Origin: a phage | DNA: 64,000 bases | Reading direction: 5' to 3' (one strand) | Sequence record: QB031382.1 | Shown: positions 1-64,000 of the stretch, in pieces | Numbering within the stretch: position 1 is the stretch's first letter | How the letters are laid out: the number at the start of each line of letters is the position of its first letter | Made by a program: the position numbers and the translations under genes | Notes under the pieces: model-generated | Database searches by the model: none | Seen by the model: the letters and a program-made list of their open reading frames with translations, nothing else | Told to the model about the DNA's origin: nothing

Positions 1-521
1 CCAACGATGTTGACCCGACGCACAAGGTACCTTATTATGTTAACGGAACACGTGCCACAATTGTTAAATTTAAGAACAAGGCGGTGGTGGTAGAGCTTGA
101 AGATGGAACACAGGTTGACATAGAGCAGAGGTTGTGGGAGAATAACGAGTATAAGCCATCTCAGAGATACAACATTGCAGAAAGGAAGATGGAGAAGTTT
201 ATAGAGAGGGTAGTGATTGGGTCATACAAGCAACTTCCTCTGAAATCTGGGTACGCCGTAACATCTCATAAAAGTCAAGGGCTTACGCTAGATTGTTACA
301 ACCTAGACCTTGGAAAGAACGGAGCTTTCTCTCCTGGGATGACGTATGTCGCTTTGAGTAGAGTTAAGACAATACAAGGAATAAACTTGTTGCGTCCACT
401 AAGAGAAGTTGACATTATTGTTGACCCGCGAGTCGTAGAGTTTTACAATACAACATTCCCTGACTTAGACAAAATTGTCAGGAAAGATTTTGAAACCAGA
501 GTAGAAGAGGGGGACGTATGA
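1..521 (+). CDS. Dda/RecD-like DNA helicase, C-terminal fragment (gene starts upstream of window)
   Basis: Frame open from window start to stop at 519-521; C-terminal helicase motifs SHKSQGLTLD and MTYVALSRVKT. Confidence 0.6.
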   Translation, partial: NDVDPTHKVPYYVNGTRATIVKFKNKAVVVELEDGTQVDIEQRLWENNEYKPSQRYNIAERKMEKFIERVVIGSYKQLPLKSGYAVTSHKSQGLTLDCYNLDLGKNGAFSPGMTYVALSRVKTIQGINLLRPLREVDIIVDPRVVEFYNTTFPDLDKIVRKDFETRVEEGDV

Positions 522-859
522 GTTTGTGGAGAAATATCGTTAACTACGTGTGTGGCAATCCGACTCCTGAAGAGAAGGTTGTTGTGATTCACGATTTTAC
601 TAAAAGATCTCGTGAAAAAGATCTACTGCTAACAAAGGTGACTGATAAAGATCCTGCAGTAGGGGACTGGGCAGGTTTTGCGTTTACATCGGACAAATAC
701 ACCTTTAACAAAGGTGACTACCTTGTTGTAGATTTTAACGAAGACATTGAGGGTGCTGAACCTTACTATCAAACCCTTATTGTTGCAGGGTGTGTTAATC
801 TCTCTGCAGGCATGCACAGTTTGATTCTTTTTGAGCTTGACTCTGAAGACCTTGAGTAG
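518..859 (+). CDS. hypothetical protein
   Basis: ATG overlaps helicase stop (ATGA); 113 aa ORF. Confidence 0.5.
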   Translation: MSLWRNIVNYVCGNPTPEEKVVVIHDFTKRSREKDLLLTKVTDKDPAVGDWAGFAFTSDKYTFNKGDYLVVDFNEDIEGAEPYYQTLIVAGCVNLSAGMHSLILFELDSEDLE

Positions 860-920
860 TAAGATGTGAGTATAAAGGGGAGGCACTCCTCCCCACAAAA
901 ACTAAGGAGAGCACCAAACG

Positions 921-2249
921 ATGAGTAAAACCAAATTAGAACTTACCTGGGTAGGTAAAAACGAGCGCAAAAAGTTAGAGCCGCACATTTTGTTAGAAGA
1001 TTCTAGCAAATCTTACCACAGCCAGAAAGTGACCGAAAACGATATTTTTGATAATAAACTGATTTTTGGAGATAACTTATTAGCATTGAAGGCGCTAGAG
1101 CAAGAGTATGCAGGCAAAGTGAAGTGTGTTTACATAGACCCACCATTCAATACCGGGAGGGCTTTTGAGCACTACGATGATAGCCTGGAGCATTCCATTT
1201 GGCTGGGCTTAATGAGGGATAGGTTAGAAATAATTCGTAATCTTCTGAGTGATGATGGGGTAATATTCGTTCACTTAGATGGTTGCGAAATGGCGTATTT
1301 AAAAGTTTTGATGGACGAGATTTTTGGTCGTGCAAATCAGTTAAATACCATCTCGATGACCACAAATTCCCCTTCAGGATTTAAGGCAACAGGAGCCACA
1401 GTTTTCTCCACAGCAAACTTTTTGCTTGTATATGCAAAAGATCGCAACCAGAAACCGCTTAACAAAATCTATATACCTAAAGGGTATGATACAGGATATA
1501 ACAAATACCTATTAAACCCGGATGACCATTATAAAAATTGGACGTGGTGTGGTATTGCCGATGCGTTTGCAAAGGCCCATGGCTATAAAGATGCAAAAGA
1601 AGCCAAGAAAAAACTGCCTGACACATTCGATGATGAATTAGCACAATTCGCAATTGATAATGCAGAACGTGTATTTCAATCTGTTGCAATTGGTGGTGGT
1701 GCTAAAATAAAGAGAAAAGAAACTATCGAGAAGTCAAAGAAAGATAGGGATAAGGTTTATGTACATCCAAATGAGGATGTTGAAGGATTTTATATCGCAA
1801 ATGGTAGGCAAATGGTCTTTTACTCCAACAGGCTTTTGGAAATTGACGGTGAGATGCAGCCTGCGGAACTAATAACTGATGTTTGGACAGATATTAGTTG
1901 GAATGGAATAGCAAATGAAGGTGGCGTTAGTTTCAAAAATGGTAAAAAACCAGAAGCGCTTTTGAAGCGGATTTTCGAAATGTGTACGCGAGAAGGCGAT
2001 TTGGTATTGGATTCATTCGGTGGTTCGGGAACTACTGCTGCTGTAGCTCACAAAATGAAAAGACGTTGGATCTTGATCGAACTGGGTGATCATTGTCATA
2101 CCCATATTATTCCGCGCTTGGAAAAAGTGATCGATGGCGAAGATCAAGGTGGTATTTCTAAGTCTGTAAACTGGCAAGGTGGTGGTGGTGGCTTCCGTTA
2201 TTACAAACTTACCCCGGCCTTAATTGCGAAAGATATGTCTGATCAATAA
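921..2249 (+). CDS. DNA methyltransferase, amino-MTase type (N6-adenine or N4-cytosine)
   Basis: Motif IV VYIDPPFNTG followed by motif I LDSFGGSGTT; SD AAGGAGA upstream. Confidence 0.75.
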   Translation: MSKTKLELTWVGKNERKKLEPHILLEDSSKSYHSQKVTENDIFDNKLIFGDNLLALKALEQEYAGKVKCVYIDPPFNTGRAFEHYDDSLEHSIWLGLMRDRLEIIRNLLSDDGVIFVHLDGCEMAYLKVLMDEIFGRANQLNTISMTTNSPSGFKATGATVFSTANFLLVYAKDRNQKPLNKIYIPKGYDTGYNKYLLNPDDHYKNWTWCGIADAFAKAHGYKDAKEAKKKLPDTFDDELAQFAIDNAERVFQSVAIGGGAKIKRKETIEKSKKDRDKVYVHPNEDVEGFYIANGRQMVFYSNRLLEIDGEMQPAELITDVWTDISWNGIANEGGVSFKNGKKPEALLKRIFEMCTREGDLVLDSFGGSGTTAAVAHKMKRRWILIELGDHCHTHIIPRLEKVIDGEDQGGISKSVNWQGGGGGFRYYKLTPALIAKDMSDQ

Positions 2250-2262
2250 AGAGTACAATCAA

Positions 2263-2568
2263 ATGATGAAACGTTATAAACCATACACTTTTGAAATCGA
2301 TTTCGAACTTGACGATATGTTTACTGTAGAAGCTCAGGCAGTTGTCCAGTTGCCAGACCCGGAGTGCCGTGATTCTGATGTTGACTATTACGGATTTAGA
2401 CAAATTACCGATGTGCATGTTTACCACAACGGTGAAGAGGTGGACCTCCACCAACTGCCAAACGATTTGCGACACTCAATTTACAAACGTGCAGCCCGTG
2501 AACTAGAGTCCTATCTGGATGCAGCGACGACAGCAGCTGCATTTGCTGAAGAAGTGGGAGGTTTCTGA
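2263..2568 (+). CDS. hypothetical protein
   Basis: Tool ORF 2224-2568; start moved to first in-frame ATG (MMKRYKPY). Confidence 0.4.
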   Translation: MMKRYKPYTFEIDFELDDMFTVEAQAVVQLPDPECRDSDVDYYGFRQITDVHVYHNGEEVDLHQLPNDLRHSIYKRAARELESYLDAATTAAAFAEEVGGF

Positions 2569-2966
2569 TGATTACAGGTGTGAAGATTATCCAATACCAC
2601 TTAACTAAATTGGAAGATGCTGAAAAAGAGCTTGCAGAAGTTCTGAATAGCGGATATACTTTGCTATCATGCGCCTGCTCAGATACCTACGCTGTGTGGA
2701 CACTTATCCGGAAGGAAGAGCCTGCGGGGATCTTGGTGCCAAACCCTAAGATCATTAGTGAGGTGGATGACTATGCTCAGGACGGCCTGCCAGAAGGCTG
2801 GGAAGTATGGGAAGGTGGTGAAAACCCTGCACCAGGTAAGTGGGTAAAATACAAACTACGTAGCGGTGCACAGTACGCTGACTACTCTGATGACCTGGAT
2901 TGGAGTCATTCTTCACCAGGATCATCTGCAAGTTCATATGATATCATAGCTTTTCAGGAAGAATAA
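2568..2966 (+). CDS. hypothetical protein
   Basis: ATGA overlap with upstream ORF; 132 aa. Confidence 0.5.
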   Translation: MITGVKIIQYHLTKLEDAEKELAEVLNSGYTLLSCACSDTYAVWTLIRKEEPAGILVPNPKIISEVDDYAQDGLPEGWEVWEGGENPAPGKWVKYKLRSGAQYADYSDDLDWSHSSPGSSASSYDIIAFQEE

Positions 2967-2978
2967 GGAGATAGTGTT

Positions 2979-3461
2979 ATGTCAGATTTTATGTGGAAAG
3001 TAGGTTACGCAGCTCCTGAAATGTGTGAGGCTTGCTTTGTGAAAATAGGCCGCGAGGATATCGACAAAGTGATCCTTAAGTTTCGTGATGTGGCTGTGAT
3101 CGGCAACCGAGTGCTTAAGCACTTAAAGAATTTGAAGCTCACTAAAAAGAAGTTCTTCGGACTTTTCGAAGAGAAAGTTGATGCTTGGACCCATTGCATC
3201 CAGGAAGCTAAATCTCACTACAGTGCTATCGTTACTCCAGAACGGGTAGCCAAGATGGAAGGATTCATCAACAGCACAGAATTTGAGTGTCTGAAAGCTG
3301 CACTCGATAGTTATCCGAAATGCCTCAAGCACTTGGACAAGTATGTAGAAAAGGATGGGGAAATGTATCTCACCCTGGACGCATACTATGAGATGCAAGA
3401 AATTTTAAATTTAGATTTGACATTGGTATCCACCGAGTATACAATAGGTATCCGGGTTTAA
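2979..3461 (+). CDS. hypothetical protein
   Basis: SD AAGGAGA upstream; 160 aa. Confidence 0.55.
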   Translation: MSDFMWKVGYAAPEMCEACFVKIGREDIDKVILKFRDVAVIGNRVLKHLKNLKLTKKKFFGLFEEKVDAWTHCIQEAKSHYSAIVTPERVAKMEGFINSTEFECLKAALDSYPKCLKHLDKYVEKDGEMYLTLDAYYEMQEILNLDLTLVSTEYTIGIRV

Positions 3462-3466
3462 CACTA

Positions 3467-3495
3467 GGCCCTGCCCGAAAGGGTGGGGCTTTTTG
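3467..3495 (+). terminator. intrinsic terminator
   Basis: Hairpin GGCCCTGCCC-GAAA-GGGTGGGGC followed by TTTTT; same hairpin recurs at 13952. Confidence 0.6.
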
Positions 3496-3512
3496 CATTA
3501 GGAGACAGCAAA

Positions 3513-4277
3513 TTGAAATTCATCTACAAAGAACACTACCACAAAGGTGTTGTGTGGAGTCTATTTGACGGGTCTGGTGGTGCAGTTATTGACTGGGCAA
3601 AAGCTGGGTACCTGTGCCTGTGCTTTAATGCAGAAGGTGCTGACCACGGCAGTTATGCAGAGGTGATAACCGATCATCCAAATATTCACTATGTGGATTA
3701 TTGGATTGACCCATGGTTCCCTCAAGAAACTTTTTGCATGTATCCAGCTCCAGACTTTATTCTTGCATTTCCTCCGTGCACGCATTTAGCGGTATCAGGA
3801 GCTGCACACTTTAAGAAAAAGCTGGCTAAGGACCCACTGATCCAGATTAACGCTGTAAAGGATGCTCGGGTTGCAGAAGAGTTGGGAGAGATTTACGATT
3901 GCCCGTGGCATGTAGAGAATCCTGTGGGTGTTATGTCCACGCTGTGGCGCAAACCTGATTACCGTTTTCACCCTTCTGATTATGGCGGGTATTTACCGGA
4001 GGATGATGTAAACCCCTGGTTTCCTGAATTTATAGCTCCACGTGATGCCTATCCAAAAATAACTTGCGGCTGGATAGGTAATGGATTTATAATCCCGGTC
4101 ACAAAACCTGTCCCGCAAATAGTTGACGCGGTTAGCGGGTATTCCATGCAACACGCCAAGCTGGGGGGAAAGAGTGCAAGAACAAAGATGATTCGAAGCC
4201 TCACACCCCGTGGCTGGGCAAAAGCTGTATTCTTAGCAAACGAGCCTGCAGTAAGGAGCAGAATTAATGGGAAGTAA
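3513..4277 (+). CDS. C5-cytosine DNA methyltransferase-like protein (small)
   Basis: Motif I WSLFDGSGG, PC motif AFPPCTHLAVSGA, ENV-like HVENPVGV, motif X-like GNGFIIPV; TTG start after SD AGGAGA, since the tool start lies inside the terminator. Confidence 0.55.
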   Translation: MKFIYKEHYHKGVVWSLFDGSGGAVIDWAKAGYLCLCFNAEGADHGSYAEVITDHPNIHYVDYWIDPWFPQETFCMYPAPDFILAFPPCTHLAVSGAAHFKKKLAKDPLIQINAVKDARVAEELGEIYDCPWHVENPVGVMSTLWRKPDYRFHPSDYGGYLPEDDVNPWFPEFIAPRDAYPKITCGWIGNGFIIPVTKPVPQIVDAVSGYSMQHAKLGGKSARTKMIRSLTPRGWAKAVFLANEPAVRSRINGK

Positions 4278-6345
4278 ATTTATGGCATCTGCATACAACC
4301 GTTTCGGTGAGCCAAACCCGAAAGCAACTAAGTATAAAAGTGGGGGAAGTGTGAAACGAGACTATCGTGATGAAAAAGAAGTTGAAACTGTAGAGACTGT
4401 TTTAGAAAATACCAAAATTGTCCCCGTCCCACAACAAAATATCGGTCTGATGGCTGCACAATATTTTGGTGTGCGATCAGCATTATCCCAAGAAGATGGT
4501 GTGACAGTCACTGCAACATATTTCCCATATTACGACCGCTACGGAAATCTGTCCGGTTTCAAAAAGCGTGACTGGACGATTCCTAAAGAGCAAAGAGGCC
4601 ATTTCTCCGTTGTTGGCATAGTAAAGGCTAACTCTCAGATGTTTGGTCAAAAGCTGTGTGCATCTTCCAACAACCGTAAGCAGATTAACGTTTGTGAGGG
4701 AGAAGGTGATGTTATTGCAGCATGGCAGGCTGCATATCAGATACAAGTAAAAGGGATTCTCACCAACGCTAAAGCCCCGGCAAAGGTGAAACAGTGGGCT
4801 AAAGAGGTCCAGGACGGGATCGATGCAGTTATCAACGGTGGCGATCTGGCAGGAAAACCATGCCTGCCTTTTGTTGGAATTAACTGTGGATGTGCAAACG
4901 CAGTAGATACTTTTGCAAACAATGAGAAGTTTATCCGTAGCTATGGAACAGTTGTGCTGGCAATGGATAACGATGCAGCTAACGAGGTAGAGAAGCAAAA
5001 ACACGTCATTAAAGGTGTTGAGGCCACGCACAATATCGCAGCATTTTTGATGGCTGATAACGTTTACCACGTGGAATATCCTGGCGAGGTAAACGACCCT
5101 GATGGTGTAAAAGATATCCGTGACATGCTGAAGGCTAAAAAGCTGGAAGATATTGTAAACATGTTCCGGCATCCTGTTAAGTATGTGCCGGATGCTGTGT
5201 CGGATTTAGAAGACTTCTCTATCGAATCTTTGCGGAAAAAGACTTCCAACGGGGTAGATATCAGCGCAGAGTTCCCAAAACTGCAAAAAATGCTGAAAGG
5301 CTTGCACAAAGGGACACTCGTAATGCTTACAGGGCCATCAGGGGGCGGTAAAACAACTGTAGCTAAAAAACTGGAACATTGTATTGCAAGATACTTGATG
5401 GACCCGACATGCCCGAAGGCCGATGACTATGAAGAGGATGATCGTCTATGCATGATCCATCTTGAGGAGGACCCAGAGGAAGCAATTAACTCCTTGTATG
5501 CAAACCAGTTAGGGTTTGATGTTAAAGAGTTTGTTGAAGATCCTAGCCAGTTTTTAACTGATCAAGAACACGCAGAGATTCACCAATCATGGGCAAAAGC
5601 TGGAAAAATCAAAGTGTTCAAACATTTCGGATCTATTCCGGTGGACGAGTTGATTACCAAGCTTAAGCAAATGGTTTGCCTGTACCATTGCCGTTATATT
5701 GTGCTGGATCACCTGTCCATGGTAATTTCAGGGCTTAATGTTAAGGATGAGCGAAAAGAGCTGGACATGGCTATGACCCAACTGGCTGCGTTTTGTAAGC
5801 AGTTTAACGTGTTTATCCTAGTGATCGCTCACCTCAAACGTACAGAGATTGTGCCTCCTAAGGACAAGGATGGTAACCCGTTACCTTTCTGGTATCCTGT
5901 GCGAAAAGAGAATTTGCGAGGATCGGCTGGGCTTGAACAGTTGAGTTGGGTAGTCATAGGTGTTGAGGCTGAAGAAATGGTAGATCGTTCTCGTGGTCGT
6001 GTCCGTTTAGTAGGTCTTAAAAACCGTCCAGCAAAAACATTGGGTATTGCGGATACTTTGGTTATGGACCCACATACAGGTAAGTTCCATGATGCCAGTA
6101 ATTGGTACTGGGACAAAGAAATGCAGATGTTTACAGACGGAGAAGGTGGGGAGGTTGTTTGGAGACCTCAGGCCATGTTTGAGGACCAAGAGCATGCAGT
6201 TGTAGAAACACCTATGGGCAAGGTTGTAGCTGATAAGGTTGTAACTCCTACTATTAAGCCTGTTGACACGCAGGAAGACCTCCAGTACGATGATCCATCT
6301 TCTGATCCGGTCCCCGGTTTTGAAGATGATGAAACACCTTTTTAA
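4267..6345 (+). CDS. bifunctional DNA primase-helicase (TOPRIM + DnaB-like helicase)
   Basis: TOPRIM motifs CEGEGD and LAMDNDAANE; Walker A LTGPSGGGKTT; SD AAGGAG upstream. Confidence 0.8.
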   Translation: MGSKFMASAYNRFGEPNPKATKYKSGGSVKRDYRDEKEVETVETVLENTKIVPVPQQNIGLMAAQYFGVRSALSQEDGVTVTATYFPYYDRYGNLSGFKKRDWTIPKEQRGHFSVVGIVKANSQMFGQKLCASSNNRKQINVCEGEGDVIAAWQAAYQIQVKGILTNAKAPAKVKQWAKEVQDGIDAVINGGDLAGKPCLPFVGINCGCANAVDTFANNEKFIRSYGTVVLAMDNDAANEVEKQKHVIKGVEATHNIAAFLMADNVYHVEYPGEVNDPDGVKDIRDMLKAKKLEDIVNMFRHPVKYVPDAVSDLEDFSIESLRKKTSNGVDISAEFPKLQKMLKGLHKGTLVMLTGPSGGGKTTVAKKLEHCIARYLMDPTCPKADDYEEDDRLCMIHLEEDPEEAINSLYANQLGFDVKEFVEDPSQFLTDQEHAEIHQSWAKAGKIKVFKHFGSIPVDELITKLKQMVCLYHCRYIVLDHLSMVISGLNVKDERKELDMAMTQLAAFCKQFNVFILVIAHLKRTEIVPPKDKDGNPLPFWYPVRKENLRGSAGLEQLSWVVIGVEAEEMVDRSRGRVRLVGLKNRPAKTLGIADTLVMDPHTGKFHDASNWYWDKEMQMFTDGEGGEVVWRPQAMFEDQEHAVVETPMGKVVADKVVTPTIKPVDTQEDLQYDDPSSDPVPGFEDDETPF

Positions 6346-6403
6346 TGTTTAACAAAGAGTGGGAGGGGTAGTACAACCGCCTCCCCTTTAAGGAGAACTG
6401 TAT

Positions 6404-8827
6404 ATGAGCATGTGGTCGTTCGATTTTGAGTCATCCGGTTTGCTGGAAGACCCAGATCTTTATTATCACTGCGGTCTGTTTAAAGAGTTGAATAAGAACC
6501 GTTTTATGCTGTTCCTTCCTCTAAATGACCGCACACACTACTCCGAGGAGGATATAGAAAAGGCTAAGAACTTCATTCTGGCAAAGAAAACTCTTTATAA
6601 AGATTTTGAAGTTCGCATAGCAGATTTTTCGGAGTTGGAAGGTTGGCTTACAGGAAATTCTGACTGGTCACCAACAGCTTTGAACTGCCATAACTGCTAC
6701 AGTTATGACTTTATGCTGATGGAAAGATTATCCGGTATTCATTTTGATATGTTCCGTGATCCTAAATGCATGGGGACTATCAACGACCACCAGGTTAACC
6801 TGTTTGATACGTTGGCGATGAGCCGAATCTTATGGCCTGATCGCCCTTTACCAAAAGGTTGTCCTGACTCCGTATTCAACCCGGTTACTAAGAAAATGCA
6901 GCCTGTTGGTCCTCACGGCCTTATGGCATGGGGCTACGCCCTTGGTAACCAGAAAGTTCAAATTGATGACTGGCGCGATCTTCCGTTGTGGAAGTATGTG
7001 GATCGTGTATTCGAGGACGTTATCATCCAGGAGCTGCTCTGGAAAGAGCTGGTAGCGGAATCAAAAGGTGTATTCTACGGCAAATCTGACATGCAGAACT
7101 TTATGTACGATCCTGCCAAAGAGAAGCCGAAAGGGTTCAAGAAGATCACCTGGAAGAACGCATTGCGCCGGGGTATGCTGCAACACTTCCTGATGGAGCT
7201 GCAGGCCCGTCAGGGTGTGTATTTTGACATAGATGGGGCTATTGCTTTACGTGACCGTTGCGATGCGTGGATGAAAGAAATCGCTGATCGTGTTGAACCA
7301 CAACTACCTTTAAAAGAGCTGTCAATGTCTCAGCGGCCCAAGTTCCCTGAAAAGCCGTTTAACCAAGATGGGACAATCTCCAATAATGGTTGGAAATGGT
7401 TAAAAGATAAGCTTGGCTATCCTGTGGACATGAGCGCTTTAGAGTTCAAAGCCCCACCTAAGCGAGCATTTACCTCCACAGGGGATGTCAGTAAGATGGG
7501 GATAAAATGGTGTGAAGAGATGGGCTGTAAAGACCCTGATAAGATGGCTGATTTCTTGAGGGGCTATATTAAGGGCACTTCCACACCACAACCTTTACCT
7601 AAAGAGCTAATGGATCAGGCAATAAGTGATCTACAGCAGAAGCGAATGCCTGACTGCAAGATACCTATGAAAATCAGCAATCAGGACGACATTAAGCGAT
7701 ACCTGATTAGTGCTGGTTGGCTTCCGACAATGTGGAGAACTAAGGATGTAACTAAAGACAGCAAGAAGAAAGCTCTACCTGATGCAGATGTTGATGCACG
7801 AGTATATGCATATATGGACGAGCTTTTAGAGTCAGAGTATTGTGACCTGATTATCAACTTCTGGAACAAAACTGATGCTAAGTTCCAGACAACCGTGCAC
7901 AAGTTCCGAAGCTTTCCTAACTCCGAAAGGATTAAAAAGGAAGTATTCGGGAAAATACGTAGAAAAGCTAGGGCACTTATTACTTCTCCGCAACTGAAAG
8001 ATACGTTTGGACACCTATGCCCTAATCTTGAAAAATTGAACGGAGAGATGGCTAAAGATATCGTCTTGTGGTTATCATTGCGAAACCGCAGATCGGTACT
8101 TGATCCAATTAAGGAGGATAAGGTTGATACTGGTCTTCTTAATCACCCACGTTTGAAGATTGACCATAAGCTTCCTGCTAAAAGTTCTGGGTTAACAAAC
8201 ACTTCCCGACAGAAACACAGTATTTGTGCGAACATGCCTAAACCATCTCCTAAAGTGGTTATGGGTAAAGAGATGCGTAGTCTGTGGGGTGTTCCTCCGG
8301 GATACTTTGAGATCGGTATTGACGGGTCCAACTTAGAGCAGCTTATCGGGGCTTGGGGTGCCTTTGAGTTCGACAACGGCTTGTATTATGATGTTGTAAG
8401 TAACGGGGACGCACACCAAAACAATGCTGAGGCATATACAAAAGTAGCAGGCAGAGAGGTGTCTCGTAACGACGGTAAACCTATCACGTATGGGGTTATG
8501 TACGGGGCACAAAAAGATAAAGTTGCAGACATGCTGGATATCTCTCCAGAGTTGGGGCAAAGGGTAATCGATGCGCTTTGGGATGCCAACCCCGGTCTTA
8601 AGGGGCGTAAAGAGGATCTAGAGAAATTCTGGGAAGCAACAGGTAAGAAATTTATCTACTCTTTTGACGGTCATGCCATTTGGACCCGCTCTAAACACTC
8701 TTTGCTTAATGCATATCAGCAAAATGGCGGTGCCTCGTTGTGCGACTTGGTCGGAATCCTCATGCACCACCAAATGGTGAAGCGTGGATGGTATGATGAG
8801 GGTGTTCGTCGTATTATTTATTACCAT
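6404..8827 (+). CDS. DNA polymerase, family A, exon 1
   Basis: Exo I SFDFESSGL, motif A GIDGSNLEQL, motif B KPITYGVMYG; exon ends at the CAT (His) codon 8825-8827 before the intron. Confidence 0.85.
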
Positions 8828-9155
8828 AAATAACATTGTGGCTTCGTGCAGTGATGCACGTCGAAAACCTCTTTAATTGACGGGAAGGCTAAGTTGACTT
8901 TTACACCTAAACATGGTAAAAGCTCAATATGCTAATCCGCAGCGAAGCATCCGAGAGGATGAACGTTCAGAGACTATCGAAAGCATAGCTCCAACATAGT
9001 TTGGTGTGAAGAAGCGAGTAGAGTAGGCCAGCAAGTGCGGTCGAAATGAGAGGTGCCTTGGTAACAAGGCAGTGAGATAGTCCGATCCATACGGGAAACT
9101 GTATGGCTATGCACGTAATGGTGCGGGGTAGCTTAACGACCTACCTGAACTATTG
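8828..9155 (+). ncRNA. group I self-splicing intron (no ORF) in the DNA polymerase gene
   Basis: Core elements P AATTGACGGGAA (8875-8886), Q AATCCGCAGC (8934-8943), R GTTCAGAGACTA (8965-8976), S GAGATAGTCC (9074-9083); U before 5' splice site pairs with guide GUGG 8838-8841; G9155 precedes 3' splice site. Confidence 0.75.
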
Positions 9156-9509
9156 GATGAGTACCAACTTCAAGTACCTGACACACCGAAGTATAAGACT
9201 GTGTACACCTTCGACACAATCGAAGAACTGGAAGCATTTAAGGCAGAGCAGGAGGCCAAACTTCATGTGTTCGACGGTCATAAGTACAAAAAGGCACGCA
9301 AGGATGAGGACGGAAACGAAGTGGTTGACAAGGACGGAAATACGGTATACGATCCTATCTTGAACGATGACGGAAAGCTTGAACTTATCTGGAGCCCTGT
9401 GGGCGAAATGGTGGTGCATTGCTTCTGGCAAGCTTCTAAAATGATGGGCGTTCCGTTCCAGATCACAGGTGAATACTTGTGTGGTCGTAATTGGGGTGAT
9501 TGTCACTAA
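9156..9509 (+). CDS. DNA polymerase, family A, exon 2
   Basis: Begins GAT GAG, completing motif C HDE after splicing; ends with PolA C-terminal motif GRNWGDCH. Confidence 0.8.
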   Translation, partial: DEYQLQVPDTPKYKTVYTFDTIEELEAFKAEQEAKLHVFDGHKYKKARKDEDGNEVVDKDGNTVYDPILNDDGKLELIWSPVGEMVVHCFWQASKMMGVPFQITGEYLCGRNWGDCH

Positions 9510-9558
9510 TGTAAACTATCAACACATGGAAGTGTTGTTGAGCAAAGAGGAGACTTTT

Positions 9559-9843
9559 ATGGTAGTAGAACCAACAAAAACATTTACATCCATGACTATC
9601 CCTGTTATTATGCAGGTGGAGTGTGTTCAGGTATCTCAAGTGTGGCCAGGCACTAAAATCCCAACAGGGCCTGATTTCTTTCAGGTTGGCAAAGTGTACA
9701 ATGTCTGGAAGGCACCAGATTGTTACCCTTTCATCAAAGATGACCGTGGAATGCTGTGGTATCTTGGAAATGATTTGACACTGCACCTTGGGAATGCTAT
9801 TATTGCAGTATTCAGACTTAACAAGAAGGAGACTGATCAATGA
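9559..9843 (+). CDS. hypothetical protein (KDDxG paralogue family)
   Basis: SD AAAGAGGAGA before ATG; motif FIKDDRGMLWY shared with neighbours. Confidence 0.5.
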   Translation: MVVEPTKTFTSMTIPVIMQVECVQVSQVWPGTKIPTGPDFFQVGKVYNVWKAPDCYPFIKDDRGMLWYLGNDLTLHLGNAIIAVFRLNKKETDQ

Positions 9844-10067
9844 CGACTTTGGTTAAAGCTACCTTTGTAGAAGAAAAGATGACAGACCTGTCATTCTTTA
9901 AAGAAGGAAAGACCTACGAGGTTTATTACGATAAAGCTCGTGCAAACAAGATGATTAAAGACGAGGAAGGGATTGCTTGGTTTATCTCCCATCTGGCAAA
10001 CGGTGAGTATCATATCTACGGAACCACCCTGCTTGCCAAGTTTGTAGCTGTTGAAGAGGACCTATGA
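9840..10067 (+). CDS. hypothetical protein (KDDxG paralogue family)
   Basis: ATGA overlap; motif MIKDEEGIAWF. Confidence 0.5.
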   Translation: MTTLVKATFVEEKMTDLSFFKEGKTYEVYYDKARANKMIKDEEGIAWFISHLANGEYHIYGTTLLAKFVAVEEDL

Positions 10068-10258
10068 AAGTAAAGTATCTGGCTGAGGGTATGAGTAGGT
10101 ATTTCACCCTTGGTGAAGAATATTGGCCCTTTACGGAAAATGGAGATGTATACGTGAAGGATGACCAAGGTGTGCCGTGGTTTCTGCACCATAATGGGTT
10201 GGGGTATTCCATCTACTGCGGTGCAGTGAACAACACAACCCTTGCAGAGTTTGTCTAG
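10064..10258 (+). CDS. hypothetical protein (KDDxG paralogue family)
   Basis: ATGA overlap; motif YVKDDQGVPWF. Confidence 0.5.
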   Translation: MKVKYLAEGMSRYFTLGEEYWPFTENGDVYVKDDQGVPWFLHHNGLGYSIYCGAVNNTTLAEFV

Positions 10259-10268
10259 AGGAGGCAGA

Positions 10269-10640
10269 ATGTTAGTAAAAGGTACCCACACAGTAAAGCA
10301 ACGTATTGAAGTTGAGATCGATGATTGTGAGCTGAAGCATATTTTGCGGTCATGCTCCAACGTTTTGCTCCTTAGTATTCTCCAGGAGCGAGCGGAGAAC
10401 GAGTTCTTAAATGCACTGGCAGGCCGTCCTGGGGACTTCTGTGTGCGTAAGCGTGAAGATCATAAGTCATGGTTGTGGGAAATCGATGCCGACTGGGATT
10501 ACCACAAAAATGAGGGCATAGATGAGCCTATTCGTGAATTGACAGATAAAGAGATTCAGATGTACAATGAAGTTTGTCATTGGGCAAAACGCCAACAAAT
10601 TTACCTCGACCCTGTGTGGATGATTGAAAATAGCCATTGA
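10269..10640 (+). CDS. hypothetical protein
   Basis: SD GAGGAGG before ATG (MLVKGTH). Confidence 0.5.
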   Translation: MLVKGTHTVKQRIEVEIDDCELKHILRSCSNVLLLSILQERAENEFLNALAGRPGDFCVRKREDHKSWLWEIDADWDYHKNEGIDEPIRELTDKEIQMYNEVCHWAKRQQIYLDPVWMIENSH

Positions 10641-10665
10641 CAAGAAGTAAGATTGGATATAAGAT
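10637..10665 (+). promoter_or_regulatory. sigma70-like promoter
   Basis: TTGACA, 17-bp spacer, TATAAG. Confidence 0.45.
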
Positions 10666-10716
10666 GCTTCACACAAACAGAGAGTTGATTTTTAAATAAT
10701 TGAGGAGACTGCCAAG

Positions 10717-10971
10717 ATGAAAATTACTTTGAAGCCAGAATGCGTTGCAAATGACCGAGCTTTTAAAGATTGCACAGTCGGTGCAATTTATGAAGCAGAG
10801 TTTTGTGAGAACCCTCTGGTAAAAGCCCTTCTGGAAGAAGGGGCCCCTTTATCACAAGAAGAGATTGATGAGCTGGAAAACTCAGCACAGTGCCTTACCT
10901 TTAAAGATGACGAAGGAGACTCTGTCTGGTGCACTGTTAATGAAGTAGTTTTTGTAAAACCTGAACATTAA
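10717..10971 (+). CDS. hypothetical protein (KDDxG paralogue family)
   Basis: SD GAGGAG upstream; motif TFKDDEGDSVW. Confidence 0.55.
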   Translation: MKITLKPECVANDRAFKDCTVGAIYEAEFCENPLVKALLEEGAPLSQEEIDELENSAQCLTFKDDEGDSVWCTVNEVVFVKPEH

Positions 10972-10974
10972 TAC

Positions 10975-11003
10975 TTGACAACAGTGATGTGGCCTAATAT
11001 AAT
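10975..11003 (+). promoter_or_regulatory. sigma70-like promoter
   Basis: TTGACA, 17-bp spacer, TATAAT. Confidence 0.5.
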
Positions 11004-11034
11004 GGCCCTATCGAAACGGAAGGGGATCACAGCA

Positions 11035-11307
11035 ATGACCAAACAATATCAACGAATTAAAGCCAAGGTTAAGCCAGACTACTTGGAGAAGGACTCTGCT
11101 TTTCGGGACTGCACCGCAGACAAAGTTTACACAGGGGCCGTCCTGTTGAACGACGAATTTGAAGTGGATGTGCTGGGTAAAGAGGCTACTATCAAGGACG
11201 ACCAGGGAGATTATGTTTGCTGCACCACACGCGAGCTAGAAATCTTAGAATACTTCGGTGAAATCTTCACCTCTCTTGATGATTACTTAGATGATGAGGC
11301 AGAGTGA
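11035..11307 (+). CDS. hypothetical protein (KDDxG paralogue family)
   Basis: Start moved to ATG after SD GGAAGGGG; paralogue of 10717-10971. Confidence 0.5.
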   Translation: MTKQYQRIKAKVKPDYLEKDSAFRDCTADKVYTGAVLLNDEFEVDVLGKEATIKDDQGDYVCCTTRELEILEYFGEIFTSLDDYLDDEAE

Positions 11308-11708
11308 TGAAAAACATTTGGGATATCAATATCTTTGAAGCCTCTGAGCTTGACGGTGCCGATGGGGTTATTATAGTTTCTGATGGAAAGGCAACACTGA
11401 CCTCTGGACTGACCTATGAGGACACTACCTACGCATTGGGCGATCTTGCCTTGTTGAAATCAACAGGCGACTCTCTGGAAGAACGTCTGCAAGGATTTGC
11501 CTTTAAAGAAGGCACAAACACCACACTGATGTGCACTACACGCACTGTTCAGTTGGGCAACGGGGTATATATGGTCATTGCAGTGTGCCCCAAATTCAGC
11601 AACATTAATAAAGATGATGCTGACGCTGTCAACGACGTGGTTGTCCTATTCGTGGGTGACGCTATGGCAGATCTGATGAATGCAGGAGAAGCAGCAAATG
11701 AAGACTGA
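11304..11708 (+). CDS. hypothetical protein
   Basis: ATGA overlap with upstream ORF. Confidence 0.5.
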   Translation: MMKNIWDINIFEASELDGADGVIIVSDGKATLTSGLTYEDTTYALGDLALLKSTGDSLEERLQGFAFKEGTNTTLMCTTRTVQLGNGVYMVIAVCPKFSNINKDDADAVNDVVVLFVGDAMADLMNAGEAANED

Positions 11709-12000
11709 AAACATTACACCAGAAGGATTCCTGAAAGTATACCGTGAACTATTGTATACCACAGAGGATAGTGTTCTAGAGTACCCAGAATATCTTTTGC
11801 TGTATAAGTATCTGCAGGAAGCTGGTGAAAATCTTCCAATTAGCGCAGAAGGTGGTCCAAACTGGGTCTACAGTGCATGGAGAAAGGTTGACATTCTCCC
11901 AGATCCCGGTAAAGATATGGTAGTTTGGCAGCTTATCAACAACATCGGGATTCCAATCTTTGATGAAGCTGTTAAAATCTATTTTGAACTTGACGATTAA
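11698..12000 (+). CDS. hypothetical protein
   Basis: ATG after SD GCAGGAGAAG. Confidence 0.45.
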   Translation: MKTENITPEGFLKVYRELLYTTEDSVLEYPEYLLLYKYLQEAGENLPISAEGGPNWVYSAWRKVDILPDPGKDMVVWQLINNIGIPIFDEAVKIYFELDD

Positions 12001-12017
12001 TATCAGGAGACCTTAAG

Positions 12018-12263
12018 ATGGCTGAAGTAGTTGCTCGTGCAGGACAGAAAGTGCGTTGTGTTGAAGTGGGTTTTGGTGGCAAAGGGTGTCAAAACTTGAC
12101 TCAAGGTAAGGAATACACTGTTGTTTCTGGCGGTGGTGACGAAAGTATTGTGTTCGATGACCATATTCTGGATGTTGAAAACTTTGAAATAATTGATGAT
12201 GATGGTGATCCGATCACCTGCCTGCTGAACGGGAGTTGGGGTACTTTCGAAGTAATTGGCTAA
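12018..12263 (+). CDS. hypothetical protein
   Basis: SD CAGGAGA upstream. Confidence 0.5.
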   Translation: MAEVVARAGQKVRCVEVGFGGKGCQNLTQGKEYTVVSGGGDESIVFDDHILDVENFEIIDDDGDPITCLLNGSWGTFEVIG

Positions 12264-12300
12264 CAAATATCTGTTGTAATTTACAGAAGGAGATGCTAAA

Positions 12301-12711
12301 ATGGTGTCTCCTTTATGTTGTTCAAATAAAATCGGAGATTCCATAATGGAACAAATGAACGATCAAGCGTCGGTTGCGATGAACGAGCAAGAACAACCTC
12401 AAGAATTTTTCTTAGGGTTAAGCAAAGATCAGGTGTCTCTCCTGCTAGTGCTCTCTTCTTTCATGGGGAGACTTCAGGAGCTCACACAACAACCAGAGGC
12501 TGAACAATTATTTCAGGCTCTGCGCGAAGAAGAAAAATATCGTCGTTTGGATTATGCCTTAGGTTGGGTAGCTCAGCAACGAGATATGCTAATGGCCCTT
12601 TCTGGGACGACAAGTTTTGCAATGGGCCTGTTGGCTCAAGTGCAGGACAAATTAATTCAAGCAGGGTTTGCACACACAGCAAACACCAACGAAGAACAAG
12701 GAGACAAATAA
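12301..12711 (+). CDS. hypothetical protein
   Basis: SD GAAGGAGA upstream. Confidence 0.5.
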   Translation: MVSPLCCSNKIGDSIMEQMNDQASVAMNEQEQPQEFFLGLSKDQVSLLLVLSSFMGRLQELTQQPEAEQLFQALREEEKYRRLDYALGWVAQQRDMLMALSGTTSFAMGLLAQVQDKLIQAGFAHTANTNEEQGDK

Positions 12712-13937
12712 TGAGCGTTATTCAACAATTTGCCAACCCGATGAATCCGCGTGAAACTGTTTTACTGGCTCACGGCATGATTAAACGTGTCAGCATCAAA
12801 CCTATCAAAGGTGCTGATCCTACAACAGGTATTAAAACCACTGTGTGGCAAGGTAAGAAAATCGAGTCCAGTCACACCATCTCTTTACTGATTTCTGAAC
12901 TGGATTCTTCTGATAACCTACTTCAAGGTGGTGAAGAAGTTTGGATCAGTATGGGTGATAAATTGCTCAAACCTGGTCATCAAGATTCCGTCTCTGTTAA
13001 AATTGATGACAAGTGGGAAACAGTAACGCCAGGATGGATCGTAAATATCCCTTTAAAGGCAAATGAGCATAACGGTAAGACCTACTACAAAGGCTCATTG
13101 GCTAAAATGGTTAAGCTGGGGGCAGGAGAGGCTCCAGCAGCTCCACAGCAACAAAAACAGCAACAAGGCACACAATCACAAGGCCAGAAGCAGAAACCTC
13201 AGCAGAATGCCAATCAGGACGTTTTACGCATCTATGGTGATGTGACTCAGATTGTTGGTAACGTGGTTACTGTCAATGACCACAAGATTGGCGAAGGTGC
13301 TATGGTTGTCTCCGATGAGCAGCTTAAAGACCTGGTGGTTGGCGGTCGTGTTGCAGCTATTGTTGACAAAGACACCGGGAATATTATCAGCGGCTTCAAG
13401 GCCTACCCGCCTAAAGCAGAGAACGGTACACAAGGTTCTGGTGGTAAGCGTAAATCCTCTTACGACCCCATTGGTGTAGAGACAGGGCACAGTATCAATG
13501 CGTTGCAGATCATTCTGGATCGCGGGTTTAAGATTGACAGCCCTTTAGATGTGGCTAAAACATTGCACGTGGTCACCATCGAGCTTAAGAAAGAGTACGC
13601 TCAAGCCACCAACCGGACTGAAGATGAAGTAGGTGCCAGTGTTGGTAACGCGGTATTGAATGCTTGTCGCCGTATTGACAAGAAAACGAAAGTTGATGAT
13701 TTTGCAGCAGCAATTACTGCAGAGGCAAAAGATGTCTTGACTAATCTTGCTGAACCGTTGTACGATTGGATCAAGAATGGTGCGGGGACTACTGAGCATC
13801 AAGAACCTCAAGCTGCCAAACAGGAAGCCACTCCACAGCAAAACACTGTAGATGCCCCTCCTGTAGATGATGACGGAGATGACCCGATGGATCAGAATCC
13901 GGCACAATACGCCTTTGATGATGACATTCCTTTTTAA
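12711..13937 (+). CDS. ssb: single-stranded DNA-binding protein
   Basis: Q/G-rich linker and acidic C-terminal tail AFDDDIPF as in bacterial SSB; start overlaps upstream stop. Confidence 0.7.
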   Translation: MSVIQQFANPMNPRETVLLAHGMIKRVSIKPIKGADPTTGIKTTVWQGKKIESSHTISLLISELDSSDNLLQGGEEVWISMGDKLLKPGHQDSVSVKIDDKWETVTPGWIVNIPLKANEHNGKTYYKGSLAKMVKLGAGEAPAAPQQQKQQQGTQSQGQKQKPQQNANQDVLRIYGDVTQIVGNVVTVNDHKIGEGAMVVSDEQLKDLVVGGRVAAIVDKDTGNIISGFKAYPPKAENGTQGSGGKRKSSYDPIGVETGHSINALQIILDRGFKIDSPLDVAKTLHVVTIELKKEYAQATNRTEDEVGASVGNAVLNACRRIDKKTKVDDFAAAITAEAKDVLTNLAEPLYDWIKNGAGTTEHQEPQAAKQEATPQQNTVDAPPVDDDGDDPMDQNPAQYAFDDDIPF

Positions 13938-13951
13938 CATCTAGTTAACAT

Positions 13952-13980
13952 AGCCCTGCCCGAAAGGGTGGGGCATTTTT
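13952..13980 (+). terminator. intrinsic terminator
   Basis: Hairpin GCCCTGCCC-GAAA-GGGTGGGGC followed by ATTTTT. Confidence 0.65.
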
Positions 13981-13999
13981 GTATAAGGAGATCTGAAAA

Positions 14000-14416
14000 A
14001 TGACATTAGAAGATATCATTGTTAAACCTGAGAACTATGACCAATACAATCTATCAACTCAATCTGTGGACCTTGGATGCGCCACTGCCAGTGCGTGGCT
14101 GGTTAACGGAAAAGAGCTGGATAAATGCTTAGAAGCTCACATGTCTATTAACAAGTTTCTGGATGAAAATACTCACTGGCTTGAGGGTGCAGGCGTATAT
14201 GCTTCATGGTTGGAGAGTATGGGATTCGACTACCAATCTGAAGAGGGGTGGTGGAGCTATTTAGCTATCTGTCCAGAGACGCTACAATGCTTCATGAAAT
14301 ATTCTGAAGATTTGGAGTACCGGGCGATGGTTGATAGTGCTATTGCCCGTTATAGCCGTAAACCTTTTTCCCACGACATTAAAACTGTGGAAGAATTTGT
14401 TGAAGTTTTCTGTTGA
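14000..14416 (+). CDS. hypothetical protein
   Basis: SD AAGGAGA upstream. Confidence 0.5.
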   Translation: MTLEDIIVKPENYDQYNLSTQSVDLGCATASAWLVNGKELDKCLEAHMSINKFLDENTHWLEGAGVYASWLESMGFDYQSEEGWWSYLAICPETLQCFMKYSEDLEYRAMVDSAIARYSRKPFSHDIKTVEEFVEVFC

Positions 14417-14512
14417 CACAGATTGAAAGGTGTGCAATTATAACTTCATAGAACGGGAGGACGTGATGAACGAAGAAAACTGGGATGTATAACTAACAGG
14501 AGGCCACTGCCC

Positions 14513-14710
14513 ATGATTTATCGAATCCGTGTAAGAGAAGATGCACCAGGCTGTTACTTTGACTGGCGTGGGTGGTGGTTTCTCCACCCGATGGATGGAC
14601 TCACAGATAGAATGCTGGATGCTGCCCTTTATACAGATACCGACATAGAATATAATCTCTATCTGAAGGACGGTATAGATAACGGTCTATTTGAAGCAAT
14701 TCCTGTGTAA
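14513..14710 (+). CDS. hypothetical protein
   Basis: SD CAGGAGG upstream. Confidence 0.45.
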   Translation: MIYRIRVREDAPGCYFDWRGWWFLHPMDGLTDRMLDAALYTDTDIEYNLYLKDGIDNGLFEAIPV

Positions 14711-14778
14711 GAGGATGTGATAGCCATGTTTTATGATCTTCCTATAGCGCCACCACCTGTTGAACCCGGAGAACTAAG

Positions 14779-15204
14779 ATGACCTATGAAATGCCAAAAC
14801 TGATTCGTGACGATGCCCAAAACGCTCACACCATTATTATGGGCAAACGCATGGATATTATTTGTCATAAAGATTTCTGGGAAGGAAGTTACTTCACAGA
14901 GTATTTTGGTAAACTGGACAATGGTCTGCTGATCCAGTTCTACACCGATGCGGAAAACAACATTCACTGGGAGTTCGAAACTGAAGATATCCATAAACTT
15001 TTCACCTTCCTCGGTATTAAGGTTGAGGCCAAGTTTGAAGAAGGTGAGTGCGACGATTGTGGATTCTACGAGGTAACAGATTTCTATCTTCCGAGTGGTG
15101 AGAACCTTTACTATGAAAGCCACTTCGGTAACTCCAATATGCCACAGTGCTGGACTGAGTTTTTTGAAATTGTGGAAGAGGAGTTGGCATATCGTGATTA
15201 TTGA
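14779..15204 (+). CDS. hypothetical protein
   Basis: 141 aa ORF with GGAGAA upstream. Confidence 0.5.
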   Translation: MTYEMPKLIRDDAQNAHTIIMGKRMDIICHKDFWEGSYFTEYFGKLDNGLLIQFYTDAENNIHWEFETEDIHKLFTFLGIKVEAKFEEGECDDCGFYEVTDFYLPSGENLYYESHFGNSNMPQCWTEFFEIVEEELAYRDY

Positions 15205-15652
15205 TACTGTAGAGGGAGATTTAATCTCCCTTTTTAAGAGTGGTGCTGGTCACCTGATCCACGGTTGTAACTGCTTCCACACAATGGGCAAGGGTGTAGC
15301 AAAACAGATTGCCCGTGAGTTCCCTCAAGCATTGGCAGCTGACAAAACGACTACCTACGGTTGCCTAAGTAAGCTAGGTGCGTTCTCTCGGTGGGAGCAC
15401 TTATCTCCGAAAGGTATTGTCTACGGAATCAATCTATACACTCAGTTCTACCCAGGGCCTAATGCTGAATATTTCTCAATTCTGAAAGGCTTTGAACGAG
15501 TCAATGAGATATTCAAGGGATCTACTTTACCATTCTACATCCCTAAGATTGGGTGCGGCATAGGCGGCTTGAAATGGGGACACGTAGAGGACGTTATTAA
15601 CCTTGCCACTTTTGATATAGATATTATCGTGGTGGAGTACAAAGAGTGTTGA
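15194..15652 (+). CDS. macro-domain (ADP-ribose binding/processing) protein, divergent
   Basis: VEGDLISL, GHLIHGCNC, MGKGVAKQIA and IPKIGCGIGG align with macro-domain motifs GDIT, VNAAN, GGGVDGAI and ISTGIYG; GTG start assumed. Confidence 0.5.
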   Translation: MIIDTVEGDLISLFKSGAGHLIHGCNCFHTMGKGVAKQIAREFPQALAADKTTTYGCLSKLGAFSRWEHLSPKGIVYGINLYTQFYPGPNAEYFSILKGFERVNEIFKGSTLPFYIPKIGCGIGGLKWGHVEDVINLATFDIDIIVVEYKEC

Positions 15653-15677
15653 CAGCCGGATTTTAAGGTGGTATAGT
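15649..15677 (+). promoter_or_regulatory. sigma70-like promoter
   Basis: TTGACA, 17-bp spacer, TATAGT. Confidence 0.5.
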
Positions 15678-15705
15678 CACCACAACGATTAAGACAGGGG
15701 GCACT

Positions 15706-15906
15706 ATGGAGACTAAAATCTTAATTCTAGCTGTGATAGATACAACAGAAGGGGCTATATTTGAATCTGCAGGAGGGTATTTCTACCTGCCCTATGGAAA
15801 AAGAACTTCCGAGCCGAGTAAAGATTCAATCCTCAAAGTGTTCCCGTGTTCTTTCTGGCTGGAGATTCTGGTAGAGGATTGCAAAGGATTGGAGAGACAA
15901 TTATGA
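15706..15906 (+). CDS. hypothetical protein
   Basis: SD upstream; 66 aa. Confidence 0.45.
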   Translation: METKILILAVIDTTEGAIFESAGGYFYLPYGKRTSEPSKDSILKVFPCSFWLEILVEDCKGLERQL

Positions 15907-16097
15907 GAAACAAGAAAGAGCTTTACTCTGGTGAGTGGATCAACGATCAACAGATCGGAGAGGTAACCTGCTTCCGATGTTTTACCAGGTACAATATTAA
16001 AACTGCACCAAAAAGTGTTCCAAAGACTGACGGTTATTACATAAAAGAACCTCATTGCCCAAAATGTAAATGCCGATTGTACTGGAGCAATCTGTAA
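15903..16097 (+). CDS. small zinc-ribbon protein
   Basis: ATGA overlap; two Cys pairs CFRC and CPKC; SD GGAGAG. Confidence 0.45.
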   Translation: MRNKKELYSGEWINDQQIGEVTCFRCFTRYNIKTAPKSVPKTDGYYIKEPHCPKCKCRLYWSNL

Positions 16098-16101
16098 GAG
16101 G

Positions 16102-16129
16102 TTGACATCTGAAAACTGCAGTGTATAAT
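16102..16129 (+). promoter_or_regulatory. sigma70-like promoter
   Basis: TTGACA, 16-bp spacer, TATAAT. Confidence 0.55.
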
Positions 16130-16160
16130 ATACTCATAAACTAACAGAGAGCGATGTATT

Positions 16161-16352
16161 ATGGTAATTTTTAACCGGGATGGTATCATAGTTAGACAGC
16201 ACCCGTTCCTTGAATACTATCAAATTGAGCAATGGTGCTACGGGGATTGCAGTCACTCCTATGGGCAAAGTTGGGGATATCGCACAGTTTTTGAATCAAC
16301 AGACCTTGACAAAGTAAGACAGAAAGTTTTAGAACTTATTAACAACAAGTGA
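16161..16352 (+). CDS. hypothetical protein
   Basis: Tool ORF downstream of promoter. Confidence 0.45.
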   Translation: MVIFNRDGIIVRQHPFLEYYQIEQWCYGDCSHSYGQSWGYRTVFESTDLDKVRQKVLELINNK

Positions 16353-16359
16353 GTATGAT

Positions 16360-16692
16360 ATGGTAACATTAGAAAGACGTAAAGCTATTGCCGCTACACT
16401 GGCAGACATCTTTTGGGATTGTAATTTAAAAGATACCCGATATTGCGGCGCATCTGTAGATGTATTATTCCCACGGCCCACCATTGTTGCAATGGGCAGT
16501 CTACTGGGCGTAGTTGCAGGTGCATGGGATAAGGAAGGCGGTTTTTATATCTGGCAACCTGACTACGGTACCTGGAAAGAAGTAAGGGGTGCTGATGACT
16601 TTGGGCCTGCAGTTGCTAAGATGGATGGCTGGGAAATTTATGTTGGAAACGACATGAAGCTGAAAGGCGAGATTGTTTACTGGTTACCTTAA
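16360..16692 (+). CDS. hypothetical protein
   Basis: Tool ORF in same-strand array. Confidence 0.45.
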   Translation: MVTLERRKAIAATLADIFWDCNLKDTRYCGASVDVLFPRPTIVAMGSLLGVVAGAWDKEGGFYIWQPDYGTWKEVRGADDFGPAVAKMDGWEIYVGNDMKLKGEIVYWLP

Positions 16693-16712
16693 GAAAGTGC
16701 AGGAGATAAAGT

Positions 16713-16958
16713 ATGAACAAAGGGTGGACATTCGTAGACGGCGTTGAAAACATGCCTCTCGGAAAGTATATCGTAGCCATGGCTGACAAGAATGGCAATG
16801 TAGATTTCGGAGCTTGCGAGGTTGTTCTTGCAGGATCTGGTGGCTATGTGCACAAAACTGGGGTAATTAATGGTCAGTTCTACTTTGATCACAACCCTGT
16901 TGTAGCGTATATGGCTATGCCAGAGTTCAAGCTACCAAAGGAAGGTGCTGATGTTTAA
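16713..16958 (+). CDS. hypothetical protein
   Basis: SD CAGGAGA upstream. Confidence 0.5.
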   Translation: MNKGWTFVDGVENMPLGKYIVAMADKNGNVDFGACEVVLAGSGGYVHKTGVINGQFYFDHNPVVAYMAMPEFKLPKEGADV

Positions 16959-17184
16959 GCTTAAATCTGCATGGAACATTGCTGTAGGCGATGAGATCCG
17001 CATTCCGGGTGGGAAGACCGTTATGAAGATATCCCGTATTGAATACGAAGGTGACCGTGTATTCCATATTTTTGCAGAAGATGGTCGAGAAATTTATATA
17101 CAGGCGGGCTCACACATCTATATTCGTAAAGGGGATGACAAACGACAGAGATCATCATTTCAACTGCAGGGTATGTATTCCTGA
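16951..17184 (+). CDS. hypothetical protein
   Basis: ATG after AAGGAAGG; overlaps upstream stop. Confidence 0.45.
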   Translation: MFKLKSAWNIAVGDEIRIPGGKTVMKISRIEYEGDRVFHIFAEDGREIYIQAGSHIYIRKGDDKRQRSSFQLQGMYS

Positions 17185-17479
17185 CAATCATTGCGCTGAT
17201 CATCTTGGTGGTGGTGTATGGATTTGTTATCCTGCCTATTCTTGAGACATTTAGTTTGTGTCGGTGTTGGAGAAAGGCTTACGGACCACAGCCGTGGAAA
17301 GACTGGCCTCATCTGTTACGCATAGCGTTCTCCTATGCCTATGATCACTCCAGCAGTGCATGCATAACTGGGTATCACGCCCACAACTGGAACTGGGAAG
17401 GGTTGGGGAGATGGAATGTTATAAAAACTATACCTCTACGCATGTACAAGCCTAAAAACAAAGATAGTTGATACTTGAA

Positions 17480-18060
17480 AATCCCTGGCACATCAAACAT
17501 AAGGAGGATTTCTAAAATGGATTTCCTCCTTTTGATATTTTACCTGGCCGGATATTTTAAAATTCTTAGAAAATCAGAAAATGGATCGAAAACTAAAATG
17601 GATTTTTTCAAGACAGGCACGATAAGCTGTGCTAATCATCCTATCGTTCGCACCGTACTTCAAATCACCGTTCCAGATTTTCCGCACACACTCTCACCCT
17701 TCTACCAGAACTTTCCCAACTTACCTTCGGCCTTTTATGACAATAAGTTAATTATTATCAGTAAGTTTTGATACATCTCTCTCAGTACTCGATCTGTTTT
17801 TCATTTCAAAGATTGGATTTTCTGAAAATTTTTCTCGATAAATTTTTCGGTACTCGATCTGTTTTTCGTTTTCTGAATCGGATTTTCTTGAAATTGGTCC
17901 AGCACCAGATCTAAAATTTTTGGGAACGAAAGCGATTTTTCGTTTTCAGAAATGGATTTTTAAAATTTCTATATGGGAATATTTTATGAGGTATTATTTT
18001 ATATAGAATTGTCACGGTAGGTAATTAGCATGCTAACTAAATTTATGAAATGCGAAAAGT
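17480..18060. repeat. AT-rich non-coding region with iteron-like direct repeats
   Basis: TGGATTTT at least six times; GTACTCGATCTGTTTTTC twice, 65 bp apart. Confidence 0.5.
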
Positions 18061-18102
18061 TCTCATTTAGAATTTTGAATGATAATCATTCTCGTTTGCA
18101 GA

Positions 18103-18131
18103 ATAACGGGCACCCCCGGTGATTGTCTCCC
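18103..18131. repeat. GC-rich 29-nt element, left copy of inverted pair
   Basis: ATAACGGGCACCCCCGGTGATTGTCTCCC; exact reverse complement at 26211-26239; degenerate direct copy near 18240-18275. Confidence 0.6.
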
Positions 18132-18640
18132 GGCCCCTACTGCCCCGGCTTGCTATTATAGTATCACACAGGACAAAGAAAGCAAGGAGTTTTTGCATAA
18201 ATTTTTAGACGATAATGATAATCGTTCTCATTTCATGCAGCGCCCATCCCCGGTGGTTGTCTCCCCCGTCACCGGTGCCTGCCGTCCTTTCGATATGTAT
18301 ATTGTGCCACCTGGCGGGGCCGCTGTCAACACTTTTCAAAAATTTTTTTCTAACCTGATGCACTAACCGCTGCAACCTGGCGGGGCCAGCCTGGCAGGAC
18401 CTAACTGACCAGGTGGGCCTATGCTATAGGATAGGTAACAATTGAAGAGGAGGTACAAAAAATGGAAGGTAATATGATCCCCTGGAAAATGTAGCTATTA
18501 ATGACGCTGAGGCTATCGCCCTGGTTGAAAAGGCTATGGCGGGAGCGTTGGAACATAAAGAAGAGTACGAAAAAATTATGGTTAACCTGGCAGGGTCGGC
18601 GGCTGAGGAATTTTGCCCAAAAAATAATTTTAACTAGTGG

Positions 18641-18669
18641 TTGACAGCTCGGACAGTTTTTGCTATTCT
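18641..18669 (+). promoter_or_regulatory. sigma70-like promoter
   Basis: TTGACA, 17-bp spacer, TATTCT. Confidence 0.45.
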
Positions 18670-18721
18670 TATCCTCGCAAGGTGAACAACACCACACTAA
18701 TTAACAGAGAGGATAAAAATC

Positions 18722-18919
18722 ATGAACGCCTACGGAATCAAAGTACGTCGCAACACTCGCCAGGTGGTCACCAATCAAGTGATTTGCCGGGCGGATGTAA
18801 CCATCAACAACGGGCAAGGCCTTTATAAATTTCGTCGCGGTCATAGTTATACCCTGCAACAGCTTAATCGTTGCGCCCTGACAAAAGGCCAGATCAACCA
18901 CTGGTTTAATAAAAAATAA
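18722..18919 (+). CDS. hypothetical protein
   Basis: SD GAGAGGA upstream; promoter upstream. Confidence 0.5.
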   Translation: MNAYGIKVRRNTRQVVTNQVICRADVTINNGQGLYKFRRGHSYTLQQLNRCALTKGQINHWFNKK

Positions 18920-18922
18920 GTA

Positions 18923-18951
18923 TTGACATATAGCCTGACACAAAATACACT
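18923..18951 (+). promoter_or_regulatory. sigma70-like promoter
   Basis: TTGACA, 17-bp spacer, TACACT. Confidence 0.45.
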
Positions 18952-18983
18952 AAAAGCACAAAAGACACTAAGAGGATAAAATC

Positions 18984-19382
18984 ATGAAAACCACTACCTT
19001 TAATTTTGACAATGCGGACTTTTCTTTTTCTGATGTCAAGAACTGCCGCCGTGATCGTGGATTTTATAAGGCTTATAATCTGGTGGGCCTGGACGATGAC
19101 AATAATTTGCACGAAGTAGCTGAGATCCGGTATTATGCCGCCGCCAGTGGGAACACTCACTACTGCGTTTTTTGGATACACGACAACAAGAACAATAAGT
19201 ACGGCTATACTGGCGGCAAGGCGAGCGGTCACGGTTATGATAAAGCTAACGCAGCACTTGAGAGCGCATTAAATGCTATGGGGATCACTGCCGACGGCTG
19301 GATCTACGAAGAAGAGTTTTTGTCGGCACTTGCTGACCGCCTGGGATATAAAAAGCACATTGTAACATGTGCCCACGAATAA
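18984..19382 (+). CDS. hypothetical protein
   Basis: SD AAGAGGA upstream. Confidence 0.5.
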   Translation: MKTTTFNFDNADFSFSDVKNCRRDRGFYKAYNLVGLDDDNNLHEVAEIRYYAAASGNTHYCVFWIHDNKNNKYGYTGGKASGHGYDKANAALESALNAMGITADGWIYEEEFLSALADRLGYKKHIVTCAHE

Positions 19383-19393
19383 AAAAAAAATTA

Positions 19394-19421
19394 TTGACAC
19401 GCTGCAAAATTCAAGTAAACT
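19394..19421 (+). promoter_or_regulatory. sigma70-like promoter
   Basis: TTGACA, 16-bp spacer, TAAACT; A10 tract upstream. Confidence 0.45.
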
Positions 19422-19431
19422 AGACACAAAA

Positions 19432-19450
19432 GGCGGGAATGTTTCCCGCC
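19432..19450 (+). promoter_or_regulatory. 5' UTR stem-loop
   Basis: GGCGGGAA-TGT-TTCCCGCC between promoter and SD; related hairpins before ORFs 20154, 21997 and 22714. Confidence 0.5.
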
Positions 19451-19469
19451 AACACAAAGGAAAAAGATC

Positions 19470-19874
19470 ATGAATAAGAACGTACGCCGCATCATGAACG
19501 AGTTGGCAAACGATGAAAAAATTATTGACATGCATTTGATCAACATTTGCCGCCGTTGTGTAACATATAACAACCGCGCCGCAAAAGCGCGTGAGATGAA
19601 CGCAAAAGGCACCTTAAAGCCATTCCAGGTGGTGGTAAAGGCCATTAAAAATGTAACTAATACGGCAAACCAGGTACAGGGGAACACCAACGAGAGTACC
19701 AATATTGATCCGGCTTACATCATGAAACGGATCCGGACCTGTAAGAACAAAGAGCAAGTGTATAATGTTATAGACTGGTTGGATTCTATGGGCGACGTGG
19801 TGTACAATAGATTCTCGGCAGCTATTGAGATCCAGCTTGACAGGTTGGACGGTAAAGTACTGAAAACTTATTAA
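19470..19874 (+). CDS. hypothetical protein
   Basis: Promoter, 5' hairpin and SD upstream. Confidence 0.55.
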   Translation: MNKNVRRIMNELANDEKIIDMHLINICRRCVTYNNRAAKAREMNAKGTLKPFQVVVKAIKNVTNTANQVQGNTNESTNIDPAYIMKRIRTCKNKEQVYNVIDWLDSMGDVVYNRFSAAIEIQLDRLDGKVLKTY

Positions 19875-19885
19875 GTTTATTTTTA

Positions 19886-19909
19886 GATGGCCTTGACTCC
19901 AGGGCCATC
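19886..19909 (+). repeat. conserved 3' RNA hairpin element, copy 1
   Basis: GATGGCCTTG-ACTC-CAGGGCCATC between TTTATTTTTA and AATAAAGTAAAC. Confidence 0.55.
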
Positions 19910-20074
19910 AATAAAGTAAACTAGTCTCAACTAAGCGAAAAAGGGGGCTTTAAGATGAGCACTACACGCCAATACACAAAGGTAACTATTATCGTTTGCG
20001 TTGTCGGTTACATCCTGGCGCAAATGTTAATGAGTAGCGCCAACAGTTTTGCAAAATTTTTCTTAAATTTTTAA

Positions 20075-20102
20075 TTGACAAGCTAACCCAAATCAGTATA
20101 CT
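20075..20102 (+). promoter_or_regulatory. sigma70-like promoter
   Basis: TTGACA, 16-bp spacer, TATACT. Confidence 0.5.
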
Positions 20103-20153
20103 TAAACACGTAAACGGGAAAACTTCCCAGAACACACAAAAGGAGAAAACACC

Positions 20154-20495
20154 ATGACTACTATGACCGCCGCAGAAAAAGCTATGCAGATCGCCGCGCT
20201 GAAAAAACAGATCGCAGACCTTGAGAACAAGATCGATAACTTTGAAATCGACGAGGACAAGTACGACGAAAACTATAATGAATGGCTAGACGAGATCCAC
20301 GGCGAAATTATGATCGGTAACATTTCTTTTCTTCCGTCGCGTATCCTCAAGGAGTTAGATCCTATCGCTTACCGCTGCGGATTTAGCGACTACATCGACA
20401 GCCTGGGCATTGAGGACGACGAAGACTATCAAGAATTGCAGACAGAGTTGGAAGAAATGAAAGAGGAGCTTTCAAAGCTGGAAGAAAACGAGTAA
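20154..20495 (+). CDS. hypothetical coiled-coil acidic protein
   Basis: Promoter, 5' hairpin and SD AAAGGAGAA upstream. Confidence 0.55.
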   Translation: MTTMTAAEKAMQIAALKKQIADLENKIDNFEIDEDKYDENYNEWLDEIHGEIMIGNISFLPSRILKELDPIAYRCGFSDYIDSLGIEDDEDYQELQTELEEMKEELSKLEENE

Positions 20496-20507
20496 AATTT
20501 ATTTTTA

Positions 20508-20531
20508 GATGGCCTTGACCCCAGGGCCATC
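20508..20531 (+). repeat. conserved 3' RNA hairpin element, copy 2
   Basis: Near-identical to copy at 19886. Confidence 0.55.
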
Positions 20532-20581
20532 AATAAAGTAAACTTTACACTGTTACACTGAACTAATGAGGAGTTAAAACT

Positions 20582-20827
20582 ATGGCAGCACTAATCACAA
20601 AATATTATGCGCCCACCAACACCAAAAGCGCCCGTATCATGGTAAAAGGTTTCGGACGTAAAAAGGTCTACACCTGGGACTATTCCCTAGATATGGAAGA
20701 CAATTATACCAACGTAATGACTGATTTTATTAATGATCTGAATAAACAGATCCTAACCGACTACAAAGTGACCGATATTGTTTACATAGGTGAAGGCGGG
20801 ATCTGTTTTGTAGGCATTGTGAAATAG
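20582..20827 (+). CDS. hypothetical protein
   Basis: SD GAGGAG upstream. Confidence 0.5.
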   Translation: MAALITKYYAPTNTKSARIMVKGFGRKKVYTWDYSLDMEDNYTNVMTDFINDLNKQILTDYKVTDIVYIGEGGICFVGIVK

Positions 20828-20837
20828 TTATTTTTTC

Positions 20838-20862
20838 GGTGGTCCTGGTTGCAGGGGCCATC
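20838..20862 (+). repeat. conserved 3' RNA hairpin element, divergent copy
   Basis: GGTGGTCCT-GGTTGC-AGGGGCCATC; substitutions keep pairing only as G-U in plus-strand RNA. Confidence 0.45.
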
Positions 20863-20903
20863 TATAAAGATAATTTATTAACACCATGAAAGGAGAAAGT
20901 AAC

Positions 20904-21257
20904 ATGATCAGCGGGGCCAGTTTTATTATCGGCGCTATTGCTACGGCTTTAATTGTAAACAAGATCCAGGATAAAAAGGAAAGAGGAAGTACCGCCCTTG
21001 CAGAATATCCATTTTGGACATTCAACGATAACGAAGATTATATTATAAAGTATAAAAATAAAGAAGGCGACCAAGTAACACCGCGACCGATCCCGGCTTA
21101 CAAAATGCAGGAAACACTATACCGCCTTGAGGCGGGCGGCGCAAAAATTGTTGACTTTTGGGGATACGACCACACAGATCAGGAAGTTATAAAGCGCCGT
21201 ATCCGGGCTATTCAGGCCAATATTGAGGTTAGCAAGAGGGGAATATATGAAAATTAA
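20904..21257 (+). CDS. hypothetical membrane protein
   Basis: SD AAAGGAGAAAG before ATG; N-terminal hydrophobic helix. Confidence 0.5.
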   Translation: MISGASFIIGAIATALIVNKIQDKKERGSTALAEYPFWTFNDNEDYIIKYKNKEGDQVTPRPIPAYKMQETLYRLEAGGAKIVDFWGYDHTDQEVIKRRIRAIQANIEVSKRGIYEN

Positions 21258-21444
21258 TTTCGAGAAAATTGTAAAGCGCCCTCATGATTCCGAAGAGTTG
21301 CCAGAACGCCGCCAGCGCAACAATAAGCTGAATAAGCCAAAAAGGTTTGGGAAGATCTGGCGTAATCATTATGATCGTAAATTGCCCGGCCTACTTTTGG
21401 AACGTGAACGACAGGCAGAACGCTACCGCCATAAAGACAAATAA
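21247..21444 (+). CDS. hypothetical basic protein
   Basis: ATG overlapping upstream gene end; Lys/Arg-rich. Confidence 0.4.
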   Translation: MKINFEKIVKRPHDSEELPERRQRNNKLNKPKRFGKIWRNHYDRKLPGLLLERERQAERYRHKDK

Positions 21445-21452
21445 CAACCAAC

Positions 21453-21480
21453 GCCCCGCCATTGTGCGGGGCTTTTTATT
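21453..21480 (+). terminator. intrinsic terminator
   Basis: Hairpin GCCCCGC-CATTGT-GCGGGGC followed by TTTTTATTT. Confidence 0.65.
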
Positions 21481-21601
21481 TCTATCCTACGAATAGCGCC
21501 CCTGGTTGGCCCTGTAAGCGCCAAAAAGGCCCCCACCTATGCAATCGCCCCTTTAACCTGAAAACATCGCCCAGGGCCGTCCTATGGCGTTAAAAATATC
21601 A

Positions 21602-21629
21602 TTGACATCGTCAACAGGTTAGCTATACT
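21602..21629 (+). promoter_or_regulatory. sigma70-like promoter
   Basis: TTGACA, 16-bp spacer, TATACT. Confidence 0.5.
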
Positions 21630-21661
21630 AACCACATCAAAGAGAGAAAGGAGTAAACGCC

Positions 21662-21922
21662 ATGCGTAAATTAAAAAATTTTGATAAAGTTGATGTTATC
21701 CTGAATAATTTTTACTACTGCAACAATAAAGCTATCTGGTGGCGGGATAGTTCCACCGATAAAGTCAAAGCGCGCTTTCTTCAAGGGCACTGGCAAGGCC
21801 GCCCAGTGATTAAAATCATGGGGCAATTGGTAGCGTTTAAAAATTGCCGCCGCGTTGATGACGTTGAGGAGATTTTAAACATTTTGCGCCACAATAATTT
21901 AAAAAATAGTGTTGACAAGTAG
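21662..21922 (+). CDS. hypothetical protein
   Basis: SD AAAGGAG upstream. Confidence 0.5.
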   Translation: MRKLKNFDKVDVILNNFYYCNNKAIWWRDSSTDKVKARFLQGHWQGRPVIKIMGQLVAFKNCRRVDDVEEILNILRHNNLKNSVDK

Positions 21923-21939
21923 ATCTCAATAAGTATAAT
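21912..21939 (+). promoter_or_regulatory. sigma70-like promoter
   Basis: TTGACA, 16-bp spacer, TATAAT. Confidence 0.55.
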
Positions 21940-21949
21940 TAAACACACA

Positions 21950-21968
21950 GGCGGGAAAACTTCCCGCC
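21950..21968 (+). promoter_or_regulatory. 5' UTR stem-loop
   Basis: GGCGGGAA-AAC-TTCCCGCC. Confidence 0.5.
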
Positions 21969-21996
21969 ACTAACAAAGAAAACAGGAGAAAATATC

Positions 21997-22620
21997 ATGA
22001 CCACCGTTAACATTACCACAGGTTACAATTTATCTTTCGACGTGCTGACCGACGAACAAAAAGAAAAAGCCATTGAAATGGTCCGCGAAAGAGAAGAACG
22101 TAGCGGGGACGATTTTTTCGCAGAAAATGTAATTGAATACTATAAAGAACAAGTTTTTCCAGAGTACGGCCTTGAGGATACCGAAGTACATTGGTCCGGC
22201 TTTTGGTGTCAAGGCGATGGCGCATCGATCAGTGCTGAAAATGTAGACTTAGAAAAATTCTTGCGTAAAGTCAAGGCCCTGACCAAGTTCAGATCAATTC
22301 GTCACTTGTTCGGCACAATGCACGATGGCGAACTATCCGCCAGTGTTGAACGCGACAAGTACAGCCATTACAGCCATGAAAACACTATAAGCGGGTACAT
22401 TGATACCACTTGGATAGATCTGACCGCCAAACAAGAAAACAAAGTGGAAGACCTGGAAGAATTGATCACCGAGACGGTACGGGAGCTATCCCGCAAGGTT
22501 TACGTAGACCTTGAGGAGGCCTATCTAGAACAGTTCACCGCAGAAAACCTGATCGGCCTTATTCAGGCCAATGATTGGCGGTTTGATGTCGATGAATATG
22601 GTGAGATGACTTTTTCATAA
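21997..22620 (+). CDS. hypothetical protein
   Basis: Promoter, hairpin and SD upstream; 207 aa. Confidence 0.55.
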   Translation: MTTVNITTGYNLSFDVLTDEQKEKAIEMVREREERSGDDFFAENVIEYYKEQVFPEYGLEDTEVHWSGFWCQGDGASISAENVDLEKFLRKVKALTKFRSIRHLFGTMHDGELSASVERDKYSHYSHENTISGYIDTTWIDLTAKQENKVEDLEELITETVRELSRKVYVDLEEAYLEQFTAENLIGLIQANDWRFDVDEYGEMTFS

Positions 22621-22628
22621 ATAAAGTG

Positions 22629-22656
22629 TTGCAATAACCTAAAAACCTGCTATATT
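22629..22656 (+). promoter_or_regulatory. sigma70-like promoter
   Basis: TTGCAA, 16-bp spacer, TATATT. Confidence 0.45.
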
Positions 22657-22713
22657 AAAACTCAAGGGGGGCAAGACATTTGCCCGCCAACACAAAACAA
22701 AGAGGATAACATC

Positions 22714-23094
22714 ATGAAAAATACTACTAAGGCTATTGACACCGTTATGTTTAACCTGGTTACACTCCGTGAAGATATGAAAGATCTTCCGCGTGAAACA
22801 GTGTGCGACCATATCGAAAACTATCGCAAACTAATCAAAGAGTTGCCATTAAAACGAGATCAGTACGCGGCTAACGCTATGCTAAACGCCATGATCAAAA
22901 AGATGATCCAGTGTGATCTAACCCTGGCCTATGATTATGCAGGCGGTCGTTTTGCAGTATACAATCAGCCCGTGCCTGGTATGAGCACCACCGAAGAATT
23001 GCACGCGCTCAATCTAAAACAGGACGTGTGGGATAGTATGCCTCGCGTGGTGGTATGGGTAGAAAGCGGGAAGATTTACGGCGATAATTTTTAA
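22714..23094 (+). CDS. hypothetical protein
   Basis: SD AAGAGGA upstream. Confidence 0.5.
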   Translation: MKNTTKAIDTVMFNLVTLREDMKDLPRETVCDHIENYRKLIKELPLKRDQYAANAMLNAMIKKMIQCDLTLAYDYAGGRFAVYNQPVPGMSTTEELHALNLKQDVWDSMPRVVVWVESGKIYGDNF

Positions 23095-23158
23095 TCAGGT
23101 AGCAGGCGGCATAATTGCCGCCTTATTGTTGATCAGAACTGCAAAAGGGGTACATAGA

Positions 23159-23530
23159 ATGGAATTTATTATTTTGGCCGTATTGGTTGCCTTATTTAAC
23201 GCCTGGATCGCTGGCAAGATGGGAAGATCCGCCTTTTTATGGTTTATTATATCTATTTTCCTGGGGGTGGTTGCAACTATTGTACTGGTTATCCTTGCAA
23301 TTGTTGACAAGGGGAATAATAGAAAGGGTAAAGTATTTTCAGACCTGTACGACGCTCAAACGTTTGTCAACGCCTATTACAGCGATCTTCCAGTCTCCCT
23401 ACGTTGCAGCCTTGCACAACAGGTTTTTGATGAGGCTAAAACCAGAGATCACGCCCATGAGATTTGTTTAACTGAGGCGGATCGCTTATTTGAGAGGAAT
23501 AGAAAATATGTGGGCCAGCCGTTTAAATAA
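23159..23530 (+). CDS. hypothetical membrane protein
   Basis: Two predicted TM helices; ATG after AAGGGG. Confidence 0.5.
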   Translation: MEFIILAVLVALFNAWIAGKMGRSAFLWFIISIFLGVVATIVLVILAIVDKGNNRKGKVFSDLYDAQTFVNAYYSDLPVSLRCSLAQQVFDEAKTRDHAHEICLTEADRLFERNRKYVGQPFK

Positions 23531-23873
23531 TACCACGTTAATTAATCCATTTAGTGAAGATTTGAGGCCAGCCGCCTGGCGGAATGGATTCAATAACGAA
23601 AAATTTACTTTTAGGCCTGATCTTGAGGAATTTTATAACAATGGATCGAACAACGACAGAAATAATTTTTCTCGTAATGTGCGTGGCGATAATACTCCTG
23701 GGGGCCATTGTAAACCACGTCACTGCTAACAGGAGGAAAGGGGGAGACGATGACAACCAAGGATAAGCCCAGCACCGACAAGGCGCGCCGCGTTATGGTA
23801 TGGCTTGAGATTATCGCCCTTGAAATATTGTTAGGCGTAGGGATGTATTTTATCGCCGTACGTACCTGATAAC

Positions 23874-23906
23874 GGCCCCCGATCCCTGGGGGCCTGACTT
23901 TTTTCA
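23874..23906 (+). terminator. intrinsic terminator
   Basis: Hairpin GGCCCCC-GATCCCT-GGGGGCC followed by T-rich tract. Confidence 0.55.
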
Positions 23907-23933
23907 AAAAAAAAAATTTTTTCTTCCGGGGTG

Positions 23934-23961
23934 TTGCAATCCGGTCCGGAATATGGATAAT
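23934..23961 (+). promoter_or_regulatory. sigma70-like promoter
   Basis: TTGCAA, 16-bp spacer, GATAAT; shares ATATGGATAATA box with promoter at 24752. Confidence 0.45.
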
Positions 23962-24020
23962 AACAATCAACGGGGAGACACTCCCCACCACACAGACAAA
24001 GTTCCAAAAGGAGAAACAAA

Positions 24021-24221
24021 ATGAGCAACAATATCCGCGTTATTAACTTCAAAAAAGAAGAAAAAATAGCTGTGCTGGTTGATGGTCAAGAAATATTCAA
24101 GGGGTATTACGAAGATCATCAGGCGGCGATCAGTATTACCCGCGTAATTGGTTACCATAATTTTTACCCTCAAGGCGCTGAGGCAGCAGTAAAACGAATT
24201 AAGGAGATTGTAGGCCTGTAA
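24021..24221 (+). CDS. hypothetical protein
   Basis: SD AAAGGAGAA upstream. Confidence 0.5.
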   Translation: MSNNIRVINFKKEEKIAVLVDGQEIFKGYYEDHQAAISITRVIGYHNFYPQGAEAAVKRIKEIVGL

Positions 24222-24233
24222 AATTTATTTTTA

Positions 24234-24257
24234 GATGGCCTTGACCCCAGGGCCATC
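24234..24257 (+). repeat. conserved 3' RNA hairpin element, copy 3
   Basis: Near-identical to copies at 19886 and 20508. Confidence 0.55.
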
Positions 24258-24313
24258 AAATAAAGTAAATTTAAAACCTGTTAAAATAATCAGTGCAAAA
24301 AGGAGAAATGATC

Positions 24314-24613
24314 ATGTTTATACCCGCCAATGATCTTTATTTCTTTGATGGTCAGATCGTAGACGGCGTGGAAGTTGAGATCGCTGGATGTAAAGGCGGC
24401 CAGGTAATGATCTTCCGCAATAGTGCCTTTAACGATCATTTTATTACAATGACTGTGGAAGTTAAAAAGCTGGATGATAAGAAAACACTCATTGACTATT
24501 CCGTGAAAGATCATCCAGACTACCACATGATCTATGGTGATTTGTGCATTGTTGACCGTGACAAGGTGGGCGGCATTGTGATCGCTATTGTGAACGATGT
24601 TTTCTCTGAATAA
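24314..24613 (+). CDS. hypothetical protein
   Basis: SD AAGGAGAA 8 nt before ATG. Confidence 0.5.
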   Translation: MFIPANDLYFFDGQIVDGVEVEIAGCKGGQVMIFRNSAFNDHFITMTVEVKKLDDKKTLIDYSVKDHPDYHMIYGDLCIVDRDKVGGIVIAIVNDVFSE

Positions 24614-24673
24614 TTCCGGCAAATGATGCAAAATAAGGCCCATGGCAGGGCCTGCAGCGATATAATCACACAA

Positions 24674-24703
24674 AGGCTATGCAGTTGCATGGCCTTTTTA
24701 TTT
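24674..24703 (+). terminator. intrinsic terminator
   Basis: Hairpin AGGCTATGCA-GT-TGCATGGCCT followed by TTTTATTTT. Confidence 0.5.
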
Positions 24704-24751
24704 TAGCGCTACAGCGGCCCCCAAGGCGTTTAAAAAATTTTTAAAAAGTAC

Positions 24752-24779
24752 TTGCATCAAGTCCGACAATATGGATAAT
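24752..24779 (+). promoter_or_regulatory. sigma70-like promoter
   Basis: TTGCAT, 16-bp spacer, GATAAT. Confidence 0.45.
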
Positions 24780-24838
24780 AGGACTTATCAGGGGGGGGCG
24801 GCCCCCAATCATTAACCGGATAGATGGGAGTTAAAATC

Positions 24839-25123
24839 ATGGCTATTGTTACCGTGGGCGATGTAGTAGAAATGGAAGCAAAATACTTAAAAGCGGGTAT
24901 GCATATCCTACGCAACGATCTTGAACTAGTCCTGACAATGGTCGACTATAATCCCGGTCAGGATTATCCAAGCATCGACTACTTTTTCCAGTATGTTGAC
25001 GAAGAATTAAAAGAAGATGACGCTTATCGTGGTGAATTTTGCAATTTCTTTTGCCCTGATGAGGTTGTAAAAGTTATCTATCAACCTGGCGTACCTTTCC
25101 CGTTGCACGCCATCAATAAATAA
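24839..25123 (+). CDS. hypothetical protein
   Basis: ATG after GGGAG. Confidence 0.5.
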   Translation: MAIVTVGDVVEMEAKYLKAGMHILRNDLELVLTMVDYNPGQDYPSIDYFFQYVDEELKEDDAYRGEFCNFFCPDEVVKVIYQPGVPFPLHAINK

Positions 25124-25584
25124 GCCTGGCGGGGCCGAAAAAGGCCCCTCCTGAAACTATGAAAAAATAAAGATAGGTGAATCATCATGATGGAACAAAT
25201 TAAACGCGCTGAGGCTATTAATGGCAATGATGCCGCCAACATGACAGAATGAAAAACATCATTTACAGATTGACAAAACGCAACATCATGATCGCCACCG
25301 TGATCGCTTGCCTTTTCGCTTTCGTGAGTAACGCAACGTTTAACGCCGTGGGCCGGGTGGTGTTTAATGCTGGCAGTGTTTCAACAGCTAACACAATAAT
25401 CGATTGTTTGCAACTTTTCTTTTATGTTGCCTTTCGTTTAAAAATAGCTTGCAAGGTAGACCGTTTTGATTTACCTTTTATTTGTGGCGGCGTGATCGCT
25501 ATCGTATGCTAACAGAGGATCAGAAGAAAAGTGTACGACATAGGGCGGGGCAATAAGGCAACGCCCATTAATGAGGGTGGAATC

Positions 25585-25689
25585 ATGTTAGAAAAAATTT
25601 TCACGGTTGTAGTAGTTGGCATGGCATTATCGGTTGGAGTGGTTGCAACTATGGCTAACATGATCCTATCTTCCCACGGTATCGGGTAA
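25585..25689 (+). CDS. small hydrophobic peptide (34 aa)
   Basis: Hand-translated MLEKIFTVVVVGMALSVGVVATMANMILSSHGIG; SD GAGGGTGG upstream. Confidence 0.4.
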   Translation: MLEKIFTVVVVGMALSVGVVATMANMILSSHGIG

Positions 25690-25699
25690 GGTGAAACAA

Positions 25700-25858
25700 A
25701 TGATCACGAACAAAACAGGAAAAACGGAATTTTTACGCGGCTTGCAAATAGGTAAGCCTGAGATCTGGTATTGCACTAAAACACCACGTGACGAAATGAA
25801 AGATTTTACCGCCACGCTGAAGCGGGTAAAGATATCTATCACGCAGAAAAAGCCTTGA
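25700..25858 (+). CDS. small protein (52 aa)
   Basis: Hand-translated MITNKTGKTEFLRGLQIGKPEIWYCTK...; SD AAGGTG upstream. Confidence 0.4.
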   Translation: MITNKTGKTEFLRGLQIGKPEIWYCTKTPRDEMKDFTATLKRVKISITQKKP

Positions 25859-26004
25859 TAGTGGTGGAAGGTGAGATCCCTCAAGCCGTTGTTATAGTTG
25901 AGCGTACAGCATAGTTTAATCTATACCGTACGCCCCATTAACTAACAAAGCATAAGCAGGCGGCGGTGACCGCCTTGAACGCAACAGAAAGAGAATAGAA
26001 AAGC

Positions 26005-26139
26005 ATGAGAAAGGTAATTATCACCATAGGGATCGTGGCGGCAATGTTGGCGATCTTTCCCTTTATGGTTAGGTATGTGCTGATCAGTATTGTCCTGATA
26101 GTCAGTGGTCTATTGGAAACGGTTGGCAACTGGTTTTAA
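26005..26139 (+). CDS. small membrane protein (44 aa)
   Basis: Hand-translated MRKVIITIGIVAAMLAIFPFMVRYVLISIVLIVSGLLETVGNWF. Confidence 0.4.
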   Translation: MRKVIITIGIVAAMLAIFPFMVRYVLISIVLIVSGLLETVGNWF

Positions 26140-26210
26140 GATAATAAACAGGGCTTGCAATGGTCCTGTTTTTTGTTATACTTATCTCACGGGTGGCACC
26201 TGGCGACGGG

Positions 26211-26239
26211 GGGAGACAATCACCGGGGGTGCCCGTTAT
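26211..26239. repeat. GC-rich 29-nt element, right (inverted) copy
   Basis: Exact reverse complement of 18103-18131. Confidence 0.6.
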
Positions 26240-26258
26240 ATAAAAACTATAAAAACAG

Positions 26259-26287
26259 TTGACATCTGCCAGGTGGTTAGGTAACAT
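26259..26287 (+). promoter_or_regulatory. sigma70-like promoter
   Basis: TTGACA, 17-bp spacer, TAACAT. Confidence 0.45.
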
Positions 26288-26341
26288 TTATCTTGAAGGG
26301 GCAAAAGTGCCCACACAACAACCAGAAGAGAGGAAAACATT

Positions 26342-26614
26342 ATGTCAAGCTGGATTAATCAAAAAGTTGAATCACGTTTTAATGCTATCTGGGATCTCAT
26401 CGAAAAAGAGGACGGAACATCAAGCCCTTACCTCAATAATCTTGAATTCCATTTTGTGGAAGCGATGAACGCAGAACATGATCACAAAGGTGGCGCGGAT
26501 GAGTTCGCTCAAGGGTATGGCTTCAACAATGCCAACGAAATGATTGAAGCGGTTGTACTTCAGGCTGAGGAAGATTATCAATTAAAAACACTTGAATTTT
26601 GCCGCCGTAAGTAA
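26342..26614 (+). CDS. hypothetical protein
   Basis: SD AGAGAGGAA upstream. Confidence 0.5.
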   Translation: MSSWINQKVESRFNAIWDLIEKEDGTSSPYLNNLEFHFVEAMNAEHDHKGGADEFAQGYGFNNANEMIEAVVLQAEEDYQLKTLEFCRRK

Positions 26615-26675
26615 TAAGATAATGACACGGGCCAAAAGGCCCACCAAACCAGAACCCCATAAAGAGGAAAACATC

Positions 26676-26939
26676 ATGAAACGCCTTGATCAGCTCAAAC
26701 TAGTTCAGTACATGGCCTACAAAGTTATTGAAGTCCAAAAAGGTAGTAAAAAGGAGGTTTGCGAGAAAGCGTATAAGATCTTTACTCGTAAAAAAGATGA
26801 TTGGATGTTACGCCAGACCAAAAAGGCTGATATCCTGGGGTACCTGGAAGAAGAGATCCGGCTTGAAGAGCAAGAAGAGATCCGCCGCAGTGAGGCAGAT
26901 TATCAGGCAGCTTGGGAAAGCTGGATGAGAAACAAATAA
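26676..26939 (+). CDS. hypothetical protein
   Basis: ATG after SD AAAGAGGAAA. Confidence 0.5.
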   Translation: MKRLDQLKLVQYMAYKVIEVQKGSKKEVCEKAYKIFTRKKDDWMLRQTKKADILGYLEEEIRLEEQEEIRRSEADYQAAWESWMRNK

Positions 26940-26951
26940 TAAACATTATCA

Positions 26952-26978
26952 AGGGGCTTAGGCCCCTTTCTTTTTGTT
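26952..26978 (+). terminator. intrinsic terminator ending the plus-strand block
   Basis: Hairpin AGGGGC-TTA-GGCCCCT followed by TTCTTTTTG. Confidence 0.6.
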
Positions 26979-27731
26979 TGCTCTTTTCCTACCATAAACG
27001 GCCCTACCTGGCAAGTGGAATAATTGACGAGCCATTAATCCCGCACACTGTACAAATATACATATAAAATAACTATTGCATAATCTTTCATCTTGTGGTA
27101 GCAGGGTCATTTTTACACGTTTTTCCTTCCAAAAATGCACGTAATGCAGCTATTGCACAAAATTTAACCTGATGCACATTTTCAGCATACTGTCAACAAT
27201 TAAAAACCCTTATAAATCATACACTTACACAAACCAAAAAGCGTGTCCTACGTGAAAAATCGGGTGTAACTATAGCCGACAGATCTCAGAATCCACGTAC
27301 GATCACCATTCTATAGCCTGCTAAGTATTTATTCCAACCACAGAATAACGGAATAGTCAATACCTGTACAAAATAATTATTCGTATAAACTGCATAACAT
27401 AAATTTTCTCATGTGTAAACATTTTTCGTAAACAGTCCGAAATTGTCACGATAGGTTACTATAATCAGAGAAATCTTTAGTCGTCTAATGTTTACTGCAC
27501 ATAACTATACTGACTGGAATCATTAGATGACTAAGAGAAAGATAAGAAATAGTTAACAATGTAATTGTTTTACCTGTAACAATAAGGCAACTATGCAAAC
27601 GAATGTCATGGCGCGACGGAGTCGCGACATAATATAAAAGCAGTAACCATCACCCCCGTGATAGTTTATCTGCAAACTATTGATCAGATCATAGTTGCCT
27701 TAGATTTAGTTAATCATGACATAATAAGCAA

Positions 27732-27759
27732 GGCAACTATAGATCTGATAATAGTTGCC
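27732..27759. repeat. perfect palindrome
   Basis: GGCAACTAT-AGATCTGAT-AATAGTTGCC; half-sites recur nearby. Confidence 0.55.
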
Positions 27760-27789
27760 CTGCTTTTATATTATGTCATATATTATTAA

Positions 27790-27850
27790 CCTGTTAATTG
27801 TCAGCTTATTGGCTGTTAGCTTGTCAATTGTTAACTTGTTAATTGTTATC
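27790..27850. repeat. four tandem 15-bp iteron-like repeats
   Basis: CTGTTAATTGTCAGC / TTATTGGCTGTTAGC / TTGTCAATTGTTAAC / TTGTTAATTGTTATC. Confidence 0.55.
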
Positions 27851-29482
27851 ATGCAAACGAATGTCATGGCTTATCATCTTTGTGTAAACTGTCAGGGTGT
27901 AGACTATTCAAGGTGTAAATTATTCAGATGCAAACTATCCAGGCGTAAACAGTCTATGCGGGAACAATCTGCACGTGAACAATGAAACATGAAATAATAA
28001 CAGTCGTTATTGTATCGAAAGTGTATAAGGTGTCAGATTATGGCATATTGTGTGACATTGTGTCAGACAAGTTTTTCTCCTCTTTGTCAAGTGCTGCATG
28101 TAAAATTTACAAACTGGTATGGTAGCATTTTTGCGGCCCTGTTTACATTCAGGAGTGTATGTATAACCCTTGTTGTGTGGGCGTTTAGACGTCTGGACGG
28201 TCAGAAGTCTGCAGGTTAATATCTAATCTATTGGTCGCTAACTATATCCCCACAAATAATAAGAAATGCAATTGTTATATGCGTAAACAGTAACTCATGT
28301 TATCAATCCCTGTATGTATCGCCAGTGGTGCGCATAATGGGTATTATGTTAAATTGCCCGTAATGATAACGATTCTCACAATGATAGGTATTCTCATTCA
28401 CCCGCCCAGGATAGGTTGCAAATGTTGTGCCACTGTGTGAACGGCCTCGCCTATTAATTTGCCTCACTGCCCCGATATTTGAGAATTATTATAAGAATGA
28501 GAAGTATTCCCATTTCGTCCGCCTGGCAGCACTCCTGTAGGACAAGCACAAAATCGTGGCATAACTGTACCTGTTCAGATATTTCTGGCTGACTCTTCAG
28601 GTCTGTGTGGGAAAAGCCAACCTCTCCGGCGGCGGGGAGTGGGTCAATTAAAAAATTTACGTGGTGTATGAAGCGCTCTTCAGGTAAGGCAGGTATTATG
28701 GGATGAATCACTCTTCAGGTGATGATATTTGTAGGTGTGATATTTGCTGGAAAGCCAGATATGACGGGACTCCCGGCGGGGCAGGGGTAGTACAGACAGG
28801 GAAAATGTGGAGAATGTGGTGGGTAAATTGATCAAGCAGGTAGAGTATGGAATATGTTACAGGTATGTTAAATATGGAGGTAAGATATTTGTAAGATTTG
28901 TGTGTAAAATCAAAGACTTAAGTAGTGTTGTGGTATTTTCTATAAATAATTCAAGTTTAATAGGGAATATTTGCCTCTATCCACTTTGTATGGTAACTAT
29001 ATTCTAATTGAATTGGTTTACAAGTGTATATAAAGTATACAAATTAAAGATACAAGAAACCCCCCTCCCCCTTCGGCTACCATTCACCTTTTCCTCTGAC
29101 TGGTACTTAAACACTTATTCAGACTCTTCAGGTTATCACTCATATATCATATGGCAGTGACTGGTGTCCTCCGGCCCCTCTTTCGTCACCCGTCCGCTTC
29201 GCCATGCTAATGCCATAGCTAACTGTTCGGTTGTTCACCCTGTTCACTCAGGTGTATCTCCATACCCCTTCAAACCGAAGAGAACAGAAAACCCGAATTA
29301 CTCGGTAAAAGAAAAGAGAAGAACTTAATTTTATCAGGATAGGCAAGAATGTCAAGGCATGACTGCTCACTAAACAAGCAAACAGTCATGTGTGGGAGGT
29401 AAGTGATTGTGGTGGTAGGAAATTTAGTTGAAAGATGTGTTATAGGTGCTTCCAGCACTTTAGCCTGGCAGCTAATTGTGTG

Positions 29483-29698
29483 TCAGTCCAGCGGTTCATC
29501 CTCTACTTCACTGAAATCAATGTTCAGGGTCTCTTCCCAACCATCGATCTCAGCACAAGAGTGGAGTTCTTTAGGGTTTACTCCCAAAGCCTCAGCAACA
29601 GAGTCTATATTTAACACCTCTGGCAGGTATGATTCATCGAATTCAAGGTAAATCAGGCCACGAGTGTTGTCAGCTCCACCAAATATTTCTATCTTCAT
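29483..29698 (-). CDS. hypothetical acidic protein
   Basis: Tool ORF; last gene of minus-strand block. Confidence 0.4.
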   Translation of the reverse strand: MKIEIFGGADNTRGLIYLEFDESYLPEVLNIDSVAEALGVNPKELHSCAEIDGWEETLNIDFSEVEDEPLD

Positions 29699-29818
29699 AA
29701 AATCTCCTCTGGAAATGAGAGTGTGAACAGGGTTATACGTTCCAATGCGCAGGAATTTATATACGTTTGCCTCTTCAGGCCATGCTTTAGCATGATAAAC
29801 TTATGTGGGCTCGGTGCT

Positions 29819-30121
29819 TCATAGTCTGCCACCTCTGAACTCTTCGTGCTCGGGCAGGATAGAGAACCAGATGTCTAAGATGTCTTCCCACGTCAGGTCA
29901 TCAGCCTCAGGGTCTAAGTTTTCCTCTACGGTCACTTCTTCAGATGTCTCTTCAGATGCATGTGTGTTGGTCATGTTCCACCCGTTAGTATTCCGGCAAC
30001 AGCCGCTATGGACGTAATGATCATCAGGATCACCACTAAAACTTCGGACAATGTTTTCATTGCGTATTCCATATTCTTCAAACGATGTGAGGATACTATC
30101 ACAGGAGCGGTAATGTGTCAA
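29819..30121 (-). CDS. hypothetical protein
   Basis: Tool ORF; start not refined. Confidence 0.35.
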   Translation of the reverse strand: MTHYRSCDSILTSFEEYGIRNENIVRSFSGDPDDHYVHSGCCRNTNGWNMTNTHASEETSEEVTVEENLDPEADDLTWEDILDIWFSILPEHEEFRGGRL

Positions 30122-30333
30122 CAGAAACGCCGCGAGGGTTGGTTAAAATCCGAGCGTATGGTGATTTGGGTCAAAACGGACGTGCGTTCTCGCTACGCTC
30201 GAAATAGAGAGTTGTTTACAGGCCGCCCTTAAACGCTCTGTAATAAGATTATCCATCTAAGGTATGCAATCGTGCACCAGATAAAGAAAAGGACGCCACA
30301 GAGCGTCCTAGGTGCCTTAAATTTGATATTTTG

Positions 30334-30645
30334 CTATACCCATGAGGGCTTGTCCAGGTTGGAGTAACTGAAAGGGGTCAAAAGGTGACTGTCAAAATCT
30401 TTCAAACTGTCCAGATCTTTTTCCTCGTCCTGACACCATCTGTGTCTACATTTATTGTTGTAGTGCATGGAATGCATAGCGTTCTGCAACTTAATAGGCA
30501 CAAGTGATTCAGGAGTAGATAGAATTGTTGGGTATGCCAGAACTATCTCAAACAATGGAAACACATCGAAACTAAAGTCTACCTCTGCAGAGGTTGATGG
30601 CATATAGGAGTATTTAGCCGCCCTTGTAGACATAATCCACCTCAC
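30334..30645 (-). CDS. hypothetical protein
   Basis: Tool ORF abutting upstream ORF. Confidence 0.4.
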   Translation of the reverse strand: MRWIMSTRAAKYSYMPSTSAEVDFSFDVFPLFEIVLAYPTILSTPESLVPIKLQNAMHSMHYNNKCRHRWCQDEEKDLDSLKDFDSHLLTPFSYSNLDKPSWV

Positions 30646-30872
30646 ACAGGTTTGATAATACCTTTACCGAATAACTCTTCGTATCTAATCTTATCCGGAT
30701 CCCACTCCTGGATAATTTCGAAGACAATATCTAACCCAGGGATAATCACTTCTCCAGTATCAAGTTTGGCAAGAACAAAACCAGAAGGCTGAATGGTTTC
30801 CCAGTTGCGACGATTGGAATAGAAGACCTCAAAAATATCACCGACCTCGATCTGTTGATCAAGATGGTTCAA
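30642..30872 (-). CDS. hypothetical protein
   Basis: Tool ORF. Confidence 0.45.
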   Translation of the reverse strand: MNHLDQQIEVGDIFEVFYSNRRNWETIQPSGFVLAKLDTGEVIIPGLDIVFEIIQEWDPDKIRYEELFGKGIIKPV

Positions 30873-31024
30873 GATTCTCTTTCATACGGACGCAGCGGAT
30901 TTTTCGTGCAGGCCATAGACCACCTGCATCACGTTCATTCAACTCTTTTACAGTGATCGGTATACCCATCTCAAATCTCCTTCATAGATAGTAAAAAGAG
31001 GGGCCCAAGCCCCTCTCTTTGTCA

Positions 31025-31330
31025 TTATTCTACAGAGCGTTTGAACAGAATGTCTGCTTCAGACATGTGCTCAACCTCTTCTTCGATTTTAGCTCGACGT
31101 TTTTCAGCTTCGTAGCGGATATCGAACTCGGTAGCCACCAGAGATTTGATGAATTTAGGAGAATACAGATGATCCTGCTTCTCAACAAGAATGATATCTT
31201 TGATAGCATCTTTCAGATCTTTGATCTGAAGCTGGAGTTCCACCAGTTCTTCGATTGTTTTGCGAAGGCGATCACGTTCTGCAGTGTCAGAAGGAAGAGA
31301 GGTGAACAGTTCAACTTTAGATTTAGCCAT
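31025..31330 (-). CDS. hypothetical coiled-coil protein
   Basis: Tool ORF; terminator-like hairpin downstream near 30975-31000. Confidence 0.5.
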   Translation of the reverse strand: MAKSKVELFTSLPSDTAERDRLRKTIEELVELQLQIKDLKDAIKDIILVEKQDHLYSPKFIKSLVATEFDIRYEAEKRRAKIEEEVEHMSEADILFKRSVE

Positions 31331-31358
31331 AGTAAAAGTCTCCTTATGTTGTTTTAAA

Positions 31359-31610
31359 TTAACGTTCTACAAAAATACCGTTCAGTTCAATAACCAGGAA
31401 TTTCTGGTCTTCACTATCGTCTCGTGCCAGAACCTCACAGACGTATCGGTCATCCCCATCATCATCGCAGTCAAATACAAGACTGAGGACTTTATCATGG
31501 TAAACCTTCGCCACTACCGCCTCGTAAGTATTGCCGATTGTGAATCCAAGATAATCTCCGATGCATTTGACAACAACATGGTCGCCAGCATTTAAGTCAA
31601 TCTTCGTCAT
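31359..31610 (-). CDS. hypothetical protein
   Basis: Start moved to ATG (MTKIDLN) after SD AAGGAG. Confidence 0.45.
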   Translation of the reverse strand: MTKIDLNAGDHVVVKCIGDYLGFTIGNTYEAVVAKVYHDKVLSLVFDCDDDGDDRYVCEVLARDDSEDQKFLVIELNGIFVER

Positions 31611-31765
31611 TACTGTGCTCCTTGGGTGATAATATGGTATGTAAAACTTTAACCAGAGATGTGAATAACGCCCCAAAACACACAGATAGCGCTAAAACGG
31701 ATAAGGCCATCATTAAAGCTTCAGTAAAATCAGTCATTCCTCACCTCTTGTTAGTAACTATACTA

Positions 31766-31966
31766 TCATTTATCTTCGCCGTCAAGAACTTTTTTAAATC
31801 TCTCAGGAATATCTCCTGTTCTTAGATAGCTCATGACCTCCCAAGGTTTCCACTTGAACTTCTTGCACAGTAAGGCAGCCGAGATCGTCTCGTTGCGAAA
31901 AGAAAGGATATTAATATCCCACTCTGAGAACCCCAATTTCCGAAGAGTGGCTATAGAAATCCTCAC
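31766..31966 (-). CDS. hypothetical protein
   Basis: Tool ORF. Confidence 0.4.
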   Translation of the reverse strand: MRISIATLRKLGFSEWDINILSFRNETISAALLCKKFKWKPWEVMSYLRTGDIPERFKKVLDGEDK

Positions 31967-32118
31967 AGCAACCTAACAAGAGAGGCACGCAACAAACGCC
32001 ACTGCCACAACCCACATCAGGATGTTCATACAGCCCCCTTAATGAAATACAAGACATAGTGCCAAGGTCACTATCCAGCAAATAATTAACAGTGCCGTTG
32101 CAACCTTGGCAAGATTTA

Positions 32119-32406
32119 TCATAGCGTCTCTAAAATTTCATACCCTTCGGGTCGGAAAACAAGCCACTCAGGTGCTCCATTTGGTCGATACGCTTTATAC
32201 AGAACAACCTGATCTCGGCACATACACATTGCTACATAGTTTTCATCCACACCTGCAGCCTGCATTGCATCTTCTTCTCCGGCAACCGCTTTGCTTACAA
32301 CTTCCTTGGTAGGCAGGTGGGCGATCAGCTCGTCACCATCGTTAATTCCAAAATGGCTGAGTTCTCCATTGGTATCTTTAATCTTGATCTTAACCAAATC
32401 TTTCAT
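32119..32406 (-). CDS. hypothetical small acidic protein
   Basis: Translationally coupled array 33343 to 32119. Confidence 0.5.
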   Translation of the reverse strand: MKDLVKIKIKDTNGELSHFGINDGDELIAHLPTKEVVSKAVAGEEDAMQAAGVDENYVAMCMCRDQVVLYKAYRPNGAPEWLVFRPEGYEILETL

Positions 32407-32735
32407 TAGTCTTCCCCCAAGTTCAAAGGTCCTAAGATTTCATATGCCAGATTAGAAGTTACCAGGGGATCTTCTGCATCTTTAGTATTATACCACCCGT
32501 GAATAACCAGAGTCCCACTTTGCTTCATGTCTAACTGAAACTGTTCTGCCGTTTCCTCATCCATCTCCAAGATCTCCATGAGGTATTTGATGTTAGGAAG
32601 GTATGCAGCTGTTACAGTCCCCTCTACCAGGCCTTCAGGCCAACCTACATCCGGATGACAAGTAGGGACCAGAGAGGTCAGCTTGATAGTGTATGCTTTT
32701 TCTGCACGAGCCTTCAGTAACGGATCAATTTTCAT
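32406..32735 (-). CDS. hypothetical protein
   Basis: Overlapping start/stop with neighbours. Confidence 0.5.
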   Translation of the reverse strand: MKIDPLLKARAEKAYTIKLTSLVPTCHPDVGWPEGLVEGTVTAAYLPNIKYLMEILEMDEETAEQFQLDMKQSGTLVIHGWYNTKDAEDPLVTSNLAYEILGPLNLGED

Positions 32736-33085
32736 TATTCTTCCTCCTCTTCGGTGCCTGCTTCCAGTAGTAAGTTAAGAACATCTTCAGCAGAAGGTTC
32801 GTAGAACTCCTGGCCTTCGTTGTCGATGATACGATAGTCATCACCACGAATAATCAGAGGATCGTTATCAAAACCTTCAAGACCTTTAACAACGACAACA
32901 CGGTCGATTGCCATCATTGTAAGAACTTTATCAACATCTTCCTCTGCCACACCATACTGCAGTAGGATGTCTTTGGTAGGAGGAACAGCATCAACCACAA
33001 CACCGTTACCAAAACCTTCCGGAAGTTTAGCTAAAATATCTTCCGGAACCGCATTCATATCAAAACCTGTGATCTCTACTTTCAT
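32735..33085 (-). CDS. hypothetical acidic protein
   Basis: Overlapping start/stop with neighbours; poly-Glu C-terminus. Confidence 0.5.
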   Translation of the reverse strand: MKVEITGFDMNAVPEDILAKLPEGFGNGVVVDAVPPTKDILLQYGVAEEDVDKVLTMMAIDRVVVVKGLEGFDNDPLIIRGDDYRIIDNEGQEFYEPSAEDVLNLLLEAGTEEEEE

Positions 33086-33343
33086 TTACAGCACCTCTTC
33101 GTCAACTACTTCATAAAAATGGCTTGGGATTGCAATAGCGTTCTCACCTTCACCTACAAACACGGTCCCGTCAAGGATCAACATCATAAGAATGTCTGTA
33201 ATATCCTCTTCCGGAACGTTGCCAAAACCTTTAATCAACTTATAGGTCGGGATATTCGCCTCTAAGATGTCGCCATCTTTAGAGCGGAAATCAACACCGT
33301 CCTGAATCTCTGCCGTTTCAAGGTTTTTCAATTTAATCTTCAT
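33086..33343 (-). CDS. hypothetical small acidic protein
   Basis: Tool ORF; N-terminus MKIKL shared with 34511-34780. Confidence 0.5.
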   Translation of the reverse strand: MKIKLKNLETAEIQDGVDFRSKDGDILEANIPTYKLIKGFGNVPEEDITDILMMLILDGTVFVGEGENAIAIPSHFYEVVDEEVL

Positions 33344-33422
33344 TAATCAGTCTCCTGCCTTGTTAAGATGAAGGTATTATTGCACACAGGGTTGGTGTTG
33401 TCAACACCTGTGTGGCATAAAA

Positions 33423-33818
33423 TTACTGAAACAGTGCAGATAAATTACCTTCTGGTGGAAACTTATCTGCCAAGAACGGAGTCAGAACAGTGGCCTTCTG
33501 AAGATCTGGAGTCCACTCGTTGTTCAGAACATCCCAGTAGTACGCAATGTTGCTGTGTGGGTGCCGCATTACGAACTTTTTCCCTTCGTAGTCAGTTGAA
33601 ACCTCTACAGAAGAAATAACAACAGAATCTTCAAGAGTTTCTTCATAGAAAGATCCACCCTCGAATTTCCAACGAGATGCAAGAGCTCCTGCCTTAAACG
33701 CTGCAGATAACGGACTGTCGGCAAGAACATACATTTCTTGCACTCTGTCGCTGCGATCTTTGCTTCTTACGTTGTATACAGTATCTGAGCTATACTCAAC
33801 ACGGTATAGACTTACCAT
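33423..33818 (-). CDS. hypothetical protein, paralogue of 35628-36038
   Basis: Shared motif HPxS..YW....WTP. Confidence 0.5.
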   Translation of the reverse strand: MVSLYRVEYSSDTVYNVRSKDRSDRVQEMYVLADSPLSAAFKAGALASRWKFEGGSFYEETLEDSVVISSVEVSTDYEGKKFVMRHPHSNIAYYWDVLNNEWTPDLQKATVLTPFLADKFPPEGNLSALFQ

Positions 33819-34150
33819 TACCGCACCTCCTCAATAACTTCCACATCTGAACCTACCACAAATGCAAAAGGACAGGTTTCATGAAAGACATCCGGATCGC
33901 CGCCAAGCTTGCTAACTATTTCTCCACCACTGATAAACACAAGCTCACCAATATTCATCAGATTGCTGAAATAGTATCCATAATGGTTAAAGAATGCAGC
34001 AGGGTCAGGTAGACTGGTGGCCTCAAGCTCTACATCGGTTGAGATTACTTTCTTATCATACCCTCTGGCCTTTTGAGATGCAAGATCTGCAGAATCCTCA
34101 GGCGACCGAAGATGCACAGGAATTGTTTCACCAATAAAGCGTACTTTCAT
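33818..34150 (-). CDS. hypothetical protein (GxDLxAAGA family)
   Basis: Start moved to ATG (MKVRFIG); family motif present. Confidence 0.45.
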   Translation of the reverse strand: MKVRFIGETIPVHLRSPEDSADLASQKARGYDKKVISTDVELEATSLPDPAAFFNHYGYYFSNLMNIGELVFISGGEIVSKLGGDPDVFHETCPFAFVVGSDVEVIEEVR

Positions 34151-34154
34151 ATTA

Positions 34155-34418
34155 TCACCCAACAACCATAGCTTCAAAAGGGGTCATAAACGAATAAACA
34201 GCATCATCATCTGCTTCAGGAAATGCCCCCAAAGCCTTCATGTCTGAGCCTTTAACAAATACAAGGTTTTGATCAAAAGCTTCTTGTGGATCAATCCGGT
34301 ACATATTTCGTAGGGTATCACTTACCTCATCATCAAGAGGCGAGTATGCTGTGCACGTTTTTCCAATCAAGCTTTGAGAATCAGGGTATCCACCTGAAGT
34401 TTTAAAATAAACAATCAT
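34155..34418 (-). CDS. hypothetical protein (GxDLxAAGA family)
   Basis: Motif FVKGSDMKALGA. Confidence 0.5.
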   Translation of the reverse strand: MIVYFKTSGGYPDSQSLIGKTCTAYSPLDDEVSDTLRNMYRIDPQEAFDQNLVFVKGSDMKALGAFPEADDDAVYSFMTPFEAMVVG

Positions 34419-34510
34419 ATAGTCTCACCTCTGGTAAGAGATGGGGATTCCTTTCCCACAAATAGTTACAAACCTTTCTTGTCGAGGAAAGTATGCTAAC
34501 CCAAGCAGGA

Positions 34511-34780
34511 TTACTCTTCTACAACCTCATACACATCCGGAGTTACAATCAACTCTTCTCCGTTACCCGGTGCAACAAACACCACCAGACCTTCAGGTGT
34601 GTGCTTTTTAGCCATTTCGATGACATCTTCTCGCAGAGCTGGCTCCATCAGATCAAAACCTTCACCCAGGGCATCACGAACCACCTTCATGTAGTCCACT
34701 GGTTGTGCTTCAACGATCATGCCTTCAACCAGTCCACAGTTTTTGTCTGCCAGCTCAGTTTGGAATAATTTAATTTTCAT
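34511..34780 (-). CDS. hypothetical small acidic protein
   Basis: Tool ORF. Confidence 0.5.
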   Translation of the reverse strand: MKIKLFQTELADKNCGLVEGMIVEAQPVDYMKVVRDALGEGFDLMEPALREDVIEMAKKHTPEGLVVFVAPGNGEELIVTPDVYEVVEE

Positions 34781-34806
34781 TTAGAGGTCTCCTCAATTAT
34801 TTGATA

Positions 34807-34908
34807 TTAATAGCCGTAACCTAACACATTAACTACAACTGCGATTGCAAACATAATTTCAAAGCATGCAATCTCTACATTTGGGACTAATTTCTTAATC
34901 ATGCCCAT
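34807..34908 (-). CDS. small hydrophobic peptide (33 aa)
   Basis: Hand-translated MGMIKKLVPNVEIACFEIMFAIAVVVNVLGYGY; SD GAGGTG upstream. Confidence 0.35.
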   Translation of the reverse strand: MGMIKKLVPNVEIACFEIMFAIAVVVNVLGYGY

Positions 34909-34923
34909 TGTAGCACCTCAATC

Positions 34924-35235
34924 TCAAAAGTCAATCTTTACTTTACCTTTTCCCTTACCTTTCTTTCCACCACATTTAGCCAACTGGCGTGCTGCAACAT
35001 CTACCATACGGTCAGTTGCCTCGTAAGCATCACTACCTTTAGCTTTGGCAATGACTTCTTTTCCAGAATTGTCAAAAATGAAAGCCATAACTTCCTGGTG
35101 ATCATTTTCAACTTTTACACTCACACGTGCATAGTTGGCAGAGGGGTGCAAACGCTCCAGCTTAGACATTTTGTGGGAAATGAAAGACACCATACCTTCA
35201 GTGATTTCTACGTTGCCAGTGATTTCAATTTGCAT
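34924..35235 (-). CDS. hpf: ribosome hibernation promoting factor / RaiA family homologue
   Basis: MQIEITGNVEITEGM...KLERL...VSVKVEN...KAKGSDAYEATDRMVDVAARQLAK aligns along its length with remembered E. coli HPF/YfiA; SD GGAG upstream. Confidence 0.7.
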   Translation of the reverse strand: MQIEITGNVEITEGMVSFISHKMSKLERLHPSANYARVSVKVENDHQEVMAFIFDNSGKEVIAKAKGSDAYEATDRMVDVAARQLAKCGGKKGKGKGKVKIDF

Positions 35236-35319
35236 AACGTGCTCCTTTTAAGGAAGAGAGAATAACAACCATCTCTTGAAAACAATAATACTATAGCTGA
35301 AGCGTTGTGTCAACAGTTT

Positions 35320-35610
35320 TTACAGCTTATTATCGATAGTATCTAAAATATCTACAGCAAGATCTGCCATTTTTCGAACATACTCTGCAAACTCAACAGG
35401 ATCCTTGATCAAAGAATTCACAGGGTCGTACCCTAGAGCGTTCAAAATGGCTGCAGCATCTACAACCTTCTCATCATTTGCGAAGATCTCACCGTCAAAC
35501 TTGTAGGTCCATTTTGAGTCAATCTTGGCATGGCAGGATTGGTCCATGCTTATTACACCATCTTTTTTAAACGATTCGGTGTTATCAGTGTCCAAAACTA
35601 AATCCATCAT
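35320..35610 (-). CDS. hypothetical protein
   Basis: Tool ORF. Confidence 0.5.
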   Translation of the reverse strand: MMDLVLDTDNTESFKKDGVISMDQSCHAKIDSKWTYKFDGEIFANDEKVVDAAAILNALGYDPVNSLIKDPVEFAEYVRKMADLAVDILDTIDNKL

Positions 35611-35627
35611 GTAAGTACCCCACTATT

Positions 35628-36038
35628 TCAGCTTATCTTTTCTTCAACAACCCCATAGCTTGGGGCAGAGTCAAGAGCTTTCTGGTTTAAAAGTGGTGTA
35701 GCAGAATCTGCAAACGGTGTCCAGGTTTTTGTTCTGGCATTCCAGTAATGCTTCACTCTAGAATCAGGATGCACTATAATAAAAACTTTTTCACTTGTCA
35801 ACACGTTAATTTCTTCCACACCCTTGCTGACAATTTCTCCGTCATAGCCTCCAGTCTGGTATCCTTCGTACCAGGTTCTTGCATAGGCATATCCAGCCTG
35901 CCAGCATGCAGCCTCTTCAGAGGTGGAGACTACGTAGAAGTCTTTCTCAAACTCTGGGATACGCCCTTGCTTTACGCTCCAAGCTCCGCGAATTTTCATT
36001 GTAACTTTAAACAGTTTATTTTTCACAACAGTCCCCAA
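35628..36038 (-). CDS. hypothetical protein, paralogue of 33423-33818
   Basis: Shared motif HPDSRVKHYWNARTKTWTP. Confidence 0.5.
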   Translation of the reverse strand: MGTVVKNKLFKVTMKIRGAWSVKQGRIPEFEKDFYVVSTSEEAACWQAGYAYARTWYEGYQTGGYDGEIVSKGVEEINVLTSEKVFIIVHPDSRVKHYWNARTKTWTPFADSATPLLNQKALDSAPSYGVVEEKIS

Positions 36039-36293
36039 TCACGGCTCTAAAATATCTGCATCTGACCCTACCCCAAAGGCATAATACGAGTCCTCTCCGA
36101 AATAATATTCCGGAGCACCAGCCGCGATCAGGTCTGATCCCAAAATGAACACCACATTGTGGCCTACATAGCTGTGATTTTGCCGCACAGGATCATCCCA
36201 CGGCAACCCTTCGAAGTATACAGCAGGTACTACCTTTCCCTTCAGGAATGATTGTCCCAAGTAGACGTTAGAGTCAAGAATTTTAACCTTCAT
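36039..36293 (-). CDS. hypothetical protein (GxDLxAAGA family)
   Basis: MKVKILDSN...GSDLIAAGA; coupled to neighbours. Confidence 0.5.
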   Translation of the reverse strand: MKVKILDSNVYLGQSFLKGKVVPAVYFEGLPWDDPVRQNHSYVGHNVVFILGSDLIAAGAPEYYFGEDSYYAFGVGSDADILEP

Positions 36294-36507
36294 AATCGTC
36301 CTCCACTATCTCCACATCCTCCCCTAGGGCAAAGTTGTAGGCCCACTGACTGTCAAAGCATTCCTGAGACGCGCCAGCGGCAATAAGATCTGCCCCTTTT
36401 ATTTTTAAAAGGTCAGGATAATCTTCGTTAGGGATAGCGGTAAACACTTTTCCAACTAAAGGCTCTTGACCAATATAGAAGTTTGAATCTAAAACTTTCA
36501 CTTTCAT
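36283..36507 (-). CDS. hypothetical protein (GxDLxAAGA family)
   Basis: MKVKVLDSN...KGADLIAAGA; start overlaps upstream stop. Confidence 0.5.
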   Translation of the reverse strand: MKVKVLDSNFYIGQEPLVGKVFTAIPNEDYPDLLKIKGADLIAAGASQECFDSQWAYNFALGEDVEIVEDDYEG

Positions 36508-36791
36508 CAGCGGTCTCCATCGGGCGGTTGTGGAACGTAAACACTGTTACGAATCTCGTCAGCAGTGTAGTAACAAGTTTTCCCCTCTCTGTCTCTGGCA
36601 GCAATGTATTCAGCTATACCAATAAGTGCCATAGACTTGGTAGCGTATCTCTTAAGCTCGTTAGCTCCCCAGCAAAATCTCTGCCAAAACGGTATGAAAC
36701 CGAATAGGTACACTTTCTGTTTTACTATCCAATAAGTGCCTTTACAGATCACTTTAAACTCTGCAGCACTGTTGCTGACACCATTGCTCAT
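36507..36791 (-). CDS. hypothetical protein
   Basis: Tool ORF. Confidence 0.45.
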   Translation of the reverse strand: MSNGVSNSAAEFKVICKGTYWIVKQKVYLFGFIPFWQRFCWGANELKRYATKSMALIGIAEYIAARDREGKTCYYTADEIRNSVYVPQPPDGDR

Positions 36792-36803
36792 TATCTTCTC
36801 CTT

Positions 36804-37088
36804 TTATTTTTCTGGGTTTGGTAGATATTGCACATTGGCAGGAGGAACACCGGATAGCTCCCAAACAACCATAGTGCTGTACCCTGGCACACTTCTAACA
36901 TTTAAAAGAGTAGGAGCACCAACACATTTAAACTTCCTTTTCCCAAATCCGTTCTCCATCATAACCCAGTATCCTGTATCCTGATCACCTGGAATTTGTG
37001 TTCCATCATCGTCCACCCAGCGGACGGTCCATTTCGATACAGCAACGGCTCGGTATTTAAACTTTTTAAACCACTCAAACAGTTTCAT
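36804..37088 (-). CDS. hypothetical protein
   Basis: Tool ORF. Confidence 0.45.
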   Translation of the reverse strand: MKLFEWFKKFKYRAVAVSKWTVRWVDDDGTQIPGDQDTGYWVMMENGFGKRKFKCVGAPTLLNVRSVPGYSTMVVWELSGVPPANVQYLPNPEK

Positions 37089-37172
37089 AATTAGCCATAA
37101 TAACTATAAACAGACAAATAATGAATCCGAATGCCACGCCACCCATAAACGTTAATATTGATGCGACCATAA

Positions 37173-37358
37173 TCAATCATCCTCGTTTGGCAGCTCTTCC
37201 ATTTTGACATACCGGAAAGTGTTGCCGTAATAGTTGATCCATGACATCAGCTCGCTTTCTTGCTCTTCCTCTGGGATTGACTCTCGGATGCTGACAAGTT
37301 TTAAGAAAATCCAATCACAATCTGCACCCATCCTACCAGACAGGCAATAGTGCTTCAT
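37173..37358 (-). CDS. hypothetical protein
   Basis: Tool ORF. Confidence 0.4.
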   Translation of the reverse strand: MKHYCLSGRMGADCDWIFLKLVSIRESIPEEEQESELMSWINYYGNTFRYVKMEELPNEDD

Positions 37359-37376
37359 AGAACCCTCCCGACTGGT

Positions 37377-37571
37377 TTAGAATATTGCTTCTTCCATTGC
37401 ACCTGAGAGCAACAAAGAGGTAATATGGCTAACATTCATCTCAGACTCTACTTCCTCCCCTTTGAAAGGTTCGCGGCAGAATAGGACTGTTTCAGGACTT
37501 TTACTTCGAACAATATAATACAAATCATTCAAAGTGTTGTAGTAATAAGTGTTAAAACGTAAGTTTTTCAT
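37377..37571 (-). CDS. hypothetical protein
   Basis: Tool ORF overlapping upstream gene end. Confidence 0.4.
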   Translation of the reverse strand: MKNLRFNTYYYNTLNDLYYIVRSKSPETVLFCREPFKGEEVESEMNVSHITSLLLSGAMEEAIF

Positions 37572-37855
37572 TTTCTAGTCCCCTTCTTAGATTTTTGTGA
37601 AGAAACGCTTTCTGCAATACGAGACAGGCGTTCTTCTGAAGCTTTACCTACCCCAGGTTTCTTGAGCGGGTTATCTTTATGACCGCAATCCAATTGGATG
37701 CTAGATACCTCTCCAACCTTGTAAGTCAATTCTAGCAAAAGGTTGTCGTCCTTGTCAAATGTTTTTACGATAAATTTTTTATCGTCCTCCTGAACTTCAT
37801 ACCTAGTACCTGCAGTATACAGCATGGTGCCATCAGTGTAGGATATCCAAATCAT
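37568..37855 (-). CDS. hypothetical protein
   Basis: Tool ORF; overlapping start/stop. Confidence 0.45.
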   Translation of the reverse strand: MIWISYTDGTMLYTAGTRYEVQEDDKKFIVKTFDKDDNLLLELTYKVGEVSSIQLDCGHKDNPLKKPGVGKASEERLSRIAESVSSQKSKKGTRK

Positions 37856-38199
37856 TGCACCTCCTTCTGCTGCAACAGCATTAACTCTTTGTTGGAAATC
37901 TTTACTACTGTCTTTATTGTTCCATCTTCACGGAACCACGACCAGAATTCTACAGTGTCACCACTATCAAGCAAGGCATGACCATGGTAAAAATCCTTGT
38001 CCTTAGACAGTTTCTCATCTATATCTGCATCGACACATTCGTGATCCATAGCATTTTGCCTGAATGCATCGGTTATGCCAATGCATGCCTTGCTCTCAAG
38101 ACTGGCATATCCGATATCTTTTAATTCAGTTTCCCAAACCCAGAACCCTATAAAAGCCACAACAGCTACCCACATTAATATCGATTTAATCTTTGACAT
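37852..38199 (-). CDS. hypothetical protein with N-terminal signal/TM segment
   Basis: N-terminus MSKIKSILMWVAVVAFIGFWVW hydrophobic. Confidence 0.5.
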   Translation of the reverse strand: MSKIKSILMWVAVVAFIGFWVWETELKDIGYASLESKACIGITDAFRQNAMDHECVDADIDEKLSKDKDFYHGHALLDSGDTVEFWSWFREDGTIKTVVKISNKELMLLQQKEVQ

Positions 38200-38259
38200 T
38201 CTCTCTACCTCTTTCTTAATTTGTTTAATTATGGCACATCCTTTGTGCCTTGTTGCACA

Positions 38260-38730
38260 CTACTTAGACAACAGTTCAAAATAGTGCAAAATTAACAGAA
38301 GTTGAATTACGCCTAGCACAACGGTAAGTATGTTAATCTTAGAATCAAAAAACTTCTTAACTTTTACTCTAAAAGGTTCCTTAATGTCCTTTACGATCCT
38401 ATCTATAGATGACCTCATATCTCTGATTACCATCCTGAACATTAAAGACGGATGCTCCCCCATCTCTGTAACGGAATCGAAAACATACTCTCTTCGGTCA
38501 TAAGGGCCGCCAGCTCTGCGTATTAACCTCTCCACAGAGACCTCGAACGTCACACCTGTAACGTAATCATCTATAACAAGTCGTGACGGGTCTTTACCTT
38601 TACTATCAAGAGGTATCAAAGTTATCTTTCCAGATTTTGTTAAAATTTCTCCTTTTTCAAGCAAGGTGTACCAATGCTCTCTACCAAGATTGTTGAGGCA
38701 CGTTTTTACATATTTAACAAACATCGTCAC
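38260..38730 (-). CDS. hypothetical protein with C-terminal TM anchor
   Basis: C-terminus ILTVVLGVIQLLLILHYF hydrophobic. Confidence 0.5.
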   Translation of the reverse strand: MTMFVKYVKTCLNNLGREHWYTLLEKGEILTKSGKITLIPLDSKGKDPSRLVIDDYVTGVTFEVSVERLIRRAGGPYDRREYVFDSVTEMGEHPSLMFRMVIRDMRSSIDRIVKDIKEPFRVKVKKFFDSKINILTVVLGVIQLLLILHYFELLSK

Positions 38731-38930
38731 CCCTTATCGCACGTCTGATATAACCATTCTATGAAATCTTGATACCACTCTCCCTCTGAGCGCTCCGTAG
38801 GCCAATAATCTTCCCCCTCTCTTGCATTAAAATCTGAGTATTCGACTTTCCACTCCTTTACCAGCTCGTGGAGAAGGTTTTCAGCCTGTTCTAAGGATTT
38901 ATTTTTTGTCATTACTGTCCCCTTTTTCAA
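38727..38930 (-). CDS. hypothetical protein
   Basis: Tool ORF. Confidence 0.4.
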   Translation of the reverse strand: MKKGTVMTKNKSLEQAENLLHELVKEWKVEYSDFNAREGEDYWPTERSEGEWYQDFIEWLYQTCDKG

Positions 38931-39132
38931 GATAATTATACATCAGTGCCGCGCCACCCAAAATGGCTACTAGCAGTAATACTCCAGAGAGCATTTCAAT
39001 AAACATGGCTTGAAACATTAGAAGGCCCCCTCTAATTTCACGCACCATTTTAAATACATACTCTTTTCCCATGAAGATGCTAAACTAAGGTCTGTATAGA
39101 ATGCAATCTCCCTAAGAACAGCATAAACAGTT

Positions 39133-39369
39133 TCAGGCACTGTTACCATTCTTATCTGCCTCCTTCATTTTCCTGACGGTTTTACAGTGATCTACCAAGC
39201 ACATAACCACAATGAAGAGAACAATAGGCCAAAAAGGTGCGGCAGTGATTATAGTTATAAAGTCGTCAAACTTAATTTTTCTACAAGATATGATGCAAAG
39301 AGTTGCTAAAACAACCATTGTCAGAAAGGTCAATGCGCAATACCAAACCAGCACAGTGTCTATAGTCAT
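39133..39369 (-). CDS. hypothetical membrane protein
   Basis: Two hydrophobic helices. Confidence 0.45.
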   Translation of the reverse strand: MTIDTVLVWYCALTFLTMVVLATLCIISCRKIKFDDFITIITAAPFWPIVLFIVVMCLVDHCKTVRKMKEADKNGNSA

Positions 39370-39370
39370 A

Positions 39371-39898
39371 CTATATCTCCTGGTTCAAACTGTTAAGAAA
39401 GGATACCCTGTCTTCGCTATTTTTCTCTGTGATGTACCCTCCAAACATGGAAAGAATCACATGCTTCAAGTAATCTTTTTCTGGGTCGCTTAGATGATTG
39501 CGTGGCTTTATTTCCACATCATGGTAGTCATACAATCCACAATCATGATACCCCCAGTATCGACACACCTCAATACTGATCGGGAGTTTTTTGTCACACG
39601 AAACTTTCCAACGGGTTACGTTGTTACCAGGAGATAAATCCTCTCCCACCTTCACGAATGACAAATCATAATTCATAAACTTTTCGTACAGTTTAAGTAC
39701 AAAACCTTCTACCTGTGGAGAAACACCAGCCACTAGCTGGGCGTATCTATATTTACTTTCAATAATTTTTCGGCGCTTTGCTGTAAGGTTTATTGCAGCA
39801 ATTTGACTCTCCGAGTATCTCCAAGGCTTATATATAAATGCTTTCGGGTCTTTATCGCCATAAAAATCTTTCCAATCAACTAGCAGCATACCTGTCAC
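39371..39898 (-). CDS. hypothetical protein
   Basis: Tool ORF, 175 aa. Confidence 0.5.
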   Translation of the reverse strand: MTGMLLVDWKDFYGDKDPKAFIYKPWRYSESQIAAINLTAKRRKIIESKYRYAQLVAGVSPQVEGFVLKLYEKFMNYDLSFVKVGEDLSPGNNVTRWKVSCDKKLPISIEVCRYWGYHDCGLYDYHDVEIKPRNHLSDPEKDYLKHVILSMFGGYITEKNSEDRVSFLNSLNQEI

Positions 39899-40128
39899 TC
39901 CTCCACAACTTCAAGGCCTTTGCCGCCTCGTTCTGGTAGATTACTTAAAGACAGGTAATACGTATAGTCAGGAGAGATCCTACCAGACTCTGCACCTGCA
40001 GATAGTAAATCTTTTCCCTTAACCATGACAACATTATCGTTTGCAGATAGTCGTTTTGCTTCCACAGTTTTACCAACGCAGTCAACCAAGGAAGGGTACC
40101 CTAAATCTGTAAGAAATTTAACTTTCAT
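39895..40128 (-). CDS. hypothetical protein (GxDLxAAGA family)
   Basis: MKVKFLTD...KGKDLLSAGA. Confidence 0.5.
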   Translation of the reverse strand: MKVKFLTDLGYPSLVDCVGKTVEAKRLSANDNVVMVKGKDLLSAGAESGRISPDYTYYLSLSNLPERGGKGLEVVEE

Positions 40129-40167
40129 GCTACCTCCTACTTCTACCGTCCCTGGTAAGATAAATTA

Positions 40168-40566
40168 TTACTGAACAAAGCGCGGAGCTGGGAAGGATAA
40201 CTCTTCTAAAGAGAAGATTTCATTCCCCACAATCCATGTTGCCGGATCATCTGGGTTGACTGGATAGATAATCATCACCTCGTCCGGGTTACATACCCGC
40301 TTTTTACCTGTGGAGTTATCAGCAACCAGCATGCGCGGTTCTTCAGAAATGCACAGGTAGCCTCCTCGGCCCACTGTTCCTTCCACAGGGTCTTGTCCTT
40401 TGATCACGATGATTATCTTTTCACCTGAGGCGATATTACCTTGCACACTAACCGTTTGACCAACCTTAGATGTGCCAATCTTAGTGACTTCGAACATTGC
40501 ATCCCGAATCACTGTTGCATAATCGCCAGACACTTTCTTACCTTCTTTAGTGATCTCAATCTTCAT
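40168..40566 (-). CDS. hypothetical protein
   Basis: Tool ORF. Confidence 0.5.
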   Translation of the reverse strand: MKIEITKEGKKVSGDYATVIRDAMFEVTKIGTSKVGQTVSVQGNIASGEKIIIVIKGQDPVEGTVGRGGYLCISEEPRMLVADNSTGKKRVCNPDEVMIIYPVNPDDPATWIVGNEIFSLEELSFPAPRFVQ

Positions 40567-40802
40567 ACACTGGGCTCCTTAAATGAATCTATGTAATCAA
40601 TTAAATCCCAAGCATCCCTATGACCTGTCAAAGGGTATACTTCTCCAAGAGGGATCATAGCAATAAGTCTATCAAAAACCCAGTCTGGACGCAACATTTT
40701 ATGATGATATTCCCACTCACCTTCTACAGACTTTTTCTGAGTGATCAGAATCTCTGTGTAGTGTTTTGCCTGTCTTGAGTAGATTGAAAATGACTTGTAC
40801 AT
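40563..40802 (-). CDS. hypothetical protein
   Basis: Tool ORF. Confidence 0.45.
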   Translation of the reverse strand: MYKSFSIYSRQAKHYTEILITQKKSVEGEWEYHHKMLRPDWVFDRLIAMIPLGEVYPLTGHRDAWDLIDYIDSFKEPSV

Positions 40803-40839
40803 AGATGACCCCTCCTCTTGTTGAAAACAAAATACACTA

Positions 40840-41124
40840 CTACCAGGTCACTGTCAAGTAGGCAACCGTGTTATTTTTCTCCGGAGAGATGCCAACAACA
40901 TCCACCTGCAGACCTCCTGCCCTCAAATCCCCAACGATGTGTGGGAAGTAGTCTGAGAGGTGCGATGGGAGATTTATCGAAAATCCGCATCCCAGAAAGC
41001 CTGCTAACGCTTTATTTTGTATCTCCCCTACAATCGCATCATAAATGGAGTTAAGCTCGTCAGGAAGAGTTACAGGACGTTTTAGCGCTAACTGGTGCAA
41101 CTTGTCCTTAGCACTCATTTTCAT
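40840..41124 (-). CDS. hypothetical protein
   Basis: Start moved to ATG overlapping MTase stop. Confidence 0.45.
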   Translation of the reverse strand: MKMSAKDKLHQLALKRPVTLPDELNSIYDAIVGEIQNKALAGFLGCGFSINLPSHLSDYFPHIVGDLRAGGLQVDVVGISPEKNNTVAYLTVTW

Positions 41125-41654
41125 TTCAGGTCTACCTCTGGAGGTGCCAACCACATAAATGGCGGCAGGTCTAAACGGTTCTTCTTGTCCCACACAAAAT
41201 ATGCATATGCTTGCCCGTCAGTTCTGCCATTCGATTGGAATGATGGACGCTTAGATATTGTGATCACAGTGGTAGGTGCATTATCAAGCCACCATTCAAA
41301 TCTGGCTTTGCTTTCCAGAAAATTAAGACGCAAAAGCATAATAACTACGTCAGCATCTTTCAACGCCTTGTCTACAAACTCACGAGCCAGGCTGTACGGT
41401 GGGTTGGTGATAATACAGTCAACATGGTTGTATTCTGTATTCAGATAGTCAACACCTTCTTGGATTTCTCCCCATGCAGATCCTAATGGCATACGGGAGT
41501 AGAACACACCTGAGGCGCTGTTCCTGCAAGGCTCTAGGTAGGTCCAGTCTTCTGGGAACGGAATAAGGTCATACAGCCCTTCTGCACACCACTCCGGTGT
41601 CACATACTCGTCGTAAGCGTTACGTTGTTCATCAGGTTTTCTAGCACAAGTCAT
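41121..41654 (-). CDS. small N6-adenine DNA methyltransferase (phage Dam-like)
   Basis: Motif IV ITNPPYSLA; motif I-like YLEPCRNSASG; only 177 aa. Confidence 0.65.
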   Translation of the reverse strand: MTCARKPDEQRNAYDEYVTPEWCAEGLYDLIPFPEDWTYLEPCRNSASGVFYSRMPLGSAWGEIQEGVDYLNTEYNHVDCIITNPPYSLAREFVDKALKDADVVIMLLRLNFLESKARFEWWLDNAPTTVITISKRPSFQSNGRTDGQAYAYFVWDKKNRLDLPPFMWLAPPEVDLK

Positions 41655-41705
41655 GCAAATCTCCAGATCATAAAAGCCCTCCGAAGAGGGCTTTAGAATT
41701 AATGT

Positions 41706-42755
41706 TTAAGCTTCTTCGACAATTCCTGCACCCAGGATTTTTTCATTGAGCTCTTTTGCTGTTTTAATAATATTGTCCACCAGACGCTTGCGGGTCTTAT
41801 CTTTAACCTGAACTTCTTCACCTCCGTTCAGGGTGGTTTTCAATTGGGACAAAATGTCCTGAAGCTCTACCACAGAGAATCGCTGCAGATCTTCCGAGGT
41901 AATCTCACCCAGTGCAATCTTAACGGTCTCGCCACTCTCCATCTGCAGATTCAGGAACACAGTGTGAACATCACCTTTCACACCATTTGCTTTTGCAGAC
42001 TCAACAGCATGAACCAGCTCGTCCAGAGATGTGCATTGGTGAATCTCTGGCAGGCCTGCTTCACCTAGCACACCTTCTTCATCACTTTTTGCCAGAAGCT
42101 TTTTCGGTTTCTGTCCATTCTGAATGCGCTGAATGTTTTCATCGTCCAGAATAATAGCACCAGTTCGAGATGCCAGCTCTTCTCCATCTAACCACACTTC
42201 GCCGCCAGCTGTGATGGATGCGATCTCATCTTCTGTTAGCACTCCACCGTAGTATTTTTCGATCAGGCGTTCAAAACGTTTCTTCCAGTAGTTGACCTGG
42301 GTATTCATGTTCACACCGTTACCATAGGTGCCACCTTGATAATAGTGGAACATAAATTCTGTGTCCGGAGCCACAGTTCGTTCTTTGCAACCCAGCCATA
42401 AGATTGTTCCTGCTGAACAGCACATCCCTTCAGCGTGTACAACAACGCTTGCCTGAGACTCGCGGAATGCCTGCAAATACGCCATAGCAATGTGAACGCA
42501 ACCACCAGGGCTGTTAATGATTACACGGATACTTTCTTCTGGCTGAGCCATACGAATCGTCTGTAGACGAGACATATGATCTTGCAGGTCGTCCAAATCG
42601 TCAATATAAAGAACGTGGTCAACAACAGGTGTTGGGTAGCTGTATGTTTCCATAATACCACCAGGCATACCAAACATTTTGTTACTCATAGGTTCGAAAC
42701 CGTTCTGTTTTTCTTTCATGCCGTGTACCATGGTGCTGCGAGGTGTTAAATTCAT
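41706..42755 (-). CDS. ClpP-like serine protease with about 170-aa C-terminal extension
   Basis: VIINSPGG, GMCCSAGT (Ser) and MFHYYQGG (His) match ClpP catalytic regions. Confidence 0.7.
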   Translation of the reverse strand: MNLTPRSTMVHGMKEKQNGFEPMSNKMFGMPGGIMETYSYPTPVVDHVLYIDDLDDLQDHMSRLQTIRMAQPEESIRVIINSPGGCVHIAMAYLQAFRESQASVVVHAEGMCCSAGTILWLGCKERTVAPDTEFMFHYYQGGTYGNGVNMNTQVNYWKKRFERLIEKYYGGVLTEDEIASITAGGEVWLDGEELASRTGAIILDDENIQRIQNGQKPKKLLAKSDEEGVLGEAGLPEIHQCTSLDELVHAVESAKANGVKGDVHTVFLNLQMESGETVKIALGEITSEDLQRFSVVELQDILSQLKTTLNGGEEVQVKDKTRKRLVDNIIKTAKELNEKILGAGIVEEA

Positions 42756-42815
42756 GAGAAATCCTTAATATTGGAAGTTGAAAGCTATTTATTTAAACCT
42801 GATTCACATTTACCT

Positions 42816-43127
42816 TTATTTAGCAATCACTATAGAATACTTACGATTGTCAGAAGCATCACAGCTCAATGATTGCCAGTCTACCACATACCACGTATCA
42901 TTGTCAACAATTACTTTATCGCCTGTTCTGTAGCAGGTGCTGCTTTCAATAATCCGAGACTCGATAAAGAATCTGTGTCGGCGCTCACGTAGCAACGCTA
43001 AGTTGATTATATTACCACCACTGTCCTTGGTCCACACATTCTTGGATCCCTTATTTGCCAAAATTGTCTCGCCGTTATATACAAACAGGCAGTATATTTT
43101 ATTCAGTCTCTCTTGTATTGTAGCCAT
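42816..43127 (-). CDS. hypothetical protein
   Basis: Tool ORF; (AAT)7 tract just upstream. Confidence 0.45.
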   Translation of the reverse strand: MATIQERLNKIYCLFVYNGETILANKGSKNVWTKDSGGNIINLALLRERRHRFFIESRIIESSTCYRTGDKVIVDNDTWYVVDWQSLSCDASDNRKYSIVIAK

Positions 43128-43242
43128 ACTGTGCCCTTCTCCTTGTTTTGTTCAATAATAATAATAATAATAATATCTAAAGCTCACCTGTTTGTCAACA
43201 ACTGTTTTAGATATTTAAGGGTGGAATAACCACCCTTCTGTA

Positions 43243-44031
43243 TTACTCGGAAACAGGAGTCCAAATATGATTTGCACGATCCTCAATAAGATTGAGTGCA
43301 ATCTGACGGCCCAACCCGGAACGAACGACATCGTCTGGACTATCAAAGCTAATCATTCCAACCTCAGGATCTGGATGACGAGTAAAGAAATCCGTCACCC
43401 ATGCAAGGCCAGATTTACCAGGGATGTCACGTTGGCTATTATCACCCATAATTACAAGGGTGGCCTGATCAGAGATCCTTGTGATGATTGACAACATTTC
43501 TTCAGGATTGGTTTGCTGTGCTTCATCAATAAGGACAAAGCATCGTTCATCAAAACTACGACCACGAATGCTTTCAACCTCACAAATCTCGATACGGCTG
43601 TTCTGACCGTCCCCAAGCATTGCTGCAAAAGCACCTTTGCCAACACGACGACAAATAGTGTCCATCATGCTTCGAAGATAGGGCCACAGTTTCTGCATTG
43701 CATTTCCGGGTTTAAATCCTGAAGTCTTTCCTGTCTGAACGTAAGGACGTGCAACAATGATCTTATCAATCTCGTTCTTGCGCAGAAGATCACCTGCATA
43801 TGCAGATGCCATGAATGTCTTACCGGATCCAAACACACCGTTTACAATGATAATCTTACGCGACCCTAGATAATCAAGATACTTTTGCTGCTTTTTATTC
43901 ATTGGTCGGAGAGCTGGAGCGGTGTGCTCTCGTTCGTCAGCAAATTTTTCAGCAGCCTTACGCAGGCGATCAGATTTGCGAGCCTCTCTAGCTTCATCAC
44001 GCATGCGTTTTGTTTCTTTAGCTCGACCCAT
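43243..44031 (-). CDS. phoH: PhoH-like ATPase
   Basis: Walker A VNGVFGSGKTF with PhoH-like flanks. Confidence 0.85.
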   Translation of the reverse strand: MGRAKETKRMRDEAREARKSDRLRKAAEKFADEREHTAPALRPMNKKQQKYLDYLGSRKIIIVNGVFGSGKTFMASAYAGDLLRKNEIDKIIVARPYVQTGKTSGFKPGNAMQKLWPYLRSMMDTICRRVGKGAFAAMLGDGQNSRIEICEVESIRGRSFDERCFVLIDEAQQTNPEEMLSIITRISDQATLVIMGDNSQRDIPGKSGLAWVTDFFTRHPDPEVGMISFDSPDDVVRSGLGRQIALNLIEDRANHIWTPVSE

Positions 44032-44070
44032 GTTGGGACTCCTTTCAGATTGAGATGTGCCAAGTACTTT

Positions 44071-44421
44071 TTACTGCAATAGTTTTTCAATAGCCGCTTC
44101 CATGCTGCTTGCAACAGCCTGAACTCGGATATTCATCTCTTCTTGGTGGATCAGCTCCTTAAGCTCTTTAATGGTAAATTCTTTAGAGAAACCTTCCACC
44201 ATAATCTTGTGTAAGGCTTCTTGCGTGTCTACCTGCAAGAACTTTTCCAGTTTGTTGGCAGAGGCTTCTAAATCAGCCCGAATACGAGGGTCATCTGTGC
44301 GATTCAGCATCAGGCGTAAGCCATCAAGATTAGTAGAAATAGCGTCTGCATGTTGAGTAACTAATCGTGGCAAAATGAGATCTACAAACTTATTAGCCAA
44401 ATCGATACGTTCTTGTGTCAC
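44071..44421 (-). CDS. hypothetical helical protein
   Basis: GTG start overlapping upstream small ORF. Confidence 0.5.
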   Translation of the reverse strand: MTQERIDLANKFVDLILPRLVTQHADAISTNLDGLRLMLNRTDDPRIRADLEASANKLEKFLQVDTQEALHKIMVEGFSKEFTIKELKELIHQEEMNIRVQAVASSMEAAIEKLLQ

Positions 44422-44531
44422 TGTTGCACCCCCTCTTCATCCTCATGATGTTTCTTTTCATGCTTGTGTTTTTTCTTAAGCTCAAGCGCAATCTCTTTTT
44501 TGTACGCCTTCTTCAAGGCCTTTTTAGCCAT
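44418..44531 (-). CDS. small Lys/His-rich basic protein (37 aa)
   Basis: Hand-translated MAKKALKKAYKKEIALELKKKHKHEKKHHEDEEGVQQ; SD AGAGGAGGTG; promoter upstream. Confidence 0.4.
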   Translation of the reverse strand: MAKKALKKAYKKEIALELKKKHKHEKKHHEDEEGVQQ

Positions 44532-44550
44532 TTGGCACCTCCTCTGCTTT

Positions 44551-44580
44551 CATTACGCTAATTATAACCAACTTAACAAG
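44551..44580 (-). promoter_or_regulatory. sigma70-like promoter (minus strand)
   Basis: Minus-strand TTGACA, 18-bp spacer, TATAAT. Confidence 0.5.
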
Positions 44581-44593
44581 ACTTTGTCAACAA

Positions 44594-45067
44594 TTAGTCA
44601 ATCTGAACCCAACCGCCTGCTACCTTTTTAAACATTCTTTGGTTATCACTACCTCTGAAAGGTTTTTTGGTTGGTAAATCTTTTACATACTTTCCATCAA
44701 TGACGATATCAGCCAGTTTAAGAACATCACTAGAGATATGCTCAAATGTGAACCCAGTATACACAAGAATAGTTTTCTTGTCACCAAACTTTTCCTTAAT
44801 TCTCCTCATAAGGTCAATAATACCTGGCTCATTATAAGTAGCCAAAGGCTCTCCACCAAGTAAAGAAATACCGCATACAGATTCATTGTCTAAATCCAAC
44901 AAAATTTTCTGCAAATCTTCTTCGGTGAACTCTCTTCCTTTATCTTTTGACCAAAATGCTTGATTAAAGCAACCGGGACAAGCGTGTGGGCACCCAGATA
45001 CCCACAAAGCTGTCCTAATACCTGGCCCCTCGGTGTAAGATATCTCTGTATACCCGACAATATTCAT
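44594..45067 (-). CDS. nrdG: anaerobic ribonucleotide reductase activating protein (radical SAM)
   Basis: GPGIRTALWVSGCPHACPGCFN cluster; start set at second ATG (MNIVGY). Confidence 0.8.
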   Translation of the reverse strand: MNIVGYTEISYTEGPGIRTALWVSGCPHACPGCFNQAFWSKDKGREFTEEDLQKILLDLDNESVCGISLLGGEPLATYNEPGIIDLMRRIKEKFGDKKTILVYTGFTFEHISSDVLKLADIVIDGKYVKDLPTKKPFRGSDNQRMFKKVAGGWVQID

Positions 45068-45180
45068 ACATACTCCGCATCGCATTTAGGACAATGCCAA
45101 ATAAAATCGTCCAGTGCCTTACACCAACGAAGATTGCAATGACAACCACACTTGCAAATTTTATAAATACCTGTAGACAT
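45064..45180 (-). CDS. small zinc-ribbon protein (38 aa)
   Basis: Hand-translated MSTGIYKICKCGCHCNLRWCKALDDFIWHCPKCDAEYV; SD GGAGGT; stop overlaps nrdG start. Confidence 0.4.
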   Translation of the reverse strand: MSTGIYKICKCGCHCNLRWCKALDDFIWHCPKCDAEYV

Positions 45181-45243
45181 GCTGCACCTCCTAGTTTACT
45201 GTGTGACAACAATATGCCACATCCTTGTGACTTTTGTCAAGTA

Positions 45244-46206
45244 TCAGCAACCACAACTTCCGTAGTGCTTAACCCGTTCTATAACCTCCGCTTGCTTACC
45301 TTTATTGTAAGGACGGGAGTTTGGACTGGACAGATACCCGGATACACGTCTAATCACACTGATCGTTCCCTCTTCATGGTTTCCACACTCTGGGCATACA
45401 AAGCCTTTAGCTGTTGCACTGAACTCACCAGAGAATCCACACTTAAGACATTTATCCACAGGCTGGTTAATACCAAAATACATAATGTGTTTATATCCGA
45501 AATCAACAAGAGCTTCCAAAGCATCTAAGTTGTTTTTCAGATTTGGTGTCTCTATGTACCCAATGTTGCCACCAGAGGAGATCATAGCAAAACCTTCCTC
45601 ATACTTCCACTTATCAAAAGGCGAGCTATTGATCCATACTGGCTGATGGAAACTGTTGGTGAGGTATTCATGCTCGTGCTTCAACACTTCTGGGTATTCA
45701 CGATCCAGACAGGTTGCAGCTTTATAGCATAAACTCTCAGAAGGTGTGCCGTACAAGCTAAATGCTAGTCCACTTTCCTTCTTGTATCGCTCACAAGCAT
45801 CTTTCATGTGCTGAAGGATTCCAAGAGCTAAAGCCTTGTCACCCTCTCTGCCCAAAATCTGACAGGTTTCATACACACCAATATACCCAATACTGATGGA
45901 AGCGTACCCGTCATAGAAGAGTTTATCGATACTCTCTTCAGGATCCAGGCGAGCAAGAGCTCCTTCACACCACATGATAGGGTTATGCCCTGCCTTTGTT
46001 CCTTTTAGACGGTTAACTCTTACAAGGTGAGCCTCATATGCCAAATCCAAATATTCGTCAAGAACTGCAAAGAAATCAACACCTTCCGTTTTAGCTTTTG
46101 CCGCAATCATTGGTAGGTTAAGGCTAACAACACCCAAGTTGAATCTGCCAAGGTATTTCTCCTCGCCTGTTACAGGATCGCTATATTTCGATAAGAAACT
46201 TCTACA
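45244..46206 (-). CDS. nrdD: anaerobic ribonucleotide reductase NrdD, exon 2
   Basis: Begins CRSFLSKYSDP; C-terminal zinc ribbon and glycyl-radical motif RRVSGYLSS. Confidence 0.8.
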   Translation of the reverse strand, partial: CRSFLSKYSDPVTGEEKYLGRFNLGVVSLNLPMIAAKAKTEGVDFFAVLDEYLDLAYEAHLVRVNRLKGTKAGHNPIMWCEGALARLDPEESIDKLFYDGYASISIGYIGVYETCQILGREGDKALALGILQHMKDACERYKKESGLAFSLYGTPSESLCYKAATCLDREYPEVLKHEHEYLTNSFHQPVWINSSPFDKWKYEEGFAMISSGGNIGYIETPNLKNNLDALEALVDFGYKHIMYFGINQPVDKCLKCGFSGEFSATAKGFVCPECGNHEEGTISVIRRVSGYLSSPNSRPYNKGKQAEVIERVKHYGSCGC

Positions 46207-46968
46207 CATTATGTTCAAGGTGGTTCGCAAGGCCACCCCCGCACCATTACGTGCTGCTGCATGTCCCCATGCAGATCAGACTATATCTTCACACTTAGTG
46301 TGTCTACCATTTCGAGTGTCATCAGCTTACACCCTACACCGCTACATTCATCACGGTTAGTCGTTAGGCATTTCGTAACAGAACTCGTAATCATAGTTAT
46401 TAGGTGCACCACGTTTCAGGATAGCAGATATTCTTTTTCTATCTATTCCTAAAACATCAGCACAACATCTCAGACTCTTAAAGTGAATAACCACACCAGT
46501 TAATTTGTGGGTGGCTTTCACCCCGTGACATCTTGTGTAAAAAGCATAACAGTTGTTGTCGTATCCTTCTTGAGTATTGTCTGGGCAAGCTCCCCACTCA
46601 AGGTTGTATACGCTGTTATCTTTCCTGTTGTCACCTTTGTGCTTAACATATGGTAAATTGTCTGGATTTGGTAAAAACGCTTCAGCAACAAGTCTGTGAA
46701 CCCTTAGGCAAACAGTCTTTTTGTTCTTGCGTATCCTGACAAGACGGTAACCTGTGTTTATCTCTTCCCACGAATGAATAATTCTTTCATTTTCGTATCG
46801 GGTGCAATAAACATTGCCCATCTCGTCAATTTCATAACCTTCAAAATCACGAATTTGTTTTCTCATTTCAGGACTCCTCTTAGTCAGGAGTTCTGTTACG
46901 TTTAGCACGGGATTGTCCGTTCTGGAGTTTCCCCGTTTAGATAGATTTTACATGAGCAGTTATAGTTT
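46207..46968 (-). ncRNA. group I intron in nrdD carrying an HNH endonuclease ORF
   Basis: U before 5' splice site, G before 3' splice site; P-, Q-, R-like elements at 46880-46940; S element AAGATATAGTC at 46279-46289; 18-nt GCACGTAATGGTGCGGGG (46237-46254) identical to polymerase intron. Confidence 0.6.
46357..46866 (-). CDS. HNH homing endonuclease (intron-encoded)
   Basis: HRLVAEAFLPNP...KHKGDNRKDN...NLEW; start at ATG after SD AAGAGGAG. Confidence 0.75.
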   Translation of the reverse strand: MRKQIRDFEGYEIDEMGNVYCTRYENERIIHSWEEINTGYRLVRIRKNKKTVCLRVHRLVAEAFLPNPDNLPYVKHKGDNRKDNSVYNLEWGACPDNTQEGYDNNCYAFYTRCHGVKATHKLTGVVIHFKSLRCCADVLGIDRKRISAILKRGAPNNYDYEFCYEMPND

Positions 46969-48129
46969 ACCCATGCTTGTTACTTTGCCGTCTGTTGAAC
47001 CTGTCACTTTACGATTTAGCGGAACAGAAACAAAGTCAGGATAAATCCGCTCTGCAGAGCATTCTAAGGCCAATCGTTTCAAATCATAGTTAGGATCCCC
47101 AGGGTTCATGTTGACACCCTCCTCTAAGAAGAACAACACTTTAGGGAACACAGGTGTGATCCGTTCTTCACCAAGACCCATTTTGTGAACTTTCAAGTAG
47201 TTTTTGGTAATCATTCTACCAAAGACCGAAGTATCCAGCCCTAAACTTAATGTGATGAATGGGGTTTGCCCGTTGACAGAAGTTAACGTATTGATTTGGT
47301 AGAGCAAAGTTTGCATACTATCAAACACGTCTTTATCTGTCATTTGCATTGCAACAGTCTCAGCATCTGGCAACCAATGTTCCTGACAAAATTTAAGGTT
47401 CTTCTCATAAGTTGCTTCAGCATACTGTGCCAAATAATGATCAATATGACTCATGGTCTGACCGCCATATTGAGCACTAGCTACTGCACTAGAGATTTGG
47501 CTAAGGATTGTTGTTGCAACCCCTATTGACTTCGGCTTACTGACATGGGCGTTGCCAATGTTGAATCCGTTTTCCAGCATATCCGGATAATTTACCAAAC
47601 AACAGTTTGTTAACGGACTGATCAGGTAGTCAAGATCATGCACATGGATGAAGCCTTTGTTGTGCTCTTCAGAGACACGGTCTGGCAGGATCTGTGTTGA
47701 TGCAAGATGTTTGCTAAGGATGCCTGCAAGCAGGTCACGATGAGTATGCACATGATTAGTAGGCTTATTTGCGTTTTCTTTTGTAAATTCATCACAAGTA
47801 CGATCCAAGAATCCGCTAATATCTGCAAGCAGTTTTCCACCTGCCTCTCTGTTATTATCTCTTGTCTGTCTATACTGGATGTATCCTCTGGCTGCACATT
47901 TTAAACCCATATCCATAAGAGCATCTTCAACAAGGATATGGATATTTTTTACAGAGATCGTGCACTGGTCGGTTGGCAGATTGTTGGCAACAACTTCATT
48001 AACCGCGCAGGCAATCCGGTAAGCTTCTTCTTCAGTATGTCCAGACTCAAGTAAGGCGGACTCTGCCGCCTTGATCACCTTAATTCCGTTATAAAACTCT
48101 TCTCTACCGTCCCGTTTTACAACTTTCAC
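46969..48129 (-). CDS. nrdD: anaerobic ribonucleotide reductase NrdD, exon 1
   Basis: N-terminal ATP-cone-like region; ends ...KVTSMG before intron; in-frame stop two codons into intron. Confidence 0.8.
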
Positions 48130-48404
48130 TTTTTCTCTCCAAAACCATTCTTAACAAAAGAGATGAAATCGTCAGCACCACCTATGTGGATACTGTCAAG
48201 GTTGCTTTCCAAGAAGATCTGAGGCAACGTTCTGGGAACAAATGGGCTACACTTCTCGATAAGCTCTTCTTTTGTGTATCCTTCACCTAGCGTCTTGTAT
48301 ACGAAAGGTATGCCTTTGCTGACTGCAAATTCTTTTGCTCTTACACAATGTGGGCAGTTATCCTTACCGTAAATGATGATGAAAAAAGATTTTTCGCAGC
48401 TCAT
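48126..48404 (-). CDS. glutaredoxin-like protein
   Basis: IYGKDNCPHCVRAKE CxxC active site. Confidence 0.7.
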   Translation of the reverse strand: MSCEKSFFIIIYGKDNCPHCVRAKEFAVSKGIPFVYKTLGEGYTKEELIEKCSPFVPRTLPQIFLESNLDSIHIGGADDFISFVKNGFGEKK

Positions 48405-48407
48405 ATA

Positions 48408-49496
48408 TTAAAACTCCCAAATTTCTTCTTCAGCGTCGTTAACAGTTGTGTTGACGCGGTAGTCAGTGTTCGACATTTCTTGGTTCGCCGTCTGTTGCAA
48501 TGAAGGTTTCATCCACACCTGCATAAACGGTAGCGGGTCCTTTGTTGGCGGCACAAAGTCTTTGTCGATGTCGTAATAATCATAAATCGGTGAGCAGTTA
48601 TAGTCAACCCATTCTTTAAGCAACGGTGAATTAAGACCTATAATCGCTCTTCCTTCGCTGAAAATATAGTCACTCCAACCGTACTCCTTGGTCCGCACTT
48701 CGTCAAGAATTTCTTTTAACTCACCCTTAATCTCAAGAAAGCTTTGCTCCCATGCAGGATCATCAAGCAGAATATCGATGATAGCAAAATCACCTTTCGA
48801 ATGCAGCATTTCGTCAAGCATAATTTTTTGAACAAGTTGCGCCACTTGAACAAAAATACCTTGCTCAGCTACTGCGAACGTACATGCAAAACTTGCAATA
48901 AACTCAATACTTTCTAGAGCTAAAAGTGCAAAAAGTGCTCTAAGGATACATTTCCGTACAACATCTTCTTCAACACTGGAAGGATCCAGTCGGTATTTTG
49001 CACCAATAACCTCAAGCTCTTGCATATATTTGACAATAACTCCAGATCTGCTCAGCACGTTCTGGTTTTCCTGAATCTCTTCTATAATCTCACGAGCATT
49101 AGGAAGGCATTGTCTAACAATCTCTGAGTAAGTTAGTGCATGAAGAACCTCAATCTCAGACTGCTTCATCAACAAGGTGAAAAGCTCACTATTGGTGATA
49201 AATGGTGAAAACAGACAAATGATAGATCTTGCTGCAACACTGTCTGCCTCCCATTGCCACATCAGTGTCTGCACCATCACATCGTAAGTTGACTTTGAGC
49301 ATGTTACGAAATCCGAAATAGACTGTGACAAATCTACTTCGTCCTCTGCCCAATCTTGTTCTTTTTGTTTTTTGTATAGTTCAAACAGCTGTGGATACTT
49401 TTTGTTAATAGAGTCGTACATCCCCATCTGCTGTCCTAGAAACAGCGGATAATCACCAGTTTTATGAGCAGTGTTCTCAGTATTAAATACGGACAT
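48408..49496 (-). CDS. nrdB: ribonucleotide reductase class I beta subunit
   Basis: 362 aa; ferritin-like motifs; directly downstream of nrdA. Confidence 0.85.
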   Translation of the reverse strand: MSVFNTENTAHKTGDYPLFLGQQMGMYDSINKKYPQLFELYKKQKEQDWAEDEVDLSQSISDFVTCSKSTYDVMVQTLMWQWEADSVAARSIICLFSPFITNSELFTLLMKQSEIEVLHALTYSEIVRQCLPNAREIIEEIQENQNVLSRSGVIVKYMQELEVIGAKYRLDPSSVEEDVVRKCILRALFALLALESIEFIASFACTFAVAEQGIFVQVAQLVQKIMLDEMLHSKGDFAIIDILLDDPAWEQSFLEIKGELKEILDEVRTKEYGWSDYIFSEGRAIIGLNSPLLKEWVDYNCSPIYDYYDIDKDFVPPTKDPLPFMQVWMKPSLQQTANQEMSNTDYRVNTTVNDAEEEIWEF

Positions 49497-49504
49497 TATT
49501 CTAC

Positions 49505-49527
49505 CTCTAAAATGGGGCCGAAGCCCC
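49505..49527 (-). terminator. possible attenuator hairpin between nrdA and nrdB
   Basis: Minus-strand GGGGC-TTCG-GCCCC followed by ATTTTA. Confidence 0.35.
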
Positions 49528-49534
49528 TTTTAAA

Positions 49535-51850
49535 TTACAGTGCACAACTTTCGCAATACGGATCTTCAACTGAACTATCTGCAATCAAAGGATAGTTCTT
49601 TCTGGTTTCATCTTCAGCCTGTTTCTTCGCGTGAAGCTCCTCTGTCAAAGAGTCACCAGCACCAACCCGAGAGTTTAAGTAATACCATGTCTTCATCCCG
49701 AATTTAGTAGCACGGATAAGATACCCAAGCTGCTCCTTCATTGAAATTTTACCATCTTTCAACTTGGTGTAATCAATATATAGGTCAGCACTGATTGCCT
49801 GTCCTGTGAATTTTTGAATCACAGCATACATATCAATCATGTCGTTAGTATCAACGTCCCAAGCCGAGGTATAATACTCTTTCAGTTCATCATATTCAGG
49901 AACGATAAACAGCACCTGCCCTTGTGGCGACTTTTTAAAGATAATGTGCTCACGGACAGGATAAACCCCGTTAGTTGTGTTTGTTGCCAACGAAGAGCTT
50001 TCATTAGGCATATATGCTTCAAGAACGCTATTACGTAGTCCACCGTTTTCAATAATTTCTTTACGTAACCCTTCCCAATCCTGCTTAAGAGAAGGATCTT
50101 TCACCACACTATCGACCTCTTTGTTATAAGTGTCGATTGGTAACCAACCATCTGGGTATTTTGTTTTATGCATCCACTCGCAGACACCACGCTCTTTTGC
50201 CAATCGTAAACTTGCCTTATGCAAGCTGTAGCTGTGAAGCTCTGCAAGATCGTGAACAAGCTGTTTACTTTCAGGAGACCCGTAAGCAACCTTGTGGCTG
50301 GCAATAAAATGTGCAATATTGGTAAGGCCAACCCCGATGGATCTGCGTTTTTTAACAGTGCTCTCCATATTTTCATACGGATATGTCATGATTTCCATAA
50401 CATTGTCAATCATAAGCACAGTGTAGTATGCAACATCCTCATACTCCTCTGGGGTAACCCTTCCAGCTACAAGGGATGATAGGAAGCACAATGCAACCTC
50501 ACCATCATCAGCATCGTACTTGAAGATATTACGCATATCTGAATAGCCTTTTGTCGGAAGAGCTATCTCTGCACACAGATTACTTGAATAGATTACATCT
50601 TTAAAAGGTGTATGTCTATTCATCTCATCTGTCCAGTACACATACAGTCTGCCCACCTCGGTACGCTGCGTGATCAGTTCAACAGCAAGGTCTCTAGCAC
50701 GGATCCATGTTTTAGGAATGCTGTCATCTTTAGCGATACGATCAACCTCTGCATCAAACTCCTCCATAGACATGGTGAAGATACCCTCGTGCAGTTGAGG
50801 CGCGTGCTTATAGGAAACAAGCATCCAATCTAAATTCTTAGCCACACGGTTGATAAATGACCTATTAATACCTATAGAGTAGTCCATAGTGTTGATTCTT
50901 TTTGAAGCAACAGTCATAGGGTTTCTCAAACGGATCAGTTCATCAATCTGTGGGTCTAGCGCAAGGAATGATACCGTTGCCGAACCTCCGCGTGATTGTT
51001 GTCTATTCTCCTTAACCCCGGCATCAATGCCTCGATAATATGGAAGCTTACCCATATGTTTAATAGTGTTACCACGAACACCATCACCTGCAGATCTTGA
51101 TGATAGATAGTAGCCAATACCTGCTTGGTTAACCGTCATTGTGTACGCAACTTCACGTGCCACGCCAATAGATTTTGCTGTATCGTCCGCTTTTATTACG
51201 CAACAAGATGCATACCCTGTCTTACCTGTGCGTAGACCGTTTAAGTACGGTGTCGGGGCATTAATCTTCAAGTCCGACAGATAAGTGTATAATTTTACAA
51301 CATCGTCAATACGGCGTTCTTTAGGCATATTCTTCATGACAGCCATTGCTATCCCCATAAACATCATCTGGGGAGATTCAAACAGGGTGTCTTTAAGAGT
51401 ATCCTTGATCCCGTATTTGTCGCGAAACTGTTTAAGGACTGCATAGCCATAACCGAGATCTTTACTGTGATCAATAACAGCGTCTAAAGTGTTTAACTCG
51501 GTAAAGCTATAACCCATATCCTCCCAATACCCTTTATCAACCATGGTATTGTAAAATGAGGGTAAGGAAGGGATCTTTGTAAATCCTCCAAAAGCCTCTT
51601 TATAAATCTGACCAATAAGAACACGACCAGCCATGCGGGAATGTGCTTCGTCTTTACGGCTAACACAGGAGTCTATGATAGCTTGGTTAACTTCTTTTGT
51701 TGTACATCCATCATACAGCCGTTTGTATGCATCGAGTGCAATATGTGACCAATTTCCGTTACCGTCGTCACCGAAAATAGCTGCCTTATTTAAACGTTCT
51801 GGATCGAATGTCACTTCACATCCGTTGCTTTTAATTACCTTGGTGATCAA
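49535..51850 (-). CDS. nrdA: ribonucleotide reductase class I alpha subunit
   Basis: 771 aa; ATP-cone N-terminus; C-terminal CESCAL. Confidence 0.9.
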   Translation of the reverse strand: MITKVIKSNGCEVTFDPERLNKAAIFGDDGNGNWSHIALDAYKRLYDGCTTKEVNQAIIDSCVSRKDEAHSRMAGRVLIGQIYKEAFGGFTKIPSLPSFYNTMVDKGYWEDMGYSFTELNTLDAVIDHSKDLGYGYAVLKQFRDKYGIKDTLKDTLFESPQMMFMGIAMAVMKNMPKERRIDDVVKLYTYLSDLKINAPTPYLNGLRTGKTGYASCCVIKADDTAKSIGVAREVAYTMTVNQAGIGYYLSSRSAGDGVRGNTIKHMGKLPYYRGIDAGVKENRQQSRGGSATVSFLALDPQIDELIRLRNPMTVASKRINTMDYSIGINRSFINRVAKNLDWMLVSYKHAPQLHEGIFTMSMEEFDAEVDRIAKDDSIPKTWIRARDLAVELITQRTEVGRLYVYWTDEMNRHTPFKDVIYSSNLCAEIALPTKGYSDMRNIFKYDADDGEVALCFLSSLVAGRVTPEEYEDVAYYTVLMIDNVMEIMTYPYENMESTVKKRRSIGVGLTNIAHFIASHKVAYGSPESKQLVHDLAELHSYSLHKASLRLAKERGVCEWMHKTKYPDGWLPIDTYNKEVDSVVKDPSLKQDWEGLRKEIIENGGLRNSVLEAYMPNESSSLATNTTNGVYPVREHIIFKKSPQGQVLFIVPEYDELKEYYTSAWDVDTNDMIDMYAVIQKFTGQAISADLYIDYTKLKDGKISMKEQLGYLIRATKFGMKTWYYLNSRVGAGDSLTEELHAKKQAEDETRKNYPLIADSSVEDPYCESCAL

Positions 51851-52077
51851 TTTGCTTCCTCCACTTCATCAACGTATTTATCAAGGCAGGTATCAGTATC
51901 TTGTTGGATAAAGGTATCCTCTTCTACGGAGATATTTATAATTTTACCTGTATACTCGTCATAATAAACATCATCATACATTTTAATATCGTTTGTCAGA
52001 CCGTTGAACCAAAGCCAACCAACATATTCTGCCCGACTTGCAAAACCAAGATCCTTCCACTTGGAGTTATGACTCAT
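51847..52077 (-). CDS. hypothetical protein
   Basis: Start moved to ATG (MSHNSKW) after AAGGTGGTG. Confidence 0.4.
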   Translation of the reverse strand: MSHNSKWKDLGFASRAEYVGWLWFNGLTNDIKMYDDVYYDEYTGKIINISVEEDTFIQQDTDTCLDKYVDEVEEAN

Positions 52078-52087
52078 CTTCACCACC

Positions 52088-52588
52088 TTAGCTTTCAATA
52101 CCGAATAATTTTTCCAGGCGATGCAGATCTTCAAAATTGAAAGGTTCATCAACAATATGAATATCTTCAGCCTTTTCAGATTGTTTTGTATACTTTCTTA
52201 CATTAACACGATCTTCTACAGGGATATCATAGGGGAGATCTTGAACAAGCATTGCCTCATCGGGTGCTTTATCTACATCTAAAATATCTACACCGTTATA
52301 CATTTGCGGGTATCTAAAGTCTGCACGCATGACACCAGCAAATACATCTGCCTTTCTATAATGTGTCGGCTTATTTTTGCATCGAACGTTTTTTCCACGA
52401 AGAACATCAATATTTTTTAAATCAAACCCTACAGCAAAGAGTGCAGCTCGGAGACCGTTTCGTGTGCGAACGTTAAATCCGGGAACAGTAGATAGGAAAT
52501 CTAAAGTAACTGAAATAAATGTCTTTTTAGGAATCATAACATTACTCATATCTGTCTCCATTTCTGGCTCACCAACAAAGTGAGCCAT
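52088..52588 (-). CDS. hypothetical protein
   Basis: Tool ORF, 166 aa, no recognisable motif. Confidence 0.5.
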   Translation of the reverse strand: MAHFVGEPEMETDMSNVMIPKKTFISVTLDFLSTVPGFNVRTRNGLRAALFAVGFDLKNIDVLRGKNVRCKNKPTHYRKADVFAGVMRADFRYPQMYNGVDILDVDKAPDEAMLVQDLPYDIPVEDRVNVRKYTKQSEKAEDIHIVDEPFNFEDLHRLEKLFGIES

Positions 52589-52647
52589 TATTATAGATTA
52601 TCTAATACTATTAGTCAACACAAAAGTTACCTATCGCTGTAATAGGA

Positions 52648-53631
52648 TTAACCTTTCATGAAGTGGTTATTAAGCAGCTGTCTGTGCTGAACCCACCCAC
52701 AAAAGTTGGCAGACCAGAATTTACCATCACGGTCTTGATGGGTTACACCTTCCTGCCAAACACAGCTGTCCTGTGTGATTTCACATGAAGACAGGTAGTA
52801 GTTTAAACGTTCCATTGCGTTATCGTGATCCATAGGTGTTGCCTGGTGCTCGTAAGGGCTTGCATGAATACGATCCCCACCAATCAATTTTTTAGCCACA
52901 CTGTCTGCCTTTTCAAACGTGCTGTCAATATTTCGATAAGATACCTGTGCACAGCAACTAGCACTAATAGACAGAGCTTCTTTAGTATCGAGAATGCAGA
53001 GCTTTCCTTCTGTGTCACGTACAGCGTAGTTAAACTCTCCGTCCAAATAAACGTGCTCTACATATGGGGTGTGCCATTGACCCGGTTTAAGGATTTCAGG
53101 AGTGCTATTCCCAAGAGCCTCCCACATACAATTAGCCAACATCTGAATTGTAGGATCCGCATCGTGCCAGCAACGGAGGTGGAAAAAATTATTCCACTCG
53201 GTGCTTGTTACAACTGTTTTCATGCGTTGAAAAGGTTCCACTAAGCGGTTACATACTTGCTTATGGTAACCAGCAAGGGCGAACTTCTCTGCATGCCAAG
53301 CGGCGTTTTTTGCAGCTTCTTTCCAAAACTCTTCAGGGGTCATCTCCATGTCAGTGTATTCTACACGGATCTTTTGATCGTGTTCCCCTCCATCTTCCAT
53401 TCCTCGCTTATTTACACCGAAGCGAACTGGCATTGCCGGATTCTCCACAATCTGCTGCAGCATCTTGCTGACAGGCACTGCACGAGAAGACATAGCGTTT
53501 CGGCTGAACATTCGATGTGTCATAAGCTCTGAGTGAATAATTCGAGGATATTCTAGCTCAAAAGTAGTGATACGCTTACCTTTCTCGGAAATGCTGTCGG
53601 CAATAATCTTTGCAGTGCACAGTTTTAGCAT
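52648..53631 (-). CDS. thyX: flavin-dependent thymidylate synthase (ThyX)-like protein
   Basis: ELMTHRMFSRNAMSSRA matches ThyX signature RHR-x7-S-x-R with first Arg replaced. Confidence 0.6.
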   Translation of the reverse strand: MLKLCTAKIIADSISEKGKRITTFELEYPRIIHSELMTHRMFSRNAMSSRAVPVSKMLQQIVENPAMPVRFGVNKRGMEDGGEHDQKIRVEYTDMEMTPEEFWKEAAKNAAWHAEKFALAGYHKQVCNRLVEPFQRMKTVVTSTEWNNFFHLRCWHDADPTIQMLANCMWEALGNSTPEILKPGQWHTPYVEHVYLDGEFNYAVRDTEGKLCILDTKEALSISASCCAQVSYRNIDSTFEKADSVAKKLIGGDRIHASPYEHQATPMDHDNAMERLNYYLSSCEITQDSCVWQEGVTHQDRDGKFWSANFCGWVQHRQLLNNHFMKG

Positions 53632-53831
53632 TATTTAGCTCTCCTTGTTTTAATTTTGGAAATTTCGTCTGGGTTTATGTTGGCCTTAAATGCAAGGTAT
53701 CTGTTAAACATATCGGAGCACATATCTTGGGTGATCCTAGAGGCATACACCAGCTTACCGCCCAGATCATACACCTCTATCCAGTCACCGTATCTGACTA
53801 CAGGATCGCCACCTTTAGAACATCTACCCAT
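53631..53831 (-). CDS. hypothetical protein
   Basis: Tool ORF. Confidence 0.4.
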   Translation of the reverse strand: MGRCSKGGDPVVRYGDWIEVYDLGGKLVYASRITQDMCSDMFNRYLAFKANINPDEISKIKTRRAK

Positions 53832-53832
53832 T

Positions 53833-54426
53833 TCAAATACCTTCTAAAAACTTCCCTATTTTATACCAGCTGTTAGCGGTATAGTCAACACTAACCTTCA
53901 ACTCCTCGAATTGCTCGTAAGGAGTGTCTTTTAAGATTTTAATAACTTCAGGGCGTGAAGCGAATTGGTTCAGGTATTCATGCCTGTCGTCAATTATAAC
54001 GTCTACAGCCACATTACCTTTGAAATGTGTGGCGTAGAAGCCGTGACCCTGGGTGTGATCGTCCAGATCCATAAAATCGCTGGTCCAACGCTTTAAGAAC
54101 CTTGATTTAGATGCAAGGTGACCTTTCTTACATACAGAGATAAATGCAAGCTTGTGACCACGAGCCACCAAATCTTTCATAACCTCAATAGCCCCATCTT
54201 CAGGCTTAAGAAAGTCGTAGAGGAACGGGTCACTCCAGAAATCAAAAGGCCCTATGATGTTTTCTTTGGGGCGATCAGGCCAATATTTTGACAGATCGTA
54301 ATACATCAGTCCGTTAGAAGGTTTAGCGACTGTCTTGCTGGCTGGACCATATAAACGCTCTAGCCACTCCCACCATGCTGTTCCTGAGTCTACCAGTGTT
54401 AAATCTACATCAATTCCGATCAGCAT
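53833..54426 (-). CDS. HAD-family phosphatase (deoxyribonucleotidase-like)
   Basis: N-terminal HAD motif I GIDVDLTLV. Confidence 0.6.
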   Translation of the reverse strand: MLIGIDVDLTLVDSGTAWWEWLERLYGPASKTVAKPSNGLMYYDLSKYWPDRPKENIIGPFDFWSDPFLYDFLKPEDGAIEVMKDLVARGHKLAFISVCKKGHLASKSRFLKRWTSDFMDLDDHTQGHGFYATHFKGNVAVDVIIDDRHEYLNQFASRPEVIKILKDTPYEQFEELKVSVDYTANSWYKIGKFLEGI

Positions 54427-54431
54427 TGTTC

Positions 54432-55034
54432 TCAGCCCTCTTTAGCATCAATATACTTGCACACAATCTCAGACGCGCACTCCCAAGGAGCTCCCTCAGG
54501 GTTAACAACATCAAACTCAATACCTTTTATCCCGTTCTTCTCTAGGCTAAGGTAAGTTCTGGAATCATTTCCCCAATCATATCCTGCACGGTGGATACGG
54601 AACAGTAGAAGATCGCCACCTGTGCTGTATGCGTACTCGCCAAGGCATGCCAGCTCCTCTTTGAAGCCACCATCGGAGTAAACAACAACCCCTTTACCTT
54701 CAGGGAAATCTTTCTTCAAGGATGCGACTGCGGCCTTACCGAAAGCATCTTCACCAAAGATAGGTTTAATCAGATTTTCACTACAATGGATCATCCATTC
54801 TCGCGGAGAAACATGCTTGCCGTCTATCATTAAGAACGGGCACGGTTCTTCTTTGTAGCGGCGATCATAAAGTGCATTCCACAACTGTGGTGAAATACCA
54901 GCTGCCTTAATTGCCACACTGAATAGCATTTCCTTTACCTCGCGGTGATGCGAGTTTGGAATGGCTTCCAACAAAAGATCTGCGATATGGTCTTTTCCAG
55001 AACTTGGTGGAGCATTAAGAACAATAATATCCAT
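54432..55034 (-). CDS. P-loop deoxynucleoside monophosphate kinase-like protein
   Basis: N-terminal P-loop NAPPSSGKD resembling T4 gp1. Confidence 0.55.
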   Translation of the reverse strand: MDIIVLNAPPSSGKDHIADLLLEAIPNSHHREVKEMLFSVAIKAAGISPQLWNALYDRRYKEEPCPFLMIDGKHVSPREWMIHCSENLIKPIFGEDAFGKAAVASLKKDFPEGKGVVVYSDGGFKEELACLGEYAYSTGGDLLLFRIHRAGYDWGNDSRTYLSLEKNGIKGIEFDVVNPEGAPWECASEIVCKYIDAKEG

Positions 55035-55237
55035 TAAAAACCTCCGTGGTATTCTTCAACTGCATCAATAATACTTTTACACTTATCTACCAGCTCGTTA
55101 GCTACTACAGCATCGTCTTCCCAAACAGCCTCCTCAATCTGATCAAGCAGTGATCGCATCTTCTTCATCATTTCTGGGATAAAGCTTTCTGAAAAGCTGT
55201 CTGGAATTGTTAACTCTGGTGTCATTGCGGTCTCCAA
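55034..55237 (-). CDS. hypothetical acidic protein
   Basis: Tool ORF. Confidence 0.45.
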   Translation of the reverse strand: METAMTPELTIPDSFSESFIPEMMKKMRSLLDQIEEAVWEDDAVVANELVDKCKSIIDAVEEYHGGF

Positions 55238-55252
55238 TCATACTGCACGTTA

Positions 55253-55711
55253 TTAGAAGTTTGTTTTTACACGTCTCTTTTCATCTACTTCGTTGTTAGC
55301 TAAAAGCGTTACAAAGTCTGTAAAACGAACATGAAGAACTCTTTTCTTATCCAGGTATCCTAAAGCCACACCTGAGAAATTTAGCATTAAAGGGGCTAAA
55401 GAAGCTCTAGCACTGAGATGCTGCTGTTCAACTCTTCCAACACCCTTAGTATAAGAAGGGTTGAGATTGTAAGTTCTGAATCCAAGTTTTGTTGGAGCTT
55501 TAGAATTAAAAACAACTTTATAACGTTTCTTACTCAGCTTATGTTCCAGAATAAGCATTCCCTTTTCGCCACGGATAAGCTGAAAATCTGTAAAATGCTC
55601 TTTTAAGACAAAAGGTAGTGCCAGCCCCATAGCCTGTCCCCTTTGCACAGCTGTCTCACCAAAAGCCTTTGCATCAGTAAGCTCTTTAGTCAAGTCTATA
55701 CTTTTGATCAT
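55253..55711 (-). CDS. hypothetical protein
   Basis: Tool ORF. Confidence 0.45.
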   Translation of the reverse strand: MIKSIDLTKELTDAKAFGETAVQRGQAMGLALPFVLKEHFTDFQLIRGEKGMLILEHKLSKKRYKVVFNSKAPTKLGFRTYNLNPSYTKGVGRVEQQHLSARASLAPLMLNFSGVALGYLDKKRVLHVRFTDFVTLLANNEVDEKRRVKTNF

Positions 55712-56492
55712 ACCTGGTCTCCAAAATGTATTGTAGTTCTTTCTTGCCTATACTCTTCATTCCAGCAGTCTTACCTGCTTCTTCTTGAAAAGAAGAATAG
55801 CATTCAGCAAACACTCTGTCAACACCATCAACTAAAGATTTTATGAAATATGTTGATTCTTCAGATTTTGGGTCATCCTCCCCCAATACTTTTCCAGCAT
55901 TATACCCGACACGTCTTATGCAGAAGTCGTAGTCATCTGGTGTGCTAAAAGAAAATAACTTATTCTCCCCAATCTCTACAGGATTCCTATTGCACACCTT
56001 TTTCTCCCAAATTTGGAAAACACATGGCACGTCATAAGGTTTGCCGTTAAGTAAAAACGAGTTCTTGGGGCACCTTTCGCTGTAAATAAGGTGCATCGAC
56101 ATGTCAAGCCTGTTTGCAAAAAATATTTTTTCAAATGTCCGTGGCAAGATGAAGGCTATAGCCCCACCAGGCTCTAGCAATGATGCACAGTGGTTAAAGA
56201 ACTTGCAAGCTAAAGACGAATTTTTGCCGAATGGAGGATTGCCTATGAAGACATCAGCCTTAGGGTACACCTCTAAGAAGTTTGCCTTAATACACGGTGT
56301 TGGGCCTTCAAATTCAGGATCTGGTACCAAATCGTACGACAGTATCTCTGAAAATAGTTTTGAAAAAGAACCCTTTCCAGCAGAAGGCTCAACGTATGCA
56401 CAATTCCCATACCTAACTTTTACTTTACCAACAAGATATTCTGCATACTCAGGGTCTGTGTAATATTTGTCGTTGGACTCTTTCTTGCTCAA
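55686..56492 (-). CDS. N6-adenine DNA methyltransferase
   Basis: Motif I VEPSAGKGSF and motif IV FIGNPPFGKN. Confidence 0.7.
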   Translation of the reverse strand: MSKKESNDKYYTDPEYAEYLVGKVKVRYGNCAYVEPSAGKGSFSKLFSEILSYDLVPDPEFEGPTPCIKANFLEVYPKADVFIGNPPFGKNSSLACKFFNHCASLLEPGGAIAFILPRTFEKIFFANRLDMSMHLIYSERCPKNSFLLNGKPYDVPCVFQIWEKKVCNRNPVEIGENKLFSFSTPDDYDFCIRRVGYNAGKVLGEDDPKSEESTYFIKSLVDGVDRVFAECYSSFQEEAGKTAGMKSIGKKELQYILETRYDQKYRLD

Positions 56493-56538
56493 GGTGCCTC
56501 CAAAATGAAAAGGGGAGGCGCAAGCCTCCCTCTACTTG

Positions 56539-57522
56539 TCAGATTATCTGAATCAGGGTGTTTTTCATCTCTTCTCGGGTACGGATGTTGTTACGATCAC
56601 GAACAACAGATCCACAACCTTCGCAGCGGTAGGTTTTAAATGCACTCAGTTGAGTATACGCCAAAGCCTCTTCCTCGTGAAGGTGTTCTCCACCACAACG
56701 TGGGCAACGAACTTTTGACTCCTCATCTTGGTAGTACAACGACATGTTGGGGTGCTGCTTAGCAAACGGACGCGCCAGCAAATACAGACCTTCCAGAGAC
56801 AAGATGTCCCCAACATTATACTCCCGCATCTGTTTAAACGCCTCAAGATCACCATGAACACACTTGATCCACATTTCAAATGTGTGGGCAATTAGTTTCT
56901 GTCTGGCCAGTTGGAAGTATTTACATGCATACTCTAACGTGTTTGCATTCAAACGGAATGCCTTTTTAATCATCTTGAGGGTGTCAACCTCTTTGTATGG
57001 GCTTGTTGGCGGCAAACCGTGAAATGCAAATCGTTGGTTGGCCCACCCACAGTCAAAACCAGAGTTGTGCGCTACTGCGATATCGCATTTATCCAGATAA
57101 TACCACAAATCTTGAATCAGTTCAAGATCGTTGTGGATATCCTCGTCCCACATTTTGTAATCAGGAAGAGCACAGTCAACCACGCTAGGACTGTCTAACC
57201 ATTTACCTGCGAAAGTTAGCATATATGGCATAATTTCAATACCGCAGGTTTGAATGTTGGTCTTATAATGCCCAAAGAACCAGCCGTTTGTTGGAGATGT
57301 CTCTGTATCATACACCCAAACTTTGGCACCTTTGTGTTCTTCAAGGAAGCGCTCCGTTGCCTCTCCTACAATCTCTGACATATTCTCTTGTGCACGTTTA
57401 AGCTGTAGTCGGATCCAGCTCTCACGTGACTCACGACCTAAAAATTCACGAGCAATTTGTCTATTAGTGTATCCCTGTTGCTTCAGTGTTAAAATTTGCT
57501 CAAGAGTTAACTTTGTCATCAT
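56539..57522 (-). CDS. DEDD-family 3'-5' exonuclease with N-terminal HTH-like and C-terminal zinc-ribbon regions
   Basis: Exo I VWVYDTETS, Exo II AHNSGFDCG, Exo III YNVGDILSLEGLY; C-terminal CPRCGG...CEGCGS. Confidence 0.65.
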   Translation of the reverse strand: MMTKLTLEQILTLKQQGYTNRQIAREFLGRESRESWIRLQLKRAQENMSEIVGEATERFLEEHKGAKVWVYDTETSPTNGWFFGHYKTNIQTCGIEIMPYMLTFAGKWLDSPSVVDCALPDYKMWDEDIHNDLELIQDLWYYLDKCDIAVAHNSGFDCGWANQRFAFHGLPPTSPYKEVDTLKMIKKAFRLNANTLEYACKYFQLARQKLIAHTFEMWIKCVHGDLEAFKQMREYNVGDILSLEGLYLLARPFAKQHPNMSLYYQDEESKVRCPRCGGEHLHEEEALAYTQLSAFKTYRCEGCGSVVRDRNNIRTREEMKNTLIQII

Positions 57523-57534
57523 CGTTAAGATTCC

Positions 57535-57756
57535 TTAGTAAAACTGAAGAATGTCTTTTAAAGCGAAGTCACGATATTCGCCCTTGTCTACATCAAATGC
57601 ATGCATCAACCACTGCTCTTCTTTATGATACTCTGTAGAGCCAAACCATAAATTGGGCTCAGTAACGCAGCGATCTGCAACAACACCTTTCCAGTTACGG
57701 TATTTCATCCTGATCAGGACTGAATCGCAAGGATTGAATACCTTTTTCATCCCCAT
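57535..57756 (-). CDS. hypothetical protein
   Basis: Tool ORF. Confidence 0.4.
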   Translation of the reverse strand: MGMKKVFNPCDSVLIRMKYRNWKGVVADRCVTEPNLWFGSTEYHKEEQWLMHAFDVDKGEYRDFALKDILQFY

Positions 57757-58300
57757 AGAAATCTCTCTCCTCAGTTTTCTTTATAAACTCCTGCATGTAG
57801 GCCTCAATAGCCTCATGCTTGGTGTACTCTGAATTAATGACAAGATCAAGATCCGATTCTGCCCGTGCAATAATCGTAGCTTTAGAGCATCTCCTCAAGA
57901 ACTTTGTCATATCGTCCCTGTAGTTTTTGTGGAGCGGGAAGTCGCTGTAGTCTTTCTCCAGATAGTCAGCCATCCGGCGCAACGCCTCTGATAAACTGCA
58001 ATCTGTGTACTCGTTACAGTATTTCATCCAGTATTTAAGCACATACCCCTCGAAGGTATTAGTGCATTGGGACAAAACACCCCTGCAACGACCAGTCAGA
58101 TGATCATGATCTAAACAAGGCTTACGAAGTGGTTCACACAAGATCGGATCAAGACCATCCTGCTCTTCTGACAATTCTTTTCGAAAGTTGGCTATGTCCT
58201 TAGAATCTTTTAGCCACCCGCTATGAACGGGGGCTTTGACAGCTTTCTTTCTTATTTTACGCTTTGCGATAATCCCTCCAGATGCGCCCTGCCTATCCAA
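57695..58300 (-). CDS. endonuclease VII-like Holliday junction resolvase
   Basis: CLDHDHLTGRCRGVLSQCTN resembles T4 endo VII HLDHDH...RGLLCNLCN; start uncertain. Confidence 0.65.
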   Translation of the reverse strand: MDRQGASGGIIAKRKIRKKAVKAPVHSGWLKDSKDIANFRKELSEEQDGLDPILCEPLRKPCLDHDHLTGRCRGVLSQCTNTFEGYVLKYWMKYCNEYTDCSLSEALRRMADYLEKDYSDFPLHKNYRDDMTKFLRRCSKATIIARAESDLDLVINSEYTKHEAIEAYMQEFIKKTEERDFYGDEKGIQSLRFSPDQDEIP

Positions 58301-58881
58301 TAAGCATCTGCGAGATCGGCCTTACCTTGTACCAAATTGATCCCATCTAGGAACCCAGGTTCAGATACTTCGCAGGCCTTAACCATCAACTTTTTATCCA
58401 TTGTAACAGGTTTCTTCACAGTATGCTCTTTACCTGTCTTTTTGTCAAGCTTTTTCTTCTCCTCGAAAGCAAGTTCCTCAGGAAGATGACTACGAGCAAA
58501 CTTTTTGGCAGTTGTTGGTGTCACTGTGTGGACCTTAAACAGGCCGTCATTTTCACAATCAGCTAAGGCATCCCAAAGCATAACTTCAAGACCGTAAAAC
58601 AACCCAGCCAGTTCACGTGTGGCATCACCGCGTGATCCAAAGGAAAGCCCTTCCATAACTACGGTGTCAACGCCGTGCGTGTGGATATAATATCTGACCT
58701 GTTTGCAGATCCAGTCAATACGCTCAGCAGCTGTTGCAAAAGAAACCGTCCCTGGTTTCTTCTCTTTTGCAGATGAGCTTTGAGTTCGTAACACAACCTT
58801 ATGAACAGGCTTTCCATCGTCCCATACAACGCAAGCTGTGTGTGTCAACGACTGGTCTATGGATAATAGACGCTCTCTCAT
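58252..58881 (-). CDS. putative RuvC-like resolvase/nuclease
   Basis: LSIDQS, VVMEGLSF and C-terminal DLADAYWIG resemble RuvC catalytic positions; weak. Confidence 0.45.
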   Translation of the reverse strand: MRERLLSIDQSLTHTACVVWDDGKPVHKVVLRTQSSSAKEKKPGTVSFATAAERIDWICKQVRYYIHTHGVDTVVMEGLSFGSRGDATRELAGLFYGLEVMLWDALADCENDGLFKVHTVTPTTAKKFARSHLPEELAFEEKKKLDKKTGKEHTVKKPVTMDKKLMVKACEVSEPGFLDGINLVQGKADLADAYWIGRAHLEGLSQSVK

Positions 58882-59213
58882 GCTTCCTCATCCCCCTCTC
58901 CTTCATCAGGAGCATAAGCCTTATCTTTGAACAAGACGAGAGAGCAAAGCTTAACATCTGTTTCCACACTGGTGAACATGCATAACCGCTCGCCCTCAAT
59001 CAGCTCACAATCCTCTTTTAAAACAGCAGACCATACACGGTCATCTGCGTAATCATCCGTGTACAGGATGTATGAAATGGTGTCATCTTCATACAACCGC
59101 CACATACCTGTGGCAACAACGAATGTGTTTTTTGTTTTAAGTGTCCCTGTTGTATGATCATCCTCAAAAACAGCTTCCATAATTGCGTTATCTACAGCAT
59201 TTTTAGTCATCAA
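58878..59213 (-). CDS. hypothetical acidic protein
   Basis: Tool ORF. Confidence 0.45.
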   Translation of the reverse strand: MMTKNAVDNAIMEAVFEDDHTTGTLKTKNTFVVATGMWRLYEDDTISYILYTDDYADDRVWSAVLKEDCELIEGERLCMFTSVETDVKLCSLVLFKDKAYAPDEGEGDEEA

Positions 59214-60349
59214 ATTGCTCCAACATTTCTAAGAACGTTAACAAGTTTTGTTTGATCATTGAATGTTCGCTTCATATACAAACAGTCAAAAATTATACTC
59301 ATCCATTGACCTACGGAAATTCTGCGATCAATACCATTGAAGTCAGTATACTTAACAACACCTTTCGGGAACCACTTCTTGTACTGATCAATAATAGCCA
59401 CCCACATCTCCTTTGGAGTGCTGCACTGAGACAGTAGGTAGAATGCTGAGGCATCCCCGAACTTACCCTTACCGATAAGTCCTTGATACGGCTTGATATT
59501 GTCAGCAGAGTCACCACACAGCATTTGGTATCCGAAGAACAGCATCCCGTAACCACCAACCTCTCCATTAGGCTTCATGAAGATGTTCCCCATACCGTTG
59601 TCGATCAGCATAGGGGTTTCCCTTACAAAATCTCCCTTATCGTTTCGCATGGGATCGAACACAAGCCCCGGTAGTGTTCTTTGGTCCTTATCAATAGAGA
59701 TAATAAACTTGTTGAACTTACCTGTTTTTTGGTAGTGGTTCCAACCTTCAAATTGCTGGATAGCTAACCAGTCGTCAGCCTCGATACCGTTGATCACTTG
59801 AGCATTATACTGCTTTTGGAGATACTGTCTTGCATCTCCAAGCAGCAGTGGTCGAAGAGTATTGTTACGGTTGGCTTTATATCTTTCCGGCATGGGAAGA
59901 TCTAGTCTGAAATTACCTGTGCCTCCAAGTACCCCCACGCACCGATCTTCCGGAATACCGAGATAATTAAGGACTGCATTAGCTTTACACTTAATTGTGT
60001 GCAAGCAGTTCTCTACAGGATCAGGGGTTTGGATATCCAAGACATCGAAATCTTCTCGTGTCCACGGAATAAACTCCTTGCCAGCCTTTTTACATGCAGC
60101 TTCACGGTTGGTATTCTCAGCTTTTAACCAACCACCAACGGTGTTCTTCTGCCTCCCCCAGAACTCTGTTCGTGTTTTAAACATCTTCTTACGTCCGGAG
60201 GCTTTGTGTGTTACCTCAATTGTCCTTTTTTCACAACTTGCTGCAGCTTGATATGCAACCTGATCGAAGTCATAATAAACTATAGCGTCAGGTTCAAGAA
60301 GATCAGCCAGACAATCTATGGACTCAATAAGTGGATATTCTCTACTCAA
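59210..60349 (-). CDS. 5'-3' exonuclease / flap endonuclease (T4 RNase H-like)
   Basis: IVYYDFDQVA, GIEADDWLA, IISIDKDQ and LCGDSADNI match FEN metal-binding motifs. Confidence 0.75.
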   Translation of the reverse strand: MSREYPLIESIDCLADLLEPDAIVYYDFDQVAYQAAASCEKRTIEVTHKASGRKKMFKTRTEFWGRQKNTVGGWLKAENTNREAACKKAGKEFIPWTREDFDVLDIQTPDPVENCLHTIKCKANAVLNYLGIPEDRCVGVLGGTGNFRLDLPMPERYKANRNNTLRPLLLGDARQYLQKQYNAQVINGIEADDWLAIQQFEGWNHYQKTGKFNKFIISIDKDQRTLPGLVFDPMRNDKGDFVRETPMLIDNGMGNIFMKPNGEVGGYGMLFFGYQMLCGDSADNIKPYQGLIGKGKFGDASAFYLLSQCSTPKEMWVAIIDQYKKWFPKGVVKYTDFNGIDRRISVGQWMSIIFDCLYMKRTFNDQTKLVNVLRNVGAI

Positions 60350-60364
60350 AGACCCTCCTGTTAG

Positions 60365-60649
60365 TTATTCTGCAAGATGGTTGGATGCTGTAATGGAATG
60401 CATCATCACTCTCTGCAATAAGTGACTCAACATCCCAATACTTTTCAAAAAGGAACGGATTAGACCCCAGTGGTGGGTTATTTTCATCAAGGAGTCTGGT
60501 ATCAGATAGCCACAGATCTTAATTACATCGCCAGGTTGAATTGTATTTTCATGAAGGTTGCTTGCCTTCTTCAGGATCATACCTTTATGATTCTCGTTTG
60601 CATACAACTGGACAATATCTTTATCTTCAACAATAAAAATTTTAAGCAT
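60365..60649 (-). CDS. hypothetical protein
   Basis: Tool ORF; C-terminal half low-complexity. Confidence 0.35.
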   Translation of the reverse strand: MLKIFIVEDKDIVQLYANENHKGMILKKASNLHENTIQPGDVIKICGYLIPDSLMKITHHWGLIRSFLKSIGMLSHLLQRVMMHSITASNHLAE

Positions 60650-60708
60650 ACCTAGTTCTCCTGGTTTATAAATATCTGACTGATAATATCAGATTAATAA
60701 CACTTTTG

Positions 60709-61005
60709 TCAAGACTTTTTAGTCTTCCTTGGAGAGCTTTTTGTTGATCTTTTCCTTTTGTGGTAGATTCCAAGTGCAGCGTTTTCTTGGGCGCACGTTT
60801 TAACAGTTCTCAGACAAGAGCTTTCAGCTTTAGGCAGGTTTAGCTCCCACCAACCAAGCCAGTAAAGTTCTGATTCAGACAACTGCTCTGATTCAGCCTT
60901 TCTATACAATGATTGCATACCTCTAATAATGTCGTCCAGAGGTGTATCGAATACAAAAGCTGTCTTATCAAATTTCTCTTTTACAGGTTTCTTAGCCACA
61001 CTCAC
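60709..61005 (-). CDS. hypothetical basic protein
   Basis: Tool ORF. Confidence 0.4.
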   Translation of the reverse strand: MSVAKKPVKEKFDKTAFVFDTPLDDIIRGMQSLYRKAESEQLSESELYWLGWWELNLPKAESSCLRTVKTCAQENAALGIYHKRKRSTKSSPRKTKKS

Positions 61006-61894
61006 CTCTCACACAATCATCCACTGACTTAATGAACTCTTGCACCCAAAGTGCCCCTATTTGCGGAACTATAGCGTTACCGAAGCCTTTGTGGCGAGAC
61101 AATCCCATTGGGGTGGATAGCCCATCAACCAACAAGGGAATGCCGGGTTCAGGAAGTTTACGCCATTTTCCGTCTCGGCATAGACACTGTCCTGTATGCT
61201 CCCACACCCGTAATACATCCTCACCTGCTCCCACAGATTCCCAGGACTTAATGACTTCCTGCCAGTTGCTAAGCGTTGTTGCTTGCGCCTCTCCATCGCC
61301 TCCTGAGATCTGCACCCTACCTGAGTTACCGTAGGGGTTAACCATGTTGCTAACTGCCCCGAAGTAAAGTCGTTCGCGGCGGTGCGGGGCGTTGAGGATT
61401 GCAGCATTAAGTATGGAAGCCCCGAAGCTGTAACCAGCGTTTTCCATTTCATCCTGCATATCGTCGAGCCATCCAGATTCAGTCGCTTTTGCAACCTGCT
61501 CTCCAAACATGAACTCAGGTCTAAGCTGTTTAACGATCCGGAGGTATGTTGGTGCGAGATGTCTTGGGTCAAATTTTCCACGTTGCTTACCTGCCTGAGA
61601 GAAAGGTTGGCAGCACGGAGATCCTGTGCATACCGACCAAGTTTCTGGAATGCCAGCAAGTTTCAAGGCCAAAGGCCATCCACCTATGCCAGCGAAGAAG
61701 TGCCACTGTGTGAAACCTTTAAGATCTTCTACAGTAACCTCTGTGATAGAACGATCATCAACCTCGCCTTGAGGAAGTAGCCCTAAAGATATTAGGTTCT
61801 TCAACCAAGCAACGGCATCTTTATCATTATCGTTATAGTATACCACACTCAACTCTCCAAATACTGATGTATCCAAGAAAAGTCTGTTTCCCAT
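60992..61894 (-). CDS. DNA cytosine-5 methyltransferase (compact)
   Basis: Motif I HFFAGIGGW, IV SPCCQPFSQAG, VI FGEQV, VIII ILNAPHRRERLY, X GNAIVPQI. Confidence 0.8.
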   Translation of the reverse strand: MGNRLFLDTSVFGELSVVYYNDNDKDAVAWLKNLISLGLLPQGEVDDRSITEVTVEDLKGFTQWHFFAGIGGWPLALKLAGIPETWSVCTGSPCCQPFSQAGKQRGKFDPRHLAPTYLRIVKQLRPEFMFGEQVAKATESGWLDDMQDEMENAGYSFGASILNAAILNAPHRRERLYFGAVSNMVNPYGNSGRVQISGGDGEAQATTLSNWQEVIKSWESVGAGEDVLRVWEHTGQCLCRDGKWRKLPEPGIPLLVDGLSTPMGLSRHKGFGNAIVPQIGALWVQEFIKSVDDCVRGECG

Positions 61895-62313
61895 TCTGGA
61901 ACCTTGCTGAGCTCACGCCACTCTGCAAAGCAGTCTCGGTAATAAGCCTCTGCCATACCTTTAGTGATCTTATTCACCTTAGCCAACTGATTAACTGCCT
62001 GAGCATACTTTCCACGGATATTTGCTAACCCAGGATGCACCGATGTGTGACAATCTGGGCACAACGCTATCAGTCCGACAAGCCGGATCACCCCCTCTTC
62101 GAAGGTGTAAAGTTCATGACACTCCACAGGGTGTTTGCTACCTTTGCCGCCGCACACCTCGCAAGTGTAGTTGGCCTCTCTGTAGCACTTCTTACGGATC
62201 TTATCCCACTCACTCTTCTTCACAGCGTTTCGGAGGTTATTATACCAAGCTGTTTCTGGGATCAGTTGCACAATAAGCCTGCGTTCAGACTTCATTAAAC
62301 GTCCGTCTTCCAC
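61849..62313 (-). CDS. hypothetical zinc-binding protein (possible HNH-like)
   Basis: CEVCGG...HPVECHE...CPDCH. Confidence 0.4.
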   Translation of the reverse strand: MEDGRLMKSERRLIVQLIPETAWYNNLRNAVKKSEWDKIRKKCYREANYTCEVCGGKGSKHPVECHELYTFEEGVIRLVGLIALCPDCHTSVHPGLANIRGKYAQAVNQLAKVNKITKGMAEAYYRDCFAEWRELSKVPEWETDFSWIHQYLES

Positions 62314-62322
62314 GTATCCTCC

Positions 62323-62529
62323 TCATTCAAAGAAATGGGTGCGAGGGCAGGAACCTGCCTCACCTTGTTTCACAAGCTCATATAGCTCACCTTGGCTTGT
62401 CTCATAAAGGCAAATACGTTTACCATTGTCCCGATATACATCTACAAGGTACGCTGTCTCACCTGCAAACACGACACCACAGACAAGGCATGCTGCCATG
62501 AACAAAATTGCCAACAGAAAATCTTTCAT
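62323..62529 (-). CDS. small secreted protein or lipoprotein
   Basis: N-terminal signal-like LLAILFMAACLVCG with possible lipobox. Confidence 0.45.
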   Translation of the reverse strand: MKDFLLAILFMAACLVCGVVFAGETAYLVDVYRDNGKRICLYETSQGELYELVKQGEAGSCPRTHFFE

Positions 62530-62592
62530 GGTTAAACCCTCCTGAACATTCTATGAGGCAACAATACCACATCCGTGTGGTTATGTCAATGA

Positions 62593-63063
62593 TTAATCCA
62601 GGACAACGCCGCCTGACTTTTTAAACACCTCGATCAACTTTTCGATCTTCTGTTCGTGCTGACCGTACCCTGCACCTGGGAGGCTTGCCCATCGGGATCT
62701 GCAAAGATGGATGGCCTGGTGAATACGACCTTCATCAATATTATCGAGCGCCTTACACTCACGGATCAGTTGCAACGCAATCTTGTCCTGACTGGTAGGG
62801 CCAAAATCTGGTAATCCTAACTGTTTCATATAGTGTTTAGCAAACTTCTCCAGAATCTGGTAACGCCCAGCAGCAGAGGAGGTAAGTTTAGCATTTAGTT
62901 TAACGTAAACACCTGGATGCTTACTGTAATCGCTAAACAGCTTGCCCCCGACTATGACATCGTAGCCCCGATCCTTGGTAGGTTGTCTACCATTATCTGT
63001 ACCTTCTGAATATGCGATCATATCCAAGAAAGCTTTTCGTTGAACATTTTTATCAAGTTTCAT
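62593..63063 (-). CDS. endolysin, lambda R-type lytic transglycosylase
   Basis: QRKAFLDMIAYSEGTDNGRQ...GYDVIVGG...AAGRYQ...WASLPGAGYGQ near-collinear with remembered lambda R. Confidence 0.9.
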   Translation of the reverse strand: MKLDKNVQRKAFLDMIAYSEGTDNGRQPTKDRGYDVIVGGKLFSDYSKHPGVYVKLNAKLTSSAAGRYQILEKFAKHYMKQLGLPDFGPTSQDKIALQLIRECKALDNIDEGRIHQAIHLCRSRWASLPGAGYGQHEQKIEKLIEVFKKSGGVVLD

Positions 63064-63187
63064 TTTTCATACTCTCCAGTTTACTCATAACTAACCAGAT
63101 CAACAACACTGCATAATGTGGTTATGTAGGTGCCAATTGAAAAACCATCATTCAATTGGCTACCGTTATCTACTAAACATCTCTACA

Positions 63188-64000
63188 TTATTCCAGCACC
63201 TCCCAAGTGTCTGGATTAACATTTCGGACGCAGATACCGACAGGGAATTGGTAGTTGTTGTCTTCTGTCCTTGCTTGATATTTGAAGGTGACAAACTTGC
63301 CGATCATTTCCTGCATCCTGTCATAGCTACGCTCCTCGTGCGTACCTTTCATCTTCATTTTAACAACAATACCTTCCTTGTCAACACAGATAAGAACACC
63401 TTCATCATTCTTATCTTTCTCAACGTCAATAACTTTCACCTCTGCGTCGTTGAACTTTTTCCATTTCAATGCTTCAGATGTTCGCTGACCATACTCATAT
63501 TTACCACAGAAGTTACGCATGATAGTACCTTCATACCCTTCGGACATGAATACACCAACAGACTCTTCGCAATGATCAACTGTGTACGCAATCTCTGCGT
63601 CAACAACCTTGATATGGTCAAGCATCAGAGTGGTAATGGTATCTTCTGCATCCATAAGATCCTTGCAGCGTCCAGACTCTGTTTCTGGATCCCACCACAC
63701 CTTGTCACTAGGGATATCAAAAATGTGATACTCTAGATCATAGCTGCAGTACCCTCCGTAACGCAAATCATCACGAACAGGCTCAACATCGACAGGAATA
63801 TCTACCTTATTGAAGTTTTTGTATGTTGATAAGCCTGCCTTAATTGCGGCATGACGGCGTTTTTTATCTGCCTCGTAGTCTTTATCGATCTCGGCCTGAA
63901 TCTCTTCCTGTGTGCGCCACCGTTTAGCAAGAGACACTATTTTCTGCAGAGGCAGGCCATGAATATAGATCTCTCCGTCGAGCTGTTTAATCCCGGTGGT
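63188..64000 (-). CDS. ATP-dependent DNA ligase, C-terminal part (gene starts beyond window end)
   Basis: Frame open to window end; IKQLDGEIYIHG, EGYEGTIMRN, ALKWKKF and FPVGICVRNV match ligase motifs III-VI. Confidence 0.75.
   Translation of the reverse strand, partial: TTGIKQLDGEIYIHGLPLQKIVSLAKRWRTQEEIQAEIDKDYEADKKRRHAAIKAGLSTYKNFNKVDIPVDVEPVRDDLRYGGYCSYDLEYHIFDIPSDKVWWDPETESGRCKDLMDAEDTITTLMLDHIKVVDAEIAYTVDHCEESVGVFMSEGYEGTIMRNFCGKYEYGQRTSEALKWKKFNDAEVKVIDVEKDKNDEGVLICVDKEGIVVKMKMKGTHEERSYDRMQEMIGKFVTFKYQARTEDNNYQFPVGICVRNVNPDTWEVLE

Follow-up and report, generated by a model that had tools for sequence, protein, structure and literature searches.

Five orphan DNA methyltransferase homologues and their likely motif-specific self-methylation in an rV5/FV3-like Escherichia coli phage

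Analysis of a 64,000-nucleotide stretch of phage DNA (sequence record QB031382.1, hereafter the window) revealed five stand-alone DNA methyltransferase (MTase) genes, designated M1 to M5. Their presence is a real but ordinary finding. We consider it likely that these five orphan, SAM-dependent enzymes methylate a small number of short motifs in the phage DNA and do not form a general shield.

Gene set and genomic setting

The window represents an rV5/FV3-like E. coli phage (Vequintavirus) sharing 94-98% identity with FV3 and the BASEL phages Bas48-54, and all five genes are already named as MTases in the GenBank records of these relatives. In agreement with a preliminary description of this DNA, the five open reading frames (ORFs) were found on the strands it had assigned, and profile, PHROG, motif, and fold searches identified every one of them as a DNA MTase homologue. 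The three chemistries proposed therein had to be reduced to two predicted ones, i.e., N6-adenine (three genes) and C5-cytosine (two genes) methylation, with no sign of N4-cytosine methylation.

Each MTase gene possesses its own ribosome binding site (RBS), and terminator-like hairpins precede three of them. Phage records with at least 90% identity amounted to 119 for M3, 121 for M4, and 117 for M2, compared with about 88 for M1 and four for M5. M3, M4, and M2 are thus core genes, strictly conserved in the genus and with homologues in further large myoviruses, Phapecoctavirus among them, while M1 is variable and M5 a rare accessory gene. Within Bas51 (Escherichia phage WalterGehring), orthologues of M1 to M4 share 95-99% identity with the window proteins and M5 is missing; in Bas49, the M1 gene is frameshifted.

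Within the reach of hidden Markov models (HMMs) and the annotation of relatives, the proposed lack of a cognate restriction endonuclease was confirmed. Profile searches with restriction endonuclease models gave no match among the neighbors of the MTase genes, i.e., the adjacent endonuclease of a restriction-modification (RM) system was not found. These neighbors encode a PIF1-like helicase, an HNH endonuclease, and small proteins without functional annotation. Only homing, HNH, and repair nucleases were recognized in the window, and the nucleases of the complete annotated Bas51 genome are restricted to homing endonucleases, EndoVII, and exonucleases, with no restriction enzyme among them.

N6-adenine methyltransferases and the GATC and GTAC marks

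The strongest functional evidence concerns M3 (41121-41654, minus strand; 177 aa), assigned as a GATC-specific N6-adenine MTase on the basis of orthology and its match to phrog_799 (8e-67). It carries a degenerate motif I (EPCRNSASG, nt 41508-41534) followed by NPPY (residues 84-87, nt 41394-41405). M3 had no match to Pfam MethyltransfD12 and remained below the curated thresholds of PF05869 (Dam; 19.2 vs 28.1 bits) and TIGR01712 (16.1 vs 97), as did its match to Pfam EcoRI_methylase. By analogy, it would share the product, m6A at GATC, with the Dam enzymes of E. coli and T4 (alpha-class, MethyltransfD12) and with the phage Dam families PF05869/TIGR01712, but it differs from them in the missing D12 match, the order of motif I before motif IV, and its size of only 177 aa.

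The Bas51 protein bas51_0176, encoded at the same position adjoining a ClpP-like protease gene, shares 99.4% identity with M3 along the entire length of 177 residues, D69, D79, T83, and NPPY among them. It was described as a GATC m6A MTase triggering the retrons Asa1 and Squ1 (Nakamura et al. 2025, PMC12548924), and no other Bas51 MTase combines D69, D79, and T83, the positions altered in retron escapers. Nanopore sequencing of wild-type Bas51, evaluated for 6mA calls only, yielded 1405 m6A calls at GATC, 509 at GTAC, and 576 at other positions (PMC12548924, S4 table). According to our count, the Bas51 genome contains 703 GATC and 258 GTAC sites, corresponding to 1406 and 516 adenines, so that nearly all adenines of both motifs are methylated (1405/1406 and 509/516 called). 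In the T83P mutant, the calls changed to 35 at GATC, 511 at GTAC, and 349 at other positions (PMC12548924), the GATC mark thus being lost from essentially all 703 sites of the virion DNA. While the Bas51 orthologue was measured, M3 originates from another isolate and is known here from its sequence; given their near-identity, M3 would be expected to write m6A at every GATC, as proven for the orthologue.

Since the T83P mutation leaves the GTAC calls at 511 compared with 509, the GTAC mark of Bas51 comes from a phage enzyme other than the M3 orthologue. We somewhat favor M4 as this enzyme, it being gamma-class, full-length Type II-like, and a distant paralogue of M3, although the choice over M1 is a guess; M1 retains an appreciable but smaller chance.

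M4 (55686-56492, minus strand; 268 aa) starts with a TTG codon preceded by a GGAGG RBS and is assigned to the gamma-class N6-adenine MTases by PADLOC, PHROG, and its predicted fold. Motif I (EPSAGKGSF, residues 35-43, nt 56364-56390) precedes motif IV (NPPF, residues 85-88, nt 56229-56240), and a beta-rich domain forms the C-terminus. The protein matches the REBASE-derived Type II model MTase_II of PADLOC (PDLC03255) over its full length (8.9e-33) as well as phrog_5172 (2.4e-124), and its N-terminal half is common to phrog_799 (1.4e-13), the family of the proven GATC enzyme. Its AlphaFold2 model (pLDDT 93.5) showed TrmN as top match, followed by M.TaqI, M.BseCI, and CamA (Foldseek E = 1e-7 to 1e-6 for these three). 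M4 thereby resembles M.TaqI-type gamma-class Type II MTases in its EPxxGxG motif followed by NPPF and a Rossmann core that can be superposed on M.TaqI, M.BseCI, and CamA; unlike them, it is much smaller and has a different C-terminal domain, and the sequence similarity is non-significant when taken alone (E = 0.03-0.07). Two loci of bacterial M4 homologues were examined: at one (L007), an adjacent small ORF reached a marginal REase_II score of 6e-4, and at the other (L009), the neighboring ORFs had no match.

It is conceivable, albeit unlikely, that at least one of the five proteins is no DNA MTase, with M4 acting on RNA (tRNA or rRNA m6A) or M2 being inactive or serving another substrate. For M4, the tRNA/rRNA m6A MTases TrmN, the METTL5-like Ta1320 (the best PDB sequence match of its profile, 2.9e-4), and PH1948 are among the nearest relatives by structure or sequence, and some homologues are labeled as “predicted RNA methylase”. 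The full-length Type II match and the N-terminal half shared with the GATC enzyme family argue against this assumption, and the GTAC m6A in DNA requires some enzyme. For M2, the lack of a curated HMM match stands against its retained invariant PPC nucleophile, ENP motif, SAM loop, and DNMT3-like predicted fold (see below).

M1 (921-2249, plus strand; 442 aa) was classified by Pfam, PADLOC, and its motifs as an orphan Type III Mod-like, beta-class N6-adenine DNA MTase. It contains the N6_N4_Mtase domain (PF01555, 9.3e-42), with motif IV (DPPF, residues 73-76, nt 1137-1148) ahead of motif I (FGGSGT, residues 366-371, nt 2016-2033), and residues 1-439 align to positions 2-443 of the 575 positions of the PADLOC profile MTase_III (PDLC03636, 1.4e-201). 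Its PDB relatives include the Mod subunit 6k0w and EcoP15I Mod (4zcf). The succession of DPPF, target-recognition region, and FxGxG is shared with Type III Mod proteins (EcoP15I 4zcf, 6k0w, Mbo45V 7dsu), which in contrast are longer (570-640 aa) and accompanied by a Res gene. No Res subunit, i.e., an SF2 helicase with a PD-(D/E)xK nuclease, was found among the neighbors of M1, and the downstream ORFs of 114-160 aa gave no nuclease match in profile searches. The 3' end of a helicase gene is located upstream (84-521, plus strand); it was rejected as a Type III Res gene because it is PIF1/RecD-like SF1, its full-length Bas51 orthologue (456 aa) matching Pfam PIF1 at 1.1e-32 and lacking a ResIII or nuclease domain. 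Based on these sequence features, M1 may be a Type III Mod whose Res partner was lost. Its probable product is m6A at an asymmetric motif, which would be hidden in the published “other” class of Bas51 calls.

Two predicted C5-cytosine methyltransferase lineages

Judged from their sequences, M2 and M5 are two unrelated lineages of C5-cytosine MTases. M2 (3513-4277, plus strand; 254 aa) starts at the previously given position 3513, a TTG preceded by an AGGAGA RBS. The window protein scored below the PF00145 threshold and reached none of the curated HMM thresholds, with no match in Pfam, NCBIfam, or PADLOC. It belongs to phrog_757, annotated as “DNA methyltransferase” (1.2e-86), and contains motif I (FDGSGG, nt 3564-3581), the catalytic PPCT (nt 3771-3782), and ENPV (nt 3915-3926). 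A set of 46 M2 homologues retains PPC and ENP throughout and FDGSG almost throughout, and 8 of the 46 match PF00145 (best 1.3e-6). The best-ranked 40 Foldseek matches of its AlphaFold2 model (pLDDT 88.7) in the PDB were all catalytic-domain entries of DNMT3A/3B/3C (E = 4e-7 to 1.5e-5). M2 thus combines the catalytic PC, the ENV-type motif, the SAM loop (FxGxG), and the predicted fold of canonical C5-MTases and the DNMT3 catalytic domain, but deviates from canonical enzymes such as M.HhaI and M.HaeIII by its length of 254 aa, a minimal target-recognition region, and the sub-threshold PF00145 score.

The gene of M5, formerly placed at 60992-61894 (minus strand), was confirmed, but its start had to be shifted. 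An ATG at 61894 would open a frame of 300 aa; the most likely start is GTG 61846, preceded by the RBS GGAGAG and consistent with homologues opening with MNYYNEWD, resulting in a protein of 284 aa (60992-61846). M5 matches PF00145 at 4.2e-20 (72.9 bits, cut-off 22), and its best PDB relative is M.HhaI (1.8e-12). The full motif set ascribed to M5 is indeed present, but not in the canonical linear order from I to X. The N-terminal 45 residues hold motif II (YYNDNDK, nt 61820-61840; NEWDK-like) and motif III (DDRSITEV, nt 61736-61759; D-x-SITEV), followed by motif I (FFAGIGGW, nt 61676-61699), motif IV with the PC nucleophile (SPCCQPFS, nt 61598-61621), motif VI (GEQV, nt 61493-61504), motif VIII (HRRERLYF, nt 61361-61384), and motif X (GFGNAIVPQ, nt 61061-61087). 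The family alignment and a de-permutation test support this assignment: once motif I was placed first, the protein aligned contiguously to PF00145 and scored 95.4 instead of 72.4 bits, compared with 71.4-77.0 bits for shuffled or reversed controls (n = 11).

Hence, M5 shares motifs I, IV (PC), VI, VIII, and X with M.HhaI and M.HaeIII (PF00145) and differs from them in the motif I block located between III and IV and in EQV instead of ENV in motif VI. Non-canonical motif order also characterizes the circularly permuted C5-MTases M.BssHII, M.Alw26I, M2.Eco31I, M.Esp3I, and M2.BsaI; unlike these type H enzymes, in which motifs IX-X are placed ahead of I-VIII, M5 exhibits an internal transposition (II-III-I-IV) and no circular permutation. 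Among permuted C5-MTases, a REBASE survey from 2018 reported type H only (PMC5944983), and the order of the M5 family is absent from its list. Directly upstream of M5, an HNH (homing-type) endonuclease is encoded (61849-62313, minus strand; phrog_5200 “HNH endonuclease”, 1.4e-71). It was rejected as the cognate restriction enzyme of M5, since Bas51 carries the same gene and lacks M5.

Both M2 and M5 appear catalytically intact by sequence and, for M2, modeled fold, and would add 5mC at short motifs. Their activity is predicted from motifs and fold, as the base calling of the Bas51 study covered 6mA only.

Extent and purpose of self-methylation

The preliminary description had suggested self-methylation for broad protection against host restriction. 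Methylation itself is substantiated by the approximately 100% m6A at GATC and GTAC in Bas51, while the breadth of protection is contradicted by the reported exceptional sensitivity of Vequintaviruses to RM systems. A shield in which five MTases jointly mask the genome from most host restriction systems could draw on the number of enzymes, the two fully methylated 4-bp motifs of Bas51, and the missing cognate nuclease. We nevertheless regard it as very improbable: only a handful of short motifs carry the marks, GTAC remains depleted across the window (observed/expected 0.66, z = -4.7), and broad protection is largely refuted already for the EcoRI, EcoRV, EcoKI, EcoP1I, and EcoCFT systems. The BASEL panel contained no GATC- or GTAC-cutting system.

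Even less credible, and close to dismissal, is the second suggestion, i.e., that the MTases participate in nucleotide-level base modification together with the ribonucleotide reductase, ThyX, and kinase cluster, comparable to phages with hmC or hypermodified bases. M3, M4, and M5 are indeed located within or adjoining the nucleotide-metabolism module, which otherwise comprises ribonucleotide reductases, glutaredoxin, and PhoH. Yet the phage has an ordinary ThyX as its thymidylate synthase (Thy1 at 1.1e-9), the annotation of the complete Bas51 genome lists no hydroxymethylase, glycosyltransferase, or DpdA-like gene, the DNA is efficiently cut by ordinary restriction systems, and the standard 6mA model sufficed for nanopore base-calling. 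All five proteins moreover belong to SAM-using MTase families acting on polymerized DNA. Given the RM sensitivity of Vequintaviruses and the plain ThyX, neither broad anti-restriction nor hypermodification is supported.

A further alternative concerns the purpose of the marks only and is compatible with motif-specific self-methylation: they may serve phage-internal roles (replication or packaging signals, evasion of host mismatch repair, gene timing) instead of defense evasion. We assign it a minor, although not negligible, probability. M3 repeats the specificity of the host Dam, a specificity that offers protection from very few restriction systems of E. coli, the MTase genes lie inside replication modules, and the conservation of M3, M4, and M2 described above points in the same direction. 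Conversely, the Bas51 loss-of-function mutants D69G, D79G, and T83P of the M3 orthologue plate like wild type on a retron-free host (PMC12548924), showing that GATC methylation is dispensable in the laboratory. Host Dam is no substitute for the Bas51 GATC enzyme, which is toxic if expressed alone (PMC12548924).

In the favored reading of motif-specific self-methylation, the five enzymes, encoded within early/middle replication and nucleotide-metabolism modules, would act on newly replicated phage DNA. Protection would be limited to restriction enzymes blocked by the written marks, and the GATC MTase would also be costly to the phage, because retron defense systems sense it.

Orphan methyltransferase genes in a vequintavirus genome

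By megablast, the window belongs to Vequintavirus, a genus of rV5/FV3-like E. coli myoviruses, with 94-98% identity across its entire length to FV3, VB-EcoM-WM, EPFV3-03/2025 and the BASEL phages Bas48, Bas49, Bas51 and Bas54. Dozens of unannotated "Campylobacter phage" records (GenBank MG0656xx; among them C12, D#, A140, and A13b) share ~94% identity with this E. coli vequintavirus, which points to contamination with coliphage or to wrong labels in the submission concerned. All five methyltransferase (MTase) genes of the preliminary description, here M1 to M5, are present, and the ORF check together with profile, PHROGs, and fold matches identified each of them as a DNA-methyltransferase homologue. 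The three chemistries ascribed to them reduce to two predicted ones, N6-adenine for M1, M3, and M4 and C5-cytosine for M2 and M5, with no sign of N4-cytosine methylation.

On the plus strand, M1 (921-2249, 442 aa) matches Pfam N6_N4_Mtase (9.3e-42) and the PADLOC Type III MTase model (1.4e-201); its relatives among solved structures are the Type III Mod subunits 6k0w and EcoP15I Mod 4zcf. The motif order is that of the beta class, DPPF at residues 73-76 being followed by FGGSGT at 366-371. In Bas49 EmilHeitz (locus L001, 921-2244), a frameshift near codon 42 splits the orthologue; its annotation begins at an internal start past the DPPF motif, so that the protein is probably inactive. A small ORF directly 3' of M1 (2224-2568, plus strand) belongs to phrog_4240 (unknown function) and shows a weak secondary match to phrog_1573, annotated "DNA methyltransferase" (4.9e-5).

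The start proposed earlier for M2 (3513-4277, plus strand, 254 aa) was retained, a TTG at 3513 with an upstream AGGAGA ribosome-binding site. M2 returned zero matches against Pfam, NCBIfam, and PADLOC and falls into phrog_757 "DNA methyltransferase" (1.2e-86). Its family comprises >3500 clusters and is found in 1504 phage records; one of these phages, Tls, has the gene annotated as dcm. The PPC nucleophile and ENP do not vary among 46 homologues, the FDGSG loop hardly varies, and 8 of the 46 reach the Pfam C5-cytosine MTase family PF00145. The AlphaFold2 model of M2 (pLDDT 88.7) has the catalytic domains of DNMT3A/3B as top PDB matches (E = 4e-7). M2 and M5 are not close paralogues, since hhalign of the two family alignments aligned motif IV alone, and without significance.

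On the minus strand, M3 (41121-41654, 177 aa) carries NPPY at residues 84-87 and belongs to phrog_799 (8e-67), staying below threshold for both Pfam Dam (PF05869) and EcoRI_methylase. M4 (55686-56492, minus strand, 268 aa), read from a TTG behind a GGAGG ribosome-binding site, contains EPSAGKGSF and then NPPF. PADLOC Type II MTase models cover its full length (8.9e-33), and its N-terminal half likewise has a match to phrog_799, the M3 family (1.4e-13). The M4 model (pLDDT 93.5) superposes on TrmN, M.TaqI, M.BseCI, and CamA. Single-sequence PDB searches with M2, M3, and M4 gave nothing significant, and profiles brought marginal gain.

The earlier observation that no cognate restriction endonuclease accompanies these genes held: no Res or nuclease partner was found near M1-M5 or in the annotated Bas51 genome, which makes all five orphan MTases. 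Searches of Pfam, PADLOC, and PHROGs with the small ORFs on either side of each MTase gave no nuclease match, bar the HNH beside M5, and the only nucleases in the full Bas51 annotation are homing endonucleases, EndoVII, and exonucleases. In bacterial neighbourhoods of M4 homologues, one downstream 199-aa ORF showed a marginal REase_II match (6e-4) and the other ORFs none. Two candidate partners were rejected. The helicase upstream of M1, considered as a Res subunit, is a PIF1/RecD-like SF1 protein without Res or nuclease domain; a mini R-M pair of M5 and the adjoining HNH homing-type endonuclease was discarded because Bas51 has the HNH and no M5.

At an identity of at least 90%, M2, M3, and M4 occur in 117, 119, and 121 phage records, respectively, compared with ~88 for M1 and 4 for M5 (also only 4 at an identity of at least 95%). 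These record counts place M2, M3, and M4 in the core gene set of the genus and mark M1 and M5 as accessory. Homologues of M3 (47-66%) are found in Phapecoctavirus and other large enterobacterial myoviruses and those of M4 (~53%) in Phapecoctavirus-type phages; the next relatives of M1 (~38%) are in Campylobacter phages. M5 is otherwise <60% identical to proteins of Dhillonvirus, many siphoviruses, and prophages. About one vequintavirus record in four lacks M1. The vequintavirus records bearing M5 include HdK5 and Bas48, and its presence is polymorphic (window 60992-62313): in Bas51 (locus L006, 29104-29833), the flanking 98-aa ORF adjoins the HNH endonuclease. MTases in all vequintaviruses have been noted by Olsen et al., and the BASEL GenBank entries list "putative N6 adenine methyltransferase" three times, "Dcm-like C5 cytosine methyltransferase", and "putative C5-cytosine-methyltransferase".

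Adenine methylation at GATC and GTAC

The closest experimentally studied relative is Bas51 (Escherichia phage WalterGehring, MZ501111), from which Nakamura et al. 2025 isolated mutants escaping retrons Asa1 and Squ1; the rebuilt substitutions D69G, D79G, and T83P abolished defence (PMC12548924). Among the three annotated N6A MTases of Bas51, bas51_0176 alone combines D69, D79, and T83, and M3 is 99.4% identical to it. Nanopore 6mA calls in wild-type Bas51 amounted to 1405 at GATC, 509 at GTAC, and 576 "other", compared with 35, 511, and 349 in the T83P mutant (PMC12548924, S4 table). We counted 703 GATC sites (1406 adenines) and 258 GTAC sites (516 adenines) in the Bas51 genome; measured against these adenines, the published calls show that both motifs are essentially 100% methylated. 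Because T83P strips the GATC calls and bas51_0176 alone carries the three residues, M3 is assigned, by way of this orthologue, as the GATC enzyme. In Bas51, the lost GATC methylation is not made good by host Dam. Expressed alone in E. coli, the Bas51 GATC enzyme is toxic (PMC12548924).

The GTAC writer is a second phage enzyme, and Nakamura et al. 2025 assigned none to this motif (PMC12548924). This retron paper was the only one retrieved when the literature was searched for methylomes of vequintaviruses or for an enzyme assigned to GTAC; methylation is not discussed in the rV5 genome paper. As Bas51 encodes M1, M2, M3, and M4 and lacks M5, the candidates are M1 and M4. We lean toward M4, which matches Type II models over its full length, has the M.TaqI-type architecture characteristic of enzymes that recognize 4-bp palindromes, and is distantly paralogous to the GATC enzyme. 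M1 is the other candidate; as a Type III Mod derivative, it would be expected to recognize an asymmetric motif methylated on one strand, and such a motif could make up part of the 349 residual "other" calls. Less probably, M4 acts on RNA, since its model is matched just as well by TrmN and METTL5-like proteins. A Foldseek comparison of this model with viral models gave unnamed or uncharacterised top matches, and the named ones were generic methyltransferases offering no clue to specificity.

The window contains 353 GATC and 127 GTAC sites. GTAC is under-represented (127 observed vs 193 expected, observed/expected 0.66, z = -4.7), CTAG (0.55) and ACGT (0.76) are also low, and GATC is at expectation (1.05). 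GTAC is scarce here although it is fully m6A-methylated in Bas51.

Motif order in the C5-cytosine methyltransferase M5

M5 (60992-61846, minus strand) matches PF00145 (4.2e-20) and M.HhaI (1.8e-12). Its start had been placed at ATG 61894, which is probably not the true one; most likely translation begins at GTG 61846, yielding 284 aa, since GGAGAG lies 6 nt upstream, homologues begin with MNYYNEWD, and the BASEL annotation likewise gives 284 aa. The full motif set reported for M5 is indeed complete, but it does not follow the canonical order. In M5 and 29 sampled homologues, the N-terminus YYNEWDK...WLxxLI...VD(E/D)RSITEV is followed by the block HFFAGIGGW-PLAL-LAG and directly thereafter by GSPPCQPFS. 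The first block resembles what we take to be motifs II-III of M.HhaI (NEWDK around E40, GDITQV around D60), a numbering consistent with the HMMER-aligned residues. HMMER aligned residues 53-82 of M5 with 4-33 of M.HhaI and residues 82-186 with 69-176, skipping M.HhaI 34-68.

In a de-permutation test, the motif I block of M5 was placed ahead of the N-terminal 45 residues and the sequence rescored against PF00145 and a second profile, TIGR00675. Against PF00145, the rearranged sequence scored 95.4 bits, up from 72.4 for the native one, in a single contiguous alignment (profile positions 6-164), compared with 71.4-77.0 bits in 11 controls with the segment shuffled or reversed and 72.5 bits with the segment deleted. 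For TIGR00675, the score increased from 55.6 to 78.2 bits (shuffled control 63.8). These scores and controls establish the order II-III-I-IV as real at the level of sequence. It extends over the M5 family (>7000 clusters at 90% identity, phage and prophage), throughout which motif VI is invariantly EQV, not ENV.

A 2018 REBASE survey reported the M.BssHII type as the sole natural C5-MTase permutation (PMC5944983). In that type, motifs IX-X precede motif I, whereas M5 has motif I/helix A between III and IV, a non-circular rearrangement. We found no published description of the order II-III-I-IV in C5-MTases in the literature searched. The transposition would affect the half of the Rossmann fold that binds SAM: residues 1-45 (284-aa numbering) would provide strands 2-3, and residues 46-68 strand 1 and helix A, of an otherwise normal seven-stranded class I MTase sheet. 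When a 46-column profile was built from the N-terminus of M5, it proved too short and retrieved no C5-MTase from the PDB. That the M5 family has an undescribed topology (II-III-I-IV...X), that M4 writes GTAC, and that M2 and M5 add 5mC is, taken jointly, a tentative reading to which we give slightly less than even weight.

Genome context and role of the methyltransferases

The plus strand up to ~30 kb carries a replication module (helicase, primase/helicase, DNA polymerase) and the minus strand past ~30 kb a nucleotide-metabolism and recombination module (ribonucleotide reductases, ThyX, exonucleases, ligase, endolysin). Near 30 kb (window about 28000-31000), the genes change orientation and the GC skew changes sign, with the cumulative skew maximum at 28-30 kb; at this switch the two early/middle gene blocks, divergently oriented, meet. 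The window is free of tRNA genes. The DNA polymerase gene is interrupted by a group I intron (8818-9105, plus strand; Rfam RF00028, 75.6 bits, full model) without a homing endonuclease ORF, which the relatives' copy has. The anaerobic ribonucleotide reductase gene nrdD (45244-48129, minus strand) looks split: ORF 45244-46236 matches the C-terminal half of NrdD (phrog_4218, 3e-142), and ORF 46960-48129 corresponds to the relatives' annotated nrdD by position alone. The 183-aa ORF between them (46357-46908) probably encodes an intron-borne endonuclease, following the Bas51 annotation; Rfam detected no intron there at the gathering threshold. ORF 39371-39898 (minus strand) is syntenic with the "putative glycosidase" bas51_0171 of Bas51, the second trigger of retron Asa1. 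At only 51% identity, it is a diverged allele of that gene; Pfam and PADLOC gave no match for it.

Regarding the role of the MTases, the suggestion of broad self-methylation against restriction stands in its first half, as m6A at GATC and GTAC in Bas51 is real, but "broad" protection is contradicted. The other proposal, base modification linked to the nucleotide-metabolism cluster, is not borne out: the thymidylate synthase is ThyX, the cluster is standard, the DNA is readily restricted, and no hypermodification genes are annotated in the Bas51 genome. Bas51 with loss of M3 function plates normally on a retron-free host (PMC12548924), so GATC methylation is not needed under laboratory conditions, and in hosts that carry retrons it is a liability.

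The preliminary description thus reads these genes correctly; they had been annotated before and in part characterised, and its mechanistic suggestions are right only in part. Multiple orphan MTases are a recognised, annotated trait of vequintaviruses, so that the finding matters little as stated, and one of the five already has a published specificity and phenotype. The useful remainder is a set of predicted enzyme-to-motif assignments (M4 or M1 for GTAC, M1 for an asymmetric "other" motif, M2 and M5 for 5mC), and residual value lies in the GTAC enzyme, the predicted 5mC marks of M2 and M5, and the motif order of M5. For phage-therapy genomics, a caution follows that the number of MTase genes is no predictor of restriction resistance. 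If a structure confirms the motif order of M5, the catalogue of permitted C5-MTase topologies would expand.

Follow-up and report, generated by a model that had tools for sequence, protein, structure and literature searches.

Positions 8828–9155 on the + strand of the window, the 64-kb stretch of phage DNA analyzed here, very probably constitute a phage group I intron of the IA type that resides in the family A DNA polymerase gene of an rV5-like coliphage. The intron is 328 nt long, lacks an ORF, and, as read from the sequence, divides the catalytic motif C of the polymerase between its histidine and aspartate. The fold of the intron, the covariation among its homologs, its exact boundaries, the reading frame restored by its removal, and its presence/absence polymorphism are established in this analysis. 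From homology with the intron at the same site in phage CB7, we infer that the 328-nt allele is spliced. The interrupted gene is organized as follows:

6404–8827, + strand: exon 1 of the family A (T7-like) DNA polymerase gene, 808 aa ending in ...RRIIYYH
8828–9155, + strand: group I intron, subgroup IA-type, without ORF, 328 nt; identified by Rfam, the intron-less allele, covariation, and MFE folding
8831–8833, + strand: in-frame UAA stop codon, one codon past the 5' splice site
9155, + strand: omega-G, the terminal intron guanosine, assigned from the intron-less allele; the 3' splice site is between 9155 and 9156
9156–9509, + strand: exon 2, 117 codons from the motif C D-E to ...GRNWGDCH, and the stop codon

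The window is a part of the genome of an rV5-like E. coli phage (Vequintavirus), and its region 6404–9600 has 95–97% identity with more than 100 rV5-like phages. The upstream neighbor of the polymerase ORF is a primase/helicase gene (4267–6345). The first polymerase ORF (6404–8833) ends with the codons CAT AAA TAA (...IIYYHK-stop), and the second ORF (9153–9509) has the C-terminal end ...GRNWGDCH; the ORF list thus confirms the layout described in the first-pass annotation, which placed a stop at 8833 and GRNWGDCH in a second ORF. Exon 1 encodes the exonuclease region and polymerase motifs A and B, as judged from the ORF list, the alignment to T7 gp5 (E 7.5e-16), and colinearity with intron-less alleles. 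Exon 2 is colinear in intron-less relatives at identities from 99% down to about 30%. Because the 328-nt spacer has a length of 3n+1, the two ORFs are in different frames and cannot be joined by read-through. Joining position 8827 to 9156 yields a 925-aa product with the junction ...RRIIYYHDEYQLQV..., and a peptide across this junction would contain ...IIYYHDEYQLQVPDTPK. Upon excision, CAT meets GAT GAG, which gives YYH/DEYQL (the slash marks the splice junction).

The spliced protein aligns to T7 gp5, a polymerase with solved structures, over gp5 residues 468–658 (E 7.5e-16). The segment yyHDEyql lies over wvHDEiqv, so that the H-D-E of the joined protein falls on gp5 H653-D654-E655, which contains the motif C carboxylates, as the first-pass annotation had anticipated for the spliced product. 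The Pfam DNA_pol_A score of the spliced protein is 31.8 bits, slightly under the curated cutoff of 34.3, and the assignment to family A therefore depends on the T7 gp5 alignment. A 227-aa junction peptide compared with PDB sequences matched T7 gp5 and did not match Klenow. A chimeric 63-aa query composed of motif C and the C-terminus, designed to align GRNWGDCH with the C-terminus of T7 or Klenow polymerase, retrieved only spurious WD40 designs from the PDB sequences.

The boundaries of the intron were determined from intron-less alleles. The sister phage JeffSchatz reads ...TATTACCAT/GATGAGTACC..., and the insertion in the window is therefore exactly 328 nt long, with boundaries free of positional ambiguity. 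The joining of 8827 to 9156 proposed in the first-pass annotation, in which CAT and GAT GAG recreate HDE, has its exact counterpart in the DNA of this intron-less allele. The insert is missing precisely from the close relatives JeffSchatz, nomo, MaxBurger, HdK5, and others; further close relatives carry variant introns at the same site. The 227-aa junction peptide is present in one colinear piece in intron-less Vequintaviruses at 99% identity, and the same single-piece junction occurs in the more distant phages 4MG (64%), ICP1 (41%), and Pseudomonas Pakpunaviruses (about 30%). No homolog aligns across 8828–9155 as coding sequence, in line with the intron proposed at first reading. Every fetched homolog has the ..H/DE.. 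site, a U preceding the intron, and a G at the intron end, the terminal G being common to 11 of 11 homologous introns. A search for a second copy of the intron within the window did not find one.

The Rfam model Intron_gpI (RF00028) matches the + strand at 8818–9105 with a score of 75.6 bits (gathering score 50, E 2.2e-17), and the match covers model positions 1–253 of 253. The score and E-value exclude a chance match, and the scan of the whole 64-kb window returned no other Rfam match. The strong, full-length match bears out the group I assignment of the first-pass annotation, as do the four core elements that it had located. Elements P (8875–8886, AATTGACGGGAA), Q (8934–8943, AATCCGCAGC), R (8965–8976, GTTCAGAGACTA), and S (9074–9083, GAGATAGTCC) each match a conserved core block of the RF00028 alignment. 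The Rfam model ends at 9105; the remaining 50 nt of the intron form P9.1 and P9.2, which are supported by covariation. The secondary structure is composed of the following elements, for which a cell is one base pair in one aligned sequence and double changes are changes on both sides of a pair:

8824–8841, + strand: P1 and the 5' splice site; 8824–8829 paired with 8836–8841, 6 bp
8845–8860, + strand: P2 hairpin; 6 bp, GUGA loop; two-sided changes in 6 of 6 pairs, 100% of cells paired
8867–8873, + strand: P3, 5' strand; partner 9048–9054; double changes in 3 of 7 pairs; present in the unconstrained MFE fold
8878–8941, + strand: P4-P5 domain; from the Rfam alignment and a segment fold
8878–8884 with 8936–8941, + strand: P4, from the P and Q elements
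8887–8889 with 8931–8933, + strand: P5, with a peripheral extension hairpin at about 8893–8927
8942–8944 with 8964–8966, + strand: P6; the P6/P6a element spans 8942–8966
8948–8961, + strand: P6a hairpin, CAUCC-GAGA-GGAUG, with covarying pairs
8970–8976, + strand: P7, 5' strand, within element R; partner 9078–9083; pseudoknot with P3
8977–9047, + strand: IA-type insert of 71 nt between P7 and P3'
about 8977–9018, + strand: P7.1, variable and weakly supported, with 35% of cells paired in the MAFFT alignment
9023–9025, + strand: GUA linker directly preceding P7.2; columns invariant in 11 sequences
9026–9042, + strand: P7.2 hairpin; double changes in 3 of 4 pairs
9048–9054, + strand: P3, 3' strand, followed by P8
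9055–9070, + strand: P8 hairpin; GUAA loop; double changes in 5 of 6 pairs
9078–9083, + strand: P7, 3' strand, within element S; from a complementarity check and covariation
9087–9106, + strand: P9; GAAA loop; 98–100% paired, double changes in 4 pairs; present in the MFE fold
9111–9124, + strand: P9.1, outside the Rfam model; 98–100% paired, double changes in 2 pairs; present in the MFE fold
9127–9145, + strand: P9.2, outside the Rfam model; 98–100% paired, double changes in 3 pairs; present in the MFE fold

The P1 helix is formed by the exon nucleotides CCAU (8824–8827) and the intron nucleotides AA (8828–8829), which pair with the guide UUGUGG (8836–8841). The wobble pair U8827·G8838 marks the 5' cleavage site; the pairing of U8827 with the guide GUGG at 8838–8841, put forward in the first-pass annotation, is thus contained in a 6-bp P1. 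All six pairs are formed in 11 of 11 homologs, and the U·G pair is invariant (11/11), as expected of a helix made partly of catalytic-motif codons. The P5 extension is absent from the 276-nt allele of the intron and from that of Vibrio phage K412, which indicates that it is dispensable. The P6a hairpin has the sequence CGCUC-AAAA-GAGCG in the 276-nt form, and P6a is the location of a 528-nt ORF-bearing segment, annotated as HNH, in relatives. The six pairs of P7, which is the guanosine-binding site of group I introns, are 100% paired, two of them with double changes. An insert between P7 and P3', with the extra helices P7.1 and P7.2, is the signature of subgroup IA. A G-U-A linker that joins P7.1 and P7.2 is a criterion for IA/IA2 phage introns (PMC3428280).

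Ten nucleotides, the last of which is G9155, separate P9.2 from the end of the intron. A possible P10 helix of 3–4 bp could pair the 3' exon GAUG (9156–9159) with CAUU (8834–8837), and both strands are nearly invariant. A natural variant of this pairing is found in Pseudomonas phage SPA01, in which the exon reads GAC and compensation is absent. The strands of every core helix are complementary, and the unconstrained MFE fold of the intron recovers P1, P2, P3, P6/P6a, P8, P9, P9.1, and P9.2, and its stability exceeds that of all 100 shuffles (z = -2.7).

Polymerase-gene introns at the same ..H/DE.. position are present in Avunavirus (18-1-2), Seunavirus (SSE121, PVP-SE1), and Certrevirus (CB7, phiTE), as well as in Aeromonas Plateaulakevirus, Pseudomonas Pakpunavirus SPA01, and Vibrio phage K412. 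The covariation set consisted of 11 introns from seven phage groups: three from Vequintavirus, one from Avunavirus, two each from Seunavirus and Certrevirus, and those of the Vibrio, Pseudomonas, and Aeromonas phages. Endonuclease ORFs were removed before alignment, with cuts placed according to the Q and R motifs and the annotated limits of the ORFs, and the helices of the window intron were projected onto the alignment, P7 being encoded as a pseudoknot. Phage FV3, which is redundant with the window, was omitted, as was Aeromonas phage 4L372D, whose 5' part yielded no P4 3' strand or Q element. Salmonella phage Meda (Felixounavirus) and Pseudoalteromonas phage PH357, which gave short core matches only and whose introns lie off the HDE site, were not used.

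Standard pairs are formed in 93.2% of the cells, compared with 36–40% when the partners are slid by 1–3 columns, and 35 of the 72 pairs changed on both sides, compared with 4–13 in the slid controls. Because the window sequence itself supplied the structure, the percentage of paired cells is biased upward, but the count of double changes is not. The covariation score of 0.416 exceeds the control range of 0.055–0.091, and none of 500 shuffles reached the observed value. Double changes support each of the helices P2, P3, P6a, P7, P7.2, P8, P9, P9.1, and P9.2.

The sequence around the splice sites is consistent with the expression of a single polymerase. The in-frame UAA at 8831–8833 lies one codon past the 5' splice site, as noted in the first-pass annotation, and the same K-stop is retained in all Vequintavirinae homologs. 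A stop occurs within three codons of the 5' splice site in 10 of the 11 introns, and the Avunavirus intron has nine codons before its stop. The UAA may serve to halt ribosomes on unspliced RNA before they reach the ribozyme core. Neither a Shine-Dalgarno-like or purine-rich ribosome-binding site ahead of 9153 nor an in-frame ATG was found in the sequence for exon 2, and a consensus scan detected no + strand promoter or terminator within the intron. Small ORFs that overlap the intron have no match to a Pfam protein family, which agrees with its initial description as ORF-less; its relatives carry a 168-aa ORF in the P6a loop. The position of the UAA, the lack of start signals for exon 2, and the lack of a promoter in the intron are consistent with one pre-mRNA, excision by the ribozyme, and one polymerase.

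We propose that the whole gene is transcribed into a single pre-mRNA, in which the intron would adopt the P1–P9.2 ribozyme fold. Free guanosine bound at P7 would attack the phosphodiester 3' of U8827, which its wobble pair with G8838 in P1 presents for cleavage; the 3'-OH released on U8827 would then attack 3' of the terminal G9155. CAU would thereby be ligated to GAU GAG, and the product would be the 925-aa polymerase with the H-D-E of motif C intact. Catalysis by the intron itself is likely, given its homology with the same-site intron in CB7.

The similarity to group I introns could in principle be a product of chance or composition, in which case the 328 nt would be a plain intergenic spacer that separates a truncated polymerase gene from a small gene unrelated to it. 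The records of SYGMH1, JEP1, and rV5 are annotated in this manner, with a "DNA polymerase" followed by a "hypothetical protein" and no join. However, exon 2 holds the D-E of motif C and the C-terminus of the polymerase, and the intron-less alleles fuse both ORFs precisely into one colinear polymerase. Together with the Rfam match (E 2.2e-17) and the strong covariation, the intron-less alleles refute this reading, to which we assign next to no probability.

It is also conceivable, though very improbable, that the intron is a group I relic that has lost splicing, and that the polymerase consists of two non-covalently associated polypeptides, one of 809 aa (ending YYHK) and one of about 118 aa starting from the TTG at 9153, which is in frame with exon 2. 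The endonuclease ORF is lost from the window intron, and in the classical homing cycle the loss of the endonuclease ORF precedes the decay of the intron. Split enzymes and unspliced insertions have precedents: one HNH-associated insertion described in the CB7 paper is left unspliced, and the same paper cites Aeh1 NrdA, which is made as two peptides (PMC7344957). Nevertheless, the core of the window intron is intact and scores higher (75.6 bits) than most of its ORF-bearing homologs (39–54 bits), and the many compensatory changes that preserve pairing in the helices imply that selection still acts on the RNA fold. Ten of the 11 aligned introns combine the U·G pair and the terminal G with a stop within three codons of the 5' splice site. 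Two separate polypeptides would part the histidine from the Asp-Glu within the catalytic motif, and the second would have to be produced from an exon that lacks a Shine-Dalgarno sequence, an ATG, and a promoter. These observations speak against a two-polypeptide enzyme.

Four states of the intron site coexist in Vequintavirus, as seen in 117 records:

Empty site: at least 47 of the 117 records
276-nt ORF-less intron: at least 9 of the 117 records, rV5 included
842-nt intron with a 168-aa ORF annotated as HNH: about 45 of the 117 records, which are not joined and are consistent with the 842-nt form
328/329-nt ORF-less intron of the window type: 4 of the 117 records (SYGMH1, HMD-6, JEP1, and JLBYU08)

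The intron is thus present in some and absent from other closely related genomes at one site, as is expected of a mobile group I intron. A homing endonuclease of its own, the other characteristic of such elements, is missing from the window intron, which would therefore not home by itself. The 168-aa P6a ORF of its relatives is annotated as HNH, and its match to Pfam HNH_3 is weak and below the cutoff (17.7 versus 24.8 bits). Within this one genus, the site is found empty, with an ORF-bearing intron, or with either of two distinct ORF-less introns, so that every stage of the homing cycle is represented at a single position; this makes Vequintavirus a convenient natural system for studying the gain and loss of endonucleases.

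The 842- and 328-nt forms are separated by a modular swap of P6a. Apart from P6a, the 328-nt form and the FV3-type 842-nt form share 99.7% identity. Where the 842-nt form has its 528-nt ORF-bearing P6a segment, the 328-nt form has instead the 14-nt hairpin CATCCGAGAGGATG, which has zero sequence overlap with the ends of the ORF segment. The hairpin and its flanks (window 8933–8969) are identical in 37 of 37 positions to the intron of the terminase gene TerL of rV5-like phages, and a similar hairpin, CATCCCTACGGGATG, closes P6a of the ORF-less Avunavirus polymerase intron. Phage PVP-SE1 carries a LAGLIDADG gene, not HNH, elsewhere in the same intron, which illustrates that the gain and loss of endonuclease genes are independent of the ribozyme.

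Two histories fit these data: the hairpin may be ancestral and the HNH gene may have invaded it later, or the ORF may have been purged recently through exchange with the terminase intron. We tentatively raise the idea, which we consider rather unlikely, that the 328-nt allele is not a relic of slow decay but the outcome of a recent clean swap of P6a, in which the terminase-gene intron of the same lineage was the partner in ectopic recombination. If this were the case, two introns of one genome would act as mutual donors, providing a route by which homing endonuclease genes could be purged or acquired while the ribozyme remains intact.

Both the element and its site are already known, since the intron is annotated in sister genomes and a homolog at the same site was shown to splice. 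In Vequintavirus records of the BASEL collection, the polymerase is annotated as a two-piece join with introns of 276 nt (RudolfGeigy and MaxTheCat) or 842 nt (EmilHeitz); the ORF in the EmilHeitz intron is annotated as a homing endonuclease. Subtracting the intron from the CDS span leaves 2778 nt in both RudolfGeigy (3054-276) and EmilHeitz (3620-842), which corresponds to the same 925-aa product as that of the window. These introns share with the window intron the gene, the TACCAT/GATGAG site, and identical first 17 and last 50 nt. The window intron is set apart from the 276-nt form by its P5 extension, its long P7.1, and compensatory changes in P2, P6a, P8, and P9. The intron boundaries in the BASEL collection were defined by comparative genomics, as stated by the authors (PMC8594841). 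The rV5 genome paper describes introns in the terminase gene only (PMC3606486). Among the phages with the 328-nt allele, the annotations of SYGMH1, JEP1, and JLBYU08 mark no intron, and that of HMD-6 contains two separate polymerase CDSs. As the same intron is known at the exact site in related phages, the finding is an ordinary one, and its practical value lies mainly in the correction of records that split the polymerase into two genes. The records of rV5, SYGMH1, JEP1, and JLBYU08 should carry a two-exon join that encodes one 925-aa enzyme.

The second polymerase intron of phages CB7 and phiTE (Certrevirus, Vequintavirinae) occupies the exact ..RRIIYYH/DEYQL.. site. Its 5' end, which translates as K-stop-HCGF, is the same as that of the window intron, and the 3' halves of the two introns are homologous. 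Removal of the CB7 intron, located between CB7_51 and CB7_49, from the mRNA was shown by RT-PCR and Sanger sequencing (PMC7344957). Unlike the window intron, the CB7/phiTE intron is 687 nt long, contains the HNH gene CB7_50, and has a diverged P4-P6, and the polymerase gene of these phages has a further upstream intron that is absent from the window gene.

The TerL group I intron of rV5-like phages resembles the window intron in the 37 identical nucleotides at 8933–8969, which comprise Q, P6, the P6a hairpin, and the start of R, and in 49 of 52 nt overall. It resides in a different host gene, the remainder of its sequence has diverged, and its endonuclease ORF is positioned downstream of R and not in P6a.

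Outside the rV5-like phages, the polymerase genes of SPO1, SP82, Bastille, and Pf-WMP3 contain introns at site 674, and that of phiL7 at site 676 (PMC3428280). Like the window intron, these are group I introns that interrupt family A polymerase genes of phages in conserved regions; association with HNH genes is usual, and the Pf-WMP3 intron is described as IA2 (PMC3428280). They differ from the window intron in their location, which is in the fingers subdomain and not in motif C. The T7-like phages ΦI (PhiI) and W31 are reported to have self-splicing IA2 introns at Pol I site 881 in E. coli numbering (2004; PMC3428280). These introns resemble the relatives of the window intron in carrying an HNH ORF in P6a, and their phages resemble the window phage in infecting enterobacteria; they are distinguished from the window intron by their ORFs and podovirus hosts. 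We take Pol I site 881 to be the histidine of the same H-D-E, based on Klenow numbering (catalytic D882/E883). Since T7 D654 is equivalent to Klenow D882, the T7 gp5 alignment equates site 881 with the H/D junction by way of this correspondence and not by direct alignment. A preference of group I introns for the most conserved catalytic codons in essential replication genes of phages is well known, and the window intron is a further case.

The pairing predicted at the 3' end of the window intron involves two invariant segments. In the MFE fold, GAUCCAU, positioned just after P7 (9084-9090), pairs with AUUG|GAU over the 3' splice site (9152-9158). The pairing could be a P9.0-like contact that would position the terminal G; since both strands are invariant, it could also be a coincidence. 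An out-of-frame ORF of 86 aa (9103-9363, + strand) has its start within P9 and extends into exon 2; the corresponding ORFs in FV3 (FV3_00207) and rV5 (ORF 226) are annotated as hypothetical proteins. A search for a family match to the 86-aa product gave none, and the ORF is almost certain to be an artefact of annotation.

The ORF-less allele has a 329-nt variant in phage JLBYU08 (301-629 of L019; L-numbers denote the fetched sequences of relatives). The 3' tail of this variant is CTGAACAGATG instead of CTGAACTATTG, and its P2 stem is that of the 276-nt form, with the loop GUGA instead of GUAA. These two features indicate mosaicism among the polymerase intron alleles. The alleles also occur in some 16-20 GenBank entries (MG0656xx) that bear the name "Campylobacter phage" and give C. 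jejuni as host; these entries are 92-97% identical to the E. coli Vequintavirus polymerase locus. The naming or host attribution of these records looks doubtful.

A 37-nt block is identical between the polymerase intron (window 8933-8969) and the group I intron in the large-terminase gene of rV5-like phages (1241-1277 of L020, MaxBurger MZ501093). The block takes in Q, P6 and the P6a hairpin CATCCGAGAGGATG and reaches into the beginning of R. Overall, the match between the terminase and polymerase introns is 49 of 52 nt. This similarity suggests that the two introns are akin, or swap segments inside one genome.

In the 842-nt allele of FV3, the counterpart of the window P6a loop (8948-8961) is split between 3121-3160 and 3640-3665 of L002. 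A long-range helix, GGGGUGUAGUU ... AACUACACCU, loops out the ORF annotated as HNH. Because this helix takes in the purine-rich stretch just 5' of the AUG of the ORF, RNA structure may hold down translation of the endonuclease. The homologous H|DE-site intron of Salmonella phage PVP-SE1 (L012) contains a LAGLIDADG endonuclease gene (1692-2285) and no HNH gene; the LAGLIDADG gene is located downstream of R, in the P7.1/P7.2 region, and not in P6a. In the intron of Aeromonas phage 4L372D (959-1698 of L009), the ORF is bracketed by an 11-bp helix, CUUGACAAAAC ... GUUUUGUCAAG, directly before R. No Q/P4 3' strand was recognisable in this intron, which may be rearranged or degenerate.

Polymerase genes of Certrevirus carry an additional group I intron farther upstream (895-1565 in both CB7, L008, and phiTE, L013), as apparently does that of Seunavirus SSE121 (325-547 of L007). 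These upstream introns score 37-52 bits against Rfam. The window polymerase gene, in contrast, is uninterrupted where CB7, phiTE, and apparently SSE121 have the upstream intron.

What the first reader, a model, noticed from the sequence alone, without database searches (positions are those of the whole stretch)
15194..15652. Divergent macro-domain protein among early genes
The segments GDLISL, GHLIHGCNC, MGKGVAKQIA and IPKIGCGIGG align with the macro-domain motifs for ADP-ribose binding, with several substitutions. Phage macro domains could reverse ADP-ribosylation or degrade ADP-ribose-derived signals used by host defences.
Basis: partly seen in the sequence, partly recalled or inferred. Interest (0 to 1): 0.5.

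Follow-up and report, generated by a model that had tools for sequence, protein, structure and literature searches.

The report
Phage macrodomain that likely counters DarT2
This is a real 152-residue macrodomain gene in an rV5-like E. coli phage; it belongs to the family of phage T4 Tk.4 ("AdfM"), which T4 needs to resist the DNA-ADP-ribosylating DarTG2 defence, so it is a recognisable member of a known counter-defence family and not a new kind of thing.

Summary

The window is a Vequintavirus (rV5/FV3-like E. coli phage), and near-identical genes are already annotated "macro domain protein" or "phosphatase". The protein is 39% identical (E 8e-41) to T4 Tk.4. A 2025 preprint named Tk.4 AdfM because deleting it makes T4 sensitive to DarTG2.

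The most likely mechanism is removal of ADP-ribose that DarT2 attaches to thymidines in phage single-stranded DNA. This is inferred, not tested here.

One detail adds something. The catalytic lysine of DarG and TARG1 is an invariant glutamine (Q84) in all 228 family members that align at that position, as in Streptomyces SCO6735, which is active on this substrate. The family is therefore a different lineage from the Lys-type PhiKZ protein also called AdfM.

The gene sits in a 780-bp island only 75-84% identical to FV3, with 99-100% identical flanks. Some relatives are fused to NADAR domains.

Interest is low to moderate. It is a new member of a known kind.

The parts
15194..15652 (+). CDS of the macrodomain protein (152 aa, GTG start, TGA stop included). 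It belongs to the T4 Tk.4/AdfM family, PHROG 335.
15175..15183 (+). Shine-Dalgarno-like GAAGAGGAG. The AGGAG ends 10 nt before the GTG start.
   Evidence: read from the sequence
14779..15204 (+). Upstream ORF (141 aa, PHROG 8157, unknown function). Its stop overlaps the macro gene's start by 11 nt, so the two are probably co-transcribed and translationally coupled.
15260..15274 (+). Codons for H23-G-C-N26-C27. N26 aligns with the catalytic Asn22 of DarG, N23 of PhiKZ AdfM and N27 of SCO6735. H23 aligns with SCO6735 H24 and Poa1p H23.
   Evidence: N26 in 230/230 and H23 in 227/230 family members
15284..15295 (+). Codons for M31-G-K33-G34, the first glycine-rich loop that would bind ADP-ribose phosphate. 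K33 matches DarG and SCO6735 K34 but is rare in this family (4/232).
15431..15448 (+). Codons for N80-L-Y-T-Q84-F. Q84 (CAG, 15443-15445) occupies the position of the catalytic Lys80 of DarG and Lys84 of TARG1, and of Gln85 of SCO6735.
   Evidence: Q in 228/228
15542..15568 (+). Codons for P117-K-I-G-C-G-I-G-G125, the second glycine-rich loop. TARG1 Asp125 corresponds to G124 here, so there is no Lys/Asp dyad.
14413..14441 (+). Nearest strong sigma70-like promoter upstream on the same strand (TTGACA-17-AATTAT with TG). It is a candidate start of the transcription unit holding the macro gene. A weaker site lies at 14628-14656.
   Evidence: consensus scan only
15649..15677 (+). Sigma70-like promoter (TTGACA-17-TATAGT, 11/12, extended -10). 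Its -35 hexamer contains the macro gene's stop codon, and it would drive the next small gene.
15173..15950 (.). Divergence island relative to phage FV3: 75-84% nucleotide identity, while 12.5-15.0 kb and 16.0-18.2 kb are 99-100% identical. It covers the macro gene, the next small ORF (15706-15906) and the start of the one after. This looks like a recombinational allele swap.

Best explanation
The ORF encodes a stand-alone macrodomain enzyme of the ALC1-like class (TARG1/DarG/SCO6735), in the same family as phage T4 Tk.4 (AdfM). The most likely role is as follows. The gene is expressed from host-type promoters in a block of small accessory genes. The protein binds ADP-ribose that the host toxin DarT2 has attached to thymidines in single-stranded phage DNA, and it hydrolyses the ADP-ribose-thymine bond. 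That would restore replicable and transcribable DNA and so neutralise DarTG2 abortive-infection defence. Chemically it should work like SCO6735 and not like DarG: it has no catalytic lysine. An invariant Gln84, together with Asn26 and the two glycine loops, would position the substrate and a water molecule. What is shown here: the fold, the class, family membership, the conserved residues and purifying selection. What is shown elsewhere for relatives: T4 tk.4 is required against DarTG2 (genetics), and Gln-type SCO6735 removes thymidine-linked ADP-ribose, with Q85 essential (biochemistry). What is inferred: that this rV5-type protein has the same substrate and the same role.
Confidence: 0.7

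Rival explanations
1. It acts on soluble ADP-ribose derivatives: as an ADP-ribose-1''-phosphate phosphatase like yeast Poa1p (the historical 'A1pp phosphatase' annotation), as an O-acetyl-ADP-ribose deacetylase, or as a degrader of ADP-ribose-derived immune signals. The last of these is the first reader's second suggestion.
Against: T4 genetics give a specific DarTG2 phenotype for the orthologue. Phage NADARs, for which the same survey made the same prediction, have since been shown to de-ADP-ribosylate DNA (PMC11825919). No KptA/Tpt1, 2H phosphoesterase, RNA ligase, sirtuin or TIR domain was detected among the 62 window ORFs of 100 aa or more that were scanned. The 'phosphatase' name is carried over from motif similarity and no assay lies behind it.
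Confidence: 0.1
2. It reverses ADP-ribosylation of proteins or RNA, not DNA. The modification could come from another host defence ADP-ribosyltransferase or from a phage-encoded transferase whose marks need trimming.
For: TARG1 and SCO6735, close structural relatives, also hydrolyse protein-linked ADP-ribose (PMC9411070). T4, which carries the orthologue, encodes the ADP-ribosyltransferases Alt, ModA and ModB (own knowledge; Alt and ModA are mentioned).
Against: No ART domain was found in the window. Bas54, a Vequintavirinae phage, is sensitive to Mokosh type I and was partly rescued by supplying T4 Alt, which suggests V5-like phages lack that transferase. CmdTAC, an mRNA ADP-ribosyltransferase defence, strongly restricts T4 even though T4 has tk.4, so the family does not obviously erase that mark (PMC11618068). 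DarG itself is DNA-specific.
Confidence: 0.1
3. It neutralises DarT2 mainly by binding and blocking the toxin, acting as a stoichiometric antitoxin mimic, with little or no catalysis.
For: Catalytically dead SCO6735 Q85A, DarG K80A and TARG1 K84A still inhibit DarT in vitro, and SCO6735 is the strongest of the three (PMC9411070). The ICP1 anti-DarT factor AdfB works by direct interaction (PMC11481870). The canonical catalytic Lys is missing here.
Against: The putative active-site residues are invariant across 230 or so diverse family members (N26, Q84, both Gly loops), which is expected of an enzyme and not of a binder co-evolving with variable toxins. The protein has no counterpart of DarG's C-terminal DarT-binding domain: it is 152 aa and matches only positions 3-143 of the 338-position DarG model. 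PhiKZ AdfM needs its catalytic Asn (N23A construct, PMC13309987).
Confidence: 0.07
4. It is a decayed or binding-only macrodomain with no role in infection.
For: The Pfam score is only just above threshold. The Lys and Asp residues of the TARG1 dyad are absent.
Against: dN/dS is 0.05-0.13. The motifs are invariant. The model has pLDDT 97. The family has 1,361 clusters at 50% identity with E <= 1e-30 and is present in 2,817 phage records. The T4 orthologue has a phenotype.
Confidence: 0.02

Closest known systems
Phage T4 Tk.4 = AdfM (anti-DarT factor Macrodomain; preprint 10.1101/2025.11.20.689424), PHROG 335
   Same: Same family. 39% identity over the full length, E 8e-41. Same size (152 vs 155 aa). 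Same stand-alone architecture. Same motifs HGCNC, MGxG, NLYTQF and IGxGIG. Both lie among small accessory genes of a large lytic myovirus of E. coli.
   Different: A different phage lineage (Vequintavirus vs Tequatrovirus) and different neighbours, with no tk or vs genes nearby. This copy has K33 in the first Gly loop where T4 has S. The anti-DarTG2 role is demonstrated genetically only for T4.
Streptomyces coelicolor SCO6735 / Bacteroides BT1257 (PDB 5E3B, 2FG1, 2AFC), the Gln-type ALC1-like macrodomains
   Different: Only 22-28% identity. The phage family lacks the 5-residue longer mobile loop, including K89, that defines the SCO6735 subclass. SCO6735 is a cellular, DNA-damage-regulated gene and not a phage gene.
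DarG antitoxin macrodomain of DarTG2 (Thermus aquaticus 5M31/5M3E, M. tuberculosis 5M3I)
   Different: Lys80 is replaced by Gln. There is no C-terminal DarT-binding domain and no adjacent darT. The score of 44 bits is far below the equivalog cut-off of 250.
Chimallivirus AdfM (PhiKZ gp104; PMC13309987)
   Same: A stand-alone phage macrodomain with the same name and the same proposed job. For PhiKZ, removal of DarT2 ADP-ribose from DNA is shown biochemically.
   Different: A separate lineage. PhiKZ gp104 is a close DarG relative (133-138 bits to DarG models, motif FPTKDNW with Lys78). It is barely detectable from the window protein by BLAST (E 0.002 over 20 residues). It is imported into the phage nucleus, which rV5-like phages do not have.
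Human TARG1/OARD1 (4J5R/4J5S)
   Same: Best Foldseek match (TM 0.78-0.85); ALC1-like class. TARG1 can also remove T-linked ADPr from DNA (PMC9411070).
   Different: TARG1 uses a Lys84/Asp125 dyad, and both residues are absent here (Q84, G124). TARG1 lacks the conserved Asn.
Yeast Poa1p (6LFQ-6LFU), an ADP-ribose-1''-phosphate phosphatase
   Different: 24% identity and about 25 residues longer. It acts on a soluble tRNA-splicing by-product. I could not obtain a residue-level alignment at the Q84 position.

Membership tests
Macro domain superfamily (Pfam PF01661) | HMM score at or above Pfam's gathering threshold | tested here: met
   26.9 bits against a cut-off of 22, E 5.1e-6, in two stretches
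Macro domain superfamily (Pfam PF01661) | Three-layer alpha/beta/alpha fold with a central mixed beta-sheet | tested here: met
Macro domain superfamily (Pfam PF01661) | Two glycine-rich loops that clamp the ADP-ribose diphosphate | tested here: met
   MGKG (31-34) and GCGIGG (120-125). G34, G120 and G122 are invariant in the family.
Macro domain superfamily (Pfam PF01661) | Binds ADP-ribose | not testable with these tools
   Needs ITC, a thermal-shift assay or a co-crystal
ALC1-like class (TARG1 / DarG / SCO6735 / Poa1p) | Closest sequence and structural neighbours belong to this class and not to the MacroD, PARG, macroH2A or viral-nsp3 types | tested here: met
T4 Tk.4 / AdfM family (PHROG 335) | Full-length homology to T4 Tk.4 and to the PHROG profile | tested here: met
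   PHROG 335 E 1e-58, residues 1-151. T4 Tk.4 39% identity, E 8e-41, residues 1-150.
T4 Tk.4 / AdfM family (PHROG 335) | Family signature H-G-[CA]-N-C ... N-x-Y-T-Q-[FY] ... P-x-[IL]-G-[CA]-G-[IL]-[GA]-G | tested here: met
   All signature positions are present. The signature was derived here from 232 members.
T4 Tk.4 / AdfM family (PHROG 335) | Confers resistance to DarTG2 | not testable with these tools
   Shown only for T4. Needs plaque assays.
DarG antitoxin (NCBIfam NF048014 equivalog; PADLOC DarG) | Score above the equivalog cut-off | tested here: not met
   44.1 bits against 250. Only model positions 3-143 of 338 are matched.
DarG antitoxin (NCBIfam NF048014 equivalog; PADLOC DarG) | C-terminal DarT-binding domain and an adjacent darT gene | tested here: not met
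   The protein is a 152-aa single domain. Its neighbours are unknown-function PHROGs, one of which (15846-16097) carries a Pfam phage zinc-binding domain and the rest no Pfam domain. No ART domain was found in the window.
DarG antitoxin (NCBIfam NF048014 equivalog; PADLOC DarG) | Catalytic Lys80 (and Asn22) | tested here: not met
   Asn is present (N26) but Lys is replaced by Gln84
Chimallivirus AdfM (PhiKZ gp104 lineage) | Close DarG-like sequence with the Lys-type active site | tested here: not met
   BLASTP E 0.002 over 20 residues. DarG-model score is 47 bits here against 133 bits for gp104.
SCO6735 / BT1257 subclass | Gln at the catalytic-Lys position | tested here: met
   Q84 aligns with Q85
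SCO6735 / BT1257 subclass | Mobile loop five residues longer than in DarG and TARG1 | tested here: not met
   The phage family has the short loop. SCO6735's GMKTG insertion aligns to a gap.
Poa1p-type Appr-1''-p phosphatase | Phosphatase activity on ADP-ribose-1''-phosphate | not testable with these tools
   Only fold and motif similarity are available. The Poa1p structure paper is not in the library.

The most novel reading that the evidence does not exclude
The Gln-type phage macrodomains (Tk.4 family) could be a mechanistically distinct, lysine-independent group of erasers whose substrate range is wider than, or different from, DarT2-made thymidine-ADPr. Candidates include other ADP-ribosylated bases, RNA, proteins or soluble ADPr derivatives. 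On this reading, the cassette-like allele exchange seen here among otherwise 99-100% identical Vequintaviruses would reflect matching of alleles to different host ADP-ribosylating defences.
Probability: 0.15. Interest if true: 0.5.

Novelty: new member of a known kind. Interest (0 to 1): 0.25.

Why it matters
If correct, rV5-like phages, which are used in E. coli O157 typing and in therapy cocktails, carry a ready-made enzymatic answer to DarTG2. That bears on predicting host range against strains that encode DarTG. The analysis makes three further points: (i) the two phage proteins both named AdfM (T4 Tk.4 and PhiKZ gp104) belong to different macrodomain lineages with different active sites; (ii) the Tk.4 family universally has Gln where DarG and TARG1 have their catalytic Lys, which points to the SCO6735-type mechanism; (iii) the 'phosphatase' label propagated in phage annotation is probably wrong. 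None of this is a new kind of biology.

Tried and rejected
1. I looked for a partner gene that would favour a different role. Pfam scans of the ten neighbouring ORFs and of 62 window ORFs of 100 aa or more found no NADAR, ART, KptA/Tpt1, 2H, sirtuin, TIR or RNA ligase. The only hits were replication and nucleotide-metabolism genes. Only 25 of the 27 matched families were displayed, so a weak hit could have been hidden.

2. I looked for the Vequintavirinae NADAR AdfN(Bas60) reported in PMC11825919. It was not detected in this window. It may lie elsewhere in the genome, or be confined to other members of the Vequintavirinae.

3. I tried to get a residue-level comparison with Poa1p at the Q84 position. 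The single-sequence alignment covers only residues 6-46, the top five profile alignments were taken up by TARG1 duplicates, and the Poa1p structure paper is not in the library.

4. I considered filing the protein as a DarG or as a PhiKZ-type AdfM. Both were rejected on score, architecture and the missing Lys.

5. I considered that the missing Lys means an inactive reader domain. This was rejected because of the SCO6735 precedent, the invariance of Q84 and N26, and the T4 phenotype.

6. A search of the HIDEN-SEQ supplements for the Bas54 orthologue's essentiality call ('macro', 'phosphatase') found nothing for Bas54.

7. An ARAGORN scan found no tRNA genes in the window, so there is no local link to tRNA repair.

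8. I could not access the model coordinates to measure the geometry of Q84 and N26.

Full report
WHAT IS THERE. The window is a Vequintavirus, an rV5/FV3-like lytic myovirus of E. coli. Window 14000-17000 is 95-97% identical over its full length to phages SYGMH1, HMD-6, YN3 and FV3. At 15194-15652 on the + strand there is an ORF of 152 codons plus a stop. It starts with GTG, 10 nt downstream of an AGGAG (15179-15183, read). It overlaps the stop codon of the preceding ORF (14779-15204) by 11 nt. The longer reading from GTG 15095 is not used by homologues, whose N-termini all align with MII(D/K)T. HMD-6 annotates exactly this 459-nt CDS, and the GTG start is conserved in HMD-6 and FV3.

IS IT A MACRODOMAIN? 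Yes.
The hit is weak and split in two, which is the only sense in which the protein is "divergent".
- PHROG 335 matches at E 1e-58 over residues 1-151.
- A profile built from 56 homologues (alignment A1) finds the M. tuberculosis DarG macrodomain (E 2.4e-18), TARG1 (2e-17), SCO6735 (5.6e-17), BT1257 (6.8e-17), T. aquaticus DarG (1.8e-16) and Poa1p (5.7e-15) in the PDB. Coronavirus nsp3 and MacroD-type domains come only at about 4e-3.
- AlphaFold2 with that alignment gives pLDDT 97.1 and pTM 0.91.
- Foldseek puts TARG1 first (E 6.5e-10, TM 0.78/0.84), followed by Poa1p, DarG, BT1257 and SCO6735.
The protein is therefore a canonical member of the ALC1-like (TARG1/DarG) class. dN/dS against the HMD-6 and FV3 orthologues is 0.05-0.13, so it is a functional gene.

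WHICH FAMILY? tblastn finds a homologue in 2,817 of 50,697 phage records. In T-even phages the match falls on gene tk.4, between tk and vs. Against T4 Tk.4 itself (NP_049723, annotated "phosphatase; contains A1pp phosphatase motif"), the window protein is 39% identical over 150 residues, E 8e-41. In the 1.84-billion-protein representative library, the family profile finds 1,361 clusters at E <= 1e-30.

WHAT IS KNOWN ABOUT THAT FAMILY.
- A November 2025 preprint (HIDEN-SEQ, 10.1101/2025.11.20.689424, read) challenged a T4 transposon library with DarTG2 and got a single significant hit, tk.4. A clean deletion made T4 sensitive to DarTG2. The authors renamed the gene adfM (anti-DarT factor Macrodomain) and inferred, without an assay, that it removes ADP-ribose from DNA.
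- This fits the earlier finding that T4 lacking adfA and adfN is still fully DarTG2-resistant (PMC11825919).
- Independently, a 2026 Cell Reports paper gave the same name, AdfM, to PhiKZ gp104. It showed biochemically that gp104 removes DarT2-made ADP-ribose from DNA (PMC13309987).
- DarT2 ADP-ribosylates thymidines in single-stranded DNA and blocks replication. DarG2's macrodomain reverses this (PMC5179494 and PMC11825919, as summarised).

THE ACTIVE SITE, AND TWO DIFFERENT "AdfM" LINEAGES. I reconstructed the DarG, TARG1 and SCO6735 segments from the HMMER alignments. I translated PhiKZ gp104 from the construct sequence printed in the paper, then aligned everything (A3). Counting along the PDB chain shows that T. 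aquaticus DarG N22 and K80 are the second N of VNTVN and the first K of FPTKK.
- The window protein keeps the Asn (N26) but has Gln (Q84, motif NLYTQF) where DarG has K80, TARG1 has K84 and PhiKZ AdfM has K78.
- TARG1's Asp125 corresponds to Gly124.
- T4 Tk.4 has the same NLYTQF.
- Among 232 family members aligned to the A1 HMM, Q84 is present in 228 of 228 sequences that have a residue there, N26 in 230/230 and H23 in 227/230. The "substitution" is therefore a defining feature of the family and not a decay of this copy.
- The only characterised macrodomain with Gln at this position is Streptomyces SCO6735. It removes DarT-made thymidine-ADPr faster than DarG or TARG1 and rescues cells from DarT. 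It loses all activity in Q85A/E, and a water-mediated, lysine-independent mechanism has been proposed for it (PMC9411070).
- The phage family differs from SCO6735/BT1257 in lacking their 5-residue longer mobile loop.
- PhiKZ gp104 is a close DarG relative: E 9e-25 to Mtb DarG and 133-138 bits on DarG models. The window protein scores 44-47 bits and T4 Tk.4 30-36 bits on the same models. The window protein and gp104 match each other only at E 0.002 over 20 residues.
The two proteins called AdfM are thus separate recruitments from the same macrodomain class, and the window protein belongs to the Tk.4 lineage.

CONTEXT.
- The gene lies in a long + strand run of small ORFs downstream of the replication genes (methylases, DnaB-like helicase, family-A polymerase). 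Its ten neighbours all belong to PHROGs of unknown function. Only one carries a Pfam domain, a phage zinc-binding domain.
- Sigma70-like promoters are enriched in 11.5-19 kb (27 against 15.1 +/- 4.2 in shuffles). Strong + strand sites lie at 14413-14441, at 15649-15677 (its -35 hexamer contains the macro stop codon) and at 16102-16129 (a perfect 12/12 consensus). A terminator-like hairpin lies at 13953-13974. This is compatible with early, host-RNA-polymerase transcription, but it is a consensus scan and not an expression measurement.
- No NADAR, ADP-ribosyltransferase, KptA/Tpt1, 2H, sirtuin or RNA ligase domain was found among the 62 window ORFs of 100 aa or more that were scanned.
- Three long members of the family (P0114, P0192, P0209) are fusions of this macrodomain with a NADAR domain, and P0114 also carries DUF4326. 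NADAR is the guanine-ADPr DNA eraser of DarG1 and AdfN, so these fusions look like combined erasers of both DarT marks.

A LOCAL ALLELE SWAP. Against FV3, the window is 99-100% identical from 12.5 to 15.0 kb and from 16.0 to 18.2 kb, but only 75-84% identical across 15173-15950. Of the 139 mismatches between 14900 and 16200, 135 fall in that interval. The island starts about 20 nt before the macro start codon. It ends just inside the second downstream ORF. Within the macro gene dS is about 1.1 and dN/dS is 0.11. This indicates replacement by an old, functional allele and not recent positive selection. The window's allele is the rarer one: only 3 phage records are 95% identical or more at the protein level, 69 are at 90-95% and 42 at 80-90%. 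It carries K33 in the first Gly loop, as DarG and SCO6735 do (SCO6735 K34E nearly abolishes DNA activity). Most of the family has A, S or G there, and K occurs in 4/232. Cassette-like exchange of this kind is typical of accessory and counter-defence genes. Whether the alleles differ in function is unknown.

MECHANISM AND CONFIDENCE. The best-supported reading is a stand-alone ADP-ribosylglycohydrolase that strips DarT2-made ADP-ribose from thymidines in phage ssDNA. It would use an Asn/Gln, lysine-independent active site of the SCO6735 type. I put the macrodomain identity at about 0.99, Tk.4-family membership at about 0.97, and the anti-DarT2 DNA-eraser function of this particular protein at about 0.7. 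The rivals are:
- action on soluble ADPr derivatives (the historical "phosphatase" label, Poa1p similarity, and the prediction of PMC9503650);
- reversal of protein or RNA ADP-ribosylation;
- stoichiometric DarT inhibition without catalysis;
- a dead domain.
The evidence for and against each is set out in the rivals section. CmdTAC restricts T4 despite tk.4 (PMC11618068), which argues against erasure of that RNA mark.

NOVELTY. Near-identical genes are already annotated "macro domain protein", "macro domain-containing protein" or "phosphatase" in GenBank. The family's founding member has a published (preprint) counter-defence phenotype. This copy is an untested orthologue in another phage subfamily, so it is a new member of a known kind. 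A specialist would not be surprised. The modest added value is the Gln-type active-site assignment, the separation of the two AdfM lineages, the NADAR fusions and the allele-swap island.

Noticed in passing
window 8818-9105 (+), with 6404-8833 and 9153-9509: Rfam finds a group I intron (RF00028, 75.6 bits, E 2e-17) at the end of the 809-aa DNA polymerase ORF. A 118-aa ORF follows, and its FV3 counterpart is annotated as a second 'DNA polymerase' piece. FV3 carries a 528-bp insertion (an HNH homing endonuclease ORF) between window positions 8947 and 8962 that this phage lacks, so this is an endonuclease-less version of the polymerase intron.
   Followed up: partly
window about 27200-29800: A CDS-poor stretch of about 2-2.6 kb where the + strand gene block ends and the - strand block begins. 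It is AT-rich (GC 0.35 at 27.0-28.0 kb), has several direct and inverted repeats (for example 34-nt copies 60 nt apart at 27675 and 27735, and an 18-nt perfect inverted repeat at 27626 and 27760), and holds the maximum of cumulative GC skew. ARAGORN finds no tRNA anywhere in the window. The HIDEN-SEQ preprint reports that an approximately 2-kb intergenic region between oppositely transcribed genes in the Vequintavirinae phage Bas54, possibly the counterpart of this stretch, tolerates no transposon insertions. It may be a replication origin or another essential cis element.
   Followed up: partly
window 15173-15950 vs L003 (FV3): A sharp island of 75-84% identity inside flanks that are 99-100% identical. 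It covers the macro gene and the next small ORF (15706-15906, PHROG 15268, unknown function). This is an allele swap by recombination, and whether the downstream ORF is functionally linked to the macro gene is unknown.
   Followed up: partly
family members P0114, P0192, P0209: Metagenomic relatives fuse this Gln-type macrodomain to a NADAR domain, and in P0114 also to DUF4326. P0224 fuses DUF4326 to the macrodomain. These are potential dual erasers of thymidine- and guanine-linked ADP-ribose. I did not check where they come from.
   Followed up: no
one search hit table: Sixteen records named 'Campylobacter phage' (15 list host Campylobacter jejuni) match this E. coli rV5-like region; apart from one unidentified record at 80-90%, all matching records are at least 90% identical. 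This suggests mis-assigned hosts or contaminant phages in those submissions.
   Followed up: no
window 16102-16129 (+), 15649-15677 (+), 14413-14441 (+): A series of near-consensus sigma70 promoters between the small genes, including a perfect TTGACA-16-TATAAT at 16102. The -35 box at 15649 overlaps the macro gene's stop codon.
   Followed up: no
window 15846-16097 (+): A small ORF two genes downstream carries a Pfam 'Phage zinc binding domain' (PF23903, E 1.8e-22). It is the only neighbour with any Pfam hit.
   Followed up: no
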